Assembly (NCBI GenBank): GCA_964575955.1
Contig: CAZNTG010000009.1
Coordinates: 82,404 to 146,403 of the forward strand
From: an uncultured Thermoproteaceae archaeon
Lineage (GTDB): Archaea; Thermoproteota; Thermoprotei; Thermoproteales; Thermocladiaceae
Direction: 5' to 3'
Length of the DNA stretch: 64,000 nt
The translations under genes were made by a program, and so were the position numbers. Position 1 is the first letter of the stretch. The number at the start of each line of letters is the position of its first letter. The notes beneath the pieces were generated by a model that saw only the letters and a program-made list of their open reading frames with translations, searched no databases and was not told where the DNA came from. This document shows, piece by piece, positions 1-64,000 of this stretch.

Positions 1-312
1 ACTAAGTTTTATTAAATCTTTTATTAAAAGATCACTCAACTCTATCGTTAGAGGTGTTGCATATAGTGGAACTTCATAACTTACATATAGTGCAGGTATA
101 AAACCACAATGATCGAGATGTGCATGTGAAAGTACTACACATGAGAGATCTCTGGGCCTAACATGTTGTGGAAATAGTGGTCTATCCTGTTCATCAAAAT
201 TCACACCATAGTCAAGCAATACAGCTGTTCCAGATTCTAGAGATTTTACAAGTATTCCAGCTCTACCAACCTCTCCAGCACCACCTAACACCTTTATCAA
301 TAGCTTACTCAC
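1..312 (-). CDS. MBL-fold beta-CASP ribonuclease (aCPSF2/RNase J-like), 5' part; runs off the window start
   Basis: Manual translation from GTG at 312: MSKLLIKVLGGAGEVGRAGILV...LLDYG...LSHAHLDHCG. Has the LGGxxEVGR and HxHxDH MBL motifs. Absent from the ORF track because it is truncated. Confidence 0.9.
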   Translation of the reverse strand, partial: MSKLLIKVLGGAGEVGRAGILVKSLESGTAVLLDYGVNFDEQDRPLFPQHVRPRDLSCVVLSHAHLDHCGFIPALYVSYEVPLYATPLTIELSDLLIKDLIKLS

Positions 313-370
313 AGGACAAGTATGAGGTTCAGGTTAAAAAACTTAATAATACTAGATCAAGCGGTGATAG

Positions 371-1240
371 GTGTTTCTAGATAATGTTAACTGTGTGCTC
401 TGTCTAGTGGAATCTAGACTTAGAGAACTTAATAAACTTTGCAAAATTAATAGTAACATATTGAGACTATTCTTCAAAGAGATTTCAAATATAGATGAGT
501 ATAAGAGAACTAACATATTTGTAAAGAGTTTTGAATTTATAGTAAAGATTACAGGTATTGAAGATCCACATAGAGAAGAGAAGTGGAGAATATATAGACA
601 ATTTCTAAACATATGTAGAGATGTTATAGATAAGATATGTAATATTGATGAAGCATTAAAATTTGCAATAAATTCAAACCTCCTAGATGTTGAAATGCAT
701 GATTACAAACCGAGAATTGAAAATGTTCTAGAACTATTAAATAGAGATGTTAAGTATATTGATGTAAATTTTAGAAAAGTTTTAGATAGATGTAGACAGG
801 TATGCTACATACTTGACAACTCAGGTGAGCATCTATTTGATCTAGTATTAGCAGACTATATACGTAGATTGAAGAAAGATGTTGTACTTCTAGTTAGAGA
901 ATTACCGTACGAGATTGATGTTACTAGAGAACTTGTGATTAGAGGTATTCAAGATCTAGATTTGAAAGATTTTGAAATTATTGAAGTACCTGATAGATGT
1001 CCACCAATACTATACGCAGCTAGAGAGTTTAATGATAAGAATACACTAATCATTAGTAAGGGTATTGCAAACTTTGAAGCATACATAGACTGGTGTGTTG
1101 ATTATGATCTAAATGCTATATTTCTACTAGTTGCTAAGTGTAGTCCAATTGCCAAGTTTTTAGAAGTTGAAAAGGGTTCTGGTGTATGTGTAAGTTCGGA
1201 TTACATAAATTCTAGAGTTAGAAATATAGTTCGTGACTGA
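371..1240 (+). CDS. ARMT1/DUF89-family damage-control phosphatase-like protein
   Basis: DNSGE..D, ISKGIANFE and LLVAKC motifs typical of DUF89. Confidence 0.75.
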   Translation: MFLDNVNCVLCLVESRLRELNKLCKINSNILRLFFKEISNIDEYKRTNIFVKSFEFIVKITGIEDPHREEKWRIYRQFLNICRDVIDKICNIDEALKFAINSNLLDVEMHDYKPRIENVLELLNRDVKYIDVNFRKVLDRCRQVCYILDNSGEHLFDLVLADYIRRLKKDVVLLVRELPYEIDVTRELVIRGIQDLDLKDFEIIEVPDRCPPILYAAREFNDKNTLIISKGIANFEAYIDWCVDYDLNAIFLLVAKCSPIAKFLEVEKGSGVCVSSDYINSRVRNIVRD

Positions 1241-2231
1241 GAAAACTGGATTTAAAATAGCCATACTTGGAGCAGGACCTGCAGGTCTTCAAGCAGCACA
1301 ATACCTAGTTGAGAGAGGTTATGAAGTACATGTGTACGATAGATTGCCAGAACCTGGAGGTATGATGATGTTTGCAATACCTTCAAGAAGAATTCCAAAA
1401 GATAGAATTAGAGGTAGAGTTAGAGAATTAGAACGTAAAGGTGTGCAATTTATATTAAAGACAAAGATTCAGGATGGGTATAGTAAGATTGAAGGTGATG
1501 ATCTTGTTGAGAATATTGTAAGTATTAGAGAAATAATATCAAAATATGACTCAATACTAATATGTACTGGAGCTTGGAAGAGTAGAATGCTCAATATTGA
1601 GGGAGAGAATAGTGTTGGAGTTTATCCAGCATTAGAATATATTCTAAACATCAGATTGAAAGAGCTTGGATATGTAGATAGAGAGCCAGATGTTGGTAAT
1701 AGAGTTGTCGTTATTGGTGCAGGTAGGACAGCTGTAGATGTTGTTGAAGAACTATGTCTTAGAAATAGAGAAGTCATATTGATATATAGGAGAAAGATAT
1801 CAGAATCTAGAGCTTATAGAGAATTTCTAAAGCTATTGAATAAGTATAATATAAAAGTTCTAGAGGAGAGACAACCACTTAAAATACTTGTAAATAGAGG
1901 TAGAGTATCAGGATTAGAATTTTGCAAAGTTAAGAGAGAAGGTGACAAATTTATACTAGATACATCAAACATAGAGACTATAGAATGTGACACAGTTATA
2001 GAAGCTATTGGTGAAATACCAACACCACCAATAAATGAAAATATTGCAAAAGAGCTAGGCATTGAGATTAGAGATGGTAGAATTGTTGTAGATTCTGAAT
2101 ATAGGACTGGTAATGAGAAGATATTTGCAGCTGGTGATGTAGTTTTAGGACCATCAAGTATAGGACAGGCTGTAGGTTCAGGTTTAAAAGCTGCACAGAG
2201 TATAGATAAGTACTTGAGGGCGAAAAGATAG
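1233..2231 (+). CDS. FAD/NAD(P)-dependent oxidoreductase, GltD/SudA-like, lacking the N-terminal Fe-S domain
   Basis: GAGPAG and GAGRTA Rossmann motifs; PGGMMMFAIP; FAAGDVV.GPS. Confidence 0.85.
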   Translation: MTEKTGFKIAILGAGPAGLQAAQYLVERGYEVHVYDRLPEPGGMMMFAIPSRRIPKDRIRGRVRELERKGVQFILKTKIQDGYSKIEGDDLVENIVSIREIISKYDSILICTGAWKSRMLNIEGENSVGVYPALEYILNIRLKELGYVDREPDVGNRVVVIGAGRTAVDVVEELCLRNREVILIYRRKISESRAYREFLKLLNKYNIKVLEERQPLKILVNRGRVSGLEFCKVKREGDKFILDTSNIETIECDTVIEAIGEIPTPPINENIAKELGIEIRDGRIVVDSEYRTGNEKIFAAGDVVLGPSSIGQAVGSGLKAAQSIDKYLRAKR

Positions 2232-2232
2232 A

Positions 2233-2925
2233 ATGAGAAACATACTTGCACGTATAGTAGGTAGACTTGCACTAGATAAGAAGATTTTAGAAAACTTTTC
2301 TAGACATCTATCACTAACAGAAGAAGCTGTAAAAATACTTAGAGAAAATGTAAGAAATTCAAAAGAAATTATTAGAAGTAAAATTCAGGAAACTGTACAT
2401 TCTGTAAAAATATTAGAAGTAAGAGGTGATGAATTGATAAAGGAATCTTGGATATTTATAATTAAGTCAGGAGTACTACACCCACTATCAACTCCACTAA
2501 TATCATCAGTTATGAATAAGCTTGACGATATGTTGGATAATGTGAATGTTCTAGCATTAGAGATAGAGAGATATCTAGCACTACCTGATGAACATACTAA
2601 GATGTGGGATAGAGTTTCAACATACCTATACTCAACACTACAACTATGTAGTGAAGCTATCAAGACATTGAGAGAGTCCATAGTTGAGACTATAAGATTA
2701 GACGACTTGACAAATAATATATTGAAAGTTAATAATATAGAACATGAAGTTGATATTGCTAAAAATAGGATATTACTAGAATTTTCATCTAAAGCAAATG
2801 AAATATCATGTCACGAGTATATACATGCTAGAATGATAGTTCAACTAGTAGATAATCTTGCTGATGCAGCTCAAGATCTTGCAAATCTCTTATTAACACT
2901 CTACACAATGCTTCCAGGAACCTGA
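2233..2925 (+). CDS. DUF47/PhoU-like phosphate transport regulator (copy 1)
   Basis: LEVRGD, KLDDMLD, IEHEVD, DNLAD helical-repeat motifs; upstream of a PiT transporter. Confidence 0.8.
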   Translation: MRNILARIVGRLALDKKILENFSRHLSLTEEAVKILRENVRNSKEIIRSKIQETVHSVKILEVRGDELIKESWIFIIKSGVLHPLSTPLISSVMNKLDDMLDNVNVLALEIERYLALPDEHTKMWDRVSTYLYSTLQLCSEAIKTLRESIVETIRLDDLTNNILKVNNIEHEVDIAKNRILLEFSSKANEISCHEYIHARMIVQLVDNLADAAQDLANLLLTLYTMLPGT

Positions 2926-2964
2926 TACAAAAGGATAATTAAACATCTCAAATATTGACTAAGT

Positions 2965-3630
2965 GTGAGACTACTAGACAGACTAGTGGGACTTTTTAAA
3001 GGTCAGGAAAGTACAATCTTCTCAAAACTTAAAGAACATCTAGAACTATCTATGAAAGCTCTTGAAGTATTAACATCACCAGAGTGTAGATTAGAGGAAA
3101 AGTGCTTAAGAAAGATTGTTGAACTTGAGAAGAGGGGAGATGAAATTTCTAGAGAGATTTCAGAACTACTATCTAGAGGTGCTGTAACAGCTCATGCATT
3201 AAATATTATAGAAATAATGACAAATAAGATAGATGATATACTAGATGAAATATATGTACTATCTAAAGAACTTGAGAGAATGTTAAAATATTCAAAAAAT
3301 AAGGATGTAGTACTGAGAGTATATGGATATGTTGTTGATGCTGGTAGAAAAGCTATAGCTGCAATAAGAGAATTACATACATTATATTCAAACATAATTA
3401 ATGGATCTATTCAAGATACTAGAAGTAGAATGAATGAGATAGAGAGGTTGGAGGAGGAGGTTGATGAATTGAAAGAGAGGATGCTAGATCAGATATATAG
3501 TGATGCTGATAGGATGAGTATGGTAGAGTTCTACTCCGCAATATCAATAACATACATGCTTGACACAGTTGTTGATAAGCTTAGAGATTTAGCAGAATTA
3601 ACACTTCTACTCTTAATATCAATAACGTAA
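2965..3630 (+). CDS. DUF47/PhoU-like phosphate transport regulator (copy 2)
   Basis: LEKRGD, KIDDILD, LEEEVD, DTVVD; paralogous to the preceding ORF. Confidence 0.85.
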   Translation: MRLLDRLVGLFKGQESTIFSKLKEHLELSMKALEVLTSPECRLEEKCLRKIVELEKRGDEISREISELLSRGAVTAHALNIIEIMTNKIDDILDEIYVLSKELERMLKYSKNKDVVLRVYGYVVDAGRKAIAAIRELHTLYSNIINGSIQDTRSRMNEIERLEEEVDELKERMLDQIYSDADRMSMVEFYSAISITYMLDTVVDKLRDLAELTLLLLISIT

Positions 3631-4511
3631 TGAAAATAGTAACATTAATCTTAACGACATTACTAACATACTTAATAAGTAGTAACAATCTTTCAGTATG
3701 TGTAGGACCTCTAGTAAGTACTAGAATGTTAAATGAGAAAAATGCTCCAATATTTGCATACTTCAGCTATATTGTTGGACTATTGTTACAGAGTAAGCAT
3801 ATGGTACATATATCAGTATCAGGAACATTTCTAGACATATCTTTAGCAATAACGTTGATAATAGTCTTAATAGGAGAGGTGTTTAGAGTACCTGTATCGC
3901 TGATGTACATATTATCTACAAGCATAATGACATATGGTCTAGTAGTGTCTAATAACTACAAGTTAATATATGCAGTATCATACTGGATATTGTCATCATT
4001 CATAATATTTATACTATGTCCACCAATATTGAAAATATTACACTATGTTGGAAGTAGAAGACCAACAGTTGGAGCATCAGTATATAGATTTGTCTCATAT
4101 ATAACATCATTTCTACTATGTATGAGCTTTGGTGCAAATAATATAGGATATCTATGGATGATCACAGGAGGAGACTATACATCACTAATACCTATACTAA
4201 TATCATCGATGTTGGGAACATTCATAACAGGTAGGAGAACACTAAATAAACTTGCAGGTGTATATGCATTAACATTAACAGGATGTCTAGTAGTTACAAC
4301 ACTCTCATATGCTGTAGCTCAAATAGCAACATTTATTGGAATACCTGTAAGTTTCTCAGTACTTCTAGTATGCTCGCTGGTTGGTATTAGCTATGGTTAT
4401 AGTATCAGGATAATAGACTATAAGTATGTTAAGAAAGCTTTAACAGTACTATACCTATCAATACCACTATCATTCACACTTACATTACTAACACTATCTA
4501 TAATACATTAA
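3630..4511 (+). CDS. Inorganic phosphate transporter, PiT family
   Basis: Multi-TM; SSNN and FGANN signature repeats; GIPVS; coupled to DUF47 gene. Confidence 0.8.
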   Translation: MKIVTLILTTLLTYLISSNNLSVCVGPLVSTRMLNEKNAPIFAYFSYIVGLLLQSKHMVHISVSGTFLDISLAITLIIVLIGEVFRVPVSLMYILSTSIMTYGLVVSNNYKLIYAVSYWILSSFIIFILCPPILKILHYVGSRRPTVGASVYRFVSYITSFLLCMSFGANNIGYLWMITGGDYTSLIPILISSMLGTFITGRRTLNKLAGVYALTLTGCLVVTTLSYAVAQIATFIGIPVSFSVLLVCSLVGISYGYSIRIIDYKYVKKALTVLYLSIPLSFTLTLLTLSIIH

Positions 4512-5447
4512 GAATTCTTTAACAATTCTACAAATTGCATAAGGACCTTCAAATGCTATAGCTGTAACAATCTGTACAGCAGATACACCATACTTCTCTA
4601 ATAATTCATAAACTTGTTTACCATGAAATATTCCACCACAAGCAACAATCTCAATATCACTAAACTCTCTAACATACTTGACAATCCTCTTAACAAGTCT
4701 GTAGATTGGTAATCCACTAAAACCACCAACACCTGAAGACATGCAGGATGTTATAGTTGAAAATGAGTTTGATATTGTTAATCCAACATTACTATACTTC
4801 TCACATATCTTAACTATCTCACGAACATCTAAACTCCTAGGTCTAACCTTAACTAGTATAGGCTTTCTACAGACACTACGAACATCTTCTAATAATCTAT
4901 CTAAAATCTCAGAATTATGAAGATCCACACCTCTATATTGAGGACAACTTATGTTAATTTCAACAATCTTAACATTTTCGATATTATTCAAAATCTTTGA
5001 CATAATTATAAATTCACTATTTGAAAAACCAGCAATATTACATATTATTGGTATATTAACTTTCAATCTTTCTAATCTAGCTACTACATATTTAAAACCT
5101 TTTGAAGGTAATCCCATAGCATTTAACATAGCAAACTTATCAACATACCTATACAATCTAGGATGTCTATTACCAGATCTTGGATGCAGTGTTACTGATC
5201 CAACTACATGAAAACCTGATATTTTAGAAAATATGTGTATTAATTCACCATTCTTATCAATACCTGCACCAACACCTATAGGTATAGGAATATCAACATT
5301 TAGAATTTTAAATCTAGTATTAAAAACTTCATAATTAGTATTACACAACTTCTCTATAGGTATGATACAGTACTTCATTAATATGTGAGATATTCTATAT
5401 GTAACTTCAGGATGTAGATATTTTAATAATCTTCTATATATTTTCAT
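4494..5447 (-). CDS. pyrD: Dihydroorotate dehydrogenase
   Basis: GVGAGIDKNG, GSVT, NAMGLPS, EINISCP, GGFSG, ACGGI; operon with pyrBI. Confidence 0.92.
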   Translation of the reverse strand: MKIYRRLLKYLHPEVTYRISHILMKYCIIPIEKLCNTNYEVFNTRFKILNVDIPIPIGVGAGIDKNGELIHIFSKISGFHVVGSVTLHPRSGNRHPRLYRYVDKFAMLNAMGLPSKGFKYVVARLERLKVNIPIICNIAGFSNSEFIIMSKILNNIENVKIVEINISCPQYRGVDLHNSEILDRLLEDVRSVCRKPILVKVRPRSLDVREIVKICEKYSNVGLTISNSFSTITSCMSSGVGGFSGLPIYRLVKRIVKYVREFSDIEIVACGGIFHGKQVYELLEKYGVSAVQIVTAIAFEGPYAICRIVKEFLMYYR

Positions 5448-5932
5448 TATTCTCTAGATTTTAATAACATATACTCTATATCTTGTGCTGTATATACAGT
5501 ACCGCAGTAGTCACATTTAACTATTAGTGGATTTTTAGATATTGTAATAAATCTAGATTTTATAGGTTCTCTAGGTTTATTTGTAATACATTTACTATTT
5601 AGACATTTTAATACTCCTTCAATCTTATCAGGTATTTCAACTTTAAACTTTTGAACAACCTCATAATTTTTAATGATGTTTATCGTTGCTGTTGGTGCAA
5701 CTAGTGCTATTATTGATAACTCATCTTTAGATAGTTCTCTACTCTCAATCTTTATTATATCTTTCAATCCTAGTTTTCTACTATCAACATTCATCACAAG
5801 TGCAACTCTAAAACCTTCCTTACCTGTAATTCCGAGAAGTTTCAATACTGTTAATGCTTTTCCAGCAGGTATATGATCTATCACAATTCCATCCTTAATC
5901 TTCCTAATTATCAATTCTCTCTCCATATTCAC
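5447..5932 (-). CDS. pyrI: Aspartate carbamoyltransferase regulatory subunit
   Basis: [17 protein letters not shown], zinc-binding C..C.TN and CDYC. Confidence 0.97.
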
Positions 5933-6867
5933 ACCTTACTTTCTCTACCAAATATTAATGTTAATAATGCCATTCTCAGAGGAACACCATATGCTGCCTG
6001 TTTGAAATATCTTGCATATTTAGTATTATCAACTCTCGGATCTAACTCATCAACTCTAGGTAATGGATGTAGTATGATTAATGTATCTTTAACATTTTTC
6101 AAAGTTTCTAATGTTACTCTATAACTACCTCTAACTCTCTCATATTCAACAACGTCTGGAAATCTCTCTTTTTGAATTCTAACAACATATAGAACATCTA
6201 GATATTTTATAACATCTTCAATATTTTCAACATGTTCGTACTTTATACCTGCAATGTCTAGTATTGTTAAGACTTCTCTCCTAGGTTTTAATGATTGTGG
6301 TGATATTAGATATATTTTTGAAGGTTTGAAAAGTGTTAAACCTTCAATAAATGATTTAACAGTTCTAGCATACTTCAAATCTCCCAATATTCCAATCGTG
6401 AGTCCATCAATTTCTCCAAGCTCTCTCCATATTGTGTATAGATCTAGCATTGCCTGTGTTGGATGATTTTGAGTACCATCACCAGCATTTATTACAGGAT
6501 TTTCAGCTATCTCAGCTGCATATTTAGCAACACCTTCAAGACTATGTCTAATAACTATAGCATCAGCATATGCATCAAGCATTCTTATAGTATCAGCTAT
6601 AGATTCACCCTTAGCTATAGATGTTGCTTCTTCACCAACAAATCCAATAGTACTACCACCAAGTCTATGCATTGCAGTTTCAAAACTTAATCTAGTTCTA
6701 GTACTTGGTTCAAAGAATGCTAATGCAAGTATCTTATCTTCAAGAATGTTTAATCTAGATCTAGAATACTTCTCCATAACCATCGTGAGATTGAAAAGTT
6801 CTTCAAGATCTTCACGTTTGAAGTCTAGTACAGATATAACATCTCTACCCTGCCAACCTCGACTCAT
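5929..6867 (-). CDS. pyrB: Aspartate carbamoyltransferase catalytic subunit
   Basis: [26 protein letters not shown]. Confidence 0.98.
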
Positions 6868-6931
6868 CTCTATGATAGATATCGTACTTAGAACCTTTAT
6901 AAATAGTGTAAATCTCTACAGGATGTAATAT

Positions 6932-8014
6932 CTATAGACTATCAACAATTTCAACATTTAAAGATTTAAATATCCTATCAATATCTTTACTAGATATTGG
7001 ATATCTACTACACAACCTTTCAAAGAGCTTTCTAGATATTAAATGTTTAATAACTTTACCATCTTTAACAACCTTCTTAGAATATTTTTGAATTTCAAAA
7101 TACCACCTATAGATTCTATCACGTCTAGTCTGATTTAGAATTATAGCATCTTCAATATTCACATCTTCAAACCTGACTTTTAGTATTATATCGATAATTC
7201 TATTAAGTCTATCAGGAACACCAATTATAGAACAGTCAATACATATCTTCATTCTTGGAATATTATATTCCCATAATCTATATTGTGAATATAGTCTATA
7301 TGTTCCAAACTTATCAACACGCTCCTTATCAATAATCCCACCTAGTATATACATGTTGTATGAAAATATATCACATTTAGTAAGTGTAAATTCACCTTCA
7401 GGATCTAGCATAACAATATTAAAATTCTTAATATTTCTTCTTATAAACTCTCTAAGATTTATCTTAAGTATATTAACTCTATGTACCATACCTGAAGTCT
7501 TACTCTTGAAGTATTGTATAAAATCTTCACTACATGATGTAAGTGTTAGATAGCTATCATATAGATATTTTCTCAATGTTTTTATACACATTATAATTTG
7601 TTCTATAAGCTCTCTCTTCTCATTCTCCGTATGTTCATCCCAAAATGATAGATCAATAACGAAGTGTGGAAGACTTCTATATTTAAACTTGATATTAAGC
7701 ATGTTTGAAATTTCTTCACGTATCTTGTCAGTTATGTTGTTAATACATTTTCTACTACTCCACCTAATGTAGTATTTTGATATTTCAGATCCAGAACCAT
7801 GTATTATCTTTATATTATCATACTCATATATTGTAGATCCTGATCTCTCTTCGTCAATACATATATTAATTCTACCGTTTAGTAGTAGTATTGCTAGTGC
7901 TTGAAATATATTTGAATTAAAATCTCTAACTTTGTATAGAGTTAGTCTATCTATATGAATTATGTTAATTCCATACTTCTTCAATATGTCTACTAAAATC
8001 TCACCAAGCAACAT
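6932..8014 (-). CDS. trm10: Archaeal Trm10 tRNA m1A9/m1G9 methyltransferase (SPOUT)
   Basis: LDPEG, YILGGIIDK, GVPDRLNRI motifs of crenarchaeal Trm10. Confidence 0.8.
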   Translation of the reverse strand: MLLGEILVDILKKYGINIIHIDRLTLYKVRDFNSNIFQALAILLLNGRINICIDEERSGSTIYEYDNIKIIHGSGSEISKYYIRWSSRKCINNITDKIREEISNMLNIKFKYRSLPHFVIDLSFWDEHTENEKRELIEQIIMCIKTLRKYLYDSYLTLTSCSEDFIQYFKSKTSGMVHRVNILKINLREFIRRNIKNFNIVMLDPEGEFTLTKCDIFSYNMYILGGIIDKERVDKFGTYRLYSQYRLWEYNIPRMKICIDCSIIGVPDRLNRIIDIILKVRFEDVNIEDAIILNQTRRDRIYRWYFEIQKYSKKVVKDGKVIKHLISRKLFERLCSRYPISSKDIDRIFKSLNVEIVDSL

Positions 8015-9545
8015 TATAAAATCCTACATTATTGAGAGATGTGGGGTGTTCATAAACATAGCTGAGCTGGTATTAAGAGAGGTTGAAAGTTGTGTAAATA
8101 CTAAATCTATCTCTAGAATATTAAGCTATATTAAAGATGTGACTGAGAAGTACGTAGACGTTTTCATGACGTATACATTATATGAAGAGTGTAATGATGA
8201 GAAGATAGATATAGAATCTATAATAGATAGAGCTAGATTAAGTACAGCACTTTTTCAAAGATTTGCAATACTATGTGACTCATACACGTTCAGGTTAGTG
8301 TATAACAGCATTAGAAGCATAGTAGTGAGAGGAGCTGTAGTATTGATAGTATTAGACTATCAGGATATTAGAGATATAGTACATGATCTAGACATTATAT
8401 ACGATATTGAAAATATTGAAGAATATCCTAAAGCAATAGCAGAAGCTTTAGATATTAGTGAATCTATAGAAAAGGTAGTAATCCTGAGAATACCAATATT
8501 CATAAAACATGACTCTAGTGATAGAGAAGAAAAATTAGAAATATATAAGAGAAATATAGGACTATTCTATAGAGATTGGAAATACACATACGCATGGATT
8601 AGCTCAGATATAAGATACATAGATAATAATGAGAAAATACAGAATAGATGTATAAGAATCTTAGAGATAGGTACTGGACAGGAATTAATAATAGTTGATA
8701 AGCCATTAAGAAGATTTATACTAAATGGTGCAGATTTAGACAAGTATAGATTTATAATACCAGAAATATATACTATAAATAAGATTGAGAATATTAATGC
8801 AAAATCAATAATAACAATATGTAGAAGATTTATTAGAAAATATGAAAAATACCACTATATAGATACCTATAAACTATATGAAAAATATGTTGAATATTTA
8901 AGAAACAATATCACAGGTAAGGTTAGGCTATTATTATCAATACCCCTAACATTACTAAACCTATTTAAAGATTTGAACATTCTGGTTCTATCATCATTCA
9001 AAATACCTAACATCTCCAAAACAGGTAAGTATGATGTGAGATTTATTACTAAAGTTCCTGAAAATATATTTGACTGTGTTGATATTCAAGTTAAGAAGAT
9101 TAGTGAGTTAGAGATTTTTGAAGATAAGATTCCTAAATCAATAAACATAATATACCTATCTACGAAATTAGATTTTAAAGATATTGATAATATTAATAAA
9201 TTGCGTAGAACTTTAATAATAACATACTATGATGATGATATTGTTAAGTTTTTAAAACTTAAAGATGTTAAGTATGTTATTCTAGATATTGATAATGATA
9301 TTATTTATAGAATATATAAAGCTATTGGTAAAGTCTCTATAATACTACTAAAATACTATCCTAGAGGTGTAGTATGTAGATTCGAGTATTGTGATAGATG
9401 TGGAATGTGTAGTAAATTGATGTGTAGAGCTATAACATTTCAGGATAGTCAAGTGAAGATTATTGATGAACTATGCGATAGATGTCAGGCATGTGTTGTA
9501 GCATGTACTAGAGGTGTATTTTCCCTGAAAGATCAAGAAGTTTAG
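7962..9545 (+). CDS. Divergent indolepyruvate:ferredoxin oxidoreductase alpha-like protein with C-terminal 2x[4Fe-4S] domain; true start probably near 8046
   Basis: C-terminal CDRCGMC..LMCRAI...CDRCQACVVAC; N-terminal RGAVV..D.QDIR...ALDISE..VILR resembles IorA; TPP motif not visible. Confidence 0.55.
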   Translation: MLIPYFFNMSTKISPSNIIKSYIIERCGVFINIAELVLREVESCVNTKSISRILSYIKDVTEKYVDVFMTYTLYEECNDEKIDIESIIDRARLSTALFQRFAILCDSYTFRLVYNSIRSIVVRGAVVLIVLDYQDIRDIVHDLDIIYDIENIEEYPKAIAEALDISESIEKVVILRIPIFIKHDSSDREEKLEIYKRNIGLFYRDWKYTYAWISSDIRYIDNNEKIQNRCIRILEIGTGQELIIVDKPLRRFILNGADLDKYRFIIPEIYTINKIENINAKSIITICRRFIRKYEKYHYIDTYKLYEKYVEYLRNNITGKVRLLLSIPLTLLNLFKDLNILVLSSFKIPNISKTGKYDVRFITKVPENIFDCVDIQVKKISELEIFEDKIPKSINIIYLSTKLDFKDIDNINKLRRTLIITYYDDDIVKFLKLKDVKYVILDIDNDIIYRIYKAIGKVSIILLKYYPRGVVCRFEYCDRCGMCSKLMCRAITFQDSQVKIIDELCDRCQACVVACTRGVFSLKDQEV

Positions 9546-10323
9546 GATCTACATTAAATTCAACTTCTAGTAATTCTCTCTCAACAGGACTTAATACTGC
9601 TGGTATAACTATGCTATGTGGTGGTTCTTCACTATAGTTTTCAAAATTTTTTAGAATATCTACTTTAACTTTCATATTTGGATATCCAAGTCTAGATACA
9701 ACAATCATTAACCTATCTTCACAAAATATACCTTCTCTCCTCCTATCTTCCATCATCTTTAATATCTTTATAGCATCATCTACAGGCATGAAACCTCCAT
9801 CATCTTTAATATCTAGTAGTAGTATTGTGTGTAAATTTCTTGTAAGATTTTCCTTAGTAATTTCATAAGGTCTTTCTGATAAAACTCCAAGTCTTGGATA
9901 TGTTATAGTTGCTATAGGGCCAATCCTGTATGGACTTAATCCAAGTAGACTAATTATTGAATTTAATATTGAAACTCCATGTATAACTTCAACATCATGA
10001 CCTAACTTTCTAACTATTATTCTAACAGCTGTATGTGTTGTAGCTATCATAGGATCTCCAGGAACTAGTAGTGCAGTATCTTCACCTTTATTTAACACAT
10101 CTATAATCTTTCTACAATTATAATCTTCAATATCTTTTCTAGAAAGTTCTACAACTTCAATATCTCCAACATACCTCCTCAATACTTCTATCAATAAATT
10201 TTTAGGTATTGGTGATGTGTAACATTCATAAAATACTATTCTAAGTTTCTTCAATACTTCTAAAGCTCTAACACTTATATAATCAGGATATATTCCAACA
10301 CCGATAATGTATAGTTTAGCCAT
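9508..10323 (-). CDS. dph5: Diphthine synthase
   Basis: FYECYTS, GDPMIATTH, NL..NLHTILLLDI, PPHSIVIP. Confidence 0.95.
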   Translation of the reverse strand: MAKLYIIGVGIYPDYISVRALEVLKKLRIVFYECYTSPIPKNLLIEVLRRYVGDIEVVELSRKDIEDYNCRKIIDVLNKGEDTALLVPGDPMIATTHTAVRIIVRKLGHDVEVIHGVSILNSIISLLGLSPYRIGPIATITYPRLGVLSERPYEITKENLTRNLHTILLLDIKDDGGFMPVDDAIKILKMMEDRRREGIFCEDRLMIVVSRLGYPNMKVKVDILKNFENYSEEPPHSIVIPAVLSPVERELLEVEFNVDPKLLDLSGKIHL

Positions 10324-10349
10324 ACAAGACTAGATTATAGTACTGCAAT

Positions 10350-11039
10350 ATGAAGACTCTCCATCTAATAATTGCAGAGAGTGCACTTGAAACAATTCCA
10401 AAAGAGATAATTAATCATCCACAAATTTTGAAAGATGCTAAAAGAAGAGGAAAGGATCCACGCTTCATGATATTAGACAGATCTAGACATCATGAAGCAA
10501 TGAAAAATTTGAAAGATTCACATAAGAGAGGTAGACCTGACATAGTATACCTATCTCTACAGGTAACACAGTACACACCTATGAATAGTGTTGGATTATT
10601 AAGAACTTACATACATACTATAGATAATAAAGTAATATTTATAGATCCAACAACAAGAATACCACGTAATTATAACAACTTTATTGGACTAATAGAACAA
10701 TTATATAAACTTAGTAGAGTTCCACCAACAGGAAAACCACTATTAACATTGAGAAATATGAATCTAAAAGAGTTGATAGATTATATAAATCCTAGTGTAG
10801 TGATACTTCTAGATGATGTTAAAGGTATTGAAATAACATTTAGAGATTTAGTTAACCAAATTATAAATCTAGAATATCCATGTATTATTGTTGGAGGATT
10901 TCCACATGGTGAATTTAGTGAATTTACATACAGGATTGTTGATAAGGTGTATAAAATTGGTAAGTATGTGTACTCTACATTTCTAATAATATCAAAACTA
11001 ATAACATATATAGAGAATAGAATTGGTCTTGAGGAGTAG
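10350..11039 (+). CDS. nep1: 16S rRNA pseudouridine-N1 methyltransferase Nep1/Emg1
   Basis: ESALE, RGRPDI, RIPRNYNNF.GL..QL, VGGFPHG. Confidence 0.95.
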   Translation: MKTLHLIIAESALETIPKEIINHPQILKDAKRRGKDPRFMILDRSRHHEAMKNLKDSHKRGRPDIVYLSLQVTQYTPMNSVGLLRTYIHTIDNKVIFIDPTTRIPRNYNNFIGLIEQLYKLSRVPPTGKPLLTLRNMNLKELIDYINPSVVILLDDVKGIEITFRDLVNQIINLEYPCIIVGGFPHGEFSEFTYRIVDKVYKIGKYVYSTFLIISKLITYIENRIGLEE

Positions 11040-11040
11040 A

Positions 11041-12234
11041 CTAGGTTTTTGCAATATTTATATTTGCATCTTTAACATCTTTCCTATTAACTGTATTATT
11101 TACCTCTTTTCTAGCTCTCTTAAACTCTTTCAATTTCCTCATAGTGTACACTAGCGGATTTTTAACACCACATGAACCTCCTGTTGGGCATAATCCTAAG
11201 CTTTGAAGTTCATCACAGTTTGGTGGTAGGTAGAATTTTCTGCCACCTACGAGACCTGCAATATGCTGTACTTGATATCTAGTCTTTCTTTCATCAAAAT
11301 CTGCAACAGTTCTAAATAGATCTACAACTTTTTCAATAGCATCATTTATATCAACCTTTAGAAGTTTAATGTAGTAGTTTAGTAGAAAACTTGCAACTGT
11401 AAATCTAGCCATGTGGCTTGGATTACCTCCACTTCTAATATCGCTAATTATCGCCTGTATACATGGTGGAAATATTTGATCTTCACTAACTTTACCACTA
11501 ATTTTTGAAATTTCTATTCTAGGTATGAACATCTTCTCTATCTTTCTCAATCTATCTCCAATAATCTCTCTAATACTTGAACATATAATATCATTTTTTG
11601 AAGAATTTTCAATCATATTCAATATCTGCTTTTCTACAGCCTCTTCAACAAGTCTTGCAAGTTCTCTATATGTTAAAAGTACATAGCCCCTAGCTAGATA
11701 TCTGTTAGTTAATTTCCAATTTGGATCATTTTTCGGACGATATTTTAAATATGTCCATACAGGTATTGCAATGTCGAAAAATATGTTAAGTTTTTCACAT
11801 TTTACAACATCTCTAACCTGTCTTGTATATATTCCAAACTCCTCAGCTATATACAATATGCAGTCTCTATCGATTTCTAAACATAGATTATCACTCATAT
11901 ACTTACTTAAGACATCTGCAAATCTAGTCCATACCTTCCTATCTAGCTGTGCAACTATCAATATTGAGAGGTATGTACATATTAGAAATGTCTCAACATC
12001 AGAAAGATATTCTTGAGGAATGCTACCTCTCTTCAATACATGTTCTACAAAATTTACACTTCTCTCAACAATATCTCTATCTTTTAGAAGATCTTCAAGT
12101 ATGTATTTGGATATTCTCTGCTTTCCCTCTCTAGTAAATGGGTATCTAAGTATGAATCTATCATAGTCTTCTAAACATCTTGGCAATATCACGATTATAG
12201 TAGACTTAAATAATATATAAGGTAGCGTTTTCAC
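11041..12234 (-). CDS. priL: DNA primase large subunit
   Basis: RYPF, W.LTNR.L.RGYV, FPPCI, SHMARF, DFDERKTRYQVQHI, PPNC...C...C. Confidence 0.95.
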   Translation of the reverse strand: MKTLPYILFKSTIIVILPRCLEDYDRFILRYPFTREGKQRISKYILEDLLKDRDIVERSVNFVEHVLKRGSIPQEYLSDVETFLICTYLSILIVAQLDRKVWTRFADVLSKYMSDNLCLEIDRDCILYIAEEFGIYTRQVRDVVKCEKLNIFFDIAIPVWTYLKYRPKNDPNWKLTNRYLARGYVLLTYRELARLVEEAVEKQILNMIENSSKNDIICSSIREIIGDRLRKIEKMFIPRIEISKISGKVSEDQIFPPCIQAIISDIRSGGNPSHMARFTVASFLLNYYIKLLKVDINDAIEKVVDLFRTVADFDERKTRYQVQHIAGLVGGRKFYLPPNCDELQSLGLCPTGGSCGVKNPLVYTMRKLKEFKRARKEVNNTVNRKDVKDANINIAKT

Positions 12235-13418
12235 TCAAACTCTATAGTTGCTGGTGGTTTTGGTGTAATATCATAACCAACTGCTGAAACTTCTGGACAT
12301 TCATTAAATACTTTATTAGAAATCTCTCTTAAGTATTGTATTGGTATCTTAGCAACTCTAGCAGTCATAAAGTTGCTAGTTATTACAGCTCTAATAGCTA
12401 TGAAGTACTTTCCTGAACTTCTTCTATCTAATTCATATACTACATGTGCAATATCTGGTCTTCTAGTAGTTATATACATGTATACTCTATACATCTCATC
12501 TTCAGAGAGTTCACCTCTAATCAATGCTATTGGACCATAAACTCTAGAATCACCTTTAACACCTGTACCTCTAGCTTTTGTAAATATGTAAACTTCTAAA
12601 TCTTTCTTAAGACTAGTCTTCAATATTCTTGTCAGATCTTCGTCAATATCATACTCATCTTCCCATATTGCTGCAAACCATTGACTTAATGAGAATTTTT
12701 CTAACATCTTCTCAACAATATCATGAGCTTTCTTCAAAACTTCAAGCTTTTCAATATAGAACTCTCCAACACATCTAACAAGTAGTCCAGGTCCTGGAAA
12801 TGGTTGTCTATAGACTATCTCATCAGGTATTCCTAAATATTTAGCTACTGCACGTACCTGATCTTTATAAAGTTCTCTTAGTGGTTCTACAACTTTAAAA
12901 CCAAATTCACGTACAGGATCTATACCGACATGTTCAAGAACATTATGTTGTGTCTTTATACCACCTCTAGTCTCAATCCAGTCAGGTGCTATTGTTCCCT
13001 GTACAAGCCATTCACATTTCTTTAAATTTGCAATTTCTGAAAGTGTTTTATAGAAGATCTTTCTAAAAGTTATACGCTTAATCTCAGCATCTTTTAAACC
13101 TCTTAACTCTCTATAAAATCTATCTTTAACATCTATCAACTCTATACTTGGCAATACTTTACGAAGAATATTTACAACCTTCTCAGGTTCATTTAATCTC
13201 ATAAATCCTGTATCTAGAAATATTGGACATAGTTTTTCACCAATTGCACGATATGTTAATACTGCAGCAGTTGTAGAATCAACACCACCACTAACAGCTG
13301 CTAATGCTCTTGTAATTCCTAACTTCCTAATCTCCTCTATACATTTCTGTACAAATTCTTCAGGTTTAAATCCTTCTAAAGCTATTGTAGACATATGCTT
13401 TATGAAGTATATCTTCAA
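12231..13418 (-). CDS. guaAB: GMP synthase subunit B (ATP pyrophosphatase); start probably the internal MSTIALE
   Basis: SGGVDS, QGTIAPD, IKTQHNV, RQPFPGPGL, YDITPKPPATIEFE. Confidence 0.93.
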   Translation of the reverse strand: MKIYFIKHMSTIALEGFKPEEFVQKCIEEIRKLGITRALAAVSGGVDSTTAAVLTYRAIGEKLCPIFLDTGFMRLNEPEKVVNILRKVLPSIELIDVKDRFYRELRGLKDAEIKRITFRKIFYKTLSEIANLKKCEWLVQGTIAPDWIETRGGIKTQHNVLEHVGIDPVREFGFKVVEPLRELYKDQVRAVAKYLGIPDEIVYRQPFPGPGLLVRCVGEFYIEKLEVLKKAHDIVEKMLEKFSLSQWFAAIWEDEYDIDEDLTRILKTSLKKDLEVYIFTKARGTGVKGDSRVYGPIALIRGELSEDEMYRVYMYITTRRPDIAHVVYELDRRSSGKYFIAIRAVITSNFMTARVAKIPIQYLREISNKVFNECPEVSAVGYDITPKPPATIEFE

Positions 13419-13441
13419 GATTAATAAAGATAGTCCTAGGT

Positions 13442-13491
13442 TCAGGCTCGCCCATCGTTCATCAATACTCAGCTACCAACGCGTTCATCAT
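13442..13491 (-). ncRNA. C/D-box guide sRNA
   Basis: Minus strand: ATGATGA-acgcgttggtag-CTGA-gta-TTGATGA-acgatgggcgagc-CTGA (C, D', C', D boxes with 12-13 nt guides). Confidence 0.9.
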
Positions 13492-13549
13492 AACTACGGT
13501 ATATATGTTAAGCACATATTTATAAGTTAGTCCTCTAGAGCACTTATAA

Positions 13550-13870
13550 ATGTCTGAGAGAGATTTAAGAATTGATATAGTTAAAATATTGTTCATACCT
13601 ACAGCATTTGCAATTGTAATATTACCAACAATATTTCTATTAATAATGGTTAAAATACCATTAAGTAAGTATATTTTAAGAATTTTATGGGCATCATGTG
13701 CAACTTGTATATATCTAACGTTTTTAACATCATGTATTATGTATAGGAGGGTTGTATATTTAAAATATAGAGATAATGAAAAAGCTTTGAAGATTAGTAA
13801 ACTTGCTAAGGTAGGAGTACTCATATTTGGAATTGCTATTATTGCACTTTGGATAGTTGTAGTAATATAA
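13550..13870 (+). CDS. Small membrane protein (about 3 TM), unknown function
   Basis: Hydrophobic segments; codon usage like neighbouring genes. Confidence 0.65.
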   Translation: MSERDLRIDIVKILFIPTAFAIVILPTIFLLIMVKIPLSKYILRILWASCATCIYLTFLTSCIMYRRVVYLKYRDNEKALKISKLAKVGVLIFGIAIIALWIVVVI

Positions 13871-13940
13871 GAACTTTCCGTAATGTACAACAGTTACAAT
13901 ATTGCACAAAGTGTAATTACTTCAACATGTAAAGATATAC

Positions 13941-14372
13941 TTGATGATTAAGGTTAGAGATGTAATGTCTAAAAGACTTGTAACAATCTCACCAAAAGCA
14001 ACTTTGAAAGAGGCTGCTGAGACAATGATTAAGAATGGTGTAAGTTTTCTAGTTGTAGTTCAGGATGGTAAGCTTTTTGGTGTTATTTCTGAGAAAGATA
14101 TTGTTAGATGTATTGCTGAAGGTAGAGATGTTAATAGTACAAAGATTGAAGATGTATGTACTAGAGAAGTCATAACTGTCAGAGATGAAGATTCTATACA
14201 GGATGCTGCAAAACTTATGAGAAGTCATAGAATTAGGCATCTAGTGGTTGTAGATTCCAACAAGAATCTTGTCGGTGTATTATCAATTAGAGATCTAGTT
14301 AGAGAGGAGGCAACATTAAAGAAGATTGAAGAATTAACACCTGAACAGCTTGAAGATTGGTGGTTTGGCTAA
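13941..14372 (+). CDS. CBS-domain pair protein
   Basis: VRDVMS, GVISEKDIVR, IRHLVVVD, GVLSIRDL. Confidence 0.93.
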   Translation: MMIKVRDVMSKRLVTISPKATLKEAAETMIKNGVSFLVVVQDGKLFGVISEKDIVRCIAEGRDVNSTKIEDVCTREVITVRDEDSIQDAAKLMRSHRIRHLVVVDSNKNLVGVLSIRDLVREEATLKKIEELTPEQLEDWWFG

Positions 14373-15139
14373 CCTTTCAATCTCTTCTCCTTCTCAAGAC
14401 CTCTCTTAATAGCTTCCATAATCTTTCCCTTAACACCTTCAAATTCTAAAAACTCTATAGTTTCTATAGTTATACCTCCAGGTGTTGCAACCATTGTAAT
14501 GATATCATCAGGCTTTTTCTCAAGTAGGTGCTTTCCTGTACCTATCAGTATGTTTGCAATAACTTTCAATGATGTCTCTCTATCAATTCCAGCAAGTACA
14601 CCACTCCAAGCTAGTGCATCTGCAATATATGCAATAAGTGCAGGTGTTACACCTGTAAGCATTGTGTATGCAGGCATGAGCTTTTCAGGAACTTCAATAA
14701 TAATACCAGCACCTTCTAACAACTTTTTAACTAGTTCAATATCACTTCTGGAAGTATTTCTACCTGGTGTTAATGCAATGACAGCATGTCTAACACGAAT
14801 ATTTATGTTAGGCATAAGACGTATAACTCTAGATTCAGGAAATAACTTCTCAATCTCATCTGTTGATAATCCTGCAACAATAGAAATTATCAATCTACCT
14901 TTAGCAAGATTACCAATCTCATTTGCAAGATCAGAAACATCTTGTGGACGTACAGATATAAACCATATATCACAAATCTCAGCAACTTCACGAGCAGAAT
15001 TACCTATATGAAAACCACGTTCACGAGCTAGTCTAAGTCTATCCTCAACAACATCATACACAACAACATCACATTTTTCACGAAAAACTTCTGCAAATGC
15101 CTCACCCATCTTACCATAGCCAAATAATCCCAATCTCAC
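14369..15139 (-). CDS. proC: Pyrroline-5-carboxylate reductase
   Basis: GYGKMG, SVRPQD, SIVAG, RLMPN, VATPGGIT. Confidence 0.93.
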   Translation of the reverse strand: MRLGLFGYGKMGEAFAEVFREKCDVVVYDVVEDRLRLARERGFHIGNSAREVAEICDIWFISVRPQDVSDLANEIGNLAKGRLIISIVAGLSTDEIEKLFPESRVIRLMPNINIRVRHAVIALTPGRNTSRSDIELVKKLLEGAGIIIEVPEKLMPAYTMLTGVTPALIAYIADALAWSGVLAGIDRETSLKVIANILIGTGKHLLEKKPDDIITMVATPGGITIETIEFLEFEGVKGKIMEAIKRGLEKEKRLKG

Positions 15140-15259
15140 ACATAGTGTTCAAGACGTGAGATATATAACTGTTAAATATTTCAATTATACTAAAATCATG
15201 AAGAATATGAAATTCTCTCTAAGACAATAACATGAATATAAATATGTAAAATATCGAGA

Positions 15260-15589
15260 ATGCATATGAATACTAACTGCAAATCTAGTAAGATAGATAT
15301 AACACATATAGAAAAGATTATTGAAGACATTATAGATAACATAAGACTTGATAAGGGGTTTAAAAGAAGACTAGTTAAGATATTGCGGAGGTATGATAGT
15401 TTTGACTACAAGAAATTTATAACATCACTAGAAGATTATATGCATGTTAGAAGTATAGTAACGATGTCGATAGTTAAGATATTGAAAGAAGATTTTGAAA
15501 GAGAGGAATGTAGAGAAATTGTAATAAATAAGATAGATAGCATAATTGAAAGATTGACAAGGTGTGAAAGTATTATTAAAAAATCATAA
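15260..15589 (+). CDS. Hypothetical helical protein
   Basis: 109-aa ORF filling an intergenic gap; typical codon usage. Confidence 0.55.
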   Translation: MHMNTNCKSSKIDITHIEKIIEDIIDNIRLDKGFKRRLVKILRRYDSFDYKKFITSLEDYMHVRSIVTMSIVKILKEDFEREECREIVINKIDSIIERLTRCESIIKKS

Positions 15590-15614
15590 AAATACATCTT
15601 AAGATGTTAGAAGT

Positions 15615-16148
15615 ATGGACTTTGATACAGCAAAAATTCTCGCAGCTATTGGTGCACTCCTGATAGCTATTGGTGTAATTAGTAGAGGTATATTGTCGAT
15701 AGTTGGTGGTATCTTATGGCTTATAGGAGTATACTATATGGCTAAGATAAAAGGTTCTCATGAGCTATTTGACACAGCATTAAAAAGTGCACTATTCATA
15801 ATAATAGGCTTTGCACTATTCCTAGCAATAGTATACACATTTGGACTAGGATCAATAGCAATGAACATATTTACAGGAGGTATAGCAATACCATTACTAC
15901 CACTAGCACTAGCAATATCAATACTACTAGCAGTAATATCACTATGCATATGTCTAATAGTATCAGCAATATACTACAAAAAACATAGCGACTTAATATC
16001 AAACATGTTTAACGAAAATCTTGCAAAAATAAGCGGAATACTAATGCTAGTAGGAGCACCATTAATAATAATATTTATAGGGCTCATACTAATATTCATA
16101 GCATGGCTAATAATGGCAATAGTACTATTCAAAATAAAACAACAATAA
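15615..16148 (+). CDS. DUF996-like membrane protein
   Basis: AKILAAIGALL N-terminus and IIFIGLILIFIAW.I.AI..F C-terminus. Confidence 0.7.
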   Translation: MDFDTAKILAAIGALLIAIGVISRGILSIVGGILWLIGVYYMAKIKGSHELFDTALKSALFIIIGFALFLAIVYTFGLGSIAMNIFTGGIAIPLLPLALAISILLAVISLCICLIVSAIYYKKHSDLISNMFNENLAKISGILMLVGAPLIIIFIGLILIFIAWLIMAIVLFKIKQQ

Positions 16149-16289
16149 TTCAAAATAGATAGTAACTTTATGAGACTAATATCGGAATAGGACATCCTAG
16201 CAATTGTATAGCTAACAACGTGCTCATCGATAATCCTCATTAGATAGTTAAACGTTAGTGTATGCATATGTCATACAATGATAAGATAA

Positions 16290-16437
16290 ATCTAGCTGCA
16301 CAATTAGAAAGAATAGATCAAAATTAACAATGGGGAGTTAGAAGATGAGTACAGGATAATATAAGACCTATAAGGAATCTCATAGATTTAATATGTTCAA
16401 GAGGGAAGAGGTTTATGAAAGTATTAGGACTTTATAA
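16290..16437 (+). pseudogene. Possible degraded RelE/StbE-type toxin fragment
   Basis: Frameshifted pieces read W-G-V-R / E-Y-R-I-I-* / F-K-R-E-E-V-Y-E, resembling the RelE C-terminal pattern RxRxGxYRIIY...RxxVY. Confidence 0.3.
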
Positions 16438-16498
16438 TCAAGGTGGTCTTAAAATGCTACCTATGCATAATCTCAAATTAACTTCTTCACATGCTAGG

Positions 16499-16546
16499 TC
16501 AGTGCCGGAAACCTTCTTCATCTTTCTGTTGCAGGACTTTCATCAT
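16499..16546 (-). ncRNA. C/D-box guide sRNA overlapping the radA stop codon
   Basis: ATGATGA-aagtcctgcaa-CAGA-aag-ATGAAGA-aggtttccggca-CTGA; the radA TGA lies in the C box. Confidence 0.85.
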
Positions 16547-17520
16547 GCATCTTCTATTCCTTTGTCTGTTATTCTGAATGTTGCTGTTGATTTATATGGT
16601 AGTCTTGGGCTGTCTAGTACTTCCATTATTCTTACATCATCTCTTGACTTTTTTAGGAATAGTCTATGTGTTACTGCGTGTGCTAGTACGTTTCCTCCTG
16701 CTGGTCTTTTAACTTCTATATATCCTAGTGGTATGTCTATTACTTGGTTTGTCATTACTATGAATATGTTGTATACTTTTGCTATTCTCATAAGCCAGTC
16801 TAGTATGTAGTTTAGTCTTTGTTGTCTTTCTGCTAGTCTTTCTCTACCTTTAAATTCTGCTCTATATAGTGCAATTATGGAGTCTATCACTATTAGTTTT
16901 ACGTTGTTCTGTTCTACAAGTTTTACAAGATCAAACTTTATCCTATCTTCAAGATCTGAAGCATTTACAACCTTTATAACATATATGTTATCTAGAGCTT
17001 GTTGTGGATCTATTCCAAATCTCTTCGCAATTGCCTCTATTCTAGATGGTGAAAATGCCTCTTCAGTATCTATGTATGCACATGCACCCTGTACACCACC
17101 TTTATCTCTTGGTAATTGTACAGTAACTGCAAGTTGATGACATATCTGTGTCTTACCTGTACCAAACTCACCAGCAAATTCATAAGTTGCTTTAGGTTCT
17201 AAACCACCATTAAGTAGTCTATCTATAGATTTGACACCAGTAGTCAATCTAGGCATATCTTGAATAGTTTTAACAAGTTCACTACCTTTCAAAACTCTCT
17301 TCTGACCAAAAACAAGCTCTCTAGCACTTCTCAAAATCTTCTCAGCTCTATCAGGAGTCATATCAGTAATATCAATCAACTCTTCAGGAGTAAACAATGC
17401 TAAATGTCTAGCAGATATGATACCCTTAGCCTGTAACATCTGAGCAGTCTTAGGACCAATACCATCAACATCTTCAAGATCGTATCCTGTACCTTTACCA
17501 CCCACATGTAGGATAGACAA
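16543..17520 (-). CDS. radA: DNA repair and recombination protein RadA
   Basis: N-terminal HhH (GIGPKTA), GEFGTGKTQ Walker A, YIDTE, IDSIIALYRAEF.GR..LAERQQ, GGNVLAH. Confidence 0.97.
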   Translation of the reverse strand: MSILHVGGKGTGYDLEDVDGIGPKTAQMLQAKGIISARHLALFTPEELIDITDMTPDRAEKILRSARELVFGQKRVLKGSELVKTIQDMPRLTTGVKSIDRLLNGGLEPKATYEFAGEFGTGKTQICHQLAVTVQLPRDKGGVQGACAYIDTEEAFSPSRIEAIAKRFGIDPQQALDNIYVIKVVNASDLEDRIKFDLVKLVEQNNVKLIVIDSIIALYRAEFKGRERLAERQQRLNYILDWLMRIAKVYNIFIVMTNQVIDIPLGYIEVKRPAGGNVLAHAVTHRLFLKKSRDDVRIMEVLDSPRLPYKSTATFRITDKGIEDA

Positions 17521-17551
17521 AGAGAAAATATATACCCAATCTACAAAATAA

Positions 17552-17601
17552 TCAGACGGGTTACCAACTCTTCATCTCTCTAGAAGCATGCGGCTCATCA
17601 T
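17552..17601 (-). ncRNA. C/D-box guide sRNA upstream of radA; D' guide complementary to tRNA-His
   Basis: ATGATGA-gccgcatgcttc-TAGA-gag-ATGAAGA-gttggtaacccgt-CTGA. Confidence 0.85.
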
Positions 17602-17694
17602 ACAGACATTATAGAACTTGAAAATACTAATAATTTTCTCACATAGAGATTCTAACATTAAATACTTATTAATCAGACAAGTATTACAGACATA

Positions 17695-19068
17695 ATGAGT
17701 AAGAAAGAAAATAACATAATAATAAGTATGGCAATACTACTTACAACAATAATACTAACATTAACAATCTCAACAACATATGCACTTCCAACAAGATGCT
17801 ATTGGAATATTGTAAAAACATTAAATACAGTAAGCGAAAAACTGTATAAGGAGATATCAAAGGAGTTAAATATAAAAAATATACACAATACACTAGTATT
17901 AACAAATGTTAAGTATATAACAGTAGGAGGATACTCTCTATATCCACTAACATACTACTTCATATTAAATGAATTTGAAATACCGTACAACTTAATACCA
18001 ATACACTCAATATCTATAGAAAATCCATGGATATTCACATATAACAACAGTACGAAATATGCAATATTTGTAGAATTTAATAGAACATGTATATATGATA
18101 TATTGAAAAGCTTATGTAGTGGTGAGATATCTAGTAGAGATGCTTCATATAGAATATATAATGAATGTATTATAAAATTTGACAAATTTAACTTCAACAT
18201 ATCGAAAATATTGTATAGAGGTTTAGAAAATCCTAATCTAGAGTGGAAGTACATTACAACACATACTAGTGAAGATTCTGCATTTTCAATAATTACAATA
18301 ACGACAGTATGGTCACATGGAGCACCTCCTGAACTCTTTCTAGCAGCTGAGTTACACAATCATATTTGTCCTGGACTCTTATCAGGATATTTGATGTATA
18401 GATATTTAATATTGAGAAAGTTGCTAAAGGAGGGTTATAAGGTCTACATAATAGCATCTCCAGTATATTGTAAAGATGATGTATATGTACAACTTCTAGA
18501 TGCTACACCTGGCAAGAGGAGAATTGTTGTTAAATTACTAAATTGGACAGAACAAGATGAGATTTCTAAAATTCTTGGAGGTAATGTTGCAGGTATTGTA
18601 ATAATGTATAATGAGCATACAGATAGTGGTGTTGCATATATATTAGCATTTAATTGGACTAAAGTACACATATATTTGAAGAAGTTTAAAATATCATTTC
18701 ATGGATCAACATGGTGGATTTCTAGAATTATAGCTGATATATACATGTTGAAATATATTAACAATCCTAGCTATTTTGTAAAAATATTAAAGATAATATA
18801 CTTTAAAGGTCATGTATGGAGATATCCATCACTATTCTATAAGTTAGGATTAGCAGGTAGAGATCCATATGTAGTTCTTGGAGTATTGAAAATTTCAAAA
18901 CCTGCATTAAAATCTCATAAATATACTCCAACTATAGTGAAGACTTCTAGATATGTTAGTAGATATAGTGTAAGTATATTTATACCAATAGTTGAGGGTA
19001 TAGTTATAGCTATCCTTATTGCACTATGTTCATACCTATATGTTAAGTATAGAAGTCTAAAGAGGTAG
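17695..19068 (+). CDS. FmdE-family protein with signal peptide and C-terminal TM anchor
   Basis: ELHNHICPGLLSG, YCKDD, ATPGK; hydrophobic N- and C-termini. Confidence 0.85.
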   Translation: MSKKENNIIISMAILLTTIILTLTISTTYALPTRCYWNIVKTLNTVSEKLYKEISKELNIKNIHNTLVLTNVKYITVGGYSLYPLTYYFILNEFEIPYNLIPIHSISIENPWIFTYNNSTKYAIFVEFNRTCIYDILKSLCSGEISSRDASYRIYNECIIKFDKFNFNISKILYRGLENPNLEWKYITTHTSEDSAFSIITITTVWSHGAPPELFLAAELHNHICPGLLSGYLMYRYLILRKLLKEGYKVYIIASPVYCKDDVYVQLLDATPGKRRIVVKLLNWTEQDEISKILGGNVAGIVIMYNEHTDSGVAYILAFNWTKVHIYLKKFKISFHGSTWWISRIIADIYMLKYINNPSYFVKILKIIYFKGHVWRYPSLFYKLGLAGRDPYVVLGVLKISKPALKSHKYTPTIVKTSRYVSRYSVSIFIPIVEGIVIAILIALCSYLYVKYRSLKR

Positions 19069-19070
19069 TT

Positions 19071-20225
19071 CTACACCATCTCATGTAGTATCTTCTCAAT
19101 CTCTTCATAAGTTATTTTACATGGTGTTAAATCTATTAGATGTTTTGAAGCTTCTTCAGTTATCTTAACAATAGTCTTAATATCGTCTTTACCAAATCCT
19201 AAGTATGATAAGCTAGTCTTTATTCCATACTGTTCAGATATTGATTTTAAGAAATATTCAACTCTTCTATACTCTTCTGATCTAAGTTTTAAGTCTGGTA
19301 TAAATTCTTTAAGTATTGTAAACTTTTCAGGACATTTCATATATAGGTATGATATTAATTTTGGACCTAGAACTGCAAGTCCAAGACCATGTGCAATTTC
19401 AGGTTTTATACCACTTACTGCATGTTCTACAGCATGTACTATGTGTGTTCTTGAATTATCTATACATATACCTCCTATAAGTGCTGAATACATTAACCAA
19501 TATCTAGCCTCTATATCATCACCATTAAAGTATGCTCTAGGTAGATATTGTAAAATTAATTTCATACCTTGACTAGCTAAAACTCTAGTGAATGGTGATG
19601 TTGCAATACTTGTAGATGACTCAAGACAATGGTAGAATGCGTCAATACTTGTATAGACTGTCTGATCTCTAGGTAGTGTTTTCGTAAGTTCAGGATCATC
19701 TATAGATATTGTTGGATAGAAATTTTCATCTGCAATACCTTTCTTAATCATACTTCTCTCATCTGTAAGTACTGCATATCTATCAGCTTCAGAACCTGAA
19801 CCATGTGTCAAATTTATCACTACTAGAGGAATCTTACCACTAGAAACTTCACCTCTAAATAACTCACTAACACTCTTACCTGAATAGTATGCAGCTGCAA
19901 CAACTTTAGATACATCAATAACTGAGCCACCTCCAATGCATATTATTAAACTTGGCTTAACATTCTTACAGAAATCTAATGCTCTTTCAGCAATACTAAC
20001 TGTTGGGTTTGCAGTTACCTCATTAAAAACTTCATATGAAACATTAAGATCTTCTAAAATCTTAACAACCTTATCTAAAGCTCCAGATACTTTTGCACTT
20101 CTCCTACCAGTTATTATTAGAGCTTTTTCAGGTTTTAAAAATTTTATAATATTACTAAGAGATTCTTCGATTATATTAATACCAAAAAATATATCATTTC
20201 TATATCTTAGAATAAACTTCTCCAT
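19071..20225 (-). CDS. Iron-containing alcohol dehydrogenase
   Basis: GGGSVID, NLTHGSGSE, DAFYH, H..EH, HGLG. Confidence 0.93.
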   Translation of the reverse strand: MEKFILRYRNDIFFGINIIEESLSNIIKFLKPEKALIITGRRSAKVSGALDKVVKILEDLNVSYEVFNEVTANPTVSIAERALDFCKNVKPSLIICIGGGSVIDVSKVVAAAYYSGKSVSELFRGEVSSGKIPLVVINLTHGSGSEADRYAVLTDERSMIKKGIADENFYPTISIDDPELTKTLPRDQTVYTSIDAFYHCLESSTSIATSPFTRVLASQGMKLILQYLPRAYFNGDDIEARYWLMYSALIGGICIDNSRTHIVHAVEHAVSGIKPEIAHGLGLAVLGPKLISYLYMKCPEKFTILKEFIPDLKLRSEEYRRVEYFLKSISEQYGIKTSLSYLGFGKDDIKTIVKITEEASKHLIDLTPCKITYEEIEKILHEMV

Positions 20226-20226
20226 A

Positions 20227-20625
20227 TCATCTATATACTACACATCTACAAATTTTAAGATTACTAACTTCAATTTTAACAATATCACCATCAGATATGT
20301 AGTTATAAAATTCTTCATCTATTTTAAACATCGGTATATTTCCCAATATAGATCCTACAAGTGTTAAAAGATCAACATCTACACACATAATTGCTTTTGG
20401 TGCCTTTCCATACTTAGATAATCCATAGAGAATGTATGAACCAACTGTAGAACCTATAGCAAATCTATATACTAGAATACTCTTATCTACACTACCTCTT
20501 CCACATATAGTTCCACTATTAATATCAATATCTCTAAGTAGGTTAATTTTATCAAACTTAACTACCCTACCTGAAATTTCTCCAATATTTGGACAAAATA
20601 TTTTGTAGATCTTAAATATCTTCAT
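20227..20625 (-). CDS. DUF126 / aconitase X swivel subunit (phosphomevalonate dehydratase small subunit-like)
   Basis: GSTVGSYILYGL...GKAP motif. Confidence 0.85.
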   Translation of the reverse strand: MKIFKIYKIFCPNIGEISGRVVKFDKINLLRDIDINSGTICGRGSVDKSILVYRFAIGSTVGSYILYGLSKYGKAPKAIMCVDVDLLTLVGSILGNIPMFKIDEEFYNYISDGDIVKIEVSNLKICRCVVYR

Positions 20626-21455
20626 AATATCTTCATGAGACTATTTTCAACTTCTTCAAATATATCATCTCCAATCTTTACATCTAGCCAAAATTCATCT
20701 GCAACAAGAGCTTGATAGATAAGTATTGTTAATCCATCAACTATCTTACAACCTCTCTCTCTAGCATATTCAAGCATTTTTGTAATTCTCGGTCTATAGA
20801 CCATATCTATCACAACTTTACCTGGTTTAAACACGTGTTGAGGTAGTGGTGATTCACTACTTAGAGTACCTACAGGTGTGCAGTTAATTATAACGTCAGC
20901 TTTCTCAGCATATTCAACTCTACTATCCCAATCAACAATCTCTACATCAATTCCAAATTTCTTAAAATGATTTTTCAATTCTAAACTTCTCTCTCTACTC
21001 CTATTAGCAACAATTATCTTAGAAACTTTCAACTTATTGAATATGTATACTGCAGCTCTAGCAGCACCACCAGCACCAAGTATTAATGCTACACTTCCTG
21101 AAATATCAATACCATACCTCTTCAAAGCTCTCTCAATACCATAAATATCTGTATTATGACCAATCTTAACACCATTATCAATCTTTATAGTATTTATAGC
21201 ACCTACCTGTAAAGCTTCTTCTGTAAATTTATCAATATATTTTAAAATTCTCACCTTATATGGTATTGTGACATTTAAACCACTATACTTCTCAAATACT
21301 TTCAAAATTTCAATATCAAAAACATCTTCAGAAATATCAATAACATCATACTTAGCATCTACATTTAACAGTCTAAATACAGTATTATGAATATGTGGTG
21401 ATAATGTATAGCTAATTCTACATCCAACAAGACCGTAGAGTCTCATATTTAACAA
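20622..21455 (-). CDS. aroE: Shikimate dehydrogenase
   Basis: TLSPHIH, NVTIPYK, GAINT, GHNTD, GAGGAARA, DMVY.P. Confidence 0.96.
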   Translation of the reverse strand: MLNMRLYGLVGCRISYTLSPHIHNTVFRLLNVDAKYDVIDISEDVFDIEILKVFEKYSGLNVTIPYKVRILKYIDKFTEEALQVGAINTIKIDNGVKIGHNTDIYGIERALKRYGIDISGSVALILGAGGAARAAVYIFNKLKVSKIIVANRSRERSLELKNHFKKFGIDVEIVDWDSRVEYAEKADVIINCTPVGTLSSESPLPQHVFKPGKVVIDMVYRPRITKMLEYARERGCKIVDGLTILIYQALVADEFWLDVKIGDDIFEEVENSLMKIL

Positions 21456-22522
21456 TCTTCAATACACTTTACAGCTTCATCAACATTATCACTCTTTTCA
21501 ATACATTCAGAGAGTTTTAACATATTATCAATTACTAATCTTCTAACATCTCTAGAATATATATTGTATACCTGAATCTCTACTACAGCTCTAATAACCT
21601 CTCTCAACCTATCTAAAACTTTCAAAGTCATTCTAAGACTTTTAGTACATATCTTCCTAATATCAATATTGAATATTTTAGAATATTTTTCTAAACTTTT
21701 CATTAATGATAGTTGATGAAAATGGTGAAGTACCTGAACTATAGACATGTATCTATCATGTTCTTCGGGGCTCTGTAAAGTTATTACATGTAGACCCATA
21801 TCTGAGAATAATTCTCTAATCTTGAGATATGTATCATCTTTACAGGTACTTCCTTTAATAATTATCATATTTTCACCAAGTACAAACATTGTTGGTCCAA
21901 ATAGTGGGTGTATACTTATATATTGTAGATTTCTAATTTTACATTCATTATCTATCTTATAGAATGTTGGAACTTTTACAGATAGTACATCCATAATTAT
22001 TGTATCTCTATCGACTTTATCTAATATTTTTGAGAAGTTTTCTGAATTAAAATATTCTGGTCTTGTAGCAAATATTACTATATCTGATCTTGGTATTTCT
22101 ATATCTTCTTGAGCTAGTCTCCTAGCTGAGTATATGCTTGATTCTATTCCAAATGTTGAGAATAGTGTATACATTGTTCTTCCCATACCACCTGCACCAA
22201 TTATGACAACTCTAATCCTGTCCTTCCACTTCTCTTCAACTGCTTTAGATACTTGCATCATTATTGCATAGTTTATTAGTGAGTCTACTATTGGTTCAAT
22301 AACTTCTTTTGGAAGGTCTAATTGTGAAGATTTTTCAATCCATCTTCTTCTAACAATGTCCTCTCTATCTCTATCAACTATCGGTATTCCTCTTCTTATT
22401 TTTATTTTTGCAATTTCTCTAGCTAGTTCAGCTCTTCTCTTAATTAAGTTTAGTATTTGTTCATCTATTTTGTCTATTTCTTCTCTAATTTTTGATATCT
22501 CTTGAACTATCTCTTCTCCCAT
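21449..22522 (-). CDS. Chorismate mutase (AroQ)-prephenate dehydrogenase fusion
   Basis: N-terminal REEIDKID..L..R..LA..I..K...DRDRE; GAGGMG, DVLSVK, HPLFGP, EEHDRYM..VQVLHH. Confidence 0.9.
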   Translation of the reverse strand: MGEEIVQEISKIREEIDKIDEQILNLIKRRAELAREIAKIKIRRGIPIVDRDREDIVRRRWIEKSSQLDLPKEVIEPIVDSLINYAIMMQVSKAVEEKWKDRIRVVIIGAGGMGRTMYTLFSTFGIESSIYSARRLAQEDIEIPRSDIVIFATRPEYFNSENFSKILDKVDRDTIIMDVLSVKVPTFYKIDNECKIRNLQYISIHPLFGPTMFVLGENMIIIKGSTCKDDTYLKIRELFSDMGLHVITLQSPEEHDRYMSIVQVLHHFHQLSLMKSLEKYSKIFNIDIRKICTKSLRMTLKVLDRLREVIRAVVEIQVYNIYSRDVRRLVIDNMLKLSECIEKSDNVDEAVKCIEDC

Positions 22523-23880
22523 TGCCTTATTAGTTCTTCATGAAATCTATACATAACTGTTGCCCCCTTGTCTGATGGTACTGCTACTGTGAATGCATTT
22601 CTCATAAATAATGTGCTTAGTATTGGTACGTCTTTTAGATGTGACATGTATGGACTTATTAGTGATGGATCTCCAGCACCATGACCTATAACTGATACTA
22701 GTGCTATATCTTTGTAGAATTTTGCCTCATCTATAAGTCTTTTAGATTGTAATGTTGATAGTAGTTTTACTACATGATCTATAACACTACTCTTAACGAT
22801 CATGTATAGTTGTGATTCATAGTCTGAATATGTCATATATCTAACATCTTCAATTCCAAGTTTTGACAATCCTATAGATAGTTCCATTAAAAAGTCGTGT
22901 AGTGTATCTTCAGGTACTTTAGCTTGTACAAGTACGTCTCCTGTAGTCATTGCTGATAATTTTATTGGTGGTTCTCGAACATCTTTCTGTATTATAGTCT
23001 TTTCTTGAGCTCCTATTGATGTTATCACAGTCTTGATGTTAGTATTCTTAACAGGTTCGAAAGTTCTTGGATGTAGTCTCTTAGCTCCAAGTTGTGCACT
23101 CATTATAGCTTCACTATAGCTAAGTTCAGGAACTACTCTAGGATTTTTAACGTACTTTGGATCTCCAGTCATTATTCCAGGAACGTCTGTATATAGTATA
23201 ACCTGTTCTGCATCTACTAGATATGCTAGTAGTGTTGCAGTATAGTCACTACCACCTCTTCCAAGTGTTGTTATTTTACCATCTATAGTTCCTGCAATAA
23301 ATCCTGTAACTATTGGAGTTATACCATTCTTCAAGTATCTTAGAAGATTTTCTTGTACAAGTTTTCTAGAAATTTCATATATTGGCTTAGCTTCACCATA
23401 CCTCTCATTAGTTACAATACCAGCCTCTCTACCAGTCATATGTACACACTCAACACCAATTTTCGTTAATGCTGCCCACATTATGATAACGCTCAACCTC
23501 TCTCCAAATGATAATACTAGATCTCTAATTCTTGCAGATGTTTCCTTTAGAACATTTATAGCTTCAACAGTTCTATAAAGCTCTTCTAGTAGTGAATTAA
23601 TCTTCGCAATAACCTCCTTCTCAAGTGTTGATGATAGTCCAAGTTCTCTAACAATCTTCTCATGAAGTTCACGAATCTGTAATACTCTATCTTGCCACCT
23701 ATCTACAGGTCTTGACAATACTTCTAACATATCTGTAACACCTTTAACAGCAGAAACAACAACAATAACTTCAAGACCTGACTCTATAAGTCTACAAATT
23801 TCACGAGCAATTCTAACAAAATCACTACCCTCCCTAAGTAATGATCCACCAAACTTAACAACAACACGCATTAGCCACAA
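22507..23880 (-). CDS. lysC: Aspartate kinase with ACT domains
   Basis: VVKFGGS, SFGERLS, TLGRGGSDYTA, TDVPGI.T.DP. Confidence 0.93.
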   Translation of the reverse strand: MWLMRVVVKFGGSLLREGSDFVRIAREICRLIESGLEVIVVVSAVKGVTDMLEVLSRPVDRWQDRVLQIRELHEKIVRELGLSSTLEKEVIAKINSLLEELYRTVEAINVLKETSARIRDLVLSFGERLSVIIMWAALTKIGVECVHMTGREAGIVTNERYGEAKPIYEISRKLVQENLLRYLKNGITPIVTGFIAGTIDGKITTLGRGGSDYTATLLAYLVDAEQVILYTDVPGIMTGDPKYVKNPRVVPELSYSEAIMSAQLGAKRLHPRTFEPVKNTNIKTVITSIGAQEKTIIQKDVREPPIKLSAMTTGDVLVQAKVPEDTLHDFLMELSIGLSKLGIEDVRYMTYSDYESQLYMIVKSSVIDHVVKLLSTLQSKRLIDEAKFYKDIALVSVIGHGAGDPSLISPYMSHLKDVPILSTLFMRNAFTVAVPSDKGATVMYRFHEELIRQWEKR

Positions 23881-23921
23881 ATAACAGAAAAACCCATTAA
23901 AAACATTAAACCTACAAAACA

Positions 23922-23935
23922 GAAACCCTTAAAAA
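23922..23935 (+). promoter_or_regulatory. BRE/TATA element of the tRNA-His gene
   Basis: gaaacc-cttaaaaa about 30 nt upstream of the tRNA 5' end. Confidence 0.45.
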
Positions 23936-23962
23936 CACTACACAAGACAGAGAGAATAGCAA

Positions 23963-24065
23963 GGCCGGGGTAGTGTAGCCTGGGAAGCATGCGGGCCTGT
24001 ACCAGGCCCCTTCGGGGCCGGGGGTAAGGAGCCCGTGGACCCGGGTTCAAATCCCGGCCCCGGCC
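23963..24065 (+). tRNA. tRNA-His(GTG) with encoded G-1 and a 27-nt intron (24001-24027) between anticodon positions 35/36
   Basis: Acceptor GCCGGGG/CCCCGGC with G-1:C73 (His identity); T arm CCGGG-TTCAAAT-CCCGG; anticodon stem CGGGC/GCCCG; removing 24001-24027 gives loop CT-GTG-GA. Confidence 0.88.
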
Positions 24066-24071
24066 AATCTC

Positions 24072-25013
24072 CTAGTAATACCATGTTAGTCTATATTCAT
24101 GCTCTGTGAGGTATGTTCCAACCATATGTGCATTACATACACTCTTTAAATCACATATTTCACATCTAGGATTTTCATATGTACATACTTTTCTACCATG
24201 ATTCCAGAGATAGTCATCTAGAATTGTAACATCTTTACCACATATTTTGGATACTTCTTTCCATGCTTTTCTAATAGTTAATCTAATTTCAACATCTAGA
24301 TTGTATGAAACTTCAACTCTATCCTGTATATATTTTATAATTTTTTCATCAAGATTTACAATTCCAAGTCTTATTGCAATTCTTGTTAGATGATTATCTA
24401 CAGGTATTTCAATATTTTCAAAATCTTTAATATTTACTAGCTTTCTTCTATGTAAAAATTTTAGTAGTAGGAATATCTTCTTCTCTACAGGATCTTCATA
24501 TGCTCTATATATTTTTAATAATTCTGCAATCCCTCTACTTCCTCTAATATATCCATTAGATTCTTTAAATATGTTACTAAATTTTCCATTATAGAGTATG
24601 TATGTTTTCTTACCTAAATCTCTTAGTAGTATTGTTCTAATATTGATATCCCATAATTCTACCATATCGTTTGGACATAGCCATCTTCTAACTATACTAA
24701 CGTCAACATCTTTCAATTTTTCAGGTGTGAAGAATTTTGGATCTTTATCATACATTTCCTTACCTAATCTCCATAGTAGATCTGCACCTTCAAAATATTC
24801 TTCACTAATTTTCAATCTATATTTTGTAAACATGCTTGTTCTATGGTCTATAGATACCATAGTTGTGAAGTATGATATTACCAATTCATAATCATCCTTT
24901 TCAGATGGGTAGTATCTAGGGTCTAGAAAGTTGTCAGGAGCTATCTCTAATCTCTTAAAGACATCTCCAACTCTGACTATCTGTTCCTGATTTATCCAGA
25001 TCATGATGTTCAT
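24072..25013 (-). CDS. HhH-GPD/Endo III-fold glycosylase-like protein with C-terminal 4Fe-4S loop
   Basis: PVDNHL.R...RLG, LDDYLW, C-X6-C-X2-C-X5-C. Confidence 0.7.
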   Translation of the reverse strand: MNIMIWINQEQIVRVGDVFKRLEIAPDNFLDPRYYPSEKDDYELVISYFTTMVSIDHRTSMFTKYRLKISEEYFEGADLLWRLGKEMYDKDPKFFTPEKLKDVDVSIVRRWLCPNDMVELWDINIRTILLRDLGKKTYILYNGKFSNIFKESNGYIRGSRGIAELLKIYRAYEDPVEKKIFLLLKFLHRRKLVNIKDFENIEIPVDNHLTRIAIRLGIVNLDEKIIKYIQDRVEVSYNLDVEIRLTIRKAWKEVSKICGKDVTILDDYLWNHGRKVCTYENPRCEICDLKSVCNAHMVGTYLTEHEYRLTWYY

Positions 25014-25073
25014 ATTGCTTTTTAGGTAATCTATTTAAAATTTAGACGACACATGTCTTAGCTAAGTGGAATT

Positions 25074-25655
25074 ATGGCTTCTGAAGTTGTTCGAAAGCTT
25101 GTAGAAGGTGTAGTTAGTAAACTTACTGAAGAATTAAATTCTTGGAGAGAGAATATTAGACTTAGAGCTGAAACTGAGCTTTATGAAGCTGCAAAATCTG
25201 TAATTGATAAATATGCATCAGCAATTGATGAGCTTGAGAAGGAGATTAGACTAGAGAGAGAGTTTAGACTCTACAACACGATGATGGAGATTGAGAGAAG
25301 AAGGTTAGAATTCATTGAGAATTTTGTAAATAAGGTTATTGATACTGTAATTGAGAGAGTGAAGCAGTTGAAAGGTACTGAGAGATATAGAGAATACATG
25401 AAGGCTTGTCTAAACACGGCAAGATACTACATAGGTTCTGACGAGCTTGTAGTTAAGTGTAGTCAAAGTGATAGAGAACTTGTTGAGATATTAGCATCAG
25501 AATTAAAGCTTAAACTTGTAATTGAGACAGTTCCAGAAGAGTTATATGGTATTAGAGCAGCCTCAATAGATGGTAAAGTTGCACTAGACTTAACATTAAG
25601 TACTAGATTAAACTTATTAAGGGAGAAGATTAAAGGATTAGCAGTAAGGGGATAA
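25074..25655 (+). CDS. atpE: A/V-type ATP synthase subunit E
   Basis: Coiled-coil N-terminus, GI...S.DG....D.T C-terminus; directly upstream of atpA. Confidence 0.8.
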   Translation: MASEVVRKLVEGVVSKLTEELNSWRENIRLRAETELYEAAKSVIDKYASAIDELEKEIRLEREFRLYNTMMEIERRRLEFIENFVNKVIDTVIERVKQLKGTERYREYMKACLNTARYYIGSDELVVKCSQSDRELVEILASELKLKLVIETVPEELYGIRAASIDGKVALDLTLSTRLNLLREKIKGLAVRG

Positions 25656-25658
25656 ATT

Positions 25659-27458
25659 ATGGCAGAGCAGAAGGGTAAGATAATCTGGATTAGTGGTCCT
25701 GTAGTAAAAGCTGAACTTCCTGGAGCTAAGATGTATGAGCTAGTCTTCGTTGGTGAACTTGGCCTATTTGGAGAAGTTGTCAGAATTCAGGGTGATATAG
25801 CATTCATACAGGTATATGAAGACACGACAGGAATTAAGCCAGGAGAGCCTGTAGTAAGATCAGGAGAGCCACTATGTGCATGGCTTGGACCTGGAATACT
25901 TGGAACAGTGTATGATGGAGTTCAAAGACCTCTAAAATTGATATATGAGACTACTGGAAGCCCATTCATAGCTAGAGGTATTGGATATGATAAAGCACCA
26001 CCACTAGACTTTAAGAAGAAGTGGCACTTCGTACCAAAGGTAAAGCAGGGTGATGAAGTACAGCCTGGAGATATTCTAGGTGTTGTACAGGAAACACCAC
26101 TGGTAGAGCATAGAATAATGTATCCACCACTACCAGAGAATAAGCCTGGAAAGGTCAAGTATATAGCACCTGAAGGAGACTACACAATAGATGAGGTAAT
26201 TGCAGAGATTGAGACCAAGGAAGGAGTTGTCAAGGTTAAGATGTGGCATAAATGGCCTGTTAGAAAGCCAAGACCATTCGTAGAGAAGTTACCACCAGTA
26301 GAGCCATTCTTAACAAACATCAGAATACTAGACACACTATTCCCAATAGCTAAAGGAGGAACAGCATGTGTGCCAGGACCATTCGGAACAGGTAAGACAG
26401 TGACGATACAGAGCTTAATGAAGTACTCAGCAGCAAGAATATGCTTCCCAGTACTATGTGGTGAACGTGGTAATGAGGCTGCAGATTCACTACACAGTCT
26501 ACTAAAATTGACAGATCCAGATACTGGAAGACCATTGATGGAGCGTACAGCAATTATTGTAAATACATCAAACATGCCTGTAGCAGCTAGAGAAGCATCA
26601 ATATACATGGGAATCACAATATCAGAATACTACAGAGATATGGGATATGACGTACTACTACTAGCAGACTCAACAAGCAGATGGGCAGAAGCTATGAGAG
26701 AGGTAGCACTTAGAATTGGTGAGATGCCATCAGAAGAAGGATTTCCAGCATACTTACCAACAAGAATTGCAGAATTCTATGAGAGAGCTGGAAGATGTGT
26801 ACTACTAGGCAAGGAAGGTAGAATAGGATCAGTAACAATTGCTGCATCAGTATCACCACCAGGAGGAGACTTCACAGAACCAGTAACAAGCAACACAATA
26901 AGATTCGTATCATGCTTCTGGCCACTATCAGCAAGAATTGCAGCACAGAGACACTACCCAGCATTCGACTGGTTAGCAGGATTCTCAAAGTATGTAGACA
27001 CAGTACAGGACTGGTGGCATAAGAATATTGGACCTGACTGGAGACAGCTTAGAGATCAGATGATGGAGTTGCTAGTTAAAGAGGCTGAATTGATGGAGAT
27101 TGTGAGAATCCTAGGTACAGAAGCATTAAGTGAGTATGAGAGACATATACTAAACACAGCATACATGATTAGAGAAGGATTCCTAAAGCAGGACGCATTC
27201 CACCCAATAGACTGCAGATCACCACCACCAAAGACATACATGTTGATGAAGATAATAATTGACGTATATTGGAGAAAGGGATTAGAAGCAATTAAGCGTG
27301 GAGTACCTGCACAGGCAATTAGAGAGTTAGAACTATCTAGAAGATTACCAAGACTTAGAATGGAGGTTACAGAGAAAGAGCTAGATAAATTGAAGGAGTT
27401 CTATGAACAGCTAAGTGCAGAGATTGATAAATTGATAGAGCAGTACGCTAAGAAGTAA
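25659..27458 (+). CDS. atpA: A/V-type ATP synthase subunit A
   Basis: GPFGTGKT, CGERGNE, NTSNMPVAAREAS, DSTSRWAEA, SPPGGDFTEPVT; no intein. Confidence 0.98.
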   Translation: MAEQKGKIIWISGPVVKAELPGAKMYELVFVGELGLFGEVVRIQGDIAFIQVYEDTTGIKPGEPVVRSGEPLCAWLGPGILGTVYDGVQRPLKLIYETTGSPFIARGIGYDKAPPLDFKKKWHFVPKVKQGDEVQPGDILGVVQETPLVEHRIMYPPLPENKPGKVKYIAPEGDYTIDEVIAEIETKEGVVKVKMWHKWPVRKPRPFVEKLPPVEPFLTNIRILDTLFPIAKGGTACVPGPFGTGKTVTIQSLMKYSAARICFPVLCGERGNEAADSLHSLLKLTDPDTGRPLMERTAIIVNTSNMPVAAREASIYMGITISEYYRDMGYDVLLLADSTSRWAEAMREVALRIGEMPSEEGFPAYLPTRIAEFYERAGRCVLLGKEGRIGSVTIAASVSPPGGDFTEPVTSNTIRFVSCFWPLSARIAAQRHYPAFDWLAGFSKYVDTVQDWWHKNIGPDWRQLRDQMMELLVKEAELMEIVRILGTEALSEYERHILNTAYMIREGFLKQDAFHPIDCRSPPPKTYMLMKIIIDVYWRKGLEAIKRGVPAQAIRELELSRRLPRLRMEVTEKELDKLKEFYEQLSAEIDKLIEQYAKK

Positions 27459-28776
27459 GAGTCTTTAAAAACTTTACAAAATCATCAATATTCCTAGATA
27501 TATACTCAACAATAGCTTTACGAATAACATCTCTAGAAATATTTCTCATAAATATCTTACTAACCATAGCCTCTATAATACTTATAGTATCATTTTCCTC
27601 AAACATTCTGTAAGTACTATACTTCTTACAGATCTCAACAAGCTTATCTATAAGTGGTTCTATTTTATCAATATTAAAACCGACATCATCAATAACTTCA
27701 ATATTTTGATCTCTTAACCTATCTTTAATATTTTCAGGTACTCTACATCTAGATACTACAAACATAATATCAGGCTTATATACAGATCTATACAACATCA
27801 CTATCTGCTCATCTTTAAGTTTAATACTCTTCTTCTCTTCAATCATAGTATCAACCTTCTTAACTTCAATACCTAGAATATCTGCAAGTCCCTGTCTAAG
27901 ACCAACCAACCACTTACTTCTCCATTCTTCAGCTGATAGTGGTTTTGCTAATGGTCCTCTAATATATCTAACACGTGTATACCAATCTGGAAGTTCCTTA
28001 CATTCAATTATCACGTGTGGTCTAACTATTGGAGGACTTCTCTCTAAATCAACAATATTAAATATAGCATCACCATACACAAGCATGTCTGGTCTAAGTG
28101 CTGTATATAGACTCCATATTCTCGATAGATCTTGAGTATCTTCCCAAGATATTGGTCTAGGAGCTTCAATGAAGAAGCTAATACTAGTAAAACCACATCT
28201 CAAGACTGCGTTTGGTGGAATATATCCAAGCTTTTGCTTACTATGTCTCTCAAGTGATAATACACCAAGCTCAGGATATACCAGTCTAAAACCTCTTTCA
28301 TGAAGTTTTAACAATATTGCTAAGAATACCCAATCCTGATATATAGTCCTCATATTTGTCCTAAGTGACGTCATTATGGCAGGATAAGCCTTCTCAGCAA
28401 ACTCTTCAAAACTTACTTTACCTCTAAGAAGATCATGAACATATAGAAATATCTTCTTCTTAAGATGATGTTTTGGATCTTTCAAAAAACTTGAAAGTTC
28501 TTTAGAAAATACAATATCTAGAAGTCCAAAAGTCTTCTTAAACTTAGAAGCTAGATTTAGTAAAATATTTCTCCACTCTTCTGCAAGCTTAATATCATCA
28601 CCACATACAACATCAACTATAGCATCTCTAAAAGATTCAAATAAAGTATGAAACTTCTCTCTAACTTCAACATTTCTAAATTTAAAAGTTCTATTTGGAT
28701 CATAAGTATCTAAAAATTTCATTAACTCATTAAAATAGTTTAATATACTCGACAACTTATCTACAACCTTACCCAC
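27448..28776 (-). CDS. Conserved hypothetical protein with putative PD-(D/E)XK nuclease motif
   Basis: IYQDW...RPDMLV...HVIIECKE. Confidence 0.55.
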   Translation of the reverse strand: MGKVVDKLSSILNYFNELMKFLDTYDPNRTFKFRNVEVREKFHTLFESFRDAIVDVVCGDDIKLAEEWRNILLNLASKFKKTFGLLDIVFSKELSSFLKDPKHHLKKKIFLYVHDLLRGKVSFEEFAEKAYPAIMTSLRTNMRTIYQDWVFLAILLKLHERGFRLVYPELGVLSLERHSKQKLGYIPPNAVLRCGFTSISFFIEAPRPISWEDTQDLSRIWSLYTALRPDMLVYGDAIFNIVDLERSPPIVRPHVIIECKELPDWYTRVRYIRGPLAKPLSAEEWRSKWLVGLRQGLADILGIEVKKVDTMIEEKKSIKLKDEQIVMLYRSVYKPDIMFVVSRCRVPENIKDRLRDQNIEVIDDVGFNIDKIEPLIDKLVEICKKYSTYRMFEENDTISIIEAMVSKIFMRNISRDVIRKAIVEYISRNIDDFVKFLKTLTS

Positions 28777-28820
28777 AGAAGAGTGAAAGTATTAAAGAAA
28801 ATAAATCTTCCTAAATATAG

Positions 28821-28869
28821 ATGATGAATACGGAGCTCAATGATAGATGATTAACTGGGGAACTACTGA
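28821..28869 (+). ncRNA. C/D-box guide sRNA (array unit 1)
   Basis: ATGATGA-atacggagctca-ATGA-tag-ATGATTA-actggggaacta-CTGA. Confidence 0.85.
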
Positions 28870-28890
28870 TCTAAAAATGTTGTATAGACA

Positions 28891-28939
28891 ATGATGAAGT
28901 TTCACTTCGCTGAATGTTGATGAAGCCTCTACTCGCTGA
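28891..28939 (+). ncRNA. C/D-box guide sRNA (array unit 2)
   Basis: ATGATGA-agtttcacttcg-CTGA-atg-TTGATGA-agcctctactcg-CTGA. Confidence 0.92.
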
Positions 28940-28956
28940 ATATTCATCATTCTATA

Positions 28957-29006
28957 ATGATGACGCCAATTTGCCTCTGAATATTGATGAAGTCACCCGA
29001 GACTGA
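28957..29006 (+). ncRNA. C/D-box guide sRNA (array unit 3)
   Basis: ATGATGA-cgccaatttgcct-CTGA-ata-TTGATGA-agtcacccgaga-CTGA. Confidence 0.92.
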
Positions 29007-29007
29007 T

Positions 29008-29589
29008 CTAGACAATACCTTTAGTACTTTGAACATGTTCAACAATTCTTGAAGCTTCATTAATAGAGATTCCAAGAGATTTAAATATAGCCTCAGTAAT
29101 ATGATGTTCATTAAAACCGTCAAGAACCTTTATATGAATAGTAGCTTTTAGATTTGTTGTGAAAGTATTTAAGAAATGTACAATATTTTCTGTAGATATA
29201 TCACCAATCTTCTCTCTTCTATACCTATAGTTGAATTTGAAGTATACTCTACTACATAAATCTACAGATGTTAGACATAGAGCATCATCCATAGGTATTA
29301 TAGACCATCCAAATCTCTTTATTCTAGATCTATCTCCAAGTGCATTATTTAGAGCATTTCCTAGACATATAGCAACATCTTCAACAATATGATGATCATC
29401 ACCACAACTCTTCAATTCTTCAGCATGAATTTCACCACTAAACTTTGCATAAAATAAGAAGGTCTCTAACATATGGTCTAGAAATCTTATTGAAGTATTA
29501 ACACTTATATGACCATGATCGTCAATGTTTAAATAAACTCTAACATATGTTTCTCTAGTCTTTCTTTCACAAAAACCTTCTCTACCCAC
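29008..29589 (-). CDS. hisB: Imidazoleglycerol-phosphate dehydratase
   Basis: RKTRET, FLDHML, DDHHIVED, PMDDA, NEHHITEAIFK. Confidence 0.96.
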   Translation of the reverse strand: MGREGFCERKTRETYVRVYLNIDDHGHISVNTSIRFLDHMLETFLFYAKFSGEIHAEELKSCGDDHHIVEDVAICLGNALNNALGDRSRIKRFGWSIIPMDDALCLTSVDLCSRVYFKFNYRYRREKIGDISTENIVHFLNTFTTNLKATIHIKVLDGFNEHHITEAIFKSLGISINEASRIVEHVQSTKGIV

Positions 29590-29591
29590 AT

Positions 29592-30311
29592 TTAGAGGTA
29601 GTTGAGGAAGTGTTCTAATCCTTTATTATACATTGCCATTCCAATAATAACACCATTAAAACCAAACTTTAATAAAAATTTAACATCTTCAACATCTCTA
29701 ACACCACCAGCATAAAATAGATTTTTAATACTTAACCTACTCTTTAATTCATTTATCAATTCAATATATGGTTTAGGTCCTGTCATAGTTCCTTCAACAT
29801 CTATAGATGTGTGTATTATATTTTCAACATCTAGATTAGACAAGTACTCAACAACATTTCTAACATCTAAAACTTCTAACCATCCTGATATTGCTAATCT
29901 ACCACCTTTAACATCAATAGATATGAATATTCTATCTTTACCACATTTTGAAAATATTTTTTTAGTTTCATTTAAATCTTTAAATACTATGGAACCTAGA
30001 ACTATATCACAATCATTTTCTACATATTTTAATGCATCTTCTAGTTTTCTAATACCGCCACCAACCTCTACCCTTATTCCATATTCTCTACATATATTAA
30101 CTATCTTAATTATAGTTTCAAAGTTTATAGGTTTTCCAAATTTTGCTCCATCTAGATCTACAATATGTATTCTCTTAACTTTATCTGAGAATTTTAATAT
30201 ATTTTCAAGAACTTTCATAGGATCCTCCTTCACAATTTCAGAACCTTCAACACCTCTAATTCTCTTAACAGCTAAACCTCTAGATATGTCTATGCTAGGT
30301 ATTATAACCAT
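29592..30311 (-). CDS. hisA: ProFAR isomerase
   Basis: IIPSIDI..G.AV, HIVDLDGA, VGGGIR, EGTMTG, YAGGV. Confidence 0.93.
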   Translation of the reverse strand: MVIIPSIDISRGLAVKRIRGVEGSEIVKEDPMKVLENILKFSDKVKRIHIVDLDGAKFGKPINFETIIKIVNICREYGIRVEVGGGIRKLEDALKYVENDCDIVLGSIVFKDLNETKKIFSKCGKDRIFISIDVKGGRLAISGWLEVLDVRNVVEYLSNLDVENIIHTSIDVEGTMTGPKPYIELINELKSRLSIKNLFYAGGVRDVEDVKFLLKFGFNGVIIGMAMYNKGLEHFLNYL

Positions 30312-31339
30312 TGAGTAAGTCTTTTACTAAACTTGCTTAAAATTACACCAAGAGCATATGCTATAGCTGTTGTACTTCTCATAGCATGTCCTGTCATAGG
30401 TCCAAGCCTAATTTCACAATGTGCAAAATCTCTAATCTCTATAGGAACATCCTCAATCTCATTACCAAGAACAAGACATAATCTTCTACCTCTACTAATT
30501 ATGTTGTACGATAACTCCTGTAGAACACTTTCACCATGTATAGCATATTGAGATAAAACTACAATATAGTCAACATCTTTGAAACAATCTTCTAGATAAC
30601 ATACATCAACATTCTCAGGTTTATCAATACCAAGTTTATTACATGCCTCATATATCATATTAATGCTCCTACCTGACTTATCTAAAATTTTCAATTTAAC
30701 ATTAATGGCTCTGGCAAGCTGTATAAGATCCATATATTCGTAAATAGTTAACGGTTCAAGAACTATAACTTCTACATAATTCAAAATATTGTGAGGAATA
30801 ACTTCTCTAATCTTAACATAACTCACATTTGTAGAATATCCAACTAGTATAATGCCTCTCCTAACTTCAATATATATGTAACACTCAGGATTTTCTAAAT
30901 TAACTTCACAAATTTTTGATAATTCAATACCAACAATTCTACACAACTCTACACTAGTTATTGGAAATTTCTTATAAATTCTCTTACATACTACTCTAAA
31001 ATTTCTACACCTATACCTATCTAAGACTTCTCTCAAAGTATCCATACATAATCTCTTCAACATATCTACAACATTGTCAAAATCTTCATACCTTACTACA
31101 TACTTTAATTTGAGTATATGACATATGTAGTTTATAGTTCTCATTATTTTTGATATGTAGTTTATATCTTCTATATCAGTCTTTAATACTACTTCACCTT
31201 CTCTTGATAGTTCATAAACTATCTCTACATCTACTCCAATCTCTTTAAGATCTTTAAATATTTTTTCAAAACTTATCTTCTTTGCATATGGTTCTAATGT
31301 TATTATGTATGTATTTTCAAATTTTTCAATATTTAACAT
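30302..31339 (-). CDS. THUMP-domain SPOUT RNA methyltransferase
   Basis: THUMP (FRVVCKR..K.F....VNLENP) plus SpoU-like VLGNE.ED...IRLGP....MRS. Confidence 0.75.
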   Translation of the reverse strand: MLNIEKFENTYIITLEPYAKKISFEKIFKDLKEIGVDVEIVYELSREGEVVLKTDIEDINYISKIMRTINYICHILKLKYVVRYEDFDNVVDMLKRLCMDTLREVLDRYRCRNFRVVCKRIYKKFPITSVELCRIVGIELSKICEVNLENPECYIYIEVRRGIILVGYSTNVSYVKIREVIPHNILNYVEVIVLEPLTIYEYMDLIQLARAINVKLKILDKSGRSINMIYEACNKLGIDKPENVDVCYLEDCFKDVDYIVVLSQYAIHGESVLQELSYNIISRGRRLCLVLGNEIEDVPIEIRDFAHCEIRLGPMTGHAMRSTTAIAYALGVILSKFSKRLTQWL

Positions 31340-32528
31340 CTCTGAATAGTTTACTTAGATTTTCAATACCTTTAAATATGTCACTTATTGATGGATATGT
31401 GAAGTTTAGTCTCATTGTATTTTTCTTTGGTTTAGATATGTAGAATGCTTCTCCTGGAACATATGCAACTTTATATTTTTCAACTGCTTTATGTATAAGC
31501 TTTTTAGTATCTATCTTCTCATCGTTTAATTCAACCCATATAAACATTCCACCTATAGGTTTTGTCCATTTTGCAATATTTAACATGTATGTTTCTAAAG
31601 CTTCTAACATTGCATCTCTCTTCTTCTTGTAATATGTTGCTAATTCAGGTAGTCTTCTATCAATTATACCCTTCTTCAACAATCTCACAAGTGCGTGTTG
31701 TAGTAGTGTTGTTGTTTGTAGATTAACTATCTGCTTCATCTTCACAACATGTTGATATAGTTCATCAGGAACTACCATCCACCCAATTCTAAATCCAGGT
31801 GCTAAAATTTTGCTAAATGTTGAACAGTATATAACCCTTCCAGACTTGTCTAACCGTATTAGTGGTATTGAATCAGGAGTTTCCTCATACATGTAGTAGC
31901 TGTATGGATCATCTTCAACTATGTAGAAGTTGTATTTTTCTGCAAGTTCTAGAAGATGTTTTCTCCTATCAAGACTCATAGTTATTCCTGTTGGATTTTG
32001 ACACGTAGATACGGTATATAGAAACTTTATTTTCCTATTACTACTTTTCAAAATTTCTTCAAGTTTGTAAGTATCTATTCCATGTTCATCAATATCAACA
32101 TCAATAATATCTACATAGAAGCTCTTTAAGACTTGTATCATTGCTAGATATGTTGGTCTTTCAACAACTACAACATCTTTAGAATCTAAAATTGTTAGCG
32201 ATATTAAGTATAGTGCTTCTTGACTACCTGAAGTTACTATAATATTGTTGGGATCTATTTTACATGATTTAGTTCTATACATAAGTTTTGAAATTTCTTC
32301 TCTAAGTTCAGGTATTCCTTCACTATCTGTATATTGTAATGCTCTTCTCCAATCACTTTCTAACGTTTCAACTATGCTCTCTTCAACATCTTTCCATGGA
32401 AATGTCTCAGGGTCTGGTAATCCACCTGCAAAAGATATTACATCTTTTTTAGATATGACTTTAAGTATGTCACGTATAGCAGATATTTCAACTTCAAAGC
32501 ATCTCTTAGAAAGATAGTCATGACTCAG
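31326..32528 (-). CDS. PLP-dependent class I/II aminotransferase; extended here to a probable CTG start
   Basis: Frame is open upstream of the track's ATG (32282) through ISFAGGLPDPETFP and ALQY..SEG.PELR to CTG at 32528; TSGSQEAL, QNPTG, EDDPY, TFSKILAPGFRIGW. Confidence 0.88.
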   Translation of the reverse strand: MSHDYLSKRCFEVEISAIRDILKVISKKDVISFAGGLPDPETFPWKDVEESIVETLESDWRRALQYTDSEGIPELREEISKLMYRTKSCKIDPNNIIVTSGSQEALYLISLTILDSKDVVVVERPTYLAMIQVLKSFYVDIIDVDIDEHGIDTYKLEEILKSSNRKIKFLYTVSTCQNPTGITMSLDRRKHLLELAEKYNFYIVEDDPYSYYMYEETPDSIPLIRLDKSGRVIYCSTFSKILAPGFRIGWMVVPDELYQHVVKMKQIVNLQTTTLLQHALVRLLKKGIIDRRLPELATYYKKKRDAMLEALETYMLNIAKWTKPIGGMFIWVELNDEKIDTKKLIHKAVEKYKVAYVPGEAFYISKPKKNTMRLNFTYPSISDIFKGIENLSKLFRDVKY

Positions 32529-32587
32529 CTATATCCCCATAATCAAATGTAGAGGAAGCCTTATTAAGTTACTTCAACAGTCTACAT

Positions 32588-33403
32588 ATGGAAACGCTAG
32601 ATATACCTATTAAGAAGGATAGAGTATACATTGTCGGTCTTGGTCCAGGAGATGTATCATTAATAACTTTGAAAGCATTATCAATATTGAAGAAGGTTGA
32701 GGTAGCACTATACACAGGTTCATTACTAAGTCCAAAGCTTGTTAAACTCATTAAAGAATATGCCAAAGAGGTCTACAATACAGCGACATTGAGTGAAGAT
32801 GAGATTGTGAATATTCTTGAGAGTGGATATAGGAGAGGTAAATTAACAGCATGGTTTCACGATGGTTGTCCAACAATATATGGAGGTCTGTGGAATATAA
32901 TATCAAAATTGAAAGAGAGGAACATACCTTATGAGATAGTTCCAGGAGTACCATCATTTTGTGCTGCAGCAGCTAGATTAGGTATTGAACTTACAGTACC
33001 TGAAGAATCACAGACATTAATCATAAGTAGAATCAGTAGAAGAGCTCCTATGAGAGATGAAGAACGTGTTAGAAACTTCGTAGGTAAAGGAACGATAATA
33101 CTAATGCTTAGCATACATGCACCAGACCTAGTTGTTGAAGAATTGAAGAGTGGTGGTATGAGTGGTGATGAACAGATAGTCCTAGTACATAGAGTAACAT
33201 GGGGAGAACCTACAGAGAAAATTATTAGATGTAAATTAGAGGAACTTCCTAAAGTTGTTGAAAGAGAAAATATTAAAGGATGCTCTGTCATAATTGTTGG
33301 ACCATGTATAGATGAGAGAAGTTTCTCAAAAACTTTCAGAAGTATTGTATACTCACCCGATAAGCATAAATATAGTAGAACAGTAGTAAGTGAGGGTCAT
33401 TGA
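32588..33403 (+). CDS. cbiF: Cobalt-precorrin-4 C11-methyltransferase (CbiF/CobM)
   Basis: VGLGPGD, YTGSL, GCPTIYG, PGVPSF.AAAA.LG.ELTVPE.SQT. Confidence 0.85.
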   Translation: METLDIPIKKDRVYIVGLGPGDVSLITLKALSILKKVEVALYTGSLLSPKLVKLIKEYAKEVYNTATLSEDEIVNILESGYRRGKLTAWFHDGCPTIYGGLWNIISKLKERNIPYEIVPGVPSFCAAAARLGIELTVPEESQTLIISRISRRAPMRDEERVRNFVGKGTIILMLSIHAPDLVVEELKSGGMSGDEQIVLVHRVTWGEPTEKIIRCKLEELPKVVERENIKGCSVIIVGPCIDERSFSKTFRSIVYSPDKHKYSRTVVSEGH

Positions 33404-34563
33404 TAAATTTATCAAGAATAAGAGTTGGAATCTGTAAGACAGGTCTAGAGGCAGTTCTAATACTTGAAGATGGGTCAATATACTATGGATGTGGTTTTGG
33501 TGCTAAGGGTACTGCAGTTGGAGAGGTAGTATTTACAACATCAATGGTTGGATATCCAGAATCATTAACAGATCCAAGCTATGCAGGTCAAATATTGATA
33601 ATTACACACCCACTAGTTGGCAATTATGGTGTTGCATCTAGAGAATTAGCAATATATGGTGTGCCACTACACTTCGAATCTGATAGAATATGGGTATCAG
33701 GATTTGTAATACACGACTTAACAGAGCCAAGTCACTGGTCATCAATTATGAGTTTAGATGAGTGGCTTCGTAGAGAGGGAATACCTGGAATATATAGAGT
33801 TGATACACGTGCATTAGTGAAGAAGATTAGAGAGAAAGGTGTTATGATGGGCATATTACACGTATATGATCCTAGAGAAGAAGAGCCAGACATAGATGAG
33901 CTATATGCAAAATTGAAAAGTTCTCCAAGATATGATGATATACCTTTCGTAGATATAGTATCTCCAAAAGAAGTAATAGTTCATGAACCTGAAAATCCAA
34001 AAATTACTGTAGGTATACTTGACTGCGGTGTTAAGTATGGAATTGTTAGAGAATTATTAAAGAGGAGGTGTAGAGTTGTGAGATATCCACCATATACAGA
34101 TCCTTCAAAGATAGTTAATGAATGCGATGGTGTTGTAATTAGTAATGGTCCTGGAAATCCTGCAGTACTTACAGAAATTATAAAGCGTGTACAAGCATTA
34201 ATAGAGTATGGAATACCAATACTAGGTATATGCCTTGGACATCAACTAACATCACTAGCACTTGGAGCAAAGACATTCAAATTAAAGTACGGTCATAGAG
34301 GTCCAAATAAGACTGTTAAAGATTTAGAGACAGGTAGATGCTATATAACAACTCAAAATCATGGTTTTGCAGTAGATAGAGAACTTGCAGAAAAGGTTGG
34401 ACTGAAATTATGGTTTATAAATGTTGATGATAAGACTGTTGAAGGTTTAAAACATGTAAATAAACCAATAATAACAGTGCAGTTTCATCCTGAGGCAGGA
34501 CCTGGACCTCATGATACATCTTGGATATTTGACCTATTTCTAAAAATGATGAAAGCTCAGTAA
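33400..34563 (+). CDS. carA: Carbamoyl-phosphate synthase small subunit
   Basis: GEVVFTT.M.GYPESLTDPSY.GQ, SNGPGNP, GICLGHQ, QNHG, QFHPEA.PGP.D. Confidence 0.97.
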   Translation: MINLSRIRVGICKTGLEAVLILEDGSIYYGCGFGAKGTAVGEVVFTTSMVGYPESLTDPSYAGQILIITHPLVGNYGVASRELAIYGVPLHFESDRIWVSGFVIHDLTEPSHWSSIMSLDEWLRREGIPGIYRVDTRALVKKIREKGVMMGILHVYDPREEEPDIDELYAKLKSSPRYDDIPFVDIVSPKEVIVHEPENPKITVGILDCGVKYGIVRELLKRRCRVVRYPPYTDPSKIVNECDGVVISNGPGNPAVLTEIIKRVQALIEYGIPILGICLGHQLTSLALGAKTFKLKYGHRGPNKTVKDLETGRCYITTQNHGFAVDRELAEKVGLKLWFINVDDKTVEGLKHVNKPIITVQFHPEAGPGPHDTSWIFDLFLKMMKAQ

Positions 34564-34594
34564 ACAGAGAGATGAAGATGCGGAGCTGGTCTGA
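34546..34594 (+). ncRNA. C/D-box guide sRNA overlapping the carA 3' end; probable 16S rRNA double guide
   Basis: ATGATGA-aagctcagtaaa-CAGA-gag-ATGAAGA-tgcggagctggt-CTGA. Confidence 0.88.
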
Positions 34595-34659
34595 CATGAT
34601 GTATATTATACATTTTAAGGTAATATTCATAACATATCTACGAGATATTTAAAATAGTT

Positions 34660-35586
34660 GTGAAGAATCAAGTATGGGCCGAACGTGTTGAAGGTATTGT
34701 TGGTATAGTTATATCGATAGTAGTATGGTTTATCAGATATCTAGTCTCAATATTCACACTATCAGTTGCAGTACTTGTAGATGCTATACATGCACTTATA
34801 GATGCATCAACATCAGGAATAGTCTTAGGTACTAGTTTAATAGCTGAAAAACCTGCAGATGAAGAACATCCATATGGTCATGGTAGGGCAGTTGCACTTG
34901 GATCAAACATTATTGGAATAATAGTGTCAGGTATTGGAGTATGGATGATATATGAAGCAGTTATGAGATATATATCAAAGACATTTCCGATACTAAACTA
35001 CCTATACATATTTGCACCAATAATGTTAACAACAGCATTTATAAAATTTGGACAATGGCTATTTGCCAGATATCTAGGATTGAAATATAGATCTAGACTA
35101 TGTCTAGCGGATGCAAAACATCATCTAGCTGATGCATTGATGACAATTGCAGTAGTACTATCCATGTACATAATATACTTCACAAAACTCTACATAGTTG
35201 ACATATTGATAGCTATTGGAATTGGAACATTCATAATTAAGGAAGGTCTAAAAATTGTTAGAGAATCATCATCAATACTACTAGACAGATGTGTCACACC
35301 ACTAGCTAGAGAAGTTGAAAATATTGCAAAAAATGTTAAAGGTGTTAAAGATGTCAAGAGAGTACGCGTTAGAGATTTTGGAAGATACTACGTTGCAGAG
35401 CTTGACCTTGTAGTTGATAAAAATATGACTCTAGAAGAAGCACACGATCTAGCACATGCTGTTGAGAGTGAAATTATGAGTAAGATACCTGAAATAAGAC
35501 ATGTACATACACATTTCGCACCTGAAGGAGGTGAATATGTTAGAGAGGATACCAACAAGCAACAAAATGCTCATCATCAATCTTAA
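34660..35586 (+). CDS. Cation diffusion facilitator (FieF-like)
   Basis: DAIHALID, KPADEEHPYGHGR, DAKHHLAD, C-terminal EAHDLA...VHTH. Confidence 0.93.
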   Translation: MKNQVWAERVEGIVGIVISIVVWFIRYLVSIFTLSVAVLVDAIHALIDASTSGIVLGTSLIAEKPADEEHPYGHGRAVALGSNIIGIIVSGIGVWMIYEAVMRYISKTFPILNYLYIFAPIMLTTAFIKFGQWLFARYLGLKYRSRLCLADAKHHLADALMTIAVVLSMYIIYFTKLYIVDILIAIGIGTFIIKEGLKIVRESSSILLDRCVTPLAREVENIAKNVKGVKDVKRVRVRDFGRYYVAELDLVVDKNMTLEEAHDLAHAVESEIMSKIPEIRHVHTHFAPEGGEYVREDTNKQQNAHHQS

Positions 35587-36604
35587 CGATAGGTGGTCTC
35601 TCTCTAGCACACTTCTCTCTAGCATATATACATCTAGGATAGAATGGACATCCCTCTGGTAATTCTATAGGATTTGGAGGTACATCACCCTTAATTGGTA
35701 TGTCAGTAATCTTACGATTAGAATCTACTGTTGGAACTGCAGCAATTAATGCTCTAGTATATGGATGTGATGGATTAAACACAACTTTATCAGAATCTCC
35801 AATCTCTACAATAAACCCTAGATAGAGTACACAAATTCTATTTCCAACATATCTAGCAGTTGCAATATCGTGAGTTATGTATAGGTATGTTAAGTTGAAC
35901 TGATCTTTAAGATCCATCATCAAATTGAGAATATCTGCACGTAGAGATACATCAAGCATAGATATTGGCTCATCAGCAATTACAAGTCTTGGACGTAGAA
36001 TTAATGCTCTAGCAATAGCTACACGCTGTCTCTGTCCACCAGAAAGCTCATGTGGATATCTATCTAGATAATCTTCAGGAGGTGTTAATTGGACTTGTTC
36101 TAACATCTTTATAACATACTTCTCTAACTCTTTCTTATCACGTACAATCTTATGAACTATTAGTGGTTCTGCAATTATATCTCTAACTTTCAATCTCGGA
36201 TTTAGAGATTCGTAAGGATCTTGAAAAATTACCTGTATATATCTTCTATATCTATGAAACTCTTTATCACTTAGAGATGCAATATCTACTTCATTACCAT
36301 CAAGATTTAGAATAATCTTACCTCTAGTAATTTTAACGAGTCTTGCAATTGCCTTACCTAGAGTAGTTTTTCCACAACCGCTCTCACCAACTAGTGAAAG
36401 TATTTCTCCCTGCCTAATTGTCAGTGTAACGTCGTTTAGAGCTTTTACATACTTTCTAGAGAATGATAGACCTCTAAACAGTGGATACCATACACGTAGC
36501 TTAACAATCTTCAACAATGCTTCACTATCCTGAGCACAATATCTCTCATATTCCTCACTTATAGGTGCTAGATCTTTCTCAAGTTCAGCTATACGAGATG
36601 GCAT
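35540..36604 (-). CDS. Oligopeptide/dipeptide ABC ATPase (OppF/DppF)
   Basis: GESGCGKTT, FQDPYESLNP, LSGGQRQR, HPYTRAL, GCPFYPRC. Confidence 0.95.
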   Translation of the reverse strand: MPSRIAELEKDLAPISEEYERYCAQDSEALLKIVKLRVWYPLFRGLSFSRKYVKALNDVTLTIRQGEILSLVGESGCGKTTLGKAIARLVKITRGKIILNLDGNEVDIASLSDKEFHRYRRYIQVIFQDPYESLNPRLKVRDIIAEPLIVHKIVRDKKELEKYVIKMLEQVQLTPPEDYLDRYPHELSGGQRQRVAIARALILRPRLVIADEPISMLDVSLRADILNLMMDLKDQFNLTYLYITHDIATARYVGNRICVLYLGFIVEIGDSDKVVFNPSHPYTRALIAAVPTVDSNRKITDIPIKGDVPPNPIELPEGCPFYPRCIYAREKCARERPPIVKIDDEHFVACWYPL

Positions 36605-37563
36605 GCTACCAGTCTACCCTCTCCAACATTTCTAAGTTCAGGTTCTTCTTTTTTACATATCTCGTCAGCATATGGACATCTAGGATGAAATCTACATCCA
36701 GGTGGTGGATTTCTAAGGTCAGGTGGTGTTCCAGGTATGCCTCTAAGTCTCTTCTTTTCACCATATAGTCTAGGTATAGCTTCTAGTAGAGCTTTCGTAT
36801 ATGGATGAAGAGGTTCATTATACACCTTATCTAGAGGACCATACTCAACAATCTTACCAGCATACATAACAGCTACATAATCGGCAACTTGAGCTATTAA
36901 TGATAAATCGTGAGTTATGAATAGTAGTCCGAAGTTAAATTTTTTCTGTAAATCTTTTAAGAGTTTTATAACTTGTGCTTGTGTAATAACGTCTAGTGCT
37001 GTTGTTGGTTCATCAGCAATAATAACTTTTGGATATGTTGCTAATGCCATAGCAATAACCACACGTTGTCTTTGTCCACCAGAAAGTTCATGTGGGTATG
37101 AGTCAAATCTTGAAGGATCTATATTTACACATTTTAGAAGATTTTTAGCACGTTCCTCAGCTTCTCTTCTACTAATATTCTCATGTAGAAGTATTGCTTC
37201 TACTATCTGATCACCAATCTTTATAAATGGGTTTAGAGCATTCATAGCACCTTGAGGTATTATTGATATGTATTTCCACCTAATTCTACTCCTAAGTTCA
37301 GATTCTGAAAGTTTTGTAATATCTACATATCCTCTATCTGTCAATACTTCAATACTTCCATTAACAATCTTAGCATTTGCAGGTAATATCCTTATTAATG
37401 TCATTGCAAGACTAGACTTGCCACATCCACTTTCACCAACTATGCCTAACGTTCTACCTTTAAATACTGAGAATGATATTCCATCAACAGCTCTAACAAA
37501 CTGTCCATCCTCCATGTAGTAGTACATTTTCAGGTTTTGAACTTTCAATACTTCAAAACTCAT
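36589..37563 (-). CDS. Oligopeptide/dipeptide ABC ATPase (OppD/DppD)
   Basis: GESGCGKS, LSGGQRQR, DEPTTALDV, GCRFHPRC. Confidence 0.95.
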   Translation of the reverse strand: MSFEVLKVQNLKMYYYMEDGQFVRAVDGISFSVFKGRTLGIVGESGCGKSSLAMTLIRILPANAKIVNGSIEVLTDRGYVDITKLSESELRSRIRWKYISIIPQGAMNALNPFIKIGDQIVEAILLHENISRREAEERAKNLLKCVNIDPSRFDSYPHELSGGQRQRVVIAMALATYPKVIIADEPTTALDVITQAQVIKLLKDLQKKFNFGLLFITHDLSLIAQVADYVAVMYAGKIVEYGPLDKVYNEPLHPYTKALLEAIPRLYGEKKRLRGIPGTPPDLRNPPPGCRFHPRCPYADEICKKEEPELRNVGEGRLVACHLV

Positions 37564-37567
37564 AACC

Positions 37568-38875
37568 TCACCTGTAGTGTCTAAGTCTTGGATTTAATAC
37601 TTCTTCTAAACCTCTACCTATGAGTACGAATGCTAGACATATTATAGCTAGCATAAGTCCAGGAGGTACCCACCACCACCAATATCCACACTGTAGATAT
37701 GGCTCAGCTGCTTCAAGCATTCTACCCCATGTTGGGTAGAATGGACTACTTAAACCGAGGAATGACAATACTGCCTCTGTTATTATAGCAGCAGGTATGC
37801 TAAGTATAGTTCTAATAAGAACGTAAGGCATTGCGTGAGGTAGTACATGTTTAAACATTATTCTAAGATCTGAAACACCTATAGAACGTTCAGCCTCTAC
37901 AAATGGTGTTGCAGCTGTCTGTTGTGCAATTACATGAACAACTCTAGCAGTACCACCCCAACCCAATAGTCCAAGTATTAGAGCAACCTCAAATGGACTA
38001 GGCTTTCCATATGCTATAGATATCAAGATTAGTAATATTAATGCTGGAAAGTTTATTATAACATCATAAGTCCATACTAATGCTTCACTTATGAAATATA
38101 GTGAGAATATGTTAAATATTCTACTGAAAAATCCGTAATATCCACTTAAAATTCCTAAAATTACAGCTATAGCTGTTGATACTAGTGCAGCAACAAATCC
38201 AACCATTAGTGATATTGGTGCACCCCATACAAGACCAGCCCATAGATCTCTACCATATATGTCAGTTCCAAGAAGACCAAATACTTGACTCTTAACTATA
38301 ACTCTCATACCTATAATCTTAACACCTTTTGAAACAACTATGAACTTGTATACACCTCTACCACCAATTTTAAATAGCTTGAATGTTACTAGAGATCCGG
38401 GAAGCATATTAAACATCTCTACTAAATACTTACCACTAGCTATAGATAGCGAAGTTTCAGATGATGTGGTTATCGAATTATCTACAGGTATTTTAGTTCC
38501 ATTTGGAAGTACTACATATAGTGTTATATTTCCAAGTCCCGCAGTTTTATATACTATGAAGTCTATATCTTGTGGAGGTTCATCATATGTGTAGTTTATT
38601 GTAAATATGCAGATATTAGATCTATTACAGCTGATATACTTGTTCATATATGGCATGTACGTCTTACCTGTAAATATGCTAATCCAGGATGGTGCTGCAC
38701 CTCTAGGATAGTATGTTTCCCAAAATGTGTAATCACACCATTTGCCTAGTACCCATCCATATTTAACAAATGCTAATATGCATAGTGCAATTATGAAGCT
38801 TAGAAGTACCAGTCCTGCAATAACGTTACTATTCCTGAGTAGCAACTTTATATTTCTTCTCCACTCGTACGTCAT
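37568..38875 (-). CDS. Peptide ABC permease (OppC/DppC) with extracellular insertion
   Basis: LLGTDIYGRD, EAA-like loop, EAVLSFLGL, TWGRML, WWVPPG. Confidence 0.93.
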   Translation of the reverse strand: MTYEWRRNIKLLLRNSNVIAGLVLLSFIIALCILAFVKYGWVLGKWCDYTFWETYYPRGAAPSWISIFTGKTYMPYMNKYISCNRSNICIFTINYTYDEPPQDIDFIVYKTAGLGNITLYVVLPNGTKIPVDNSITTSSETSLSIASGKYLVEMFNMLPGSLVTFKLFKIGGRGVYKFIVVSKGVKIIGMRVIVKSQVFGLLGTDIYGRDLWAGLVWGAPISLMVGFVAALVSTAIAVILGILSGYYGFFSRIFNIFSLYFISEALVWTYDVIINFPALILLILISIAYGKPSPFEVALILGLLGWGGTARVVHVIAQQTAATPFVEAERSIGVSDLRIMFKHVLPHAMPYVLIRTILSIPAAIITEAVLSFLGLSSPFYPTWGRMLEAAEPYLQCGYWWWWVPPGLMLAIICLAFVLIGRGLEEVLNPRLRHYR

Positions 38876-39966
38876 GTTAATCCCTTTCTAAGTCTTGGAT
38901 CTAGTATTAGTACTAGTATATCAGCTATGAAAAGCGTTACTGCATATATCAGCACTGTCACATATGTCACTGCCATTATCATTGCTGCATCCATACTCTC
39001 AATAGCTCTCCAGTAGAGTAATCCCATGCCAGGCCAGTTAAATACCATCTCAGTAACTATAGCACCTCCAAAAGCTTCTGCAAGTGCTATAGCACACATA
39101 ACAACTATAGATGGTGCAGCTGCTCTAAGAGCATGATTATACAATATCTTCCTCTCAGGAACACCCTTAGCTCTTGCAGTTAGTATATAGTCTTCTCTTA
39201 AAACATCTAGAAGTAGTGAACGTACAACAAGCGCACCACCTCCAAAGTGCATAAATGCTAGTGTAATCATTGGAAGTGCTAGATGCCATAATACATCAAG
39301 TACAACACCTAGAGGTGTTGATGGTGGTGGAACGCTCATCATACGTCCAGGTGGGAATATCTTCATCTCAATTGCAAATACGTATATCATAATCATAGCT
39401 ATGTAAAATACAGGAAAACTCCAAGTTATCATACTCACAATAGTTATAACATTATCAGCAACAGAACCTCTCTTATTAGCTATGTAAGGTCCAATATATA
39501 TTGCAAGTAGAAGACCAACAATAACAGAAGTGACTAATAGAAGTACTGTTCTAGGTATTGCCTGTGCAATAATTGCAGCAGTATTACTACCAGTAAAGCC
39601 TAGAGATGAATAATCTGCTGAACATGGTGGAAAATGAAACGTTAAGAATGATATTAAGAAGTATCCAAGTAGGTTAAATTCATTAACAATTTCAGGAGTA
39701 TGACATCCACATAGTGGAGAACATAGATGATATCTATAGGTTAAAATATTGCAAAATATGTTATGTATAAGCTCCTTCATCTGTGTAGCTGTTAGAGCTT
39801 TATGTTGAGATGCTACATATGCAGCAACAGCAGCAGCATGATATGCTGTTGATACAACAATAGTCTTATATGATGGATACATTAGAAAATAGGTTATGAG
39901 TAGTATTATCAAGACAATACTAATCCTCTTGAAAAACTGACTAACAATATACCTTATACTAAACAT
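38872..39966 (-). CDS. Peptide ABC permease (OppB/DppB)
   Basis: HLALP, DYILTARAKG, E.VFNWPGMG, DPR. Confidence 0.93.
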   Translation of the reverse strand: MFSIRYIVSQFFKRISIVLIILLITYFLMYPSYKTIVVSTAYHAAAVAAYVASQHKALTATQMKELIHNIFCNILTYRYHLCSPLCGCHTPEIVNEFNLLGYFLISFLTFHFPPCSADYSSLGFTGSNTAAIIAQAIPRTVLLLVTSVIVGLLLAIYIGPYIANKRGSVADNVITIVSMITWSFPVFYIAMIMIYVFAIEMKIFPPGRMMSVPPPSTPLGVVLDVLWHLALPMITLAFMHFGGGALVVRSLLLDVLREDYILTARAKGVPERKILYNHALRAAAPSIVVMCAIALAEAFGGAIVTEMVFNWPGMGLLYWRAIESMDAAMIMAVTYVTVLIYAVTLFIADILVLILDPRLRKGLT

Positions 39967-40090
39967 TTCAATTCACTTAACATGGAAATCCATGAGGATA
40001 TATAACTATTTCCTACTTACTAGAAAGATTAGAAAGATACAATTATGAGATTTGAAAAAGAGAGTAGAAGATTGATTACTTTAATTTAAC

Positions 40091-42328
40091 CTATGTTGGA
40101 GATACGTATATATGCATTAGATTTAGTGTATGCCAGAATCCGAAGTAGTTTGGTACTAGTCCACTAACCTTCGGATTTACAACATATATACCATTGACAG
40201 CTGCTAACCATACTCTAACTGCCTGTAGTGTACAGTAGTAGACAGACCAGTAGTATAGTTCTGCACGCTGTTTCAAACTCTTAAACTTTCCATTAGCTAG
40301 ATCATACGTTGCCTTGTATAGTGACATGTGTAGTTGTGGTATGTATATCTTAGATGCATTATACTGCCAATATCCTGGAACACCCCAGCCAGGCATTAAG
40401 CTATCTAGTGCACAGAAGTCGTATGGATTAGCATCATGATACTTCTCTATCTCTGTATCAATCCAACCTTCAGTATATATCATCCATTTCATATCTGCAG
40501 GATTTGAACTATATACAATACGGTAGGCATCTCTACCAGTTATAAGTTTATCAATTACTTCAAATCCAAGTTTCTGTAATATTGATTCTACATATGCTCC
40601 AATAACCTTTCTCTGATCTTCCATTCTTCTAGCAACAATAATCTTCACAGGTACAAGCTTACCTCCAGTTGCGTTAAGTGGACAGTACCACTTACCATTC
40701 TTGTAGATGTATCCATGCTCTTTCAATGTTTTGAATATCAATTCCTTACCATATGTGAAGTTATATGTTAATCCTAGCTTATATATTATAGGTTCTACAA
40801 TCTTGTAATCAGCAGAGTACTGTGGTGGTAATGCTACGAAGTATATTGGCTCTGCATATCCTAGATAGATTTCCTTCACAATATACTTCCTATTAATTAG
40901 GAAGTTGAATGCGTATCTCACAGCCGCATACTCAAATGGGTTACAGTATATTCCATGTGCTTTAGCTTCTGAATCTGGTGGTGCTGGATTGAATAGTAGA
41001 TCAACATATCCATTACCTAGAACGTATGCTTTCAGGTAGTTTCCATAACCCTCAGTCTGTAACTTAGAAGCTATTGATGGTGGAATATTCCATAAGTATC
41101 CTGTTAATATACCCTTAATAACCTCTTCAGGAGCTTTCTCACTTGGAACCTGCTCTATAGTTATGACCTTGTACTTCCATACTTCATCAGGCACTGTCTT
41201 AACATTTAGATGCATTATCGTGTTCAATATGTAATCGAAAGTCTTTCCATGAATTGGATATTTAGGCCATGTTTTAAGTATTAGAGCTCTCTCAGATACA
41301 TATACTCTATCAATCATGTAATATCCATCTCCAATCCATCCATGTCCATGAGTCTTTATGAAGTCAATTACAAGTCTATAATCTCTAGATGCTTCACTTG
41401 GAGTTACTGCTCCAAGAATCTTCTTCCAACTCTCAGGTGCATTCTTTATTGCTGGTGGTATAGCACCACTACTTGCCAACTTCTCAAGCATTGGTATTAG
41501 ATACTTTGAAAGTTCTTTACTATCCTTCAAATCTATACATGGAATATTCTTAGCAGATGCTACCTGCTCTGTAAGTGCAACTTTTCCTTCACCAGCAAGC
41601 ATTTCTAAAGCATACATCTCAGACCATGGAAGTGATGGCCATAATATTGCATTCATAACAATCTTGCCATAGTATGGATGTGTGTAGTTTACATAAACTA
41701 TGAATGCCGTCTTATTGATCACGTTAATAGCTTTAACAATAGGTAGAAAGCTTGGTCCAATCATTGACGCATATGCTGGATCGTAAAATGTCTGATTTGG
41801 AGTCCACTTCTTAGTCCACTCCCAATTTATATAGTACATGTATATTATATCCCATAGAGTTTCAGTCTGATTATCTTGCCATGTACCAAGCTTACAGTTA
41901 AATACAACAGCATTTAATGCTGTACCATTAACCTTAACCCAACGCATATACTTTCCATTCCATGCATAGCCATTAATCTTCAAAGGTCCACGAATAACCT
42001 TAAACGTACATTGAAATGGTACGACATCACCAGTTTTTGGATTTCTAACAACAGGAATACCATTGACAGGACTTAGAATAATGTAGTCATAAATCCATGC
42101 ATTAACAGCAACATTCCAAGGATTCCACTCTACAGTCCAAGGCATCAATGTTCCAAAAGTCATCTTCTCAAGCTTTGGAGAAATTACAGGCTTTGTAGGT
42201 TTCACAGGTTTTGTAGGCTTTACAGGTGTTACAGGTGGTCTATGTGACATAGCATACCAAGCTGCAACACCTATAACTATTATAGCAATAACTACACCAA
42301 CTATAATTCCAACTACCTTCTTAGACAT
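40091..42328 (-). CDS. Family 5 ABC substrate-binding protein, membrane-anchored
   Basis: N-terminal TM plus Pro/Thr linker; NPFEYAAVRYAFNFLINR, YTEGW, MPGWG; upstream of opp permeases. Confidence 0.9.
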   Translation of the reverse strand: MSKKVVGIIVGVVIAIIVIGVAAWYAMSHRPPVTPVKPTKPVKPTKPVISPKLEKMTFGTLMPWTVEWNPWNVAVNAWIYDYIILSPVNGIPVVRNPKTGDVVPFQCTFKVIRGPLKINGYAWNGKYMRWVKVNGTALNAVVFNCKLGTWQDNQTETLWDIIYMYYINWEWTKKWTPNQTFYDPAYASMIGPSFLPIVKAINVINKTAFIVYVNYTHPYYGKIVMNAILWPSLPWSEMYALEMLAGEGKVALTEQVASAKNIPCIDLKDSKELSKYLIPMLEKLASSGAIPPAIKNAPESWKKILGAVTPSEASRDYRLVIDFIKTHGHGWIGDGYYMIDRVYVSERALILKTWPKYPIHGKTFDYILNTIMHLNVKTVPDEVWKYKVITIEQVPSEKAPEEVIKGILTGYLWNIPPSIASKLQTEGYGNYLKAYVLGNGYVDLLFNPAPPDSEAKAHGIYCNPFEYAAVRYAFNFLINRKYIVKEIYLGYAEPIYFVALPPQYSADYKIVEPIIYKLGLTYNFTYGKELIFKTLKEHGYIYKNGKWYCPLNATGGKLVPVKIIVARRMEDQRKVIGAYVESILQKLGFEVIDKLITGRDAYRIVYSSNPADMKWMIYTEGWIDTEIEKYHDANPYDFCALDSLMPGWGVPGYWQYNASKIYIPQLHMSLYKATYDLANGKFKSLKQRAELYYWSVYYCTLQAVRVWLAAVNGIYVVNPKVSGLVPNYFGFWHTLNLMHIYVSPT
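42186..42235 (-). repeat. Imperfect 18-bp tandem repeat encoding a (PVKPTK)n linker
   Basis: acaggctttgtaggtttc / acaggttttgtaggcttt / acagg; protein PVTPVKPTKPVKPTKPV. Confidence 0.7.
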
Positions 42329-42388
42329 ATGTTAATTTTATAACTATTGCGTAATTATTAAGTATTATTATCGAGTTAATATTCCAAA

Positions 42389-42586
42389 ATGAAGAGTAGC
42401 ATAAATCTAAAACAAACTGCAATTGCCATAATTATAGCTATAATCGGCACAATAATAAGTTATGTAGGAGGTTATATTTACGAAAATCTTACCATAAGCA
42501 TTATAGGAGCTATAATTGCTCTAGTAGGAGTTTTCTTAATAATTAAGGAAATGATTAAAATATTAATGCCACCAATAGAGGAGTAG
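42389..42586 (+). CDS. Small 2-TM membrane protein
   Basis: Two hydrophobic helices; fills the gap before thg1. Confidence 0.6.
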   Translation: MKSSINLKQTAIAIIIAIIGTIISYVGGYIYENLTISIIGAIIALVGVFLIIKEMIKILMPPIEE

Positions 42587-42608
42587 TTAAGATAAAAATT
42601 AAGAAAAT

Positions 42609-43337
42609 ATGGATAGGTGTACAATATCAACTCTAGTTGGAATTCCTATAGGAACTCTATATAGAAAGTATAAGAGTAGAGAGATTGTTAAGTCAATACT
42701 AGAACTTCCAATAATATTAAGGTTAGATGGTGTTAAATTTGGAAAATTGTTAAGAAATTTTGAAAGACCTAGAGATAGGAGAGTTCATGATGTGCTTATA
42801 GAAGCTGCAATTGAAATATTGAAATTTATGGGTGCAGATATTGCATATGTAGTTTCAGATGAGATAAATATTATATTTGTAAGAAATCTACCATATGGAG
42901 GTAGGTATTTCAAATTAACATCAATATCGGCATCAATAGCATCATCAACAGCATCTATAAGACTTGGATTAAAACTATACTTTGACTCTAGAGTAGTCAA
43001 AGTATATGATATAAATGAGATTGTAGAATATCTACTATATAGAGCTAGAGTTGGAATGAATAACTATCTATCAAGTCTATGCTATATTGATGGTATAGTT
43101 GGTGAATATACACCAAACATAGAGGAACTTCTAATATACGTACTATGGAGACATAGAGATAAGTTAGATAATTGGAAAATCTTTGGATCAATAATATATA
43201 AAGAGAAGATTGTTAAGAAGTGTATTGACAAGTTATCAGGTAGAGAAGTTCAAGTTTATAGAAAGGTTTTGAAGATATGTGAATTCTCCATACAGGAACT
43301 TATGAAAGCTATTGAGAATATTCGCGATATATCATAA
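42609..43337 (+). CDS. thg1: Thg1-like 3'-5' nucleotidyltransferase (tRNA-His guanylyltransferase family)
   Basis: RLDG..F, SDEI, GGR..KL.S, FDSRV motifs. Confidence 0.88.
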   Translation: MDRCTISTLVGIPIGTLYRKYKSREIVKSILELPIILRLDGVKFGKLLRNFERPRDRRVHDVLIEAAIEILKFMGADIAYVVSDEINIIFVRNLPYGGRYFKLTSISASIASSTASIRLGLKLYFDSRVVKVYDINEIVEYLLYRARVGMNNYLSSLCYIDGIVGEYTPNIEELLIYVLWRHRDKLDNWKIFGSIIYKEKIVKKCIDKLSGREVQVYRKVLKICEFSIQELMKAIENIRDIS

Positions 43338-43983
43338 CAACATCATTTAAATATCCTCTACGTATGTAGGGAAAATATATTATAATTCTCAACTTGTTAG
43401 ATTTAACATGTTCAATCTCTTCAATAATCTCTAACTTACTATACATGTGGTAAAATCTTTCAACCTTCCTATCTAGACTCCACGACCAATATACTATATA
43501 GTCATTATCTCTTAATTTTAAACATCTCAATTTTTCAACATTTTCCACTCTCCACACAGTGATTAGTACAGCATTTCTAGATATTCTAACAAGCTCTCTA
43601 ATACTTTCAATCCTCCATTCTCTAGTAGGTATGTGGTGTAGTGTTGCTATACATGTAGCTATATCACATATAGAATTTCTTAATGGTAGATATCTAATAT
43701 CTGAATTAACTATATCTAATCTGGAGTCATTATTTAGAAGATTTTTTAATTGTTTCAACATTTCTAGAGAAATGTCAATACCTACATATTGTCTTCTACA
43801 CTTTCTAGATATTGCTAATGCATTTGCTCCACAACCACATCCAACATCAACTATCTTATCTACATTATCAGGTATTAATCTTAAAATTTCATACCATTCA
43901 TCTCTTCTAGATTTATTAAATATTTTAGATATCTTATCAAAACTTTCTTTAACTTTCCTTATAATCTCCTGATTGTTTATCAT
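43309..43983 (-). CDS. Class I SAM methyltransferase, Trm9/ALKBH8-like
   Basis: DVGCGCG, IATLHHIP, LITVW, RFYH. Confidence 0.75.
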   Translation of the reverse strand: MINNQEIIRKVKESFDKISKIFNKSRRDEWYEILRLIPDNVDKIVDVGCGCGANALAISRKCRRQYVGIDISLEMLKQLKNLLNNDSRLDIVNSDIRYLPLRNSICDIATCIATLHHIPTREWRIESIRELVRISRNAVLITVWRVENVEKLRCLKLRDNDYIVYWSWSLDRKVERFYHMYSKLEIIEEIEHVKSNKLRIIIYFPYIRRGYLNDVVMIYREYSQ

Positions 43984-44380
43984 ATTCTTTAACTTCTCTT
44001 AACCAGGATATCTTATCTATATCTAGAGATTTTCCAAACTTAAACACGTTGATTACATTCCACATCATTAATGCTGCAATAACGTGTTTACACATCTTCT
44101 TTCTATACATAGATGCTTCACATGTACATTTATATCCATATATTCCAACTGTGACATAGTAGTACTGGTTTGGTCTAGTCTCTGATGGTATTCTAATTCT
44201 AATTCCCTGTATTTCTCCATCTTCAATCTTTATATCAATAATCTCTGCTAACCTTGCAAGATTTAGAGAATCTAAAACTCTTTCAATCCTAACACCTAGA
44301 ATTGATGCTAACCTAACAGCAAACTCTCTAATACCTTTCCCAATCTCCCTAGTAATTTCTAGAAGATCTTTCTCACTCAC
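43949..44380 (-). CDS. SWIM zinc-finger protein
   Basis: CTC-X8-CKH. Confidence 0.8.
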   Translation of the reverse strand: MSEKDLLEITREIGKGIREFAVRLASILGVRIERVLDSLNLARLAEIIDIKIEDGEIQGIRIRIPSETRPNQYYYVTVGIYGYKCTCEASMYRKKMCKHVIAALMMWNVINVFKFGKSLDIDKISWLREVKEYDKQSGDYKES

Positions 44381-44489
44381 TCAACTAAACTTTCAGTCTA
44401 CACTATTTAAAAAGAGTTCACCTACATGTACTGACACTATATGTGAAAACTATGTAACACAGATATTTTAGATATATACAACAAATACC

Positions 44490-45671
44490 ATGGTTAAGAT
44501 AGAGCTAACGACAGACATAGTACACTACTTTCAATGCAATATGTGTGGAGCATGTTGTAAAGGTAGTGTAGAACTAACACCTGAAGAATTTGAAAAAATT
44601 AGAAGTATAAGTAAGAAGCTAGGCATTAGAGTACCAATAGAAGTTAGAGATTACATATTCACTATAAAGATAATAATGAAACCTGTAGAAGATGAACAGG
44701 GTGAGAGATGGTGTATATTTTTGAAAAGAGAGAAAGATAAGGCAATATGTACAATATATGAAGATAGACCAACATTTTGTAGACTATATCCACTATATAT
44801 AGGATATTCAAAAGAAAATGATACAATATATGTAGATATTGTACATTGTCCAAACATGAAGCATGTAGAAGTTGAAAATTTTATAAAACTAGATAGAGAA
44901 AATGTTCAAAAGATAGTACATGAAATTGTAGAAAAAAATCCTCAAATTCTGGATGTAGTTCCTGATCTAGATAGAACATCTGTAATATTTGATCTAGGTG
45001 ATAAAGCTATAATAACTAAACTATACAAGAAGTATAACATAATTAGAGAGATAAATAGAAAATTGTTAAATAAGTTAAGTTTTAAATGTTCAATATTAGA
45101 GTTTTTAGAAAATATGTTTAATATAGAGTCAAGTATTAGAGAACTATCTATGAAGTATATGAGAGAAGGTTTGAAAGATTTCAATATTGAAAATATTATT
45201 TCTCAACTTTTTGATAAATTAAGTGAGTATAGATATGGTAAGTCTGATGTTATTAATAATATGAAGGTTATGACTAGAGATATGGGTTTAGCTGTTGATG
45301 AAGATATGTATATTATTCATGATATGATATCTCTTAAAAGTAAGCTTGTTAGAATTGATGTTGAAGATATTTTAAATTGTAGAATTTGTGAGCTCTACCC
45401 ATACATACAGGAACTTGTAGATAGATTTCCAATATTCAACCAGGTATACTACCTACCTCTCGAAATATTCTACACTCACGGTATGATACCTATTGTAGTG
45501 CTTGTAAGTATATACTACATAGCATTGAGAAGCTATAGGTCAAGTGATGAAATTTATGCATGTATAGACATGGGTGGATTACCCTACATTTTCAAGTATG
45601 TTGGTACTCTTGTCAAACTTTCTTACACTTCTTATTCTCAAGATAGTTGGAGAAGATTTGTAGAAATCTAA
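44490..45671 (+). CDS. YkgJ/CxxCxxCC cysteine-cluster protein with long C-terminal extension
   Basis: CNMCGACC, CIFL, CTIYEDRPTFCRLYP, HCP. Confidence 0.8.
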   Translation: MVKIELTTDIVHYFQCNMCGACCKGSVELTPEEFEKIRSISKKLGIRVPIEVRDYIFTIKIIMKPVEDEQGERWCIFLKREKDKAICTIYEDRPTFCRLYPLYIGYSKENDTIYVDIVHCPNMKHVEVENFIKLDRENVQKIVHEIVEKNPQILDVVPDLDRTSVIFDLGDKAIITKLYKKYNIIREINRKLLNKLSFKCSILEFLENMFNIESSIRELSMKYMREGLKDFNIENIISQLFDKLSEYRYGKSDVINNMKVMTRDMGLAVDEDMYIIHDMISLKSKLVRIDVEDILNCRICELYPYIQELVDRFPIFNQVYYLPLEIFYTHGMIPIVVLVSIYYIALRSYRSSDEIYACIDMGGLPYIFKYVGTLVKLSYTSYSQDSWRRFVEI

Positions 45672-45881
45672 AACTATACTATTAATGAAGTACTTCCATC
45701 TTAACAAATTTCCAACCTTTATACTATCTCTAACATACTTCTTATCTAGTCTAAGACCAATACCACAGTTTGGACATTGTACTTCTACATACTTCTCAGT
45801 TTCTATTAGAATTAAGTTTGTACTTCTGCAGATATTGCATTTTCTATCTAGAACTATCTTCAGCATCAGGATTATATTCAC
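45579..45881 (-). CDS. Small zinc-ribbon protein; start perhaps ATG at 45866
   Basis: CNIC...CPNCG; follows the IMPase gene on the same strand; 3' end overlaps the convergent gene. Confidence 0.5.
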   Translation of the reverse strand: MNIILMLKIVLDRKCNICRSTNLILIETEKYVEVQCPNCGIGLRLDKKYVRDSIKVGNLLRWKYFINSIVLDFYKSSPTILRIRSVRKFDKSTNILENVG

Positions 45882-45927
45882 GTATACGGGTTATATATCT
45901 TTAGTCTTTAACTATCTCATAAGTGCA

Positions 45928-46770
45928 TTAAAAGTTTCGGAGTACTCTATCGAAGATCTTCAATAGTCGCCTAGTAGTTTCATCATCTCTAGATAGTATG
46001 AAGCTTAATCTAGGAAGTTCTAATATCTTTCTATCTCCAATATCTCTACCTCTAAGATCTAGAACATGAGCATTTAGAACTTTAGCACATACATAGCTTG
46101 CTGATATATCAACAACTCTCAACTTGTCTCTAATATCTATAAAACCTAGAAATTTTCCTAACAATGTCTGCATCATCTCGATACTTGCAGCACCAAAAAT
46201 TCTTACTTTAACTTCAGGAAATTCTCTCCAAAATTCATCAAGAAATTTCAACATTAACTCTCTATTCCTAGGCTCTGTATATAGTACGAAACTAGGTTTT
46301 TCATGAGGATACTCAGTATACATTATGTCATTTCCCTCAATCTTAAACGTGTTTGAGTTAGAGTCAGATATGTACATAACTTCACGTGGAACATAGTTAA
46401 CTATACCAACTTCTAAATCTCTAATTAGCATATTCTGACCTTTATACAATCCTGATGCTATAGATATACTGTAGAATGGTAGATTTGATACAAAATTTGC
46501 AGAGCCATCTAATGGATCTACAACAAATATATACTTAGGGTTAGTATTACCAATCTTAACAATTCCATGCTCTTCGCATATAACTATACAATCTATATCT
46601 CTACTCTTCAACTCTTCAATAATCATATTCTCAATGTCTAGATCAATCTTTCTAGTAACATCATCTCTAGACTTAGAAACAATTGAAATACTTTCAGGAC
46701 TTGGAATAGACTTTCTAAGATAATCACCAACTTTCCTAGCTATGTTGAGAGTAAGTTCTAGTAAGTCCAT
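45928..46770 (-). CDS. Inositol monophosphatase / FBPase family
   Basis: ICEE, VDPLDGSANF, RIFGAAS, RVVDISA. Confidence 0.9.
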   Translation of the reverse strand: MDLLELTLNIARKVGDYLRKSIPSPESISIVSKSRDDVTRKIDLDIENMIIEELKSRDIDCIVICEEHGIVKIGNTNPKYIFVVDPLDGSANFVSNLPFYSISIASGLYKGQNMLIRDLEVGIVNYVPREVMYISDSNSNTFKIEGNDIMYTEYPHEKPSFVLYTEPRNRELMLKFLDEFWREFPEVKVRIFGAASIEMMQTLLGKFLGFIDIRDKLRVVDISASYVCAKVLNAHVLDLRGRDIGDRKILELPRLSFILSRDDETTRRLLKIFDRVLRNF

Positions 46771-46825
46771 ATATCAAGACAGAATAGAGAAGTATAAATA
46801 ACAAATACCATAGTAGACGAATGAG

Positions 46826-46874
46826 ATGATGATCACGCTGGTAGCAGAGAGATGAAGAGGGTCAGAGATCCTGA
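46826..46874 (+). ncRNA. C/D-box guide sRNA (convergent pair, left)
   Basis: ATGATGA-tcacgctggtag-CAGA-gag-ATGAAGA-gggtcagagatc-CTGA. Confidence 0.88.
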
Positions 46875-46881
46875 ATTTATA

Positions 46882-46931
46882 TCAGCCGGTACGTGAATTC
46901 TTCATATTTCCGTTTCGGGAGCTTTCATCAT
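46882..46931 (-). ncRNA. C/D-box guide sRNA (convergent pair, right); C box contains the upstream stop codon
   Basis: ATGATGA-aagctcccgaaa-CGGA-aat-ATGAAGA-attcacgtaccgg-CTGA. Confidence 0.85.
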
Positions 46932-47641
46932 TCTAGATATTGATCTGGATTTCTCCATATTGGTGCTAGGTGTGGTGCTATGTAGTACTCATTTATTACT
47001 TTAACATCTAGTTTTTCAAAATCTCTAATTGCAATGTTGCAGTACATTATTAATCCAAGCTTATTCAACTCTACTACTGCAATTTCAAGTTTCTTCATAT
47101 CTACTTCATCTCCATAGACCTCTTTCAATCTATCCTTATAGTGTTCTCCTAGCCATTTCTCATCAAATGTTATGAAGCTTGTACTCATCAATTCTCTATC
47201 TAATGCCATAATTCTGATTAACCTCTTAGCATAATCGCTCAATCCCTTAATCCTATACTTGATATTTTCTACATGTGGTCTACATAGCTCTTCATTTTCT
47301 GAAAAATACCATAGTAGAAACATGTTTATAAGTTGATGCATCTTTACAACATTATTACCAACCTTAATACTAACTCTTAATGGTTCTTTATCAATATTTG
47401 AAATTCCAAGTTTTTCAAGTAGTTTCTTAGCAATATTATTCCACTTCTCTCTAAAATCTTTAAGACCTAGTGAGAAGTATATTACATAGTGCTTATATAC
47501 GCACATATCTATACAGTGTAGTGCTATCCATGCTTTATCGAAGTGTATTAGTAAATTCTTCTTAACAAACTCCTCCTCAAATAACTGTGTAAACGTTCTG
47601 TAGAGATCCTTCAATTCTTCAACACTGTACGACTTCTCCAT
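46928..47641 (-). CDS. Hypothetical protein, possible C-terminal wHTH
   Basis: 237-aa ORF with native codon usage; ELNKLGLI helix. Confidence 0.6.
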   Translation of the reverse strand: MEKSYSVEELKDLYRTFTQLFEEEFVKKNLLIHFDKAWIALHCIDMCVYKHYVIYFSLGLKDFREKWNNIAKKLLEKLGISNIDKEPLRVSIKVGNNVVKMHQLINMFLLWYFSENEELCRPHVENIKYRIKGLSDYAKRLIRIMALDRELMSTSFITFDEKWLGEHYKDRLKEVYGDEVDMKKLEIAVVELNKLGLIMYCNIAIRDFEKLDVKVINEYYIAPHLAPIWRNPDQYLE

Positions 47642-47738
47642 CTACAACACCTATCTGCCTGTCAAATTCAAAAATATTCTCATCAATATAGAGATGGCAC
47701 ATGTATATATAAAAGTGTTCTAGACATAGTATCTAGAT

Positions 47739-49565
47739 GTGTGTGGCATAGTTGGTATTGTGTGTGAAAATGTTGAACCTATAGGTAAGATGTTGAGAAG
47801 ATGTTTAGAGAGGTTAGAATATAGAGGATATGATTCTGCAGGTATTGCAATTATAGATTCAACAGGAACGTTAATAATCAGGAAAGGTAAGGGAAAGATT
47901 GCTGAACTAAATAGAAAATTGAAATTTGATGAAGTATATGGAAAGATAGGTATTGGACATACTAGATGGGCAACACATGGAAAACCTAGTGATGAAAATG
48001 CACATCCACATTTCGACTGTACTAGGAGTATAGCAGTTGTACATAATGGAATTATTGCAAATTATCTAGAAATTAGAGAGAAGTTAGAATCTTCTGGACA
48101 TAGATTTACAAGTGAGACAGATACTGAAGTAATTGCACATCTTGTAGAAGAATATTCAAAGAGGTATGAAGTATTTGAAGCATTTAAAAAAGCAATTCAA
48201 GATATTGAAGGTACATATGCCATAGCATTAATAACAAGTCTAGATAGTAGTAAACTATTTTTTGCAAGACAGACATCACCACTAGTTGTAGGTATTGGAA
48301 ATGGAATGAACATAGTTGCTAGTGACATACCTGCAGTACTAGAATATACAAACAGGATAATAGTATTAAAGGATGGTGAGGTAGGATATGTAACACCTAG
48401 AGAAGTATATATTGAACGTGATGGAAAAGTTGTAGATTGGAAAGAACGTGTTAGAGTAATATCATGGAGTCTAGATATGGCTAGTAAGGGTGGATATCCA
48501 CACTTCATGCTTAAAGAAATTCATGAACAACCACTTGCACTATCAAATACTCTTAGTGGTATTGAGATGGAGAATATTAGAGAAATATGTATGCAATTGT
48601 TGAAGGCTGATAGAATATTTATAACAGGTGCAGGAACATCATACCATGCAGGACTTGTAGGCGAGTATCTACTTTCAGAACTTGCACAAATACCTGTAAA
48701 TACCTTCATAGCTTCTGAATATAGGAAGTATGTTAATGTTGCTACAGATAGATCAATATTAATAGCAATATCACAGTCAGGTGAGACTATAGATACATTA
48801 ATGGCTGTTAGAGCATTTAAGAGTAGAGGTTGTAAAGTTGTTGCAATTTCGAATGTTGTTGATAGTACAATACCTAGAGAATCTGACAATGTGATATATA
48901 CACGTGCAGGTCCTGAGATTGGTGTTGCAGCTACTAAGACATTTACAACACAGATAATGGTACTTACAGTACTATCATTAACACTTGCATATCTTAGAGA
49001 ATCTCTATCAGAGTATGAATATAAAATGCTTATGAGAGAACTTCAAAATATTCCAAATATTGTAGAAACTATAATTAGAATACACGAACCTAGATGTATA
49101 ACACTTGCAAGATATATGAAAAATAAGACTAACGCATTCTACCTAGGTAGGGGTCTAGGTGTACCAATAGCTATGGAAGGTGCTTTAAAGTTGAAAGAGA
49201 TCGCATATATACATGCAGAATCATATCCAGCAGGTGAGAGTAAGCATGGACCAATAGCACTTGTTGAACGTGACTTTCCAGTACTTTTCGTAGTTCTAGA
49301 TGACTACTATGTTGATGCTATTGTTGGAAATGTTATGGAGATGAAAGCTAGAGATGCATATACTATAGCTCTAGTACCGAAGAAGTATAGTTTGAAATTT
49401 GGTAAATTGTGTGACTATATTATAGATATGCCAAATATTGATTATAGACTTGCACCAATACCATACATAGTACCACTACAACTACTTGCATATTACACAT
49501 CTGTGATGCGTGGTCTAGATCCTGATAAGCCTAGAAATCTTGCAAAGACTGTAACTGTAGAGTGA
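47739..49565 (+). CDS. glmS: Glutamine--fructose-6-phosphate aminotransferase
   Basis: MCGIVG, EYRGYDSAG, GHTRWATHG, SQSGET, DKPRNLAKTVTVE. Confidence 0.98.
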   Translation: MCGIVGIVCENVEPIGKMLRRCLERLEYRGYDSAGIAIIDSTGTLIIRKGKGKIAELNRKLKFDEVYGKIGIGHTRWATHGKPSDENAHPHFDCTRSIAVVHNGIIANYLEIREKLESSGHRFTSETDTEVIAHLVEEYSKRYEVFEAFKKAIQDIEGTYAIALITSLDSSKLFFARQTSPLVVGIGNGMNIVASDIPAVLEYTNRIIVLKDGEVGYVTPREVYIERDGKVVDWKERVRVISWSLDMASKGGYPHFMLKEIHEQPLALSNTLSGIEMENIREICMQLLKADRIFITGAGTSYHAGLVGEYLLSELAQIPVNTFIASEYRKYVNVATDRSILIAISQSGETIDTLMAVRAFKSRGCKVVAISNVVDSTIPRESDNVIYTRAGPEIGVAATKTFTTQIMVLTVLSLTLAYLRESLSEYEYKMLMRELQNIPNIVETIIRIHEPRCITLARYMKNKTNAFYLGRGLGVPIAMEGALKLKEIAYIHAESYPAGESKHGPIALVERDFPVLFVVLDDYYVDAIVGNVMEMKARDAYTIALVPKKYSLKFGKLCDYIIDMPNIDYRLAPIPYIVPLQLLAYYTSVMRGLDPDKPRNLAKTVTVE

Positions 49566-49569
49566 TACT

Positions 49570-50691
49570 ATGTCTACACTAAAGGCAATATTGGTATATA
49601 GAGAGGCTAGTGAAGATATGAAAAAGTTTACAGATAATCCAATACCTACAATCTTTGGAAAATCAATATTAAAACATTATGTAGATATTCTAAGAGAGAG
49701 ATTTGACATATCTACAATATACCTATACACACCTGTAGAGTTTGAAATTTTTGAAAGTATTGAAAATGTCAACATACTCACAGATATTTCAAATATAGAG
49801 AAGGGTACATACATAATAATTCCACTAGACGTATATATTCCATCAGATGCATTAAACATACTAGTAAACTACTACACATCTATAGGTGTTGATGTTGTTG
49901 TTCTAGTAGCACCTTGTGAAAATGCTAAAAATATGCCAACACTAGATGTTGATACATCTACAGGAAAGATTATAGATATTGTAAGTGTAGATGAGGAGAG
50001 ACCTGACCTAGTACTTACAGGAATATACATTGCTGAACATGAGATTGCTAGAGAACTAGTAGTTAATGATTGGAGAGGTGTTCAGAAAGCTGTAAGATCA
50101 GGATTAAAGATTGATAAGACTTACTGGTCAGGTGAGTGGTGTAGAATTCAGACACCTTGGGATTTACTAGCACTTGCAAAAGCTACATTACTATCAGAGA
50201 GAGAGCCAGGATTATACATACATCCTAAAGCTAAGATAAGCACTAGAGCATCTATAGAAGTTAAGGAAGGTCCTGTAATAATTGATGAAAATGCATACAT
50301 AGATCATGATGTACTAATTAGAGGACCAGTATATATTGGTAAGAATGTCTATGTTGGATATGGATCACTTATAAGAAATTTCACAATTATTGAAGAATCA
50401 TCAGCTATAGGATCTAACGTAGATATTACAGAAAGTGTACTACTTAGAGAAGTAACAGTTGGTAGAGGATCGTACATAAGCTGTTCAGTTATTGGTGAAA
50501 AAGCAATACTAGAGCCAGGTGTAGTTACTAGAAGTGTAACAGGTAGAACATATAGAAGAGCTAAAGGTAGAGAGGTAGAGAAGAGAGGTTCTATAATTGG
50601 AGCAAATTCAAGAATTGGAGCATACACAGTACTAAGTCCAGGAAGATTTATAGAGAAAAATACAACAATAGAACCACTAACAAAACTATAA
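49570..50691 (+). CDS. Sugar-phosphate nucleotidyltransferase-like protein with left-handed beta-helix (GlmU/GMPP-like, divergent N-terminus)
   Basis: Hexapeptide repeats, GPVYIG, PWDLL; canonical LAAG.G motif absent. Confidence 0.7.
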   Translation: MSTLKAILVYREASEDMKKFTDNPIPTIFGKSILKHYVDILRERFDISTIYLYTPVEFEIFESIENVNILTDISNIEKGTYIIIPLDVYIPSDALNILVNYYTSIGVDVVVLVAPCENAKNMPTLDVDTSTGKIIDIVSVDEERPDLVLTGIYIAEHEIARELVVNDWRGVQKAVRSGLKIDKTYWSGEWCRIQTPWDLLALAKATLLSEREPGLYIHPKAKISTRASIEVKEGPVIIDENAYIDHDVLIRGPVYIGKNVYVGYGSLIRNFTIIEESSAIGSNVDITESVLLREVTVGRGSYISCSVIGEKAILEPGVVTRSVTGRTYRRAKGREVEKRGSIIGANSRIGAYTVLSPGRFIEKNTTIEPLTKL

Positions 50692-51632
50692 TGAAAATAC
50701 ATGTATCAAACTCAAAGATAGACAATATATTAAAAAACATAGAGATAAATTCAGAAATTGAAGTTAAAAATATTGAAGACTACATAATACTACATAGATT
50801 TGAGAAAATATTGAAATATGTAAAAATAAAATACTATCCAAAAGATAGAATTGAAGAATATGTAATAAGCATGTTAAATATAGAAGATATTGAGGAATAT
50901 AAGAAGATTAGAAAAATAGTAGCAGAAAATGCAGATATAGACATAAAATTAATGCTTAGAATAATACCATGGAAAGACGCATTCAAAATACTACAGGAAA
51001 AGTATAGAACAACTAGTGAAAATATTGAAAATTTAATACAAACATCATGGATGTTAACTAGATACCACATGCATACATATGCTAGAAGTATACTAGAAAA
51101 CTACATAATAGATAAGGTTAGAGATAGTTTAGACATATTGAAAATAGTTGCATTAATACTATTTGGAATTTTAGATATTAGAAAAATACCATACAACTCA
51201 ATATCAGTAAAAAGTAATGACATATTCAAATACTTCAACTGGACAATACTACAAATAGATAACAACAACATAATAACAATATTCAAAGCATGTGATAGAG
51301 AATATGTACTATCAAATCAATCAATAATATCAGAACAAGCAAGAATCACAATACCAGAAGAATGTAAAATAATACAAAAAGAAGAACATAAAATACTAAT
51401 AAAAAATAAAGTAGAAAAAATACTAATATGTGCAACAACAGACAAAGAAAAACAAGAACTAGACATAGAATATGAAAAAATAAACATAAAAGGACCAGAC
51501 CTAGACTATGAAGACAATAACAACAAAATAAAAATAACAATACCACAAAACACACTATACATAATAAGAGGAAAATTCAAAACAAATGATGAAAAACAAA
51601 AACAGAAAGATGAAGAAGAGCTGACGAACTGA
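50691..51632 (+). CDS. Hypothetical protein
   Basis: 313-aa ORF coupled to the previous gene; very A-rich 3' half. Confidence 0.55.
   Translation: MKIHVSNSKIDNILKNIEINSEIEVKNIEDYIILHRFEKILKYVKIKYYPKDRIEEYVISMLNIEDIEEYKKIRKIVAENADIDIKLMLRIIPWKDAFKILQEKYRTTSENIENLIQTSWMLTRYHMHTYARSILENYIIDKVRDSLDILKIVALILFGILDIRKIPYNSISVKSNDIFKYFNWTILQIDNNNIITIFKACDREYVLSNQSIISEQARITIPEECKIIQKEEHKILIKNKVEKILICATTDKEKQELDIEYEKINIKGPDLDYEDNNNKIKITIPQNTLYIIRGKFKTNDEKQKQKDEEELTN
51586..51632 (+). ncRNA. C/D-box guide sRNA nested in the 3' end of a CDS
   Basis: ATGATGA-aaaacaaaaa-CAGA-aag-ATGAAGA-agagctgacgaa-CTGA; the D-box TGA is the ORF stop. Confidence 0.7.
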
Positions 51633-51635
51633 TTA

Positions 51636-52988
51636 TCATTTACTATCTTTTCTACTAATATCTGTATATTTATTTGAGAATTCTATTAACATATTTTTGA
51701 GCAAATCCTCTATGTTGTTATCAACATTTATTTTTACTTCCATAGATGAAACCTCACGTACAATTGGATTTACAAGTCCGCAATGTGCAAGTATGTTTCT
51801 ATATGCTTTCTCTTTGTCTACTTTAGCTTGTTCTACAATATCTACAACTTCCTCTCTTGAAGTAGTGCTTCTTGTGTATGATTGAGTTTTAGCTTTCTTT
51901 ATTTTCTCTATCTCGACCATGCATATGCTATATACATTCTCGTCCAATATACCTGATGAATATAAGTCCTCTAGTATAGACTCAACTTTAGAGAATTTTA
52001 GATTCTGGCCAGGTTTTCCAGTCTTATAATTCACTTTCTCATAAGCTTGCAGTATCTTTACAAATATTGCTAAATCATACATTAAGTATAGTAGAGCCTC
52101 TCTATTATGGCTACATTTGAATGTATACCTGATAGTGTTATTATACAACTTCCTTCTTTCATCTGTAACTTTTATCTCATTATTAATTATGTTTTCTACT
52201 ATAGATCTTAGTTTTTCTGTTATATTTTCATAAGAATTTAATATTTTGTAAATGTAGTACCATCCTAGAGTAATTATTCCCCTTCTATAATATTCGGCTG
52301 AGAGTGTGACATATTCTAAAATTTTTGAAGAATCTTCATCTATAATACTATTATCTTTAAGATTATGAATTATATTCATTATCTCGCCTATATCAGTATT
52401 CAGTTTAGATCTAACACGTTCAATATTAATTTCCGTAATTCTCAATATAGGGAACTCTAACTCTTTATCTTGAATCTTCTCAGTATCTTCTCCACATCTA
52501 GGCAGCTTTTTCTCACCTCCAATAAATGGTTCAGTTATGAATATTCTCATTTTAAGCATAGATCCTATAAGTGCTATTGCATACATCGATAATGTGGGGA
52601 GAACATTCCATCCATGAGTTAAATCAACAACAACTTCATTACCCCTGAGATACTCTCTTAAAGAGAGTGCGATAACAGCAGTGGGAATAGCGAGCAAGTC
52701 GCCCTCATATCGAATTCCAGAGATACTACCAACAGCTTCAACTTTTAAGATATCTGGACATACATTTAAAGCACGTTCAACTTCACGTATTAGACAAGTA
52801 ATGTCATCATCAGGAACACTATCTGGAACAACTAATGTAAGATGCACCTTGCATCCTCTATCACTCAAAAATTTTGCAAGAGCAACGAAAGAAGCACATG
52901 AGAGGTAAGTAGAATCATCTTTATAATACTTAACATAACTCCAATTCCGAGGATTACCAATAGGAGCAATAATAGATATACAACACAC
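51636..52988 (-). CDS. csx1: Csx1-like CARF-HEPN ribonuclease (orphan)
   Basis: APIGNP..W..V.Y N-terminus, VPDS, VDLTHGWN (DxTHG), C-terminal RNILAHCG (R-X4-H HEPN). Confidence 0.85.
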   Translation of the reverse strand: MCCISIIAPIGNPRNWSYVKYYKDDSTYLSCASFVALAKFLSDRGCKVHLTLVVPDSVPDDDITCLIREVERALNVCPDILKVEAVGSISGIRYEGDLLAIPTAVIALSLREYLRGNEVVVDLTHGWNVLPTLSMYAIALIGSMLKMRIFITEPFIGGEKKLPRCGEDTEKIQDKELEFPILRITEINIERVRSKLNTDIGEIMNIIHNLKDNSIIDEDSSKILEYVTLSAEYYRRGIITLGWYYIYKILNSYENITEKLRSIVENIINNEIKVTDERRKLYNNTIRYTFKCSHNREALLYLMYDLAIFVKILQAYEKVNYKTGKPGQNLKFSKVESILEDLYSSGILDENVYSICMVEIEKIKKAKTQSYTRSTTSREEVVDIVEQAKVDKEKAYRNILAHCGLVNPIVREVSSMEVKINVDNNIEDLLKNMLIEFSNKYTDISRKDSK

Positions 52989-53101
52989 AATAACTCAGTA
53001 ATATGCAACCTTATACGACTATCTTCACATACATCAGTATAAATAATGAAGAAACATGAAACATAGAAAAAACTAGTGAGAAATTAGAATGTCTATTGTC
53101 T

Positions 53102-53128
53102 GGGTGTTTCCAAAAATTGGAAACACCC
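53102..53128. promoter_or_regulatory. Perfect inverted repeat upstream of csx1 (operator or hairpin)
   Basis: GGGTGTTTCCAA-aaa-TTGGAAACACCC; 12-bp perfect arms. Confidence 0.55.
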
Positions 53129-53263
53129 TTAATCATCAAAAAGGTCAGGAATTGCCGAGCGTTTTTCTATACCTTTCAATTGTGTATGGCTTGATTTAGA
53201 ATTTTTTTGACTATGTTGTCTAGGTTTGTTCTTTCCTTATTTTTGTAGTTTGTTGTTTATTTT

Positions 53264-53584
53264 TTATGGTGGTTCTTCTTCGTTTTCTTCTTCATCATCC
53301 TGCATTTGTAGTATTTGTAGTATTTTTTGTCCTAATCTTGTTATTGTGTTATATATGCATATTATGTTTTCATATATTGGGTGTGGTGCTTCATATCTGT
53401 TTATTAGTCCTAGTTTTTCTGCTAATTTTAATGTTTGATGTCCATAACCCCACGATCTTAACCATCTCAAAACCTCACGAGTATAAGGATCTCTTCCTGT
53501 TTTTGTTGTAAATTCTGCAATAGTTTTTAATAGTCTTAATAGCATGCAGCTTCTCTTCCTAAATTTGTTAAACCAATTTTTCAT
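53264..53584 (-). CDS. Small winged-helix DNA-binding protein with acidic tail
   Basis: LAEKLGLI.R...ITRLGQKIL wing motif; DDEEENEEE tail. Confidence 0.65.
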   Translation of the reverse strand: MKNWFNKFRKRSCMLLRLLKTIAEFTTKTGRDPYTREVLRWLRSWGYGHQTLKLAEKLGLINRYEAPHPIYENIICIYNTITRLGQKILQILQMQDDEEENEEEPP

Positions 53585-53665
53585 AGGTGTATCTATCCTA
53601 TCTAACTTATAAGCCTTTTGGAGTTCTTATCTGTCTGGTGCTATTTTTAGTTTTCTAGAGTGAAA

Positions 53666-54274
53666 CTATTTTTCTAGAAGTATACATATAAATCCACAAT
53701 CTTTAGGATTTATGCATAGTGTCTTTCCTGTATGTATATGTTTTAGATTAATTTTCTCTGCAATATCTACAATATCTTTCTCAGTGTAGAATTTTGCATA
53801 TTTGTAGAATATTGATTCACCTCTAACTTTCTTTTCTTCATACATCTTTCCTAGATATGAATCTTTTGGAATTATACATATTAGTATTTTTCCTCTTTCT
53901 TTTAGACATCTATAACATTCTTCTAAAACTATCTTTGGATTATCTATGAAGCATATTGTTACTATTATTAGTATGTAGTTTAGTGATTTATCTTTTATTG
54001 GTAATTTCTCTCCTATGCAATGTATAACTTCTATATTTCTATACTTCTTACAAAATTTACACATTTCAAAAGATATATCTATACCAATGCAGTCTTTGAA
54101 TAGTCTTGTGAAGTAGCATGTTCCTGAACCAATTTCAATTCCAATACCTTTAAGGTTGAATGATTTTATTAGAAATTCTTCACACTTGGCTTTATCTAAA
54201 TTCTTTATATACCAACTTTCATATCTTTCAACATTTTTATCGAATATTTCTGCTATACCTCTATACTTATCCAC
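53666..54274 (-). CDS. Class I SAM-dependent methyltransferase
   Basis: EIGSGT, GIDIS, GEKLP, VTICFIDNP. Confidence 0.88.
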   Translation of the reverse strand: MDKYRGIAEIFDKNVERYESWYIKNLDKAKCEEFLIKSFNLKGIGIEIGSGTCYFTRLFKDCIGIDISFEMCKFCKKYRNIEVIHCIGEKLPIKDKSLNYILIIVTICFIDNPKIVLEECYRCLKERGKILICIIPKDSYLGKMYEEKKVRGESIFYKYAKFYTEKDIVDIAEKINLKHIHTGKTLCINPKDCGFICILLEK

Positions 54275-54309
54275 ACTTATCAGAACTCTACTCTTGATTT
54301 GAGGATTTT

Positions 54310-54359
54310 TCAGTCTACCTGTCGTTCTTCATCTATTCTGTCAGCGACCTCTTCATCAT
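54310..54359 (-). ncRNA. C/D-box guide sRNA overlapping the stop of the glutamate synthase-like gene
   Basis: ATGATGA-agaggtcgctga-CAGA-atag-ATGAAGA-acgacaggtaga-CTGA. Confidence 0.85.
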
Positions 54360-55738
54360 ATGTCTTGTTGTGGTAGTTCGAATGCCCATTTTATTTCTAA
54401 TGCTCTTGCAATATTTATGTCTAGTGATGCAACATCTTCACTATCTACTTCATGTATATCGTATTTTCCTAATGCTGATATTAGCATCTGTGTCTCTACT
54501 TTAACACTTTCTAGATAGTTTATTACACCTTCAACACCTTTTACAAGTGCTGCTATTACTAGTGGTCTACCTATGTATATTCCTGATGCTCCAAGTGCTA
54601 TTGATTTTACAACATGCGAACCATCGTATAGTCTACCTGCAGGTAGTAGTGATAACTTTCTATCTATTCCTAACAATCTTGCTCTTCTAATATATGTAAG
54701 TGCTACAAGTGTTGGATATCCTAGATGTTGCATTGCTACACATGGTGCCATTGCCGTTCCACCTTCTTTACCATCAATAACTACAGCATGTGCACCTTCT
54801 TCATAAGCTATCTTTATAACCTTCATAGCATCTTTAAATGGTCCAAGTTTTATCCAAATCTTGACTCTTGGATAGTTTGTCCTCATGTTACGTATCATTC
54901 CTCTTAAAATTTCTTCAGTATATGTTCCAGGTACACTATACCTAGTTACATACTTCTCCTTTCCTGTATCTTCAATAAGGTACTTCTGTTTAAGTCTCTC
55001 AACCTGTTCTCTAGGTATCTTAATTATACCTCCAATTCCAGGCTTTGCACCTTGACCAATCTTAATTTCAAATCCAATCTTTCCCTCATCTAGGTATGGT
55101 TCAACATCTTTATCACTATATACTCTATTCCAAAGTTCATCATATGCATCTTCAACACTTTGTTGAATAATTACACCACCATACTTGTCAATATTTGTTA
55201 AATATGTCATTAATCTATCTTTAAAACATGGATGACCTCTAGTTAATCTCTTTGAATATCCTCTAACTGTTGCAACATTTTCACCAATACCGTAGATTAT
55301 TCCCATTTTCGCACATGCTTTAGCAATTGTTAGAGATGTCTTACTTGCAATTGCTGTACTACCCATAGTTCCTGCAACTATTGGCATAGAGACTTTGAAA
55401 CCACCAATCTCACATTCAAGATTCACATCTTCAAATGTTGGTTCTCTAAGTAGGTCAACCATCTTCTCAAGTCTTTTTGGTGTAAATGCTGGTGGTAGTA
55501 GAATTATTGTGTTGTCAAGATTTGGAAATCTTGGATATCGCTGTAATGATACTGTTGATCCAAGTATTGCAGTTCCATATTCCATAAATGTTCCAAATGG
55601 GTAGATTGCATCTCTACCTTTCAATGCTCTTCTAGCAATTTCAGCAATTGGATAATCTTTTACAAACTCTTTAACACCTGTTAATAGTCTAATCTTTCCA
55701 AGAAGTCTAAGATGAAGACCTACAAGTTTAAACAACAT
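54356..55738 (-). CDS. Stand-alone FMN-binding glutamate synthase-family protein
   Basis: EIKIGQGAKPGIGG, IDGKEGGT, AGRL, KSIALGA. Confidence 0.88.
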   Translation of the reverse strand: MLFKLVGLHLRLLGKIRLLTGVKEFVKDYPIAEIARRALKGRDAIYPFGTFMEYGTAILGSTVSLQRYPRFPNLDNTIILLPPAFTPKRLEKMVDLLREPTFEDVNLECEIGGFKVSMPIVAGTMGSTAIASKTSLTIAKACAKMGIIYGIGENVATVRGYSKRLTRGHPCFKDRLMTYLTNIDKYGGVIIQQSVEDAYDELWNRVYSDKDVEPYLDEGKIGFEIKIGQGAKPGIGGIIKIPREQVERLKQKYLIEDTGKEKYVTRYSVPGTYTEEILRGMIRNMRTNYPRVKIWIKLGPFKDAMKVIKIAYEEGAHAVVIDGKEGGTAMAPCVAMQHLGYPTLVALTYIRRARLLGIDRKLSLLPAGRLYDGSHVVKSIALGASGIYIGRPLVIAALVKGVEGVINYLESVKVETQMLISALGKYDIHEVDSEDVASLDINIARALEIKWAFELPQQDI

Positions 55739-55744
55739 TTTAGA

Positions 55745-56794
55745 TCACGGTGTTGGTGCAATACCCGCAACCTTAGGATATGGTCTTGCTTCCCATACAG
55801 CTCTTAGACCACATATATATCTTGTAAGTCTCTCAACACCAATACCAAAGCCAGCAGTCTTCAATGGATACAACTCTTTCAACATCTCTAAATACCACCT
55901 ATACTTATTTGGATCTTCACCTGTCTCTCTCATCCTCTGAATAACCTTAGCTGGCTCATACTCACGCTCAGCTCCAGATATGGCTTCACCAAAACCTTCA
56001 GGATATAGCATGTCGAAGTCTAGCAATATTCCTGGTCTTGCAGGATCTTCTCTATCGTAGAATCCTCTAGCACCTCTTGGGTATTCTGTAACAAATATTG
56101 GTGTATCATGATGTGTTGATAGTATCTTCTCACATTCCCAAGGTATCTCAGTACCATACTCAAATTTACAGTTAAGTTCTGTACATAGTATCTTATGTGC
56201 TTCCTTATATGTATATTTTGGAAATGGTGGTTTAAAATCTGGTAAATATCTATTTAAAACATTCTCAAGTTCTTTACCATGAACATCTTTTACATATTTA
56301 ACAACATAGCAGAATAGTTCTTCAGCAACTTTCATAGCATCATGATAAGTTGCATTATACATCTCTAGATCAACTTGAAAGAACTCTACAAGATGCCTAC
56401 CAGTGTATATACTGTCTAGAGGTTCAAGTCTAATATTTGGACTTACAAAATATATCTTACCGAGAGAAGCTGCCATATACTGCTTATACAGTATAGCACT
56501 ACTCATAACTTTATACTCATGACCATAGAAGTCTATTGTTACCTGTTTTGCACCTCTAATGCCTGGATCTGTTACAGGACCTATAATTGGTGGTAAAACT
56601 TCTACAAAACCCATAGAATCTAACTTTTCACGAATAGCATGTAATATTGAGGCTTGTATTTTAAAGACAAGCTTATACTTCTCATCTCTAGCCCATCTCC
56701 ACGAATATCTCAACCACTCTGTTAAAAACTTCTTATACTTCTCACGATCAACAATCATCTCTTCAAACTCTTTAACAGCTCTATGAAGTGGCAT
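55745..56794 (-). CDS. asnA: Archaeal ammonia-dependent asparagine synthetase A (AsnRS catalytic-core paralogue)
   Basis: No anticodon OB domain; PVTDPGIRGA, SPNIRLE, RHLVEF.Q.D.E, SGAEREYE, GFGIGVERL. Confidence 0.88.
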   Translation of the reverse strand: MPLHRAVKEFEEMIVDREKYKKFLTEWLRYSWRWARDEKYKLVFKIQASILHAIREKLDSMGFVEVLPPIIGPVTDPGIRGAKQVTIDFYGHEYKVMSSAILYKQYMAASLGKIYFVSPNIRLEPLDSIYTGRHLVEFFQVDLEMYNATYHDAMKVAEELFCYVVKYVKDVHGKELENVLNRYLPDFKPPFPKYTYKEAHKILCTELNCKFEYGTEIPWECEKILSTHHDTPIFVTEYPRGARGFYDREDPARPGILLDFDMLYPEGFGEAISGAEREYEPAKVIQRMRETGEDPNKYRWYLEMLKELYPLKTAGFGIGVERLTRYICGLRAVWEARPYPKVAGIAPTP

Positions 56795-56945
56795 CGAGAG
56801 TTCACGTAAAATAATCTATTTATTAAGCTTGCTGATACATAATAGACACATTGTCACTAGCTTCACGTTATGGATAGTTATATTGTCAATATTTTGAAAT
56901 CAGGATTAACATTTTGTAAAATGTTTAAGATATACAATCGTCATT

Positions 56946-58109
56946 CTACATTTTTAAACTATAATCTTTATACACTCTCCACCACATCTCAATATTTTTC
57001 ACCTCCTCTAAAGTTAGTTTATCAGTACTGATATATCCACACCTCATTGCGTGATCTACAAGTACTATAGCCATCATAGCTTCTACAACAGGTACTGCAC
57101 GTATAGCTATACATGGATCATGTCTACCAACTACTCTAATAGTAACCTCTTTCATACTTCTCAAATCTACAGTTCTAATTTCTCTACATATTGATGATGT
57201 TGGTTTAAAATATACTCTAGCAATTATTGGTTCTCCAGTACTTATACCACCAACAATACCTCCCTGAACATTTCTCTCATATCTAACAAGTCCATCTCTA
57301 ATTACTAATGCATCATTTGCATCACTTCCAAACATTTCTGAAAGTTTTATACCATATCCAAATTCTACAGCAACACTTCCTGGAATACTCATAAATGCCT
57401 TTGCTAAGTCAGCTTTCAATTTATCGAATATTGGATCACCAAGACCTGGAGGTACATTATATGCAACTACTTCAACACAACCACCAACACTATCACAATT
57501 CTTCTTAACATATTCTAAAATTTCTATAACATTTTTCTCAAACTTATCATCAAAACATTTTACAGGTGATAATCTTGCTCTTAATGCTTCATACATATCT
57601 ACAGGATCTCTATCAAGCTTAATCTTCCCTATAGATCTTAAATATGCAACAACTATAATACCTAGGGAGCATAGTAGTTTTTTAGCTATAGCACCTGCAG
57701 CAACTCTAGCAACAGTCTCTCTACCACTCACATGACCACCACCTCTATAATCCCATGAGTCAAATCCATACTTCCTAATCATCTGCAGATCTGCATGTCC
57801 AGGTCTTGGAGTATATTTCAACTCTTCATAAGGTCTAGAATCCACATCTCTATTCTCAATAATTATAGCTATTGGAGATCCAGTTGTTCTACCATTAAAC
57901 ACACCACTAATAATTTCAGGATAGTCAACCTCTCTTCTAGAAGTTGCATATCTATGTCCAGGTCTTCTAAGTATCAATTCTTGATATATATCTTCACTAG
58001 ATATTGGTAGACCAGCAGGAACACCATCAACAACCACACCAATAGCTTTTCCATGAGATTCTCCAAATATTGTAATTTTAAACAATGTTCCAAAACTATT
58101 TCCAGCCAT
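56946..58109 (-). CDS. aroC: Chorismate synthase
   Basis: FGESHG, RPGHAD, RGGG..SGRET, GGISTG, GRHDPC. Confidence 0.97.
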   Translation of the reverse strand: MAGNSFGTLFKITIFGESHGKAIGVVVDGVPAGLPISSEDIYQELILRRPGHRYATSRREVDYPEIISGVFNGRTTGSPIAIIIENRDVDSRPYEELKYTPRPGHADLQMIRKYGFDSWDYRGGGHVSGRETVARVAAGAIAKKLLCSLGIIVVAYLRSIGKIKLDRDPVDMYEALRARLSPVKCFDDKFEKNVIEILEYVKKNCDSVGGCVEVVAYNVPPGLGDPIFDKLKADLAKAFMSIPGSVAVEFGYGIKLSEMFGSDANDALVIRDGLVRYERNVQGGIVGGISTGEPIIARVYFKPTSSICREIRTVDLRSMKEVTIRVVGRHDPCIAIRAVPVVEAMMAIVLVDHAMRCGYISTDKLTLEEVKNIEMWWRVYKDYSLKM

Positions 58110-58112
58110 ATG

Positions 58113-58454
58113 CTAATTCTTCAATAATTTTCTAATATGTTTAATCTTCTCATATAGTATTAATAATTTTGAAATTAGATCTCTAGCAACATCTTCAGGA
58201 ATATCTTCAACATCTATCCTATGGTTAGATATTAGAAGTGCAATACATAGATATGTTGCAAGTATATATTCTCTAGATTTTGAAATATCTTCAAATAAAT
58301 ACTTAACACATCTATCAACATCATCTCCATACAGTACACTTATCAAGTCTATCACATATTGTGAAAGTTTTTTCAATACCTGTCTTATAGACTCGTAGTT
58401 TGATAGTAAACTCTCAACTTCTCTATCTATCTTCTCAATACTTATATTAGTCAA
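58113..58454 (-). CDS. Hypothetical protein
   Basis: 113-aa ORF tightly packed between sui1 and aroC. Confidence 0.6.
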   Translation of the reverse strand: MTNISIEKIDREVESLLSNYESIRQVLKKLSQYVIDLISVLYGDDVDRCVKYLFEDISKSREYILATYLCIALLISNHRIDVEDIPEDVARDLISKLLILYEKIKHIRKLLKN

Positions 58455-58459
58455 CTCTA

Positions 58460-58816
58460 CTATCCTTCTCTAACACTCTCATCTATGAGTATATTATCTG
58501 GGTTAAATCCCATCTCTGCTAGTAATCTCTTAACTCTATACCTATGATCTCCCTGTAGTTCGATAACATTGTCATGTACTGTTCCTCCAGCTGCTAACTT
58601 TCTCTTCAACTCTTTTGCAATATTTTCAATATCTAGCTTCTTTGCATCAGCACCATCTATCTCTATCACTGTCACTATATGTCTTCTTCTTCTCTCAAGT
58701 CTAATTCTAACTATGGTCTGCTCTTTCACAAGTGTTGTCTCTATTGGAGCCTCTTCCTTACCTAGTAGAGATTCAAGTAGCTGATCTACGTCTACATTAT
58801 TAGGCTTCTCTCCCAC
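58460..58816 (-). CDS. sui1: Translation initiation factor aIF-1 (SUI1)
   Basis: LKRKLAAGGTV...IELQGDHR. Confidence 0.93.
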   Translation of the reverse strand: MGEKPNNVDVDQLLESLLGKEEAPIETTLVKEQTIVRIRLERRRRHIVTVIEIDGADAKKLDIENIAKELKRKLAAGGTVHDNVIELQGDHRYRVKRLLAEMGFNPDNILIDESVREG

Positions 58817-58889
58817 GAACTTAGATCCCCGTAATTAGACTATGTTTAAGGTGTTTTAAGCATTTCTAGATTCCTCATTGTAAAATCTA

Positions 58890-59504
58890 TCAACTATATT
58901 TTACAGAATCTTTATAAAATTTCAATTTTACATTACCCATAACAGCTACTAGATCTGTAATTGCTATAACGCTACTAGTAGTCTTATCTAGTAGATGTCC
59001 ATATCCAAGATCTAGAATACACTCATGCGGTACTACGACATCTATAACATCAATATGTTCATCAATACTCAACTCGGTACATATAGCCTTCAATTCTGGT
59101 ATAGCTATAACTTTTGGAAAATCCCAAAGATCATAAGGAATTTGAAATATTCTAAATCTACATCTAGCTAATGATTTTCTACCTGTAATTAAACTACCAA
59201 CACAGTAATATTCAAAATCACTAACCTTTATTAGAAATCCAACACAAATCTCTACAGGTGTAGGAATTTTCCTAGGTTCAATACTTATAGAAAATTTCAA
59301 TAATCTATCACCACTCTTAAGTAGGTATTCTCTATCAAGTTTAAATATTGTACACCATGGAACATTCTCAATAGGTATTAGATATCTACCATCAGGAAGT
59401 TTTCTAGCTTGTAAATGTCTTACTAGATCCATTGTAGATGCTTTATATAATCTCGTAAGATCTTCTAAAGATCCAAGTACTTTCTCTTCAATATTAGAAT
59501 ACAC
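58890..59504 (-). CDS. Hypothetical protein
   Basis: 204-aa ORF with native codon usage. Confidence 0.6.
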   Translation of the reverse strand: MYSNIEEKVLGSLEDLTRLYKASTMDLVRHLQARKLPDGRYLIPIENVPWCTIFKLDREYLLKSGDRLLKFSISIEPRKIPTPVEICVGFLIKVSDFEYYCVGSLITGRKSLARCRFRIFQIPYDLWDFPKVIAIPELKAICTELSIDEHIDVIDVVVPHECILDLGYGHLLDKTTSSVIAITDLVAVMGNVKLKFYKDSVKYS

Positions 59505-59534
59505 CTAATAAATCATATTTCTGAGCTTATAAAT

Positions 59535-59981
59535 ATGAAAGTTGTATGTGATACTGTCCATGCACGTGGTCATAGTATGATTACTGGTAAGCATAGGAAT
59601 ACTATAGAAATAACAAAAGATGAATATGTTACAGAGAGAGGTACGTGTATAATTGCATGTTCTTCAGATAAGGCTGTTAAAGATCTTAATAGTGAATTAA
59701 GAGAATTATTAAAAAATGATAATACTATAGTTATTGTGAAGATAATTACTAGAAATTTGTCAGATATTGTTATTTGTAGAGGTTCTAAAAATTTGAAACT
59801 TAGTAATGATAGAAAGATAATTATTAGAAGAAGTAGATATGTAGATGATTCAACTCTATGTATTGAAGCTAATAAAGCATCTATAGATATTGATAGAAAG
59901 ATTATAAGTATGTTATGTATGTGTGAAGAGGTTACAATTAAGATATGTGCTATAGATGTGAGTGATATTCTTAATATGTAA
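59535..59981 (+). CDS. DUF371 family protein
   Basis: GH..I.G.H..T.EITKD..VT.RGTCII, IIRRS.YVD..T..I.ANKA. Confidence 0.9.
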   Translation: MKVVCDTVHARGHSMITGKHRNTIEITKDEYVTERGTCIIACSSDKAVKDLNSELRELLKNDNTIVIVKIITRNLSDIVICRGSKNLKLSNDRKIIIRRSRYVDDSTLCIEANKASIDIDRKIISMLCMCEEVTIKICAIDVSDILNM

Positions 59982-60698
59982 TTACCTCAGTAATAGGTAT
60001 GCTGTTAGTGATGTGAAGATTGGTATTGATAAATTATCTTCAATTCCATAAGCTTCACATACTGCAGCTACTGCAGATATTGTGAATGCTTTTAAGATTG
60101 GTACTCCAATACAGACTAGAACTATTAAATATGCTAGCATTCCTGTAATACATCCTTCAATAGTCACTATTGATAGTGGTAGTCTATGTCTACCATATAT
60201 AGATCCTGATACTGCACTTACAGTATCATATACTGCAAGTCCAAGAATTCCATATAGTGCATATGTGTGAAATAGTACATAGCTACATAATACACCTATA
60301 GATCCCATAAGTATTCCAACAAAACTATACCTCTTCTCATAATCTCTCTGTGCAATTTCAATTATCTCTCTCATCTTAGATTCAAACTTTTGAAATGATG
60401 TTTGAAGTTGATATATTATGTTTTGTAGTGGTTGTGAATGTAGTTGTGGAAATATTTTTAAGAAAGATTTCATAAGTATTTCCAACTGACCTCTAATAGC
60501 TTCATGTATTATACTTCTCTTGAAATATACTACATATACTATACTTGCAACTACTGTTATAATGACATAACATGCATCTACAGGTATGTACTTTTCAATT
60601 ACTCCATGTATGAGTATTGGTATTAGTAGCAGTGATGAGAATATTGCATGTATAATCTTCCTGATTATTACACCTCTCTTTTTAAGTTTCTCACTCAC
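59982..60698 (-). CDS. Dolichol/phytol kinase-like (cytidylyltransferase family) membrane protein
   Basis: RKIIH, D..SA..G..YGRH, TIEG, EDNLSIP. Confidence 0.8.
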   Translation of the reverse strand: MSEKLKKRGVIIRKIIHAIFSSLLLIPILIHGVIEKYIPVDACYVIITVVASIVYVVYFKRSIIHEAIRGQLEILMKSFLKIFPQLHSQPLQNIIYQLQTSFQKFESKMREIIEIAQRDYEKRYSFVGILMGSIGVLCSYVLFHTYALYGILGLAVYDTVSAVSGSIYGRHRLPLSIVTIEGCITGMLAYLIVLVCIGVPILKAFTISAVAAVCEAYGIEDNLSIPIFTSLTAYLLLR

Positions 60699-60735
60699 TA
60701 ATCTCTACATACGAAATTTTAGACTCCTCTTAACT

Positions 60736-61716
60736 CTATCGCAATTCTGCTTTAAGATGTAACATTAGTCTTGATGTAGATTTAAAATATTTTGAAACTT
60801 CTTCATTAGGCATTCTTAATTGTGGTAGTGTTCTACATATTCTAAAAAATGATAATTTATCACGAAAGCTTTTTAGAACATTATAAAGTTTCTCAACATC
60901 ACTATCAAGTACTGCAATTGCTGGTCCATTACCTGATAGTAATGTTGCTGTTGGTTTAAATTCTCTCTGAATTCTATATATGAGATTTAGATCATATCCA
61001 AGTAGTATAGACATGTATATTGTGTTTAATGATGCTGCTTCTAGTGGATTTTTAAATGCTAGATTGTATATTTTTTCAAATATATTTCTAATCTTAGGAT
61101 CATTTCTCATATTTCTAAATCTCTCTACTAGATCTCTTGGTCTTTGCCAATTGTTGAATATCATTATTAGTACTTTTAAATCATCATCAACATCTACTAT
61201 AGAGTCTATTCTATATTCATCATTTATAGTATATACTAGTCCTCCAATTACACTTGCTGTTGCATCATCTAGAGCTCCTGTGTATGATATTCCAAGTTTT
61301 TTACATATTTTACAGCTAATTTTTATACAATCTTCAATTTTCATTTCAGGTTTTGAAAGTGCTGCTATTCCAATTGCTATTCCAGATGTTACACTACTAC
61401 TACTTTTTAATCCGCTTCCTGATGGTATGCATGATCTTACACTTATTGTAAATCTATCTTCTATTCCAAGTTCTCTTCTATACATATTTACAAACTTCTG
61501 TAATGTGTCAGAATCTGCTGAATCTATGTAGTCTCTATCTGATGTTTTTATGACTATGTGTGTTGGTATGTCTATTGCAAGTGCTGAACCTCTGCCACAG
61601 GGTAGAGCATTTACGATTGTTATCGCACTAAATGTTACTATGTTTATCATTTCTGAAGTTGTTGTTGTCATTGATCTACGTGCATAATCTACACTATGAG
61701 TGAAATTATTTTTCAC
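60736..61716 (-). CDS. aroK: Archaeal shikimate kinase (GHMP family)
   Basis: AITIVNA..CG.GSA, IPSGSGLKSSS, TGALDDA, SGNGPA. Confidence 0.9.
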   Translation of the reverse strand: MKNNFTHSVDYARRSMTTTTSEMINIVTFSAITIVNALPCGRGSALAIDIPTHIVIKTSDRDYIDSADSDTLQKFVNMYRRELGIEDRFTISVRSCIPSGSGLKSSSSVTSGIAIGIAALSKPEMKIEDCIKISCKICKKLGISYTGALDDATASVIGGLVYTINDEYRIDSIVDVDDDLKVLIMIFNNWQRPRDLVERFRNMRNDPKIRNIFEKIYNLAFKNPLEAASLNTIYMSILLGYDLNLIYRIQREFKPTATLLSGNGPAIAVLDSDVEKLYNVLKSFRDKLSFFRICRTLPQLRMPNEEVSKYFKSTSRLMLHLKAELR

Positions 61717-61786
61717 CCTTAGAAATAAGTCTTATTTACGTGTCCTGACAATGTGCATATTTGTGTTTATAATTTCTCAATCTACA

Positions 61787-63154
61787 CTATTTAATACTCC
61801 TAACTTTCTCTAAGAGTGCATAGAAAAATCCAACGGTTCCATGTTTGTGAGGCCATGCTCTCATAGTACCTTCTAGAAAACCTTCTGAGAATGGTCCTCT
61901 TAGTGGTACTATCTTGACAATATTTTCATACTTCTTCAATATCTTCTTAATAACTTCTTCACATTCTTCTGGAAGTATGCTACATGTTGTATATAGTATT
62001 CTACCTCCAGGTTTACATATTCTTATCGCTGTTTCAAGCATCTTATACTGCATTTGTGCTATTTCAATAATTTTTTCAGGTCTTAATCTCCATCTAACTT
62101 CTGGATATTTTGCTAATGTTCCTGTTGATGAACATGGTGGATCTAGTAGTACTTTATCTGCAATTTCTTCACCAAGTATTTTTGGTGCTTCTAGACAATC
62201 CTTCTTTATAATTTTGACATTTGTTATTCCAAGTCTCTTCAATGTCCTTCTCATTCTTTCAATCCTATCGTCATCTATGTCAAATGCATATATCGTACCT
62301 GTATTCTTCATAAGTTCAGCCATATGACTAGTCTTACCTCCAGGTGCTGCACACATATCAACAACTACCTCACCTGGCTTTGGGTCAAGTATTATTGATG
62401 CTAATGCACATGCTTCATCTTGATTAACTATCTTACCTTCTCTATATAGTGAACATTCTTCAAATTTAAAAGGTCCTTCAAATTTAACTACAGTATCTAC
62501 ATATCTACTTCTAACAACTTTCTTACCATGCTTCTTTAAGTGTTTTATAACTTCTTCAACAGTTGCTTTTAATGTATTTACTCTAACAGATATTAGTGGT
62601 TTTGTATTGAAAGCTTTTAATAATTCTTCAGTCTCTTCAGGTCCTAACAAACTTTTCAATTTCTCTATAAGCCATGCAGGTACTAGATATTTTAATTCAA
62701 GTACTTCAACATCATTTGAAGGTACATATTTATAATTTTTCAAAACTTTATCAACAACATCCCAATACCACACACCTACATATGGATGTGTTTTATCAGA
62801 TATGAATTTAGCAATACCACCTCTAATAACTCCAAAAAGTTCTTCATCAACATCTCTATCGTTAAACACTAAGAAGAAACATGCAACACGTAGTGCTGCT
62901 CTAAGCCATGGATCTAGAATATATATTGATGGTATACCAGTAGCACGAACAATAGCTTTATCAATAATTCCAAGTCTCCTCATGATCTTGTAGTATATAG
63001 CTGTCAAAATTCTATCCTTAGACGTACCTAAAATACCATATCTATCAAAAATTCTACGCTTAGCCTCTTGACTAGGATGAACATACTCAGCTTCCTTAAC
63101 AACCTCAACAAGAGCACACAAATCATCTTTTTCTAAAACAACATCATTAACCAT
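61787..63154 (-). CDS. RsmB/NSun RNA m5C methyltransferase with NusB-like N-domain
   Basis: RVNTLK, DMCAAPGGKT, DPPCSSTG, YTTCS. Confidence 0.93.
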   Translation of the reverse strand: MVNDVVLEKDDLCALVEVVKEAEYVHPSQEAKRRIFDRYGILGTSKDRILTAIYYKIMRRLGIIDKAIVRATGIPSIYILDPWLRAALRVACFFLVFNDRDVDEELFGVIRGGIAKFISDKTHPYVGVWYWDVVDKVLKNYKYVPSNDVEVLELKYLVPAWLIEKLKSLLGPEETEELLKAFNTKPLISVRVNTLKATVEEVIKHLKKHGKKVVRSRYVDTVVKFEGPFKFEECSLYREGKIVNQDEACALASIILDPKPGEVVVDMCAAPGGKTSHMAELMKNTGTIYAFDIDDDRIERMRRTLKRLGITNVKIIKKDCLEAPKILGEEIADKVLLDPPCSSTGTLAKYPEVRWRLRPEKIIEIAQMQYKMLETAIRICKPGGRILYTTCSILPEECEEVIKKILKKYENIVKIVPLRGPFSEGFLEGTMRAWPHKHGTVGFFYALLEKVRSIK

Positions 63155-63281
63155 GATTAGAGCAATAATAAAAATATGTATAAGAAACTTAAAACCTTCT
63201 CAAAAAACTTAAAAATAATAAACACGAAAAATTGATAGGCAAAAACACAAAAAACCAAAAATAAAAATGCAGACAGAAGTA

Positions 63282-63359
63282 GGGGCCGTAGTCTAGCCTG
63301 GCTAGGATGCGGGCCTGGGGCGCCCGTGAGCCCGGGTTCAAATCCCGGCGGCCCCACCA
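63282..63359 (+). tRNA. tRNA-Pro(GGG), intronless, CCA encoded
   Basis: GGGGCCG...CGGGC-CT-GGG-GC-GCCCG...CCGGG-TTCAAAT-CCCGG-CGGCCCC-A-CCA. Confidence 0.95.
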
Positions 63360-63488
63360 ATTAACTACTCTAGACATATCTCTCACCTATCAATATGATT
63401 AGCATATTGGCATATGTGATAGACTATCTCTAGAAGTTTAACACTGTAGGAATTGGTAAAAATTAAGCATAGATAGAAACATTTAGAA

Positions 63489-64000
63489 ATGTTAGATCAT
63501 TATCTCTCGAGAAAGGCTATGAATAGTATGCATAGGTTATCTAAAATCATGATTGCTTCTATATTAACTGTAGTGGCTATTTCAATCTTGTGTTATGTAC
63601 TGCCTCTAGTACATGTTTATGAGCATGTTGAGTATTTTCATGGTATTAACGTCAGGATTGCTTATTTTAAATTGCTAATTCCTAAGGAACCTGTATTTGA
63701 GATTAGATATTTTAATCTGAGCAATCCGCTTCCTGTAACTGTCTCTGTATATATCATTGAGCCGCCCTTCACAATTAGGGAGCTTGGTTTCTATCATGGT
63801 AGAGGTGTTGTAAAGCTTGACTACGATAAGCTAGTTCAAGTATATAGAAAGTGGATTGCCTATCTGCGGGAGAAGGGTGTTGATCCTAGTGCGGTTGAGA
63901 TTGGTCTTATACTACTCGCAAATGCACATACAAGAAACGGAATATACCACATATTCAGGATCGTGCCAATAAAACCGATAAGACTACTCAAGGGCTACTC
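63489..64000 (+). CDS. Secreted or membrane-anchored hypothetical protein; runs off the window end
   Basis: Manual translation is open from ATG 63489 (alternative ATGs at 63519 and 63528) to the window end; hydrophobic segment IMIASILTVVAISILCYVLPLV. Confidence 0.6.
   Translation, partial: MLDHYLSRKAMNSMHRLSKIMIASILTVVAISILCYVLPLVHVYEHVEYFHGINVRIAYFKLLIPKEPVFEIRYFNLSNPLPVTVSVYIIEPPFTIRELGFYHGRGVVKLDYDKLVQVYRKWIAYLREKGVDPSAVEIGLILLANAHTRNGIYHIFRIVPIKPIRLLKGY

Follow-up and report, generated by a model that had tools for sequence, protein, structure and literature searches.

Why should 11 short elements in a 64-kb stretch of archaeal DNA (the whole analyzed stretch, hereafter the window) be built on a few recurring box scaffolds, each with guides of its own? 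The initial annotation regarded them as C/D-box guide sRNAs and explained the scaffolds by the copying of a gene with replacement of its guides. We consider it highly probable that the elements are ~47-50-nt archaeal box C/D guide sRNA genes, belonging to a set of ~140-160 in the source genome, and that their scaffolds represent covarying and interconverting K-loops. The source assembly (1.52 Mb, incomplete, 33% G+C) probably belongs to the Thermoproteales. Apart from a shift in K-loop composition, the elements are textbook biology of an already known kind.

All 11 elements, named here by their first position, were re-found with the annotated coordinates and layout, each carrying an ATGATGA C box and a CTGA D box. 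The loose pattern ATGATGA-N20-50-CTGA matched 12 times in the window compared with a mean of 3.82 and a maximum of 9 in 100 shuffles of the window, none of which attained 12. The twelfth match (33932-33992) was rejected, being without internal boxes and located within ORF 33400..34563; the initial annotation had correctly left it out. Likewise exact were its class counts, i.e., seven elements with a CAGA-like D' box followed by ATGAAGA and three with CTGA-RTR-TTGATGA. A third class, ATGA-TAGA-TGATTA, has 28821 as its sole member in the window. A strict four-box scan recovered 10 of the 11 elements, with no matches in the reversed genome; 17552 was missed owing to two mismatches in its D' box TAGA, and was recovered by a relaxed scan. 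Scanning of the window with a profile HMM revealed no additional element at 10 bits or above. A search of the 5' and 3' flanks of the elements revealed no terminal stems beyond chance (9-10 observed, compared with 9-12 for shuffled partners).

Table 1. Predicted box C/D sRNA genes of the window and the tRNA gene predicted as a target of one of them.
Feature	Position	Strand	Remarks
box C/D sRNA	13442..13491	-	U.U K-loop CTGA-GTAT-TGATGA
box C/D sRNA	16499..16546	-	A.A K-loop CAGA-AAGA-TGAAGA
box C/D sRNA	17552..17601	-	D' TAGA, C' TGAAGA; between divergent genes
intron-containing tRNA	23964..24066	+	predicted target of the 17552 D' guide
box C/D sRNA	28821..28869	+	first of three-gene cluster; 4b:4n U:A, ATGA-TAGA-TGATTA
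box C/D sRNA	28891..28939	+	second of three-gene cluster; U.U K-loop
box C/D sRNA	28957..29006	+	third of three-gene cluster; U.U K-loop; predicted dual guide
box C/D sRNA	34546..34594	+	A.A K-loop; overlaps last 18 nt of ORF 33400..34563
box C/D sRNA	46826..46874	+	A.A K-loop; convergent with next gene
box C/D sRNA	46882..46931	-	D' CGGA, C' TGAAGA
candidate box C/D sRNA	51586..51632	+	wholly within 3' end of ORF 50691..51632
box C/D sRNA	54310..54359	-	A.A K-loop

Comparison of the window with Rfam at gathering thresholds detected a single tRNA, and no C/D family attained its gathering score. In a permissive search (E<=5), nine of the 11 elements aligned end to end with archaeal C/D models, all of them below threshold. 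The best of these scores was 37 bits for 28891 with snoPyro_CD (gathering score 45); 28821 reached 32.1 bits with sR20 and 13442 reached 30.4 bits with sR2, while 17552 and 54310 gave no match at E<=5. The architecture of snoPyro_CD (RF00095), sR2, sR5, sR9, sR20, and others is thus matched with differing guides. Since the guides differ and the scores are sub-threshold, the 11 elements fall outside those guide-specific families.

Extension of the search to the genome yielded 123 matches for the strict scan compared with none in the reversed genome, and 148 matches (140 unique) compared with two for the relaxed scan. The profile HMM gave 146 matches of at least 10 bits compared with one in the reversed genome, adding up to 19 to the motif set. 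In total, this amounts to 140 motif genes, or up to 159 including profile-only matches, corresponding to ~92-105 per Mb. The extrapolation of ~170 per Mb made from the window is therefore too high. With roughly twice the average density, the window ranks as a local hotspot and as one of the most densely occupied stretches of this size: of 103 sliding 64-kb windows, 5 attain 11 elements (Poisson P 0.038). Within the 148 matches, spacers range from 10 to 13 nt, 12 nt being the commonest length (92 and 100 of 148), and D'-C' loops from 2 to 8 nt with a maximum at 4 nt (85/148). The C box reads RTGATGA in 123 of the 140 genes, and in 21 of the 140 its TGA serves as the stop of the preceding gene.

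For the prediction of targets, 16S and 23S rRNA were searched in the assembly and in six sister genomes, and no rRNA genes were found. For this reason, the guides were scored on the 16S and 23S rRNA of three relatives (G007, G009, and G010) from other genera of the same family, requiring that a Watson-Crick run include the fifth nucleotide of the guide as counted upstream from D or D' (N+5 rule). Runs of at least 10 nt were found for 60 of 280 guides, whereas the antisense strands gave 7 and shuffled guides 5.2; with the threshold set to 9 nt, the numbers were 110, 32, and 27.8, respectively. The comparison with shuffled guides thus turned out in favor of a guide function. The source genome also encodes the partner proteins, with fibrillarin at 348 bits, Nop at 236 bits, and L7Ae at 106 bits, all above the Pfam cut-offs. 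Together with the box layout and the ortholog conservation described below, this backs the assignment as box C/D methylation guides.

At the level of single elements, seven of the 11 have a guide run of at least 10 nt and nine one of at least 9 nt. The D guides of 16499 and 34546 show 11-nt runs to 16S rRNA (the former in three relatives), those of 46882 and 54310 show 11-nt runs to 23S rRNA (the latter in three relatives), and the identical D guide of 46882 is also found in more distant genomes. Shorter runs of 9 nt connect the D' guide of 13442 with 16S rRNA of the relatives and the D guide of 46826 with 23S rRNA. The D' and D guides of 28957 have runs of 11 and 10 nt, respectively, to the 23S rRNA of G009 at sites 27 nt apart. 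For both 28821 (rRNA and tRNA searched) and 28891, no run of 9 nt or longer was found, leaving them without a predicted target.

The D' guide of 17552 shows an 11-nt run to the tRNA of Table 1. This intron-bearing tRNA was missed by a gathering-threshold Rfam search of 23900-24120, scored 46.6 bits as a tRNA in the permissive search, and was placed at 23978-24065 by ARAGORN. With introns allowed, ARAGORN also proposed spurious tRNAs bearing kilobase introns, and guide matches to these were disregarded. In the 17552 ortholog of G002, an A of the guide is changed to G and the tRNA keeps its U; pairing would be preserved as a G.U wobble, which makes this change appear compatible with the target, not compensatory.

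Based on these assignments, the C and D boxes would fold as a terminal kink-turn and the D' and C' boxes as an internal K-loop. L7Ae is expected to bind both motifs and to bring in Nop5 and fibrillarin. Pairing of the two 10-13-nt spacers with rRNA or tRNA would direct 2'-O-methylation to the target nucleotide that faces guide position five, as counted upstream from D or D'. Because the C-box TGA often doubles as the stop of the preceding gene, many of the sRNAs are probably produced by read-through from upstream mRNA. Within the window, such C-box stop codons are present in 16499 (ORF 16543..17520), 46882 (ORF 46928..47641), and 54310 (ORF 54356..55738), and the first 30 nt of 13442 overlap the 3' end of ORF 13462..13890.

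Least certain of the 11 is 51586. Its D-box TGA is the stop codon of its host ORF, its D' spacer is only 10 nt long, A-rich, and of low complexity, and a 10-nt run of its D guide is found with the 16S rRNA of G010 only. The six sister genomes yielded neither an ortholog of 51586 nor a DNA match to its host ORF.

The remaining 10 elements have orthologs among the six sister genomes, in which the guides and boxes are conserved but the loops vary freely. The sRNA orthologs are 83-94% identical in comparison to ~64-81% for the flanking genes. Three elements (13442, 34546, and 46826) are joined by 46882 in having orthologs in all six; for 13442, guides are identical at 9-13 of 12-13 nt and the loops are variable. 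Orthologs of 17552 are found in G001, G002, and G004.

Analysis of the 140 genes for the origin of the scaffolds revealed covariation between the two halves of the K-loop, a box C/D kink-turn motif reportedly treated by Nolivos et al. in 2005. As in the box C/D kink-turn described by Ashraf et al. (2017, PMC5689011), the 3b.3n and 4b:4n positions come directly after the tandem G.A pairs. The pairing scheme given for archaeal C/D K-turns in the texts of PMC5689011 and PMC7994747 is U:U at 3b:3n and G:C at 4b:4n, and the terminal K-turn keeps these canonical U.U and G:C pairs. For the internal K-loop, the GA of the tandem G.A pairs was a requirement of the scan. At 3b.3n (D' position 2 versus C' position 4), the combinations are A/A in 43, U/U in 61, U/A in 18, and A/U in two genes (Fisher 2e-16, a statistic that treats genes as independent and could be inflated by shared ancestry). 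At 4b:4n (D' position 1 versus C' position 5), they are C/G in 108, A/U in 17, G/C in three, and U/G in six genes; Watson-Crick or G.U pairing is thus found in 134/140, with exchanges between C:G, U:A, and G:C. The internal K-loop carries A.A in 43/140 and a U:A pair at 4b:4n in 17/140, and it is precisely at the paired positions of the K-loop that the scaffold classes differ. Accounting for these patterns, 3b.3n is predicted to form U.U, A.A, A.U, or C-G and 4b:4n to form G:C, U:A, or C:G.

The same forms exchange between orthologs, with the guides remaining fixed. Among 41 ortholog pairs from 13 families, which are part of the full gene set, 20 retain the 3b.3n pair, 10 differ on one of its sides, and 11 differ on both. 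Instead of its A.A type, 16499, having orthologs in five of the six sister genomes, shows CTGA/TGATGA in G003 and G006 and CGGA/TGAAGA in G001. For 46882, the orthologs carry CAGA/TGAAGA in G001, G002, and G004 and CTGA/TGATGA in G003, G005, and G006. Five D'/C' combinations of 34546 occur over seven genomes, the G002 ortholog of 54310 has CTGA/TGATGA, and the orthologs of 28957 have CCGA/TGAGGA in G003 and CTGA/TGAGGA in G006. A.A K-loops were not seen to go along with a loss of D' guide function, D' guides with runs of at least 9 nt numbering 21/43 versus 17/37.

The copying of existing genes followed by replacement of both guides, with scaffold classes as families of common descent, was the explanation put forward by the initial annotation. 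It would account for the discreteness of the classes, for the loop TAGA shared by six members of the ATGA/TGATTA class, and for the 46 guide pairs with at least nine identities compared with 13.45 for shuffled guides; gene duplication, transposed guides, and MITE-like expansion described for Pyrobaculum (PMC6009581) provide precedents. This explanation nevertheless found no support and is improbable: 21 of the 41 ortholog pairs with the same guides differ at 3b.3n, the class differences are confined to paired K-loop positions, the loops of the A.A class are highly diverse, and only one pair of whole-gene duplicates is present among the 140 genes. With this single pair and the loops being diverse within classes, no multi-copy sRNA family of the MITE-like kind seen in P. 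calidifontis was found, as judged from guides and loops. The cluster 28821/28891/28957 points in the same direction. Its guide-sharing orthologs are located at other loci in the sister genomes (for 28821 on other contigs of G003 and G006 with unchanged K-loop type; for 28891 with 11-12/12 guide identities in G003, G005, and G006), and the syntenic junction is empty in 5/5 sister genomes with coverage. Since the same guides occur elsewhere, these genes have moved and were not re-guided. The scaffolds are hence best understood, as judged from covariation and ortholog comparison, as interchangeable covarying K-loop variants and not as lineages of copied genes. This shows that the recurrence of a scaffold among such sRNAs should be interpreted in terms of RNA-structure covariation and does not attest to the copying of genes.

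The genomes of Ignicoccus hospitalis and Methanopyrus kandleri comprise ~1.3 and 1.7 Mb, and a comparison of densities rests on these sizes. With 128 and 127 genes, respectively, they hold the largest archaeal C/D sets given by Breuer et al. (2021, PMC7994747), and the source organism resembles them as a small-genome hyperthermophile with well over 100 guide genes. If the counts hold, the set of 140-159 predicted here is slightly above theirs. For an uncultured archaeon from a vent, this amounts to ~140-160 predicted methylation guides, a set that equals or exceeds the largest reported. The Pyrobaculum C/D sRNAs (Lui et al., 2018, PMC6009581) belong to the same order-level lineage and share the C/D'/C'/D boxes, the K-turn plus K-loop, and the N+5 rule. 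According to that article, C-box stop codons, overlap with ORF 3' ends, dual guides at nearby rRNA sites, gene mobility between species, clusters, and a box variability exceeding that of Pyrococcus are common features as well. The density appears higher here (~92-105 per Mb versus 526 genes in six Pyrobaculum genomes), and C-box stop codons are more frequent (21/140 versus 23/526; PMC6009581). In contrast to Pyrobaculum, A.A rather than U.U is prominent (pattern count 40:29; pair count A/A 43, U/U 61). No statement on A.A K-loops was found in the main text of PMC6009581, which mentions neither UGAAGA nor CAGA nor 3b3n, and a literature search for these archaeal box sequences brought up no relevant article.

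Comparison of K-loop patterns among the relatives, for which the D'-to-D half of the motif was searched, divides the genomes into two groups. The A.A:U.U counts are 40:29 in the source genome (G000), 32:20 in G004, 29:22 in G002, and 33:16 in G001, compared with 11:54 in G005, 15:69 in G003, and 11:76 in G006. This split between A.A-rich and U.U-rich genomes received 100/99 support in a two-protein tree. Approximately 30-40 K-loops have thus gone from U.U to A.A on the branch leading to the source genome and three sister genomes, which form a well-supported subclade of the genus; this observation may be new. Concerted evolution, in which gene conversion homogenizes the D'-loop-C' module and leaves the guides untouched, would suit a short module present in ~140 repeats and a shift of many loci in one direction on one branch. 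We regard it as very improbable, considering that D'-C' loops differ among A.A members and orthologs, which conversion of the whole module would erase, and that the intermediates CTGA/TGAAGA (18) and CGGA/TGAAGA (5) in the source genome fit stepwise point changes. Chance or coding-driven motifs, or non-functional remnants of repeats or mobile elements, can practically be dismissed: 6/11 elements overlap or adjoin an ORF 3' end and 51586 is wholly ORF-internal, but the reversed genome gives 0-2 matches versus 123-148, the complementarity is specific to the rRNA sense strand, and the sRNAs are better conserved than the flanking genes.

Returning to interconverting K-loops, we offer as a tentative and rather speculative explanation a re-tuning of the whole family of ~140 guide RNAs within one lineage, by which tens of independent genes would have changed from U.U to A.A via A.U, with a canonical K-turn and an unchanged L7Ae core. 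Co-evolution with L7Ae was dropped as an explanation: its core does not differ between A.A-rich and U.U-rich genomes, and the differences are limited to five columns, all in the tails or a distal helix. For Kt-7 in Mg2+, A.A was reported to fold less well than U.U, with a final FRET of 0.24 versus 0.41 (McPhee et al., 2014, PMC4382518); no value for A.A in the presence of L7Ae was given there. If the re-tuning is true, A.A would be a fully functional 3b.3n pair of the K-loop. The lineage-specific swap itself represents a compact, testable case for the recognition rules of kink-turns and K-loops and for the joint drift or adaptation of a multi-gene RNA family. If it was driven by selection, e.g., by a change in Nop5 or an assembly factor or by stricter protein-dependent folding, it would provide a natural experiment on the co-evolution of an RNP with all the RNAs of its repertoire. 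As a side observation, G014 and G016, from a second lineage of the order, are also A.A-enriched, which hints at convergence.

The 11 elements proposed by the initial annotation, each laid out as a box C/D guide sRNA gene (C box, spacer, D' box, loop, C' box, spacer, D box), were borne out as genuine members of this textbook RNA class, uncatalogued before. The loose pattern ATGATGA-N20-50-CTGA was found 12 times in the window in comparison to a mean of 3.82 and a maximum of 9 in shuffled sequence (0 of 100 shuffles reached 12), and 11 of these matches are the proposed elements. A strict search for all four boxes (C box, D' and C' separated by a loop and allowed one mismatch each, CTGA as D box, both spacers 9-14 nt) in the source assembly (G000; 1,521,267 bases, 15 contigs, ~33% G+C, completeness rating 94.7%; window at C9:82404-146403) returned 123 sites versus 0 in the reversed genome, recovering 10 of the 11; relaxed scans gave 108/0, 128/2, 130/2, 148/2, and 164/11 sites in the genome and its reverse. 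After merging of alternative C-box starts, the 148-hit set was reduced to 140 distinct genes, including all 11 window elements. The division of the elements into recurring D'/C' combinations ("scaffolds") of 7, 3, and 1 other was likewise exact. The twelfth loose match was rejected as a chance occurrence, being devoid of internal boxes and located inside an ORF.

Within the 1.52 Mb assembly, 140 genes correspond to 92 per Mb, with 5.9 expected per 64 kb and a probability of 0.038 for 11 or more; among sliding 64-kb windows (mean 5.2), 5 of 103 reach 11. A profile HMM trained on these genes found 146 sites of at least 10 bits versus 1 in the reversed genome. Nineteen of them are additional to the motif set; most have spacers of 14-15 nt or deviating terminal boxes, and the window contains none of the 19. 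With these included, the repertoire comes to approximately 140-159 genes, or 92-105 per Mb. The earlier extrapolation to ~170 per Mb could thus not be sustained, as the genome-wide density is roughly half of this value and the window overstates it about two-fold. The predicted repertoire equals or exceeds the largest ones compiled by Breuer et al. 2021, i.e., Ignicoccus hospitalis (128) and Methanopyrus kandleri (127), with smaller sets in Pyrobaculum calidifontis (88) and Sulfolobus acidocaldarius (61) (PMC7994747). It can be considered very large, as proposed, but not unprecedented.

Comparison with six sister genomes of the same genus (G001-G006) yielded short matches of 83-94% identity for the window sRNAs, the flanking genes being only ~64-81% identical in the longer matches. 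For 10 of the 11 elements, orthologs retained boxes and guides (9-13 of 12-13 positions) around a freely varying D'-C' loop, a constraint pattern as expected of guide RNAs. Element 51586 is the weakest candidate, with orthologs in 0 of the 6 sister genomes and a host ORF lacking a DNA match in the relatives; its D-box TGA is the stop codon of this ORF. In total, a same-strand ORF (≥100 codons) terminates inside or just upstream of 36 of the 140 genes, compared with 5.65 for random intervals, and in 21 of them the stop codon is a TGA of the C box (16499, 46882, and 54310 in the window). The same arrangement was reported by Lui et al. 2018 for 23 of 526 Pyrobaculum genes (PMC6009581), in comparison to 21 of 140 here. 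No terminal stem between the flanks was detected beyond chance.

The 16S and 23S rRNA genes are absent from the source assembly and a 16S match was found in 0 of the 6 same-genus relatives, limiting target mapping genus-wide. The 280 spacers were hence scored on rRNA (16S and 23S) from three other genomes of the family (G007, G009, G010), taking the longest Watson-Crick run that covers position 5 upstream of the D or D' box; in more distant relatives of the order, 16S genes are interrupted by introns. Runs of at least 10 nt were obtained for 60 guides on sense rRNA, 7 on antisense, and 5.2 among shuffled guides (mean of 10), and runs of at least 9 nt for 110, 32, and 27.8, respectively. Complementarity to stable RNA, named in the initial annotation as a test against shuffled controls, was therefore above them for the rRNA of these relatives. 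Predicted methylation positions (N+5) include the equivalents of 505 and 946 in G009 16S and of 1801/1828 and 3307 in G009 23S; the RNAs themselves would be ~47-50 nt long and possibly circular. Genome-wide, a run of at least 9 nt was obtained for one or both guides of 87 of 140 genes, and in 10 of 23 dual-target genes both matches are at most 100 nt apart on one rRNA. Elements 28821 and 28891 gave no such run, yet their guides are identical at 10-12 of 12 positions in sister genomes. The D-guide sequences of 16499 and 46882 (AAGGTTTCCGG and TTCACGTACCGG) recur in C/D-like matches from Pyrobaculum-like genomes and from further families of the class, which suggests very old, conserved methylation sites.

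Coordinates of the features, with target runs and box variants (window positions unless a contig, C3 or C6, of G000 is named)
Feature	Position	Longest run, target	D'/C' boxes or other detail
sRNA	13442	9 nt	
sRNA	16499	D guide 11 nt, 16S of relatives	CAGA/TGAAGA G000, G002, G004; CGGA/TGAAGA G001; CTGA/TGATGA G003, G006
sRNA	17552	D' guide 11 nt, intron-bearing tRNA of the window	
sRNA	28821		ATGA/TGATTA
sRNA	28891		
sRNA	28957	D' guide 11 nt, 23S of G009; D guide 10 nt, 27 nt from its D' site	CTGA/TGATGA G000; CCGA/TGAGGA (C-G) G003; CTGA/TGAGGA G006
sRNA	34546	D guide 11 nt, 16S of relatives	five combinations over seven genomes
sRNA	46826	9 nt	
sRNA	46882	D guide 11 nt, 23S of relatives	CGGA/TGAAGA G000; CAGA/TGAAGA G001, G002, G004; CTGA/TGATGA G003, G005, G006
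sRNA	51586	D guide 10 nt, 16S of G010 only	
sRNA	54310	D guide 11 nt, 23S of relatives	CAGA/TGAAGA G000; CTGA/TGATGA G002
sRNA cluster	28821-29006		three genes, one strand, 21 and 17 nt apart
Rejected match	33932-33992 (+)		inside ORF 33400..34563
tRNA	23964-24066 (+)		ARAGORN call Glu(TTC), 23978-24065
745-aa gene	40091-42328		
Terminal-A.A candidates	C6:24002, C6:315325, C6:581256 (-), C6:67972 (-)		RTGAAGA ... CAGA terminal, CTGA/TGATGA internal
Duplicate pair	C6:339963 (-) and C6:590109 (-)		D' box CTGA vs CGGA
Fibrillarin gene	C6:311294-311974		
Nop5 gene	C3:84191-84874		
L7Ae gene	locus L012:1372-1866 (-), on C6		164 aa

The assembly encodes each of the partner proteins, with scores of 348 bits for fibrillarin, 236 bits for the Nop domain, and 106 bits for L7Ae. 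Genes for fibrillarin and Nop5 adjoin each other in many archaea; here they are located on separate contigs. L7Ae carries an N-terminal extension of ~20 aa and a Lys/Ala-rich C-terminal tail, both common to the sister genomes. When 42 kb were searched against Rfam at permissive settings, full-length alignments to archaeal C/D models (snoPyro_CD, sR2, sR5, sR9, sR20, and others) were obtained for 9 of the 11 elements, all below gathering scores as expected from the guide-specific nature of Rfam families, while 17552 and 54310 matched nothing at E up to 5. The intron-containing tRNA of the window scored 46.6 bits in the permissive search only, being missed by two gathering-threshold searches; manual reading of its stems suggests another anticodon (GUA or UGU) with the intron after the anticodon loop. 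Sequencing runs containing the stretch are DNA or contig runs only, one of them labelled hydrothermal vent metagenome.

The scaffolds differ at exactly two positions of the internal K-loop formed by D' and C'. In kink-turn numbering (C/C' strand b, D/D' strand n), 3b.3n (U.U) and 4b:4n (G:C) come next after the two G.A pairs, and archaeal C/D K-turns strongly favour U:U and G:C (PMC5689011; pairing also in PMC7994747). Among the 140 genes, 3n/3b (D' position 2/C' position 4) was U/U in 61, A/A in 43, U/A in 18, A/U in 2, G/A in 5, and C/G in 4, a strong covariation (Fisher test on the A/U 2x2 table, P = 2e-16). At 4n/4b (D' position 1/C' position 5), C/G (108), A/U (17), G/C (3), and U/G (6) amount to a Watson-Crick or wobble pair in 134 of 140, with only weak association between non-partner D'/C' positions (P = 0.002 to 0.14). 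The CAGA/ATGAAGA scaffold is thus a K-loop with A.A at 3b.3n, CTGA/TTGATGA the canonical U.U K-loop, and the 28821 type a compensated U:A at 4b:4n. Four further candidates, carrying the A.A pair in the terminal boxes around a canonical interior, resemble circularly permuted versions of the common A.A type.

Extension of this analysis to whole genomes, counting the D'-to-D half of the motif (reversed-pattern controls 0-2 per strand), revealed A.A:U.U counts of 40:29 in G000, 32:20 in G004, 29:22 in G002, and 33:16 in G001 versus 11:54 in G005, 15:69 in G003, and 11:76 in G006. Counts were 8:15 in the neighbouring genus (G008), 0-7:2-10 in other genera of the family, 31:21 and 22:23 in a second family of the order (G014 and G016), and 0-9:0-1 in Pyrobaculum-like genomes. 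Since the split was first noticed in these counts, separate evidence was sought from a maximum-likelihood tree built on two concatenated proteins (938 columns). There, {G000, G001, G002, G004} separated from {G003, G005, G006} with support 100/99, in agreement with protein identities. With outgroups rich in U.U, the simplest reading is that A.A enrichment arose in the former group. The intermediate CTGA/TGAAGA was counted 16 times in G000 and, among the sister genomes sampled (G002, G004, and G005), 4-6 times.

A plain U-to-A mutation bias is argued against by the confinement of the shift to the K-loop, A.A being present in the internal K-loop of 43/140 but the terminal K-turn of 4/155 candidates. 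The L7Ae core did not change along with it: the five columns that distinguish the two groups all fall in the protein's tails or a distal helix. Nor was the shift linked to a loss of function in the D' guides, as D' runs of at least 9 nt occurred in 21/43 A.A and 17/37 U.U genes. Final FRET values of Kt-7 in Mg2+ are tabulated as 0.41 for U.U, 0.24 for A.A, 0.21 for A.U, and 0.28 for U.A (Supplementary Table 1, PMC4382518); by analogy to this different RNA context, A.A K-loops should depend more on protein for folding. The shift may reflect either neutral drift via a tolerated A.U intermediate or selection. We did not find such a lineage-specific move described in our literature search; the main text of PMC6009581 contains none of these K-loop motif strings, and its Figure 2 and supplements tabulate K-loop pair types and may already show similar variants.

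The recurring scaffolds are real but represent RNA-structure covariation rather than the spread by scaffold copying and guide replacement that had been suggested for them. Thirteen guide families provided 41 ortholog comparisons. None involved a change at 4b:4n, and 20 none at 3b.3n; a further 10 differed at 3b.3n in one box only and 11 in both boxes, showing that genes with the same guides switch scaffold (three further 34546 orthologs fell outside this set owing to a one-base register shift under the matching rule). Genome-wide, only one gene pair shares both guides (10/12 and 11/11 positions), and single-guide similarities of at least 9 are in modest excess (46 versus 13.45 for shuffled guides). 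The A.A-class genes have diverse loops. The three-gene cluster of the window is probably transcribed as one RNA. Orthologs of its genes with the same guides are spread over three contigs in G003 as well as in G006, that of the middle gene adjoining the ortholog of the 745-aa gene in both, and the syntenic junction holds a C/D gene in 0 of the 5 sister genomes covered (G002 not among them). The proposed synteny comparison thus did return empty sites at all five covered junctions, but the same guides elsewhere in G003 and G006 identify these genes as moved, not copied and re-guided.
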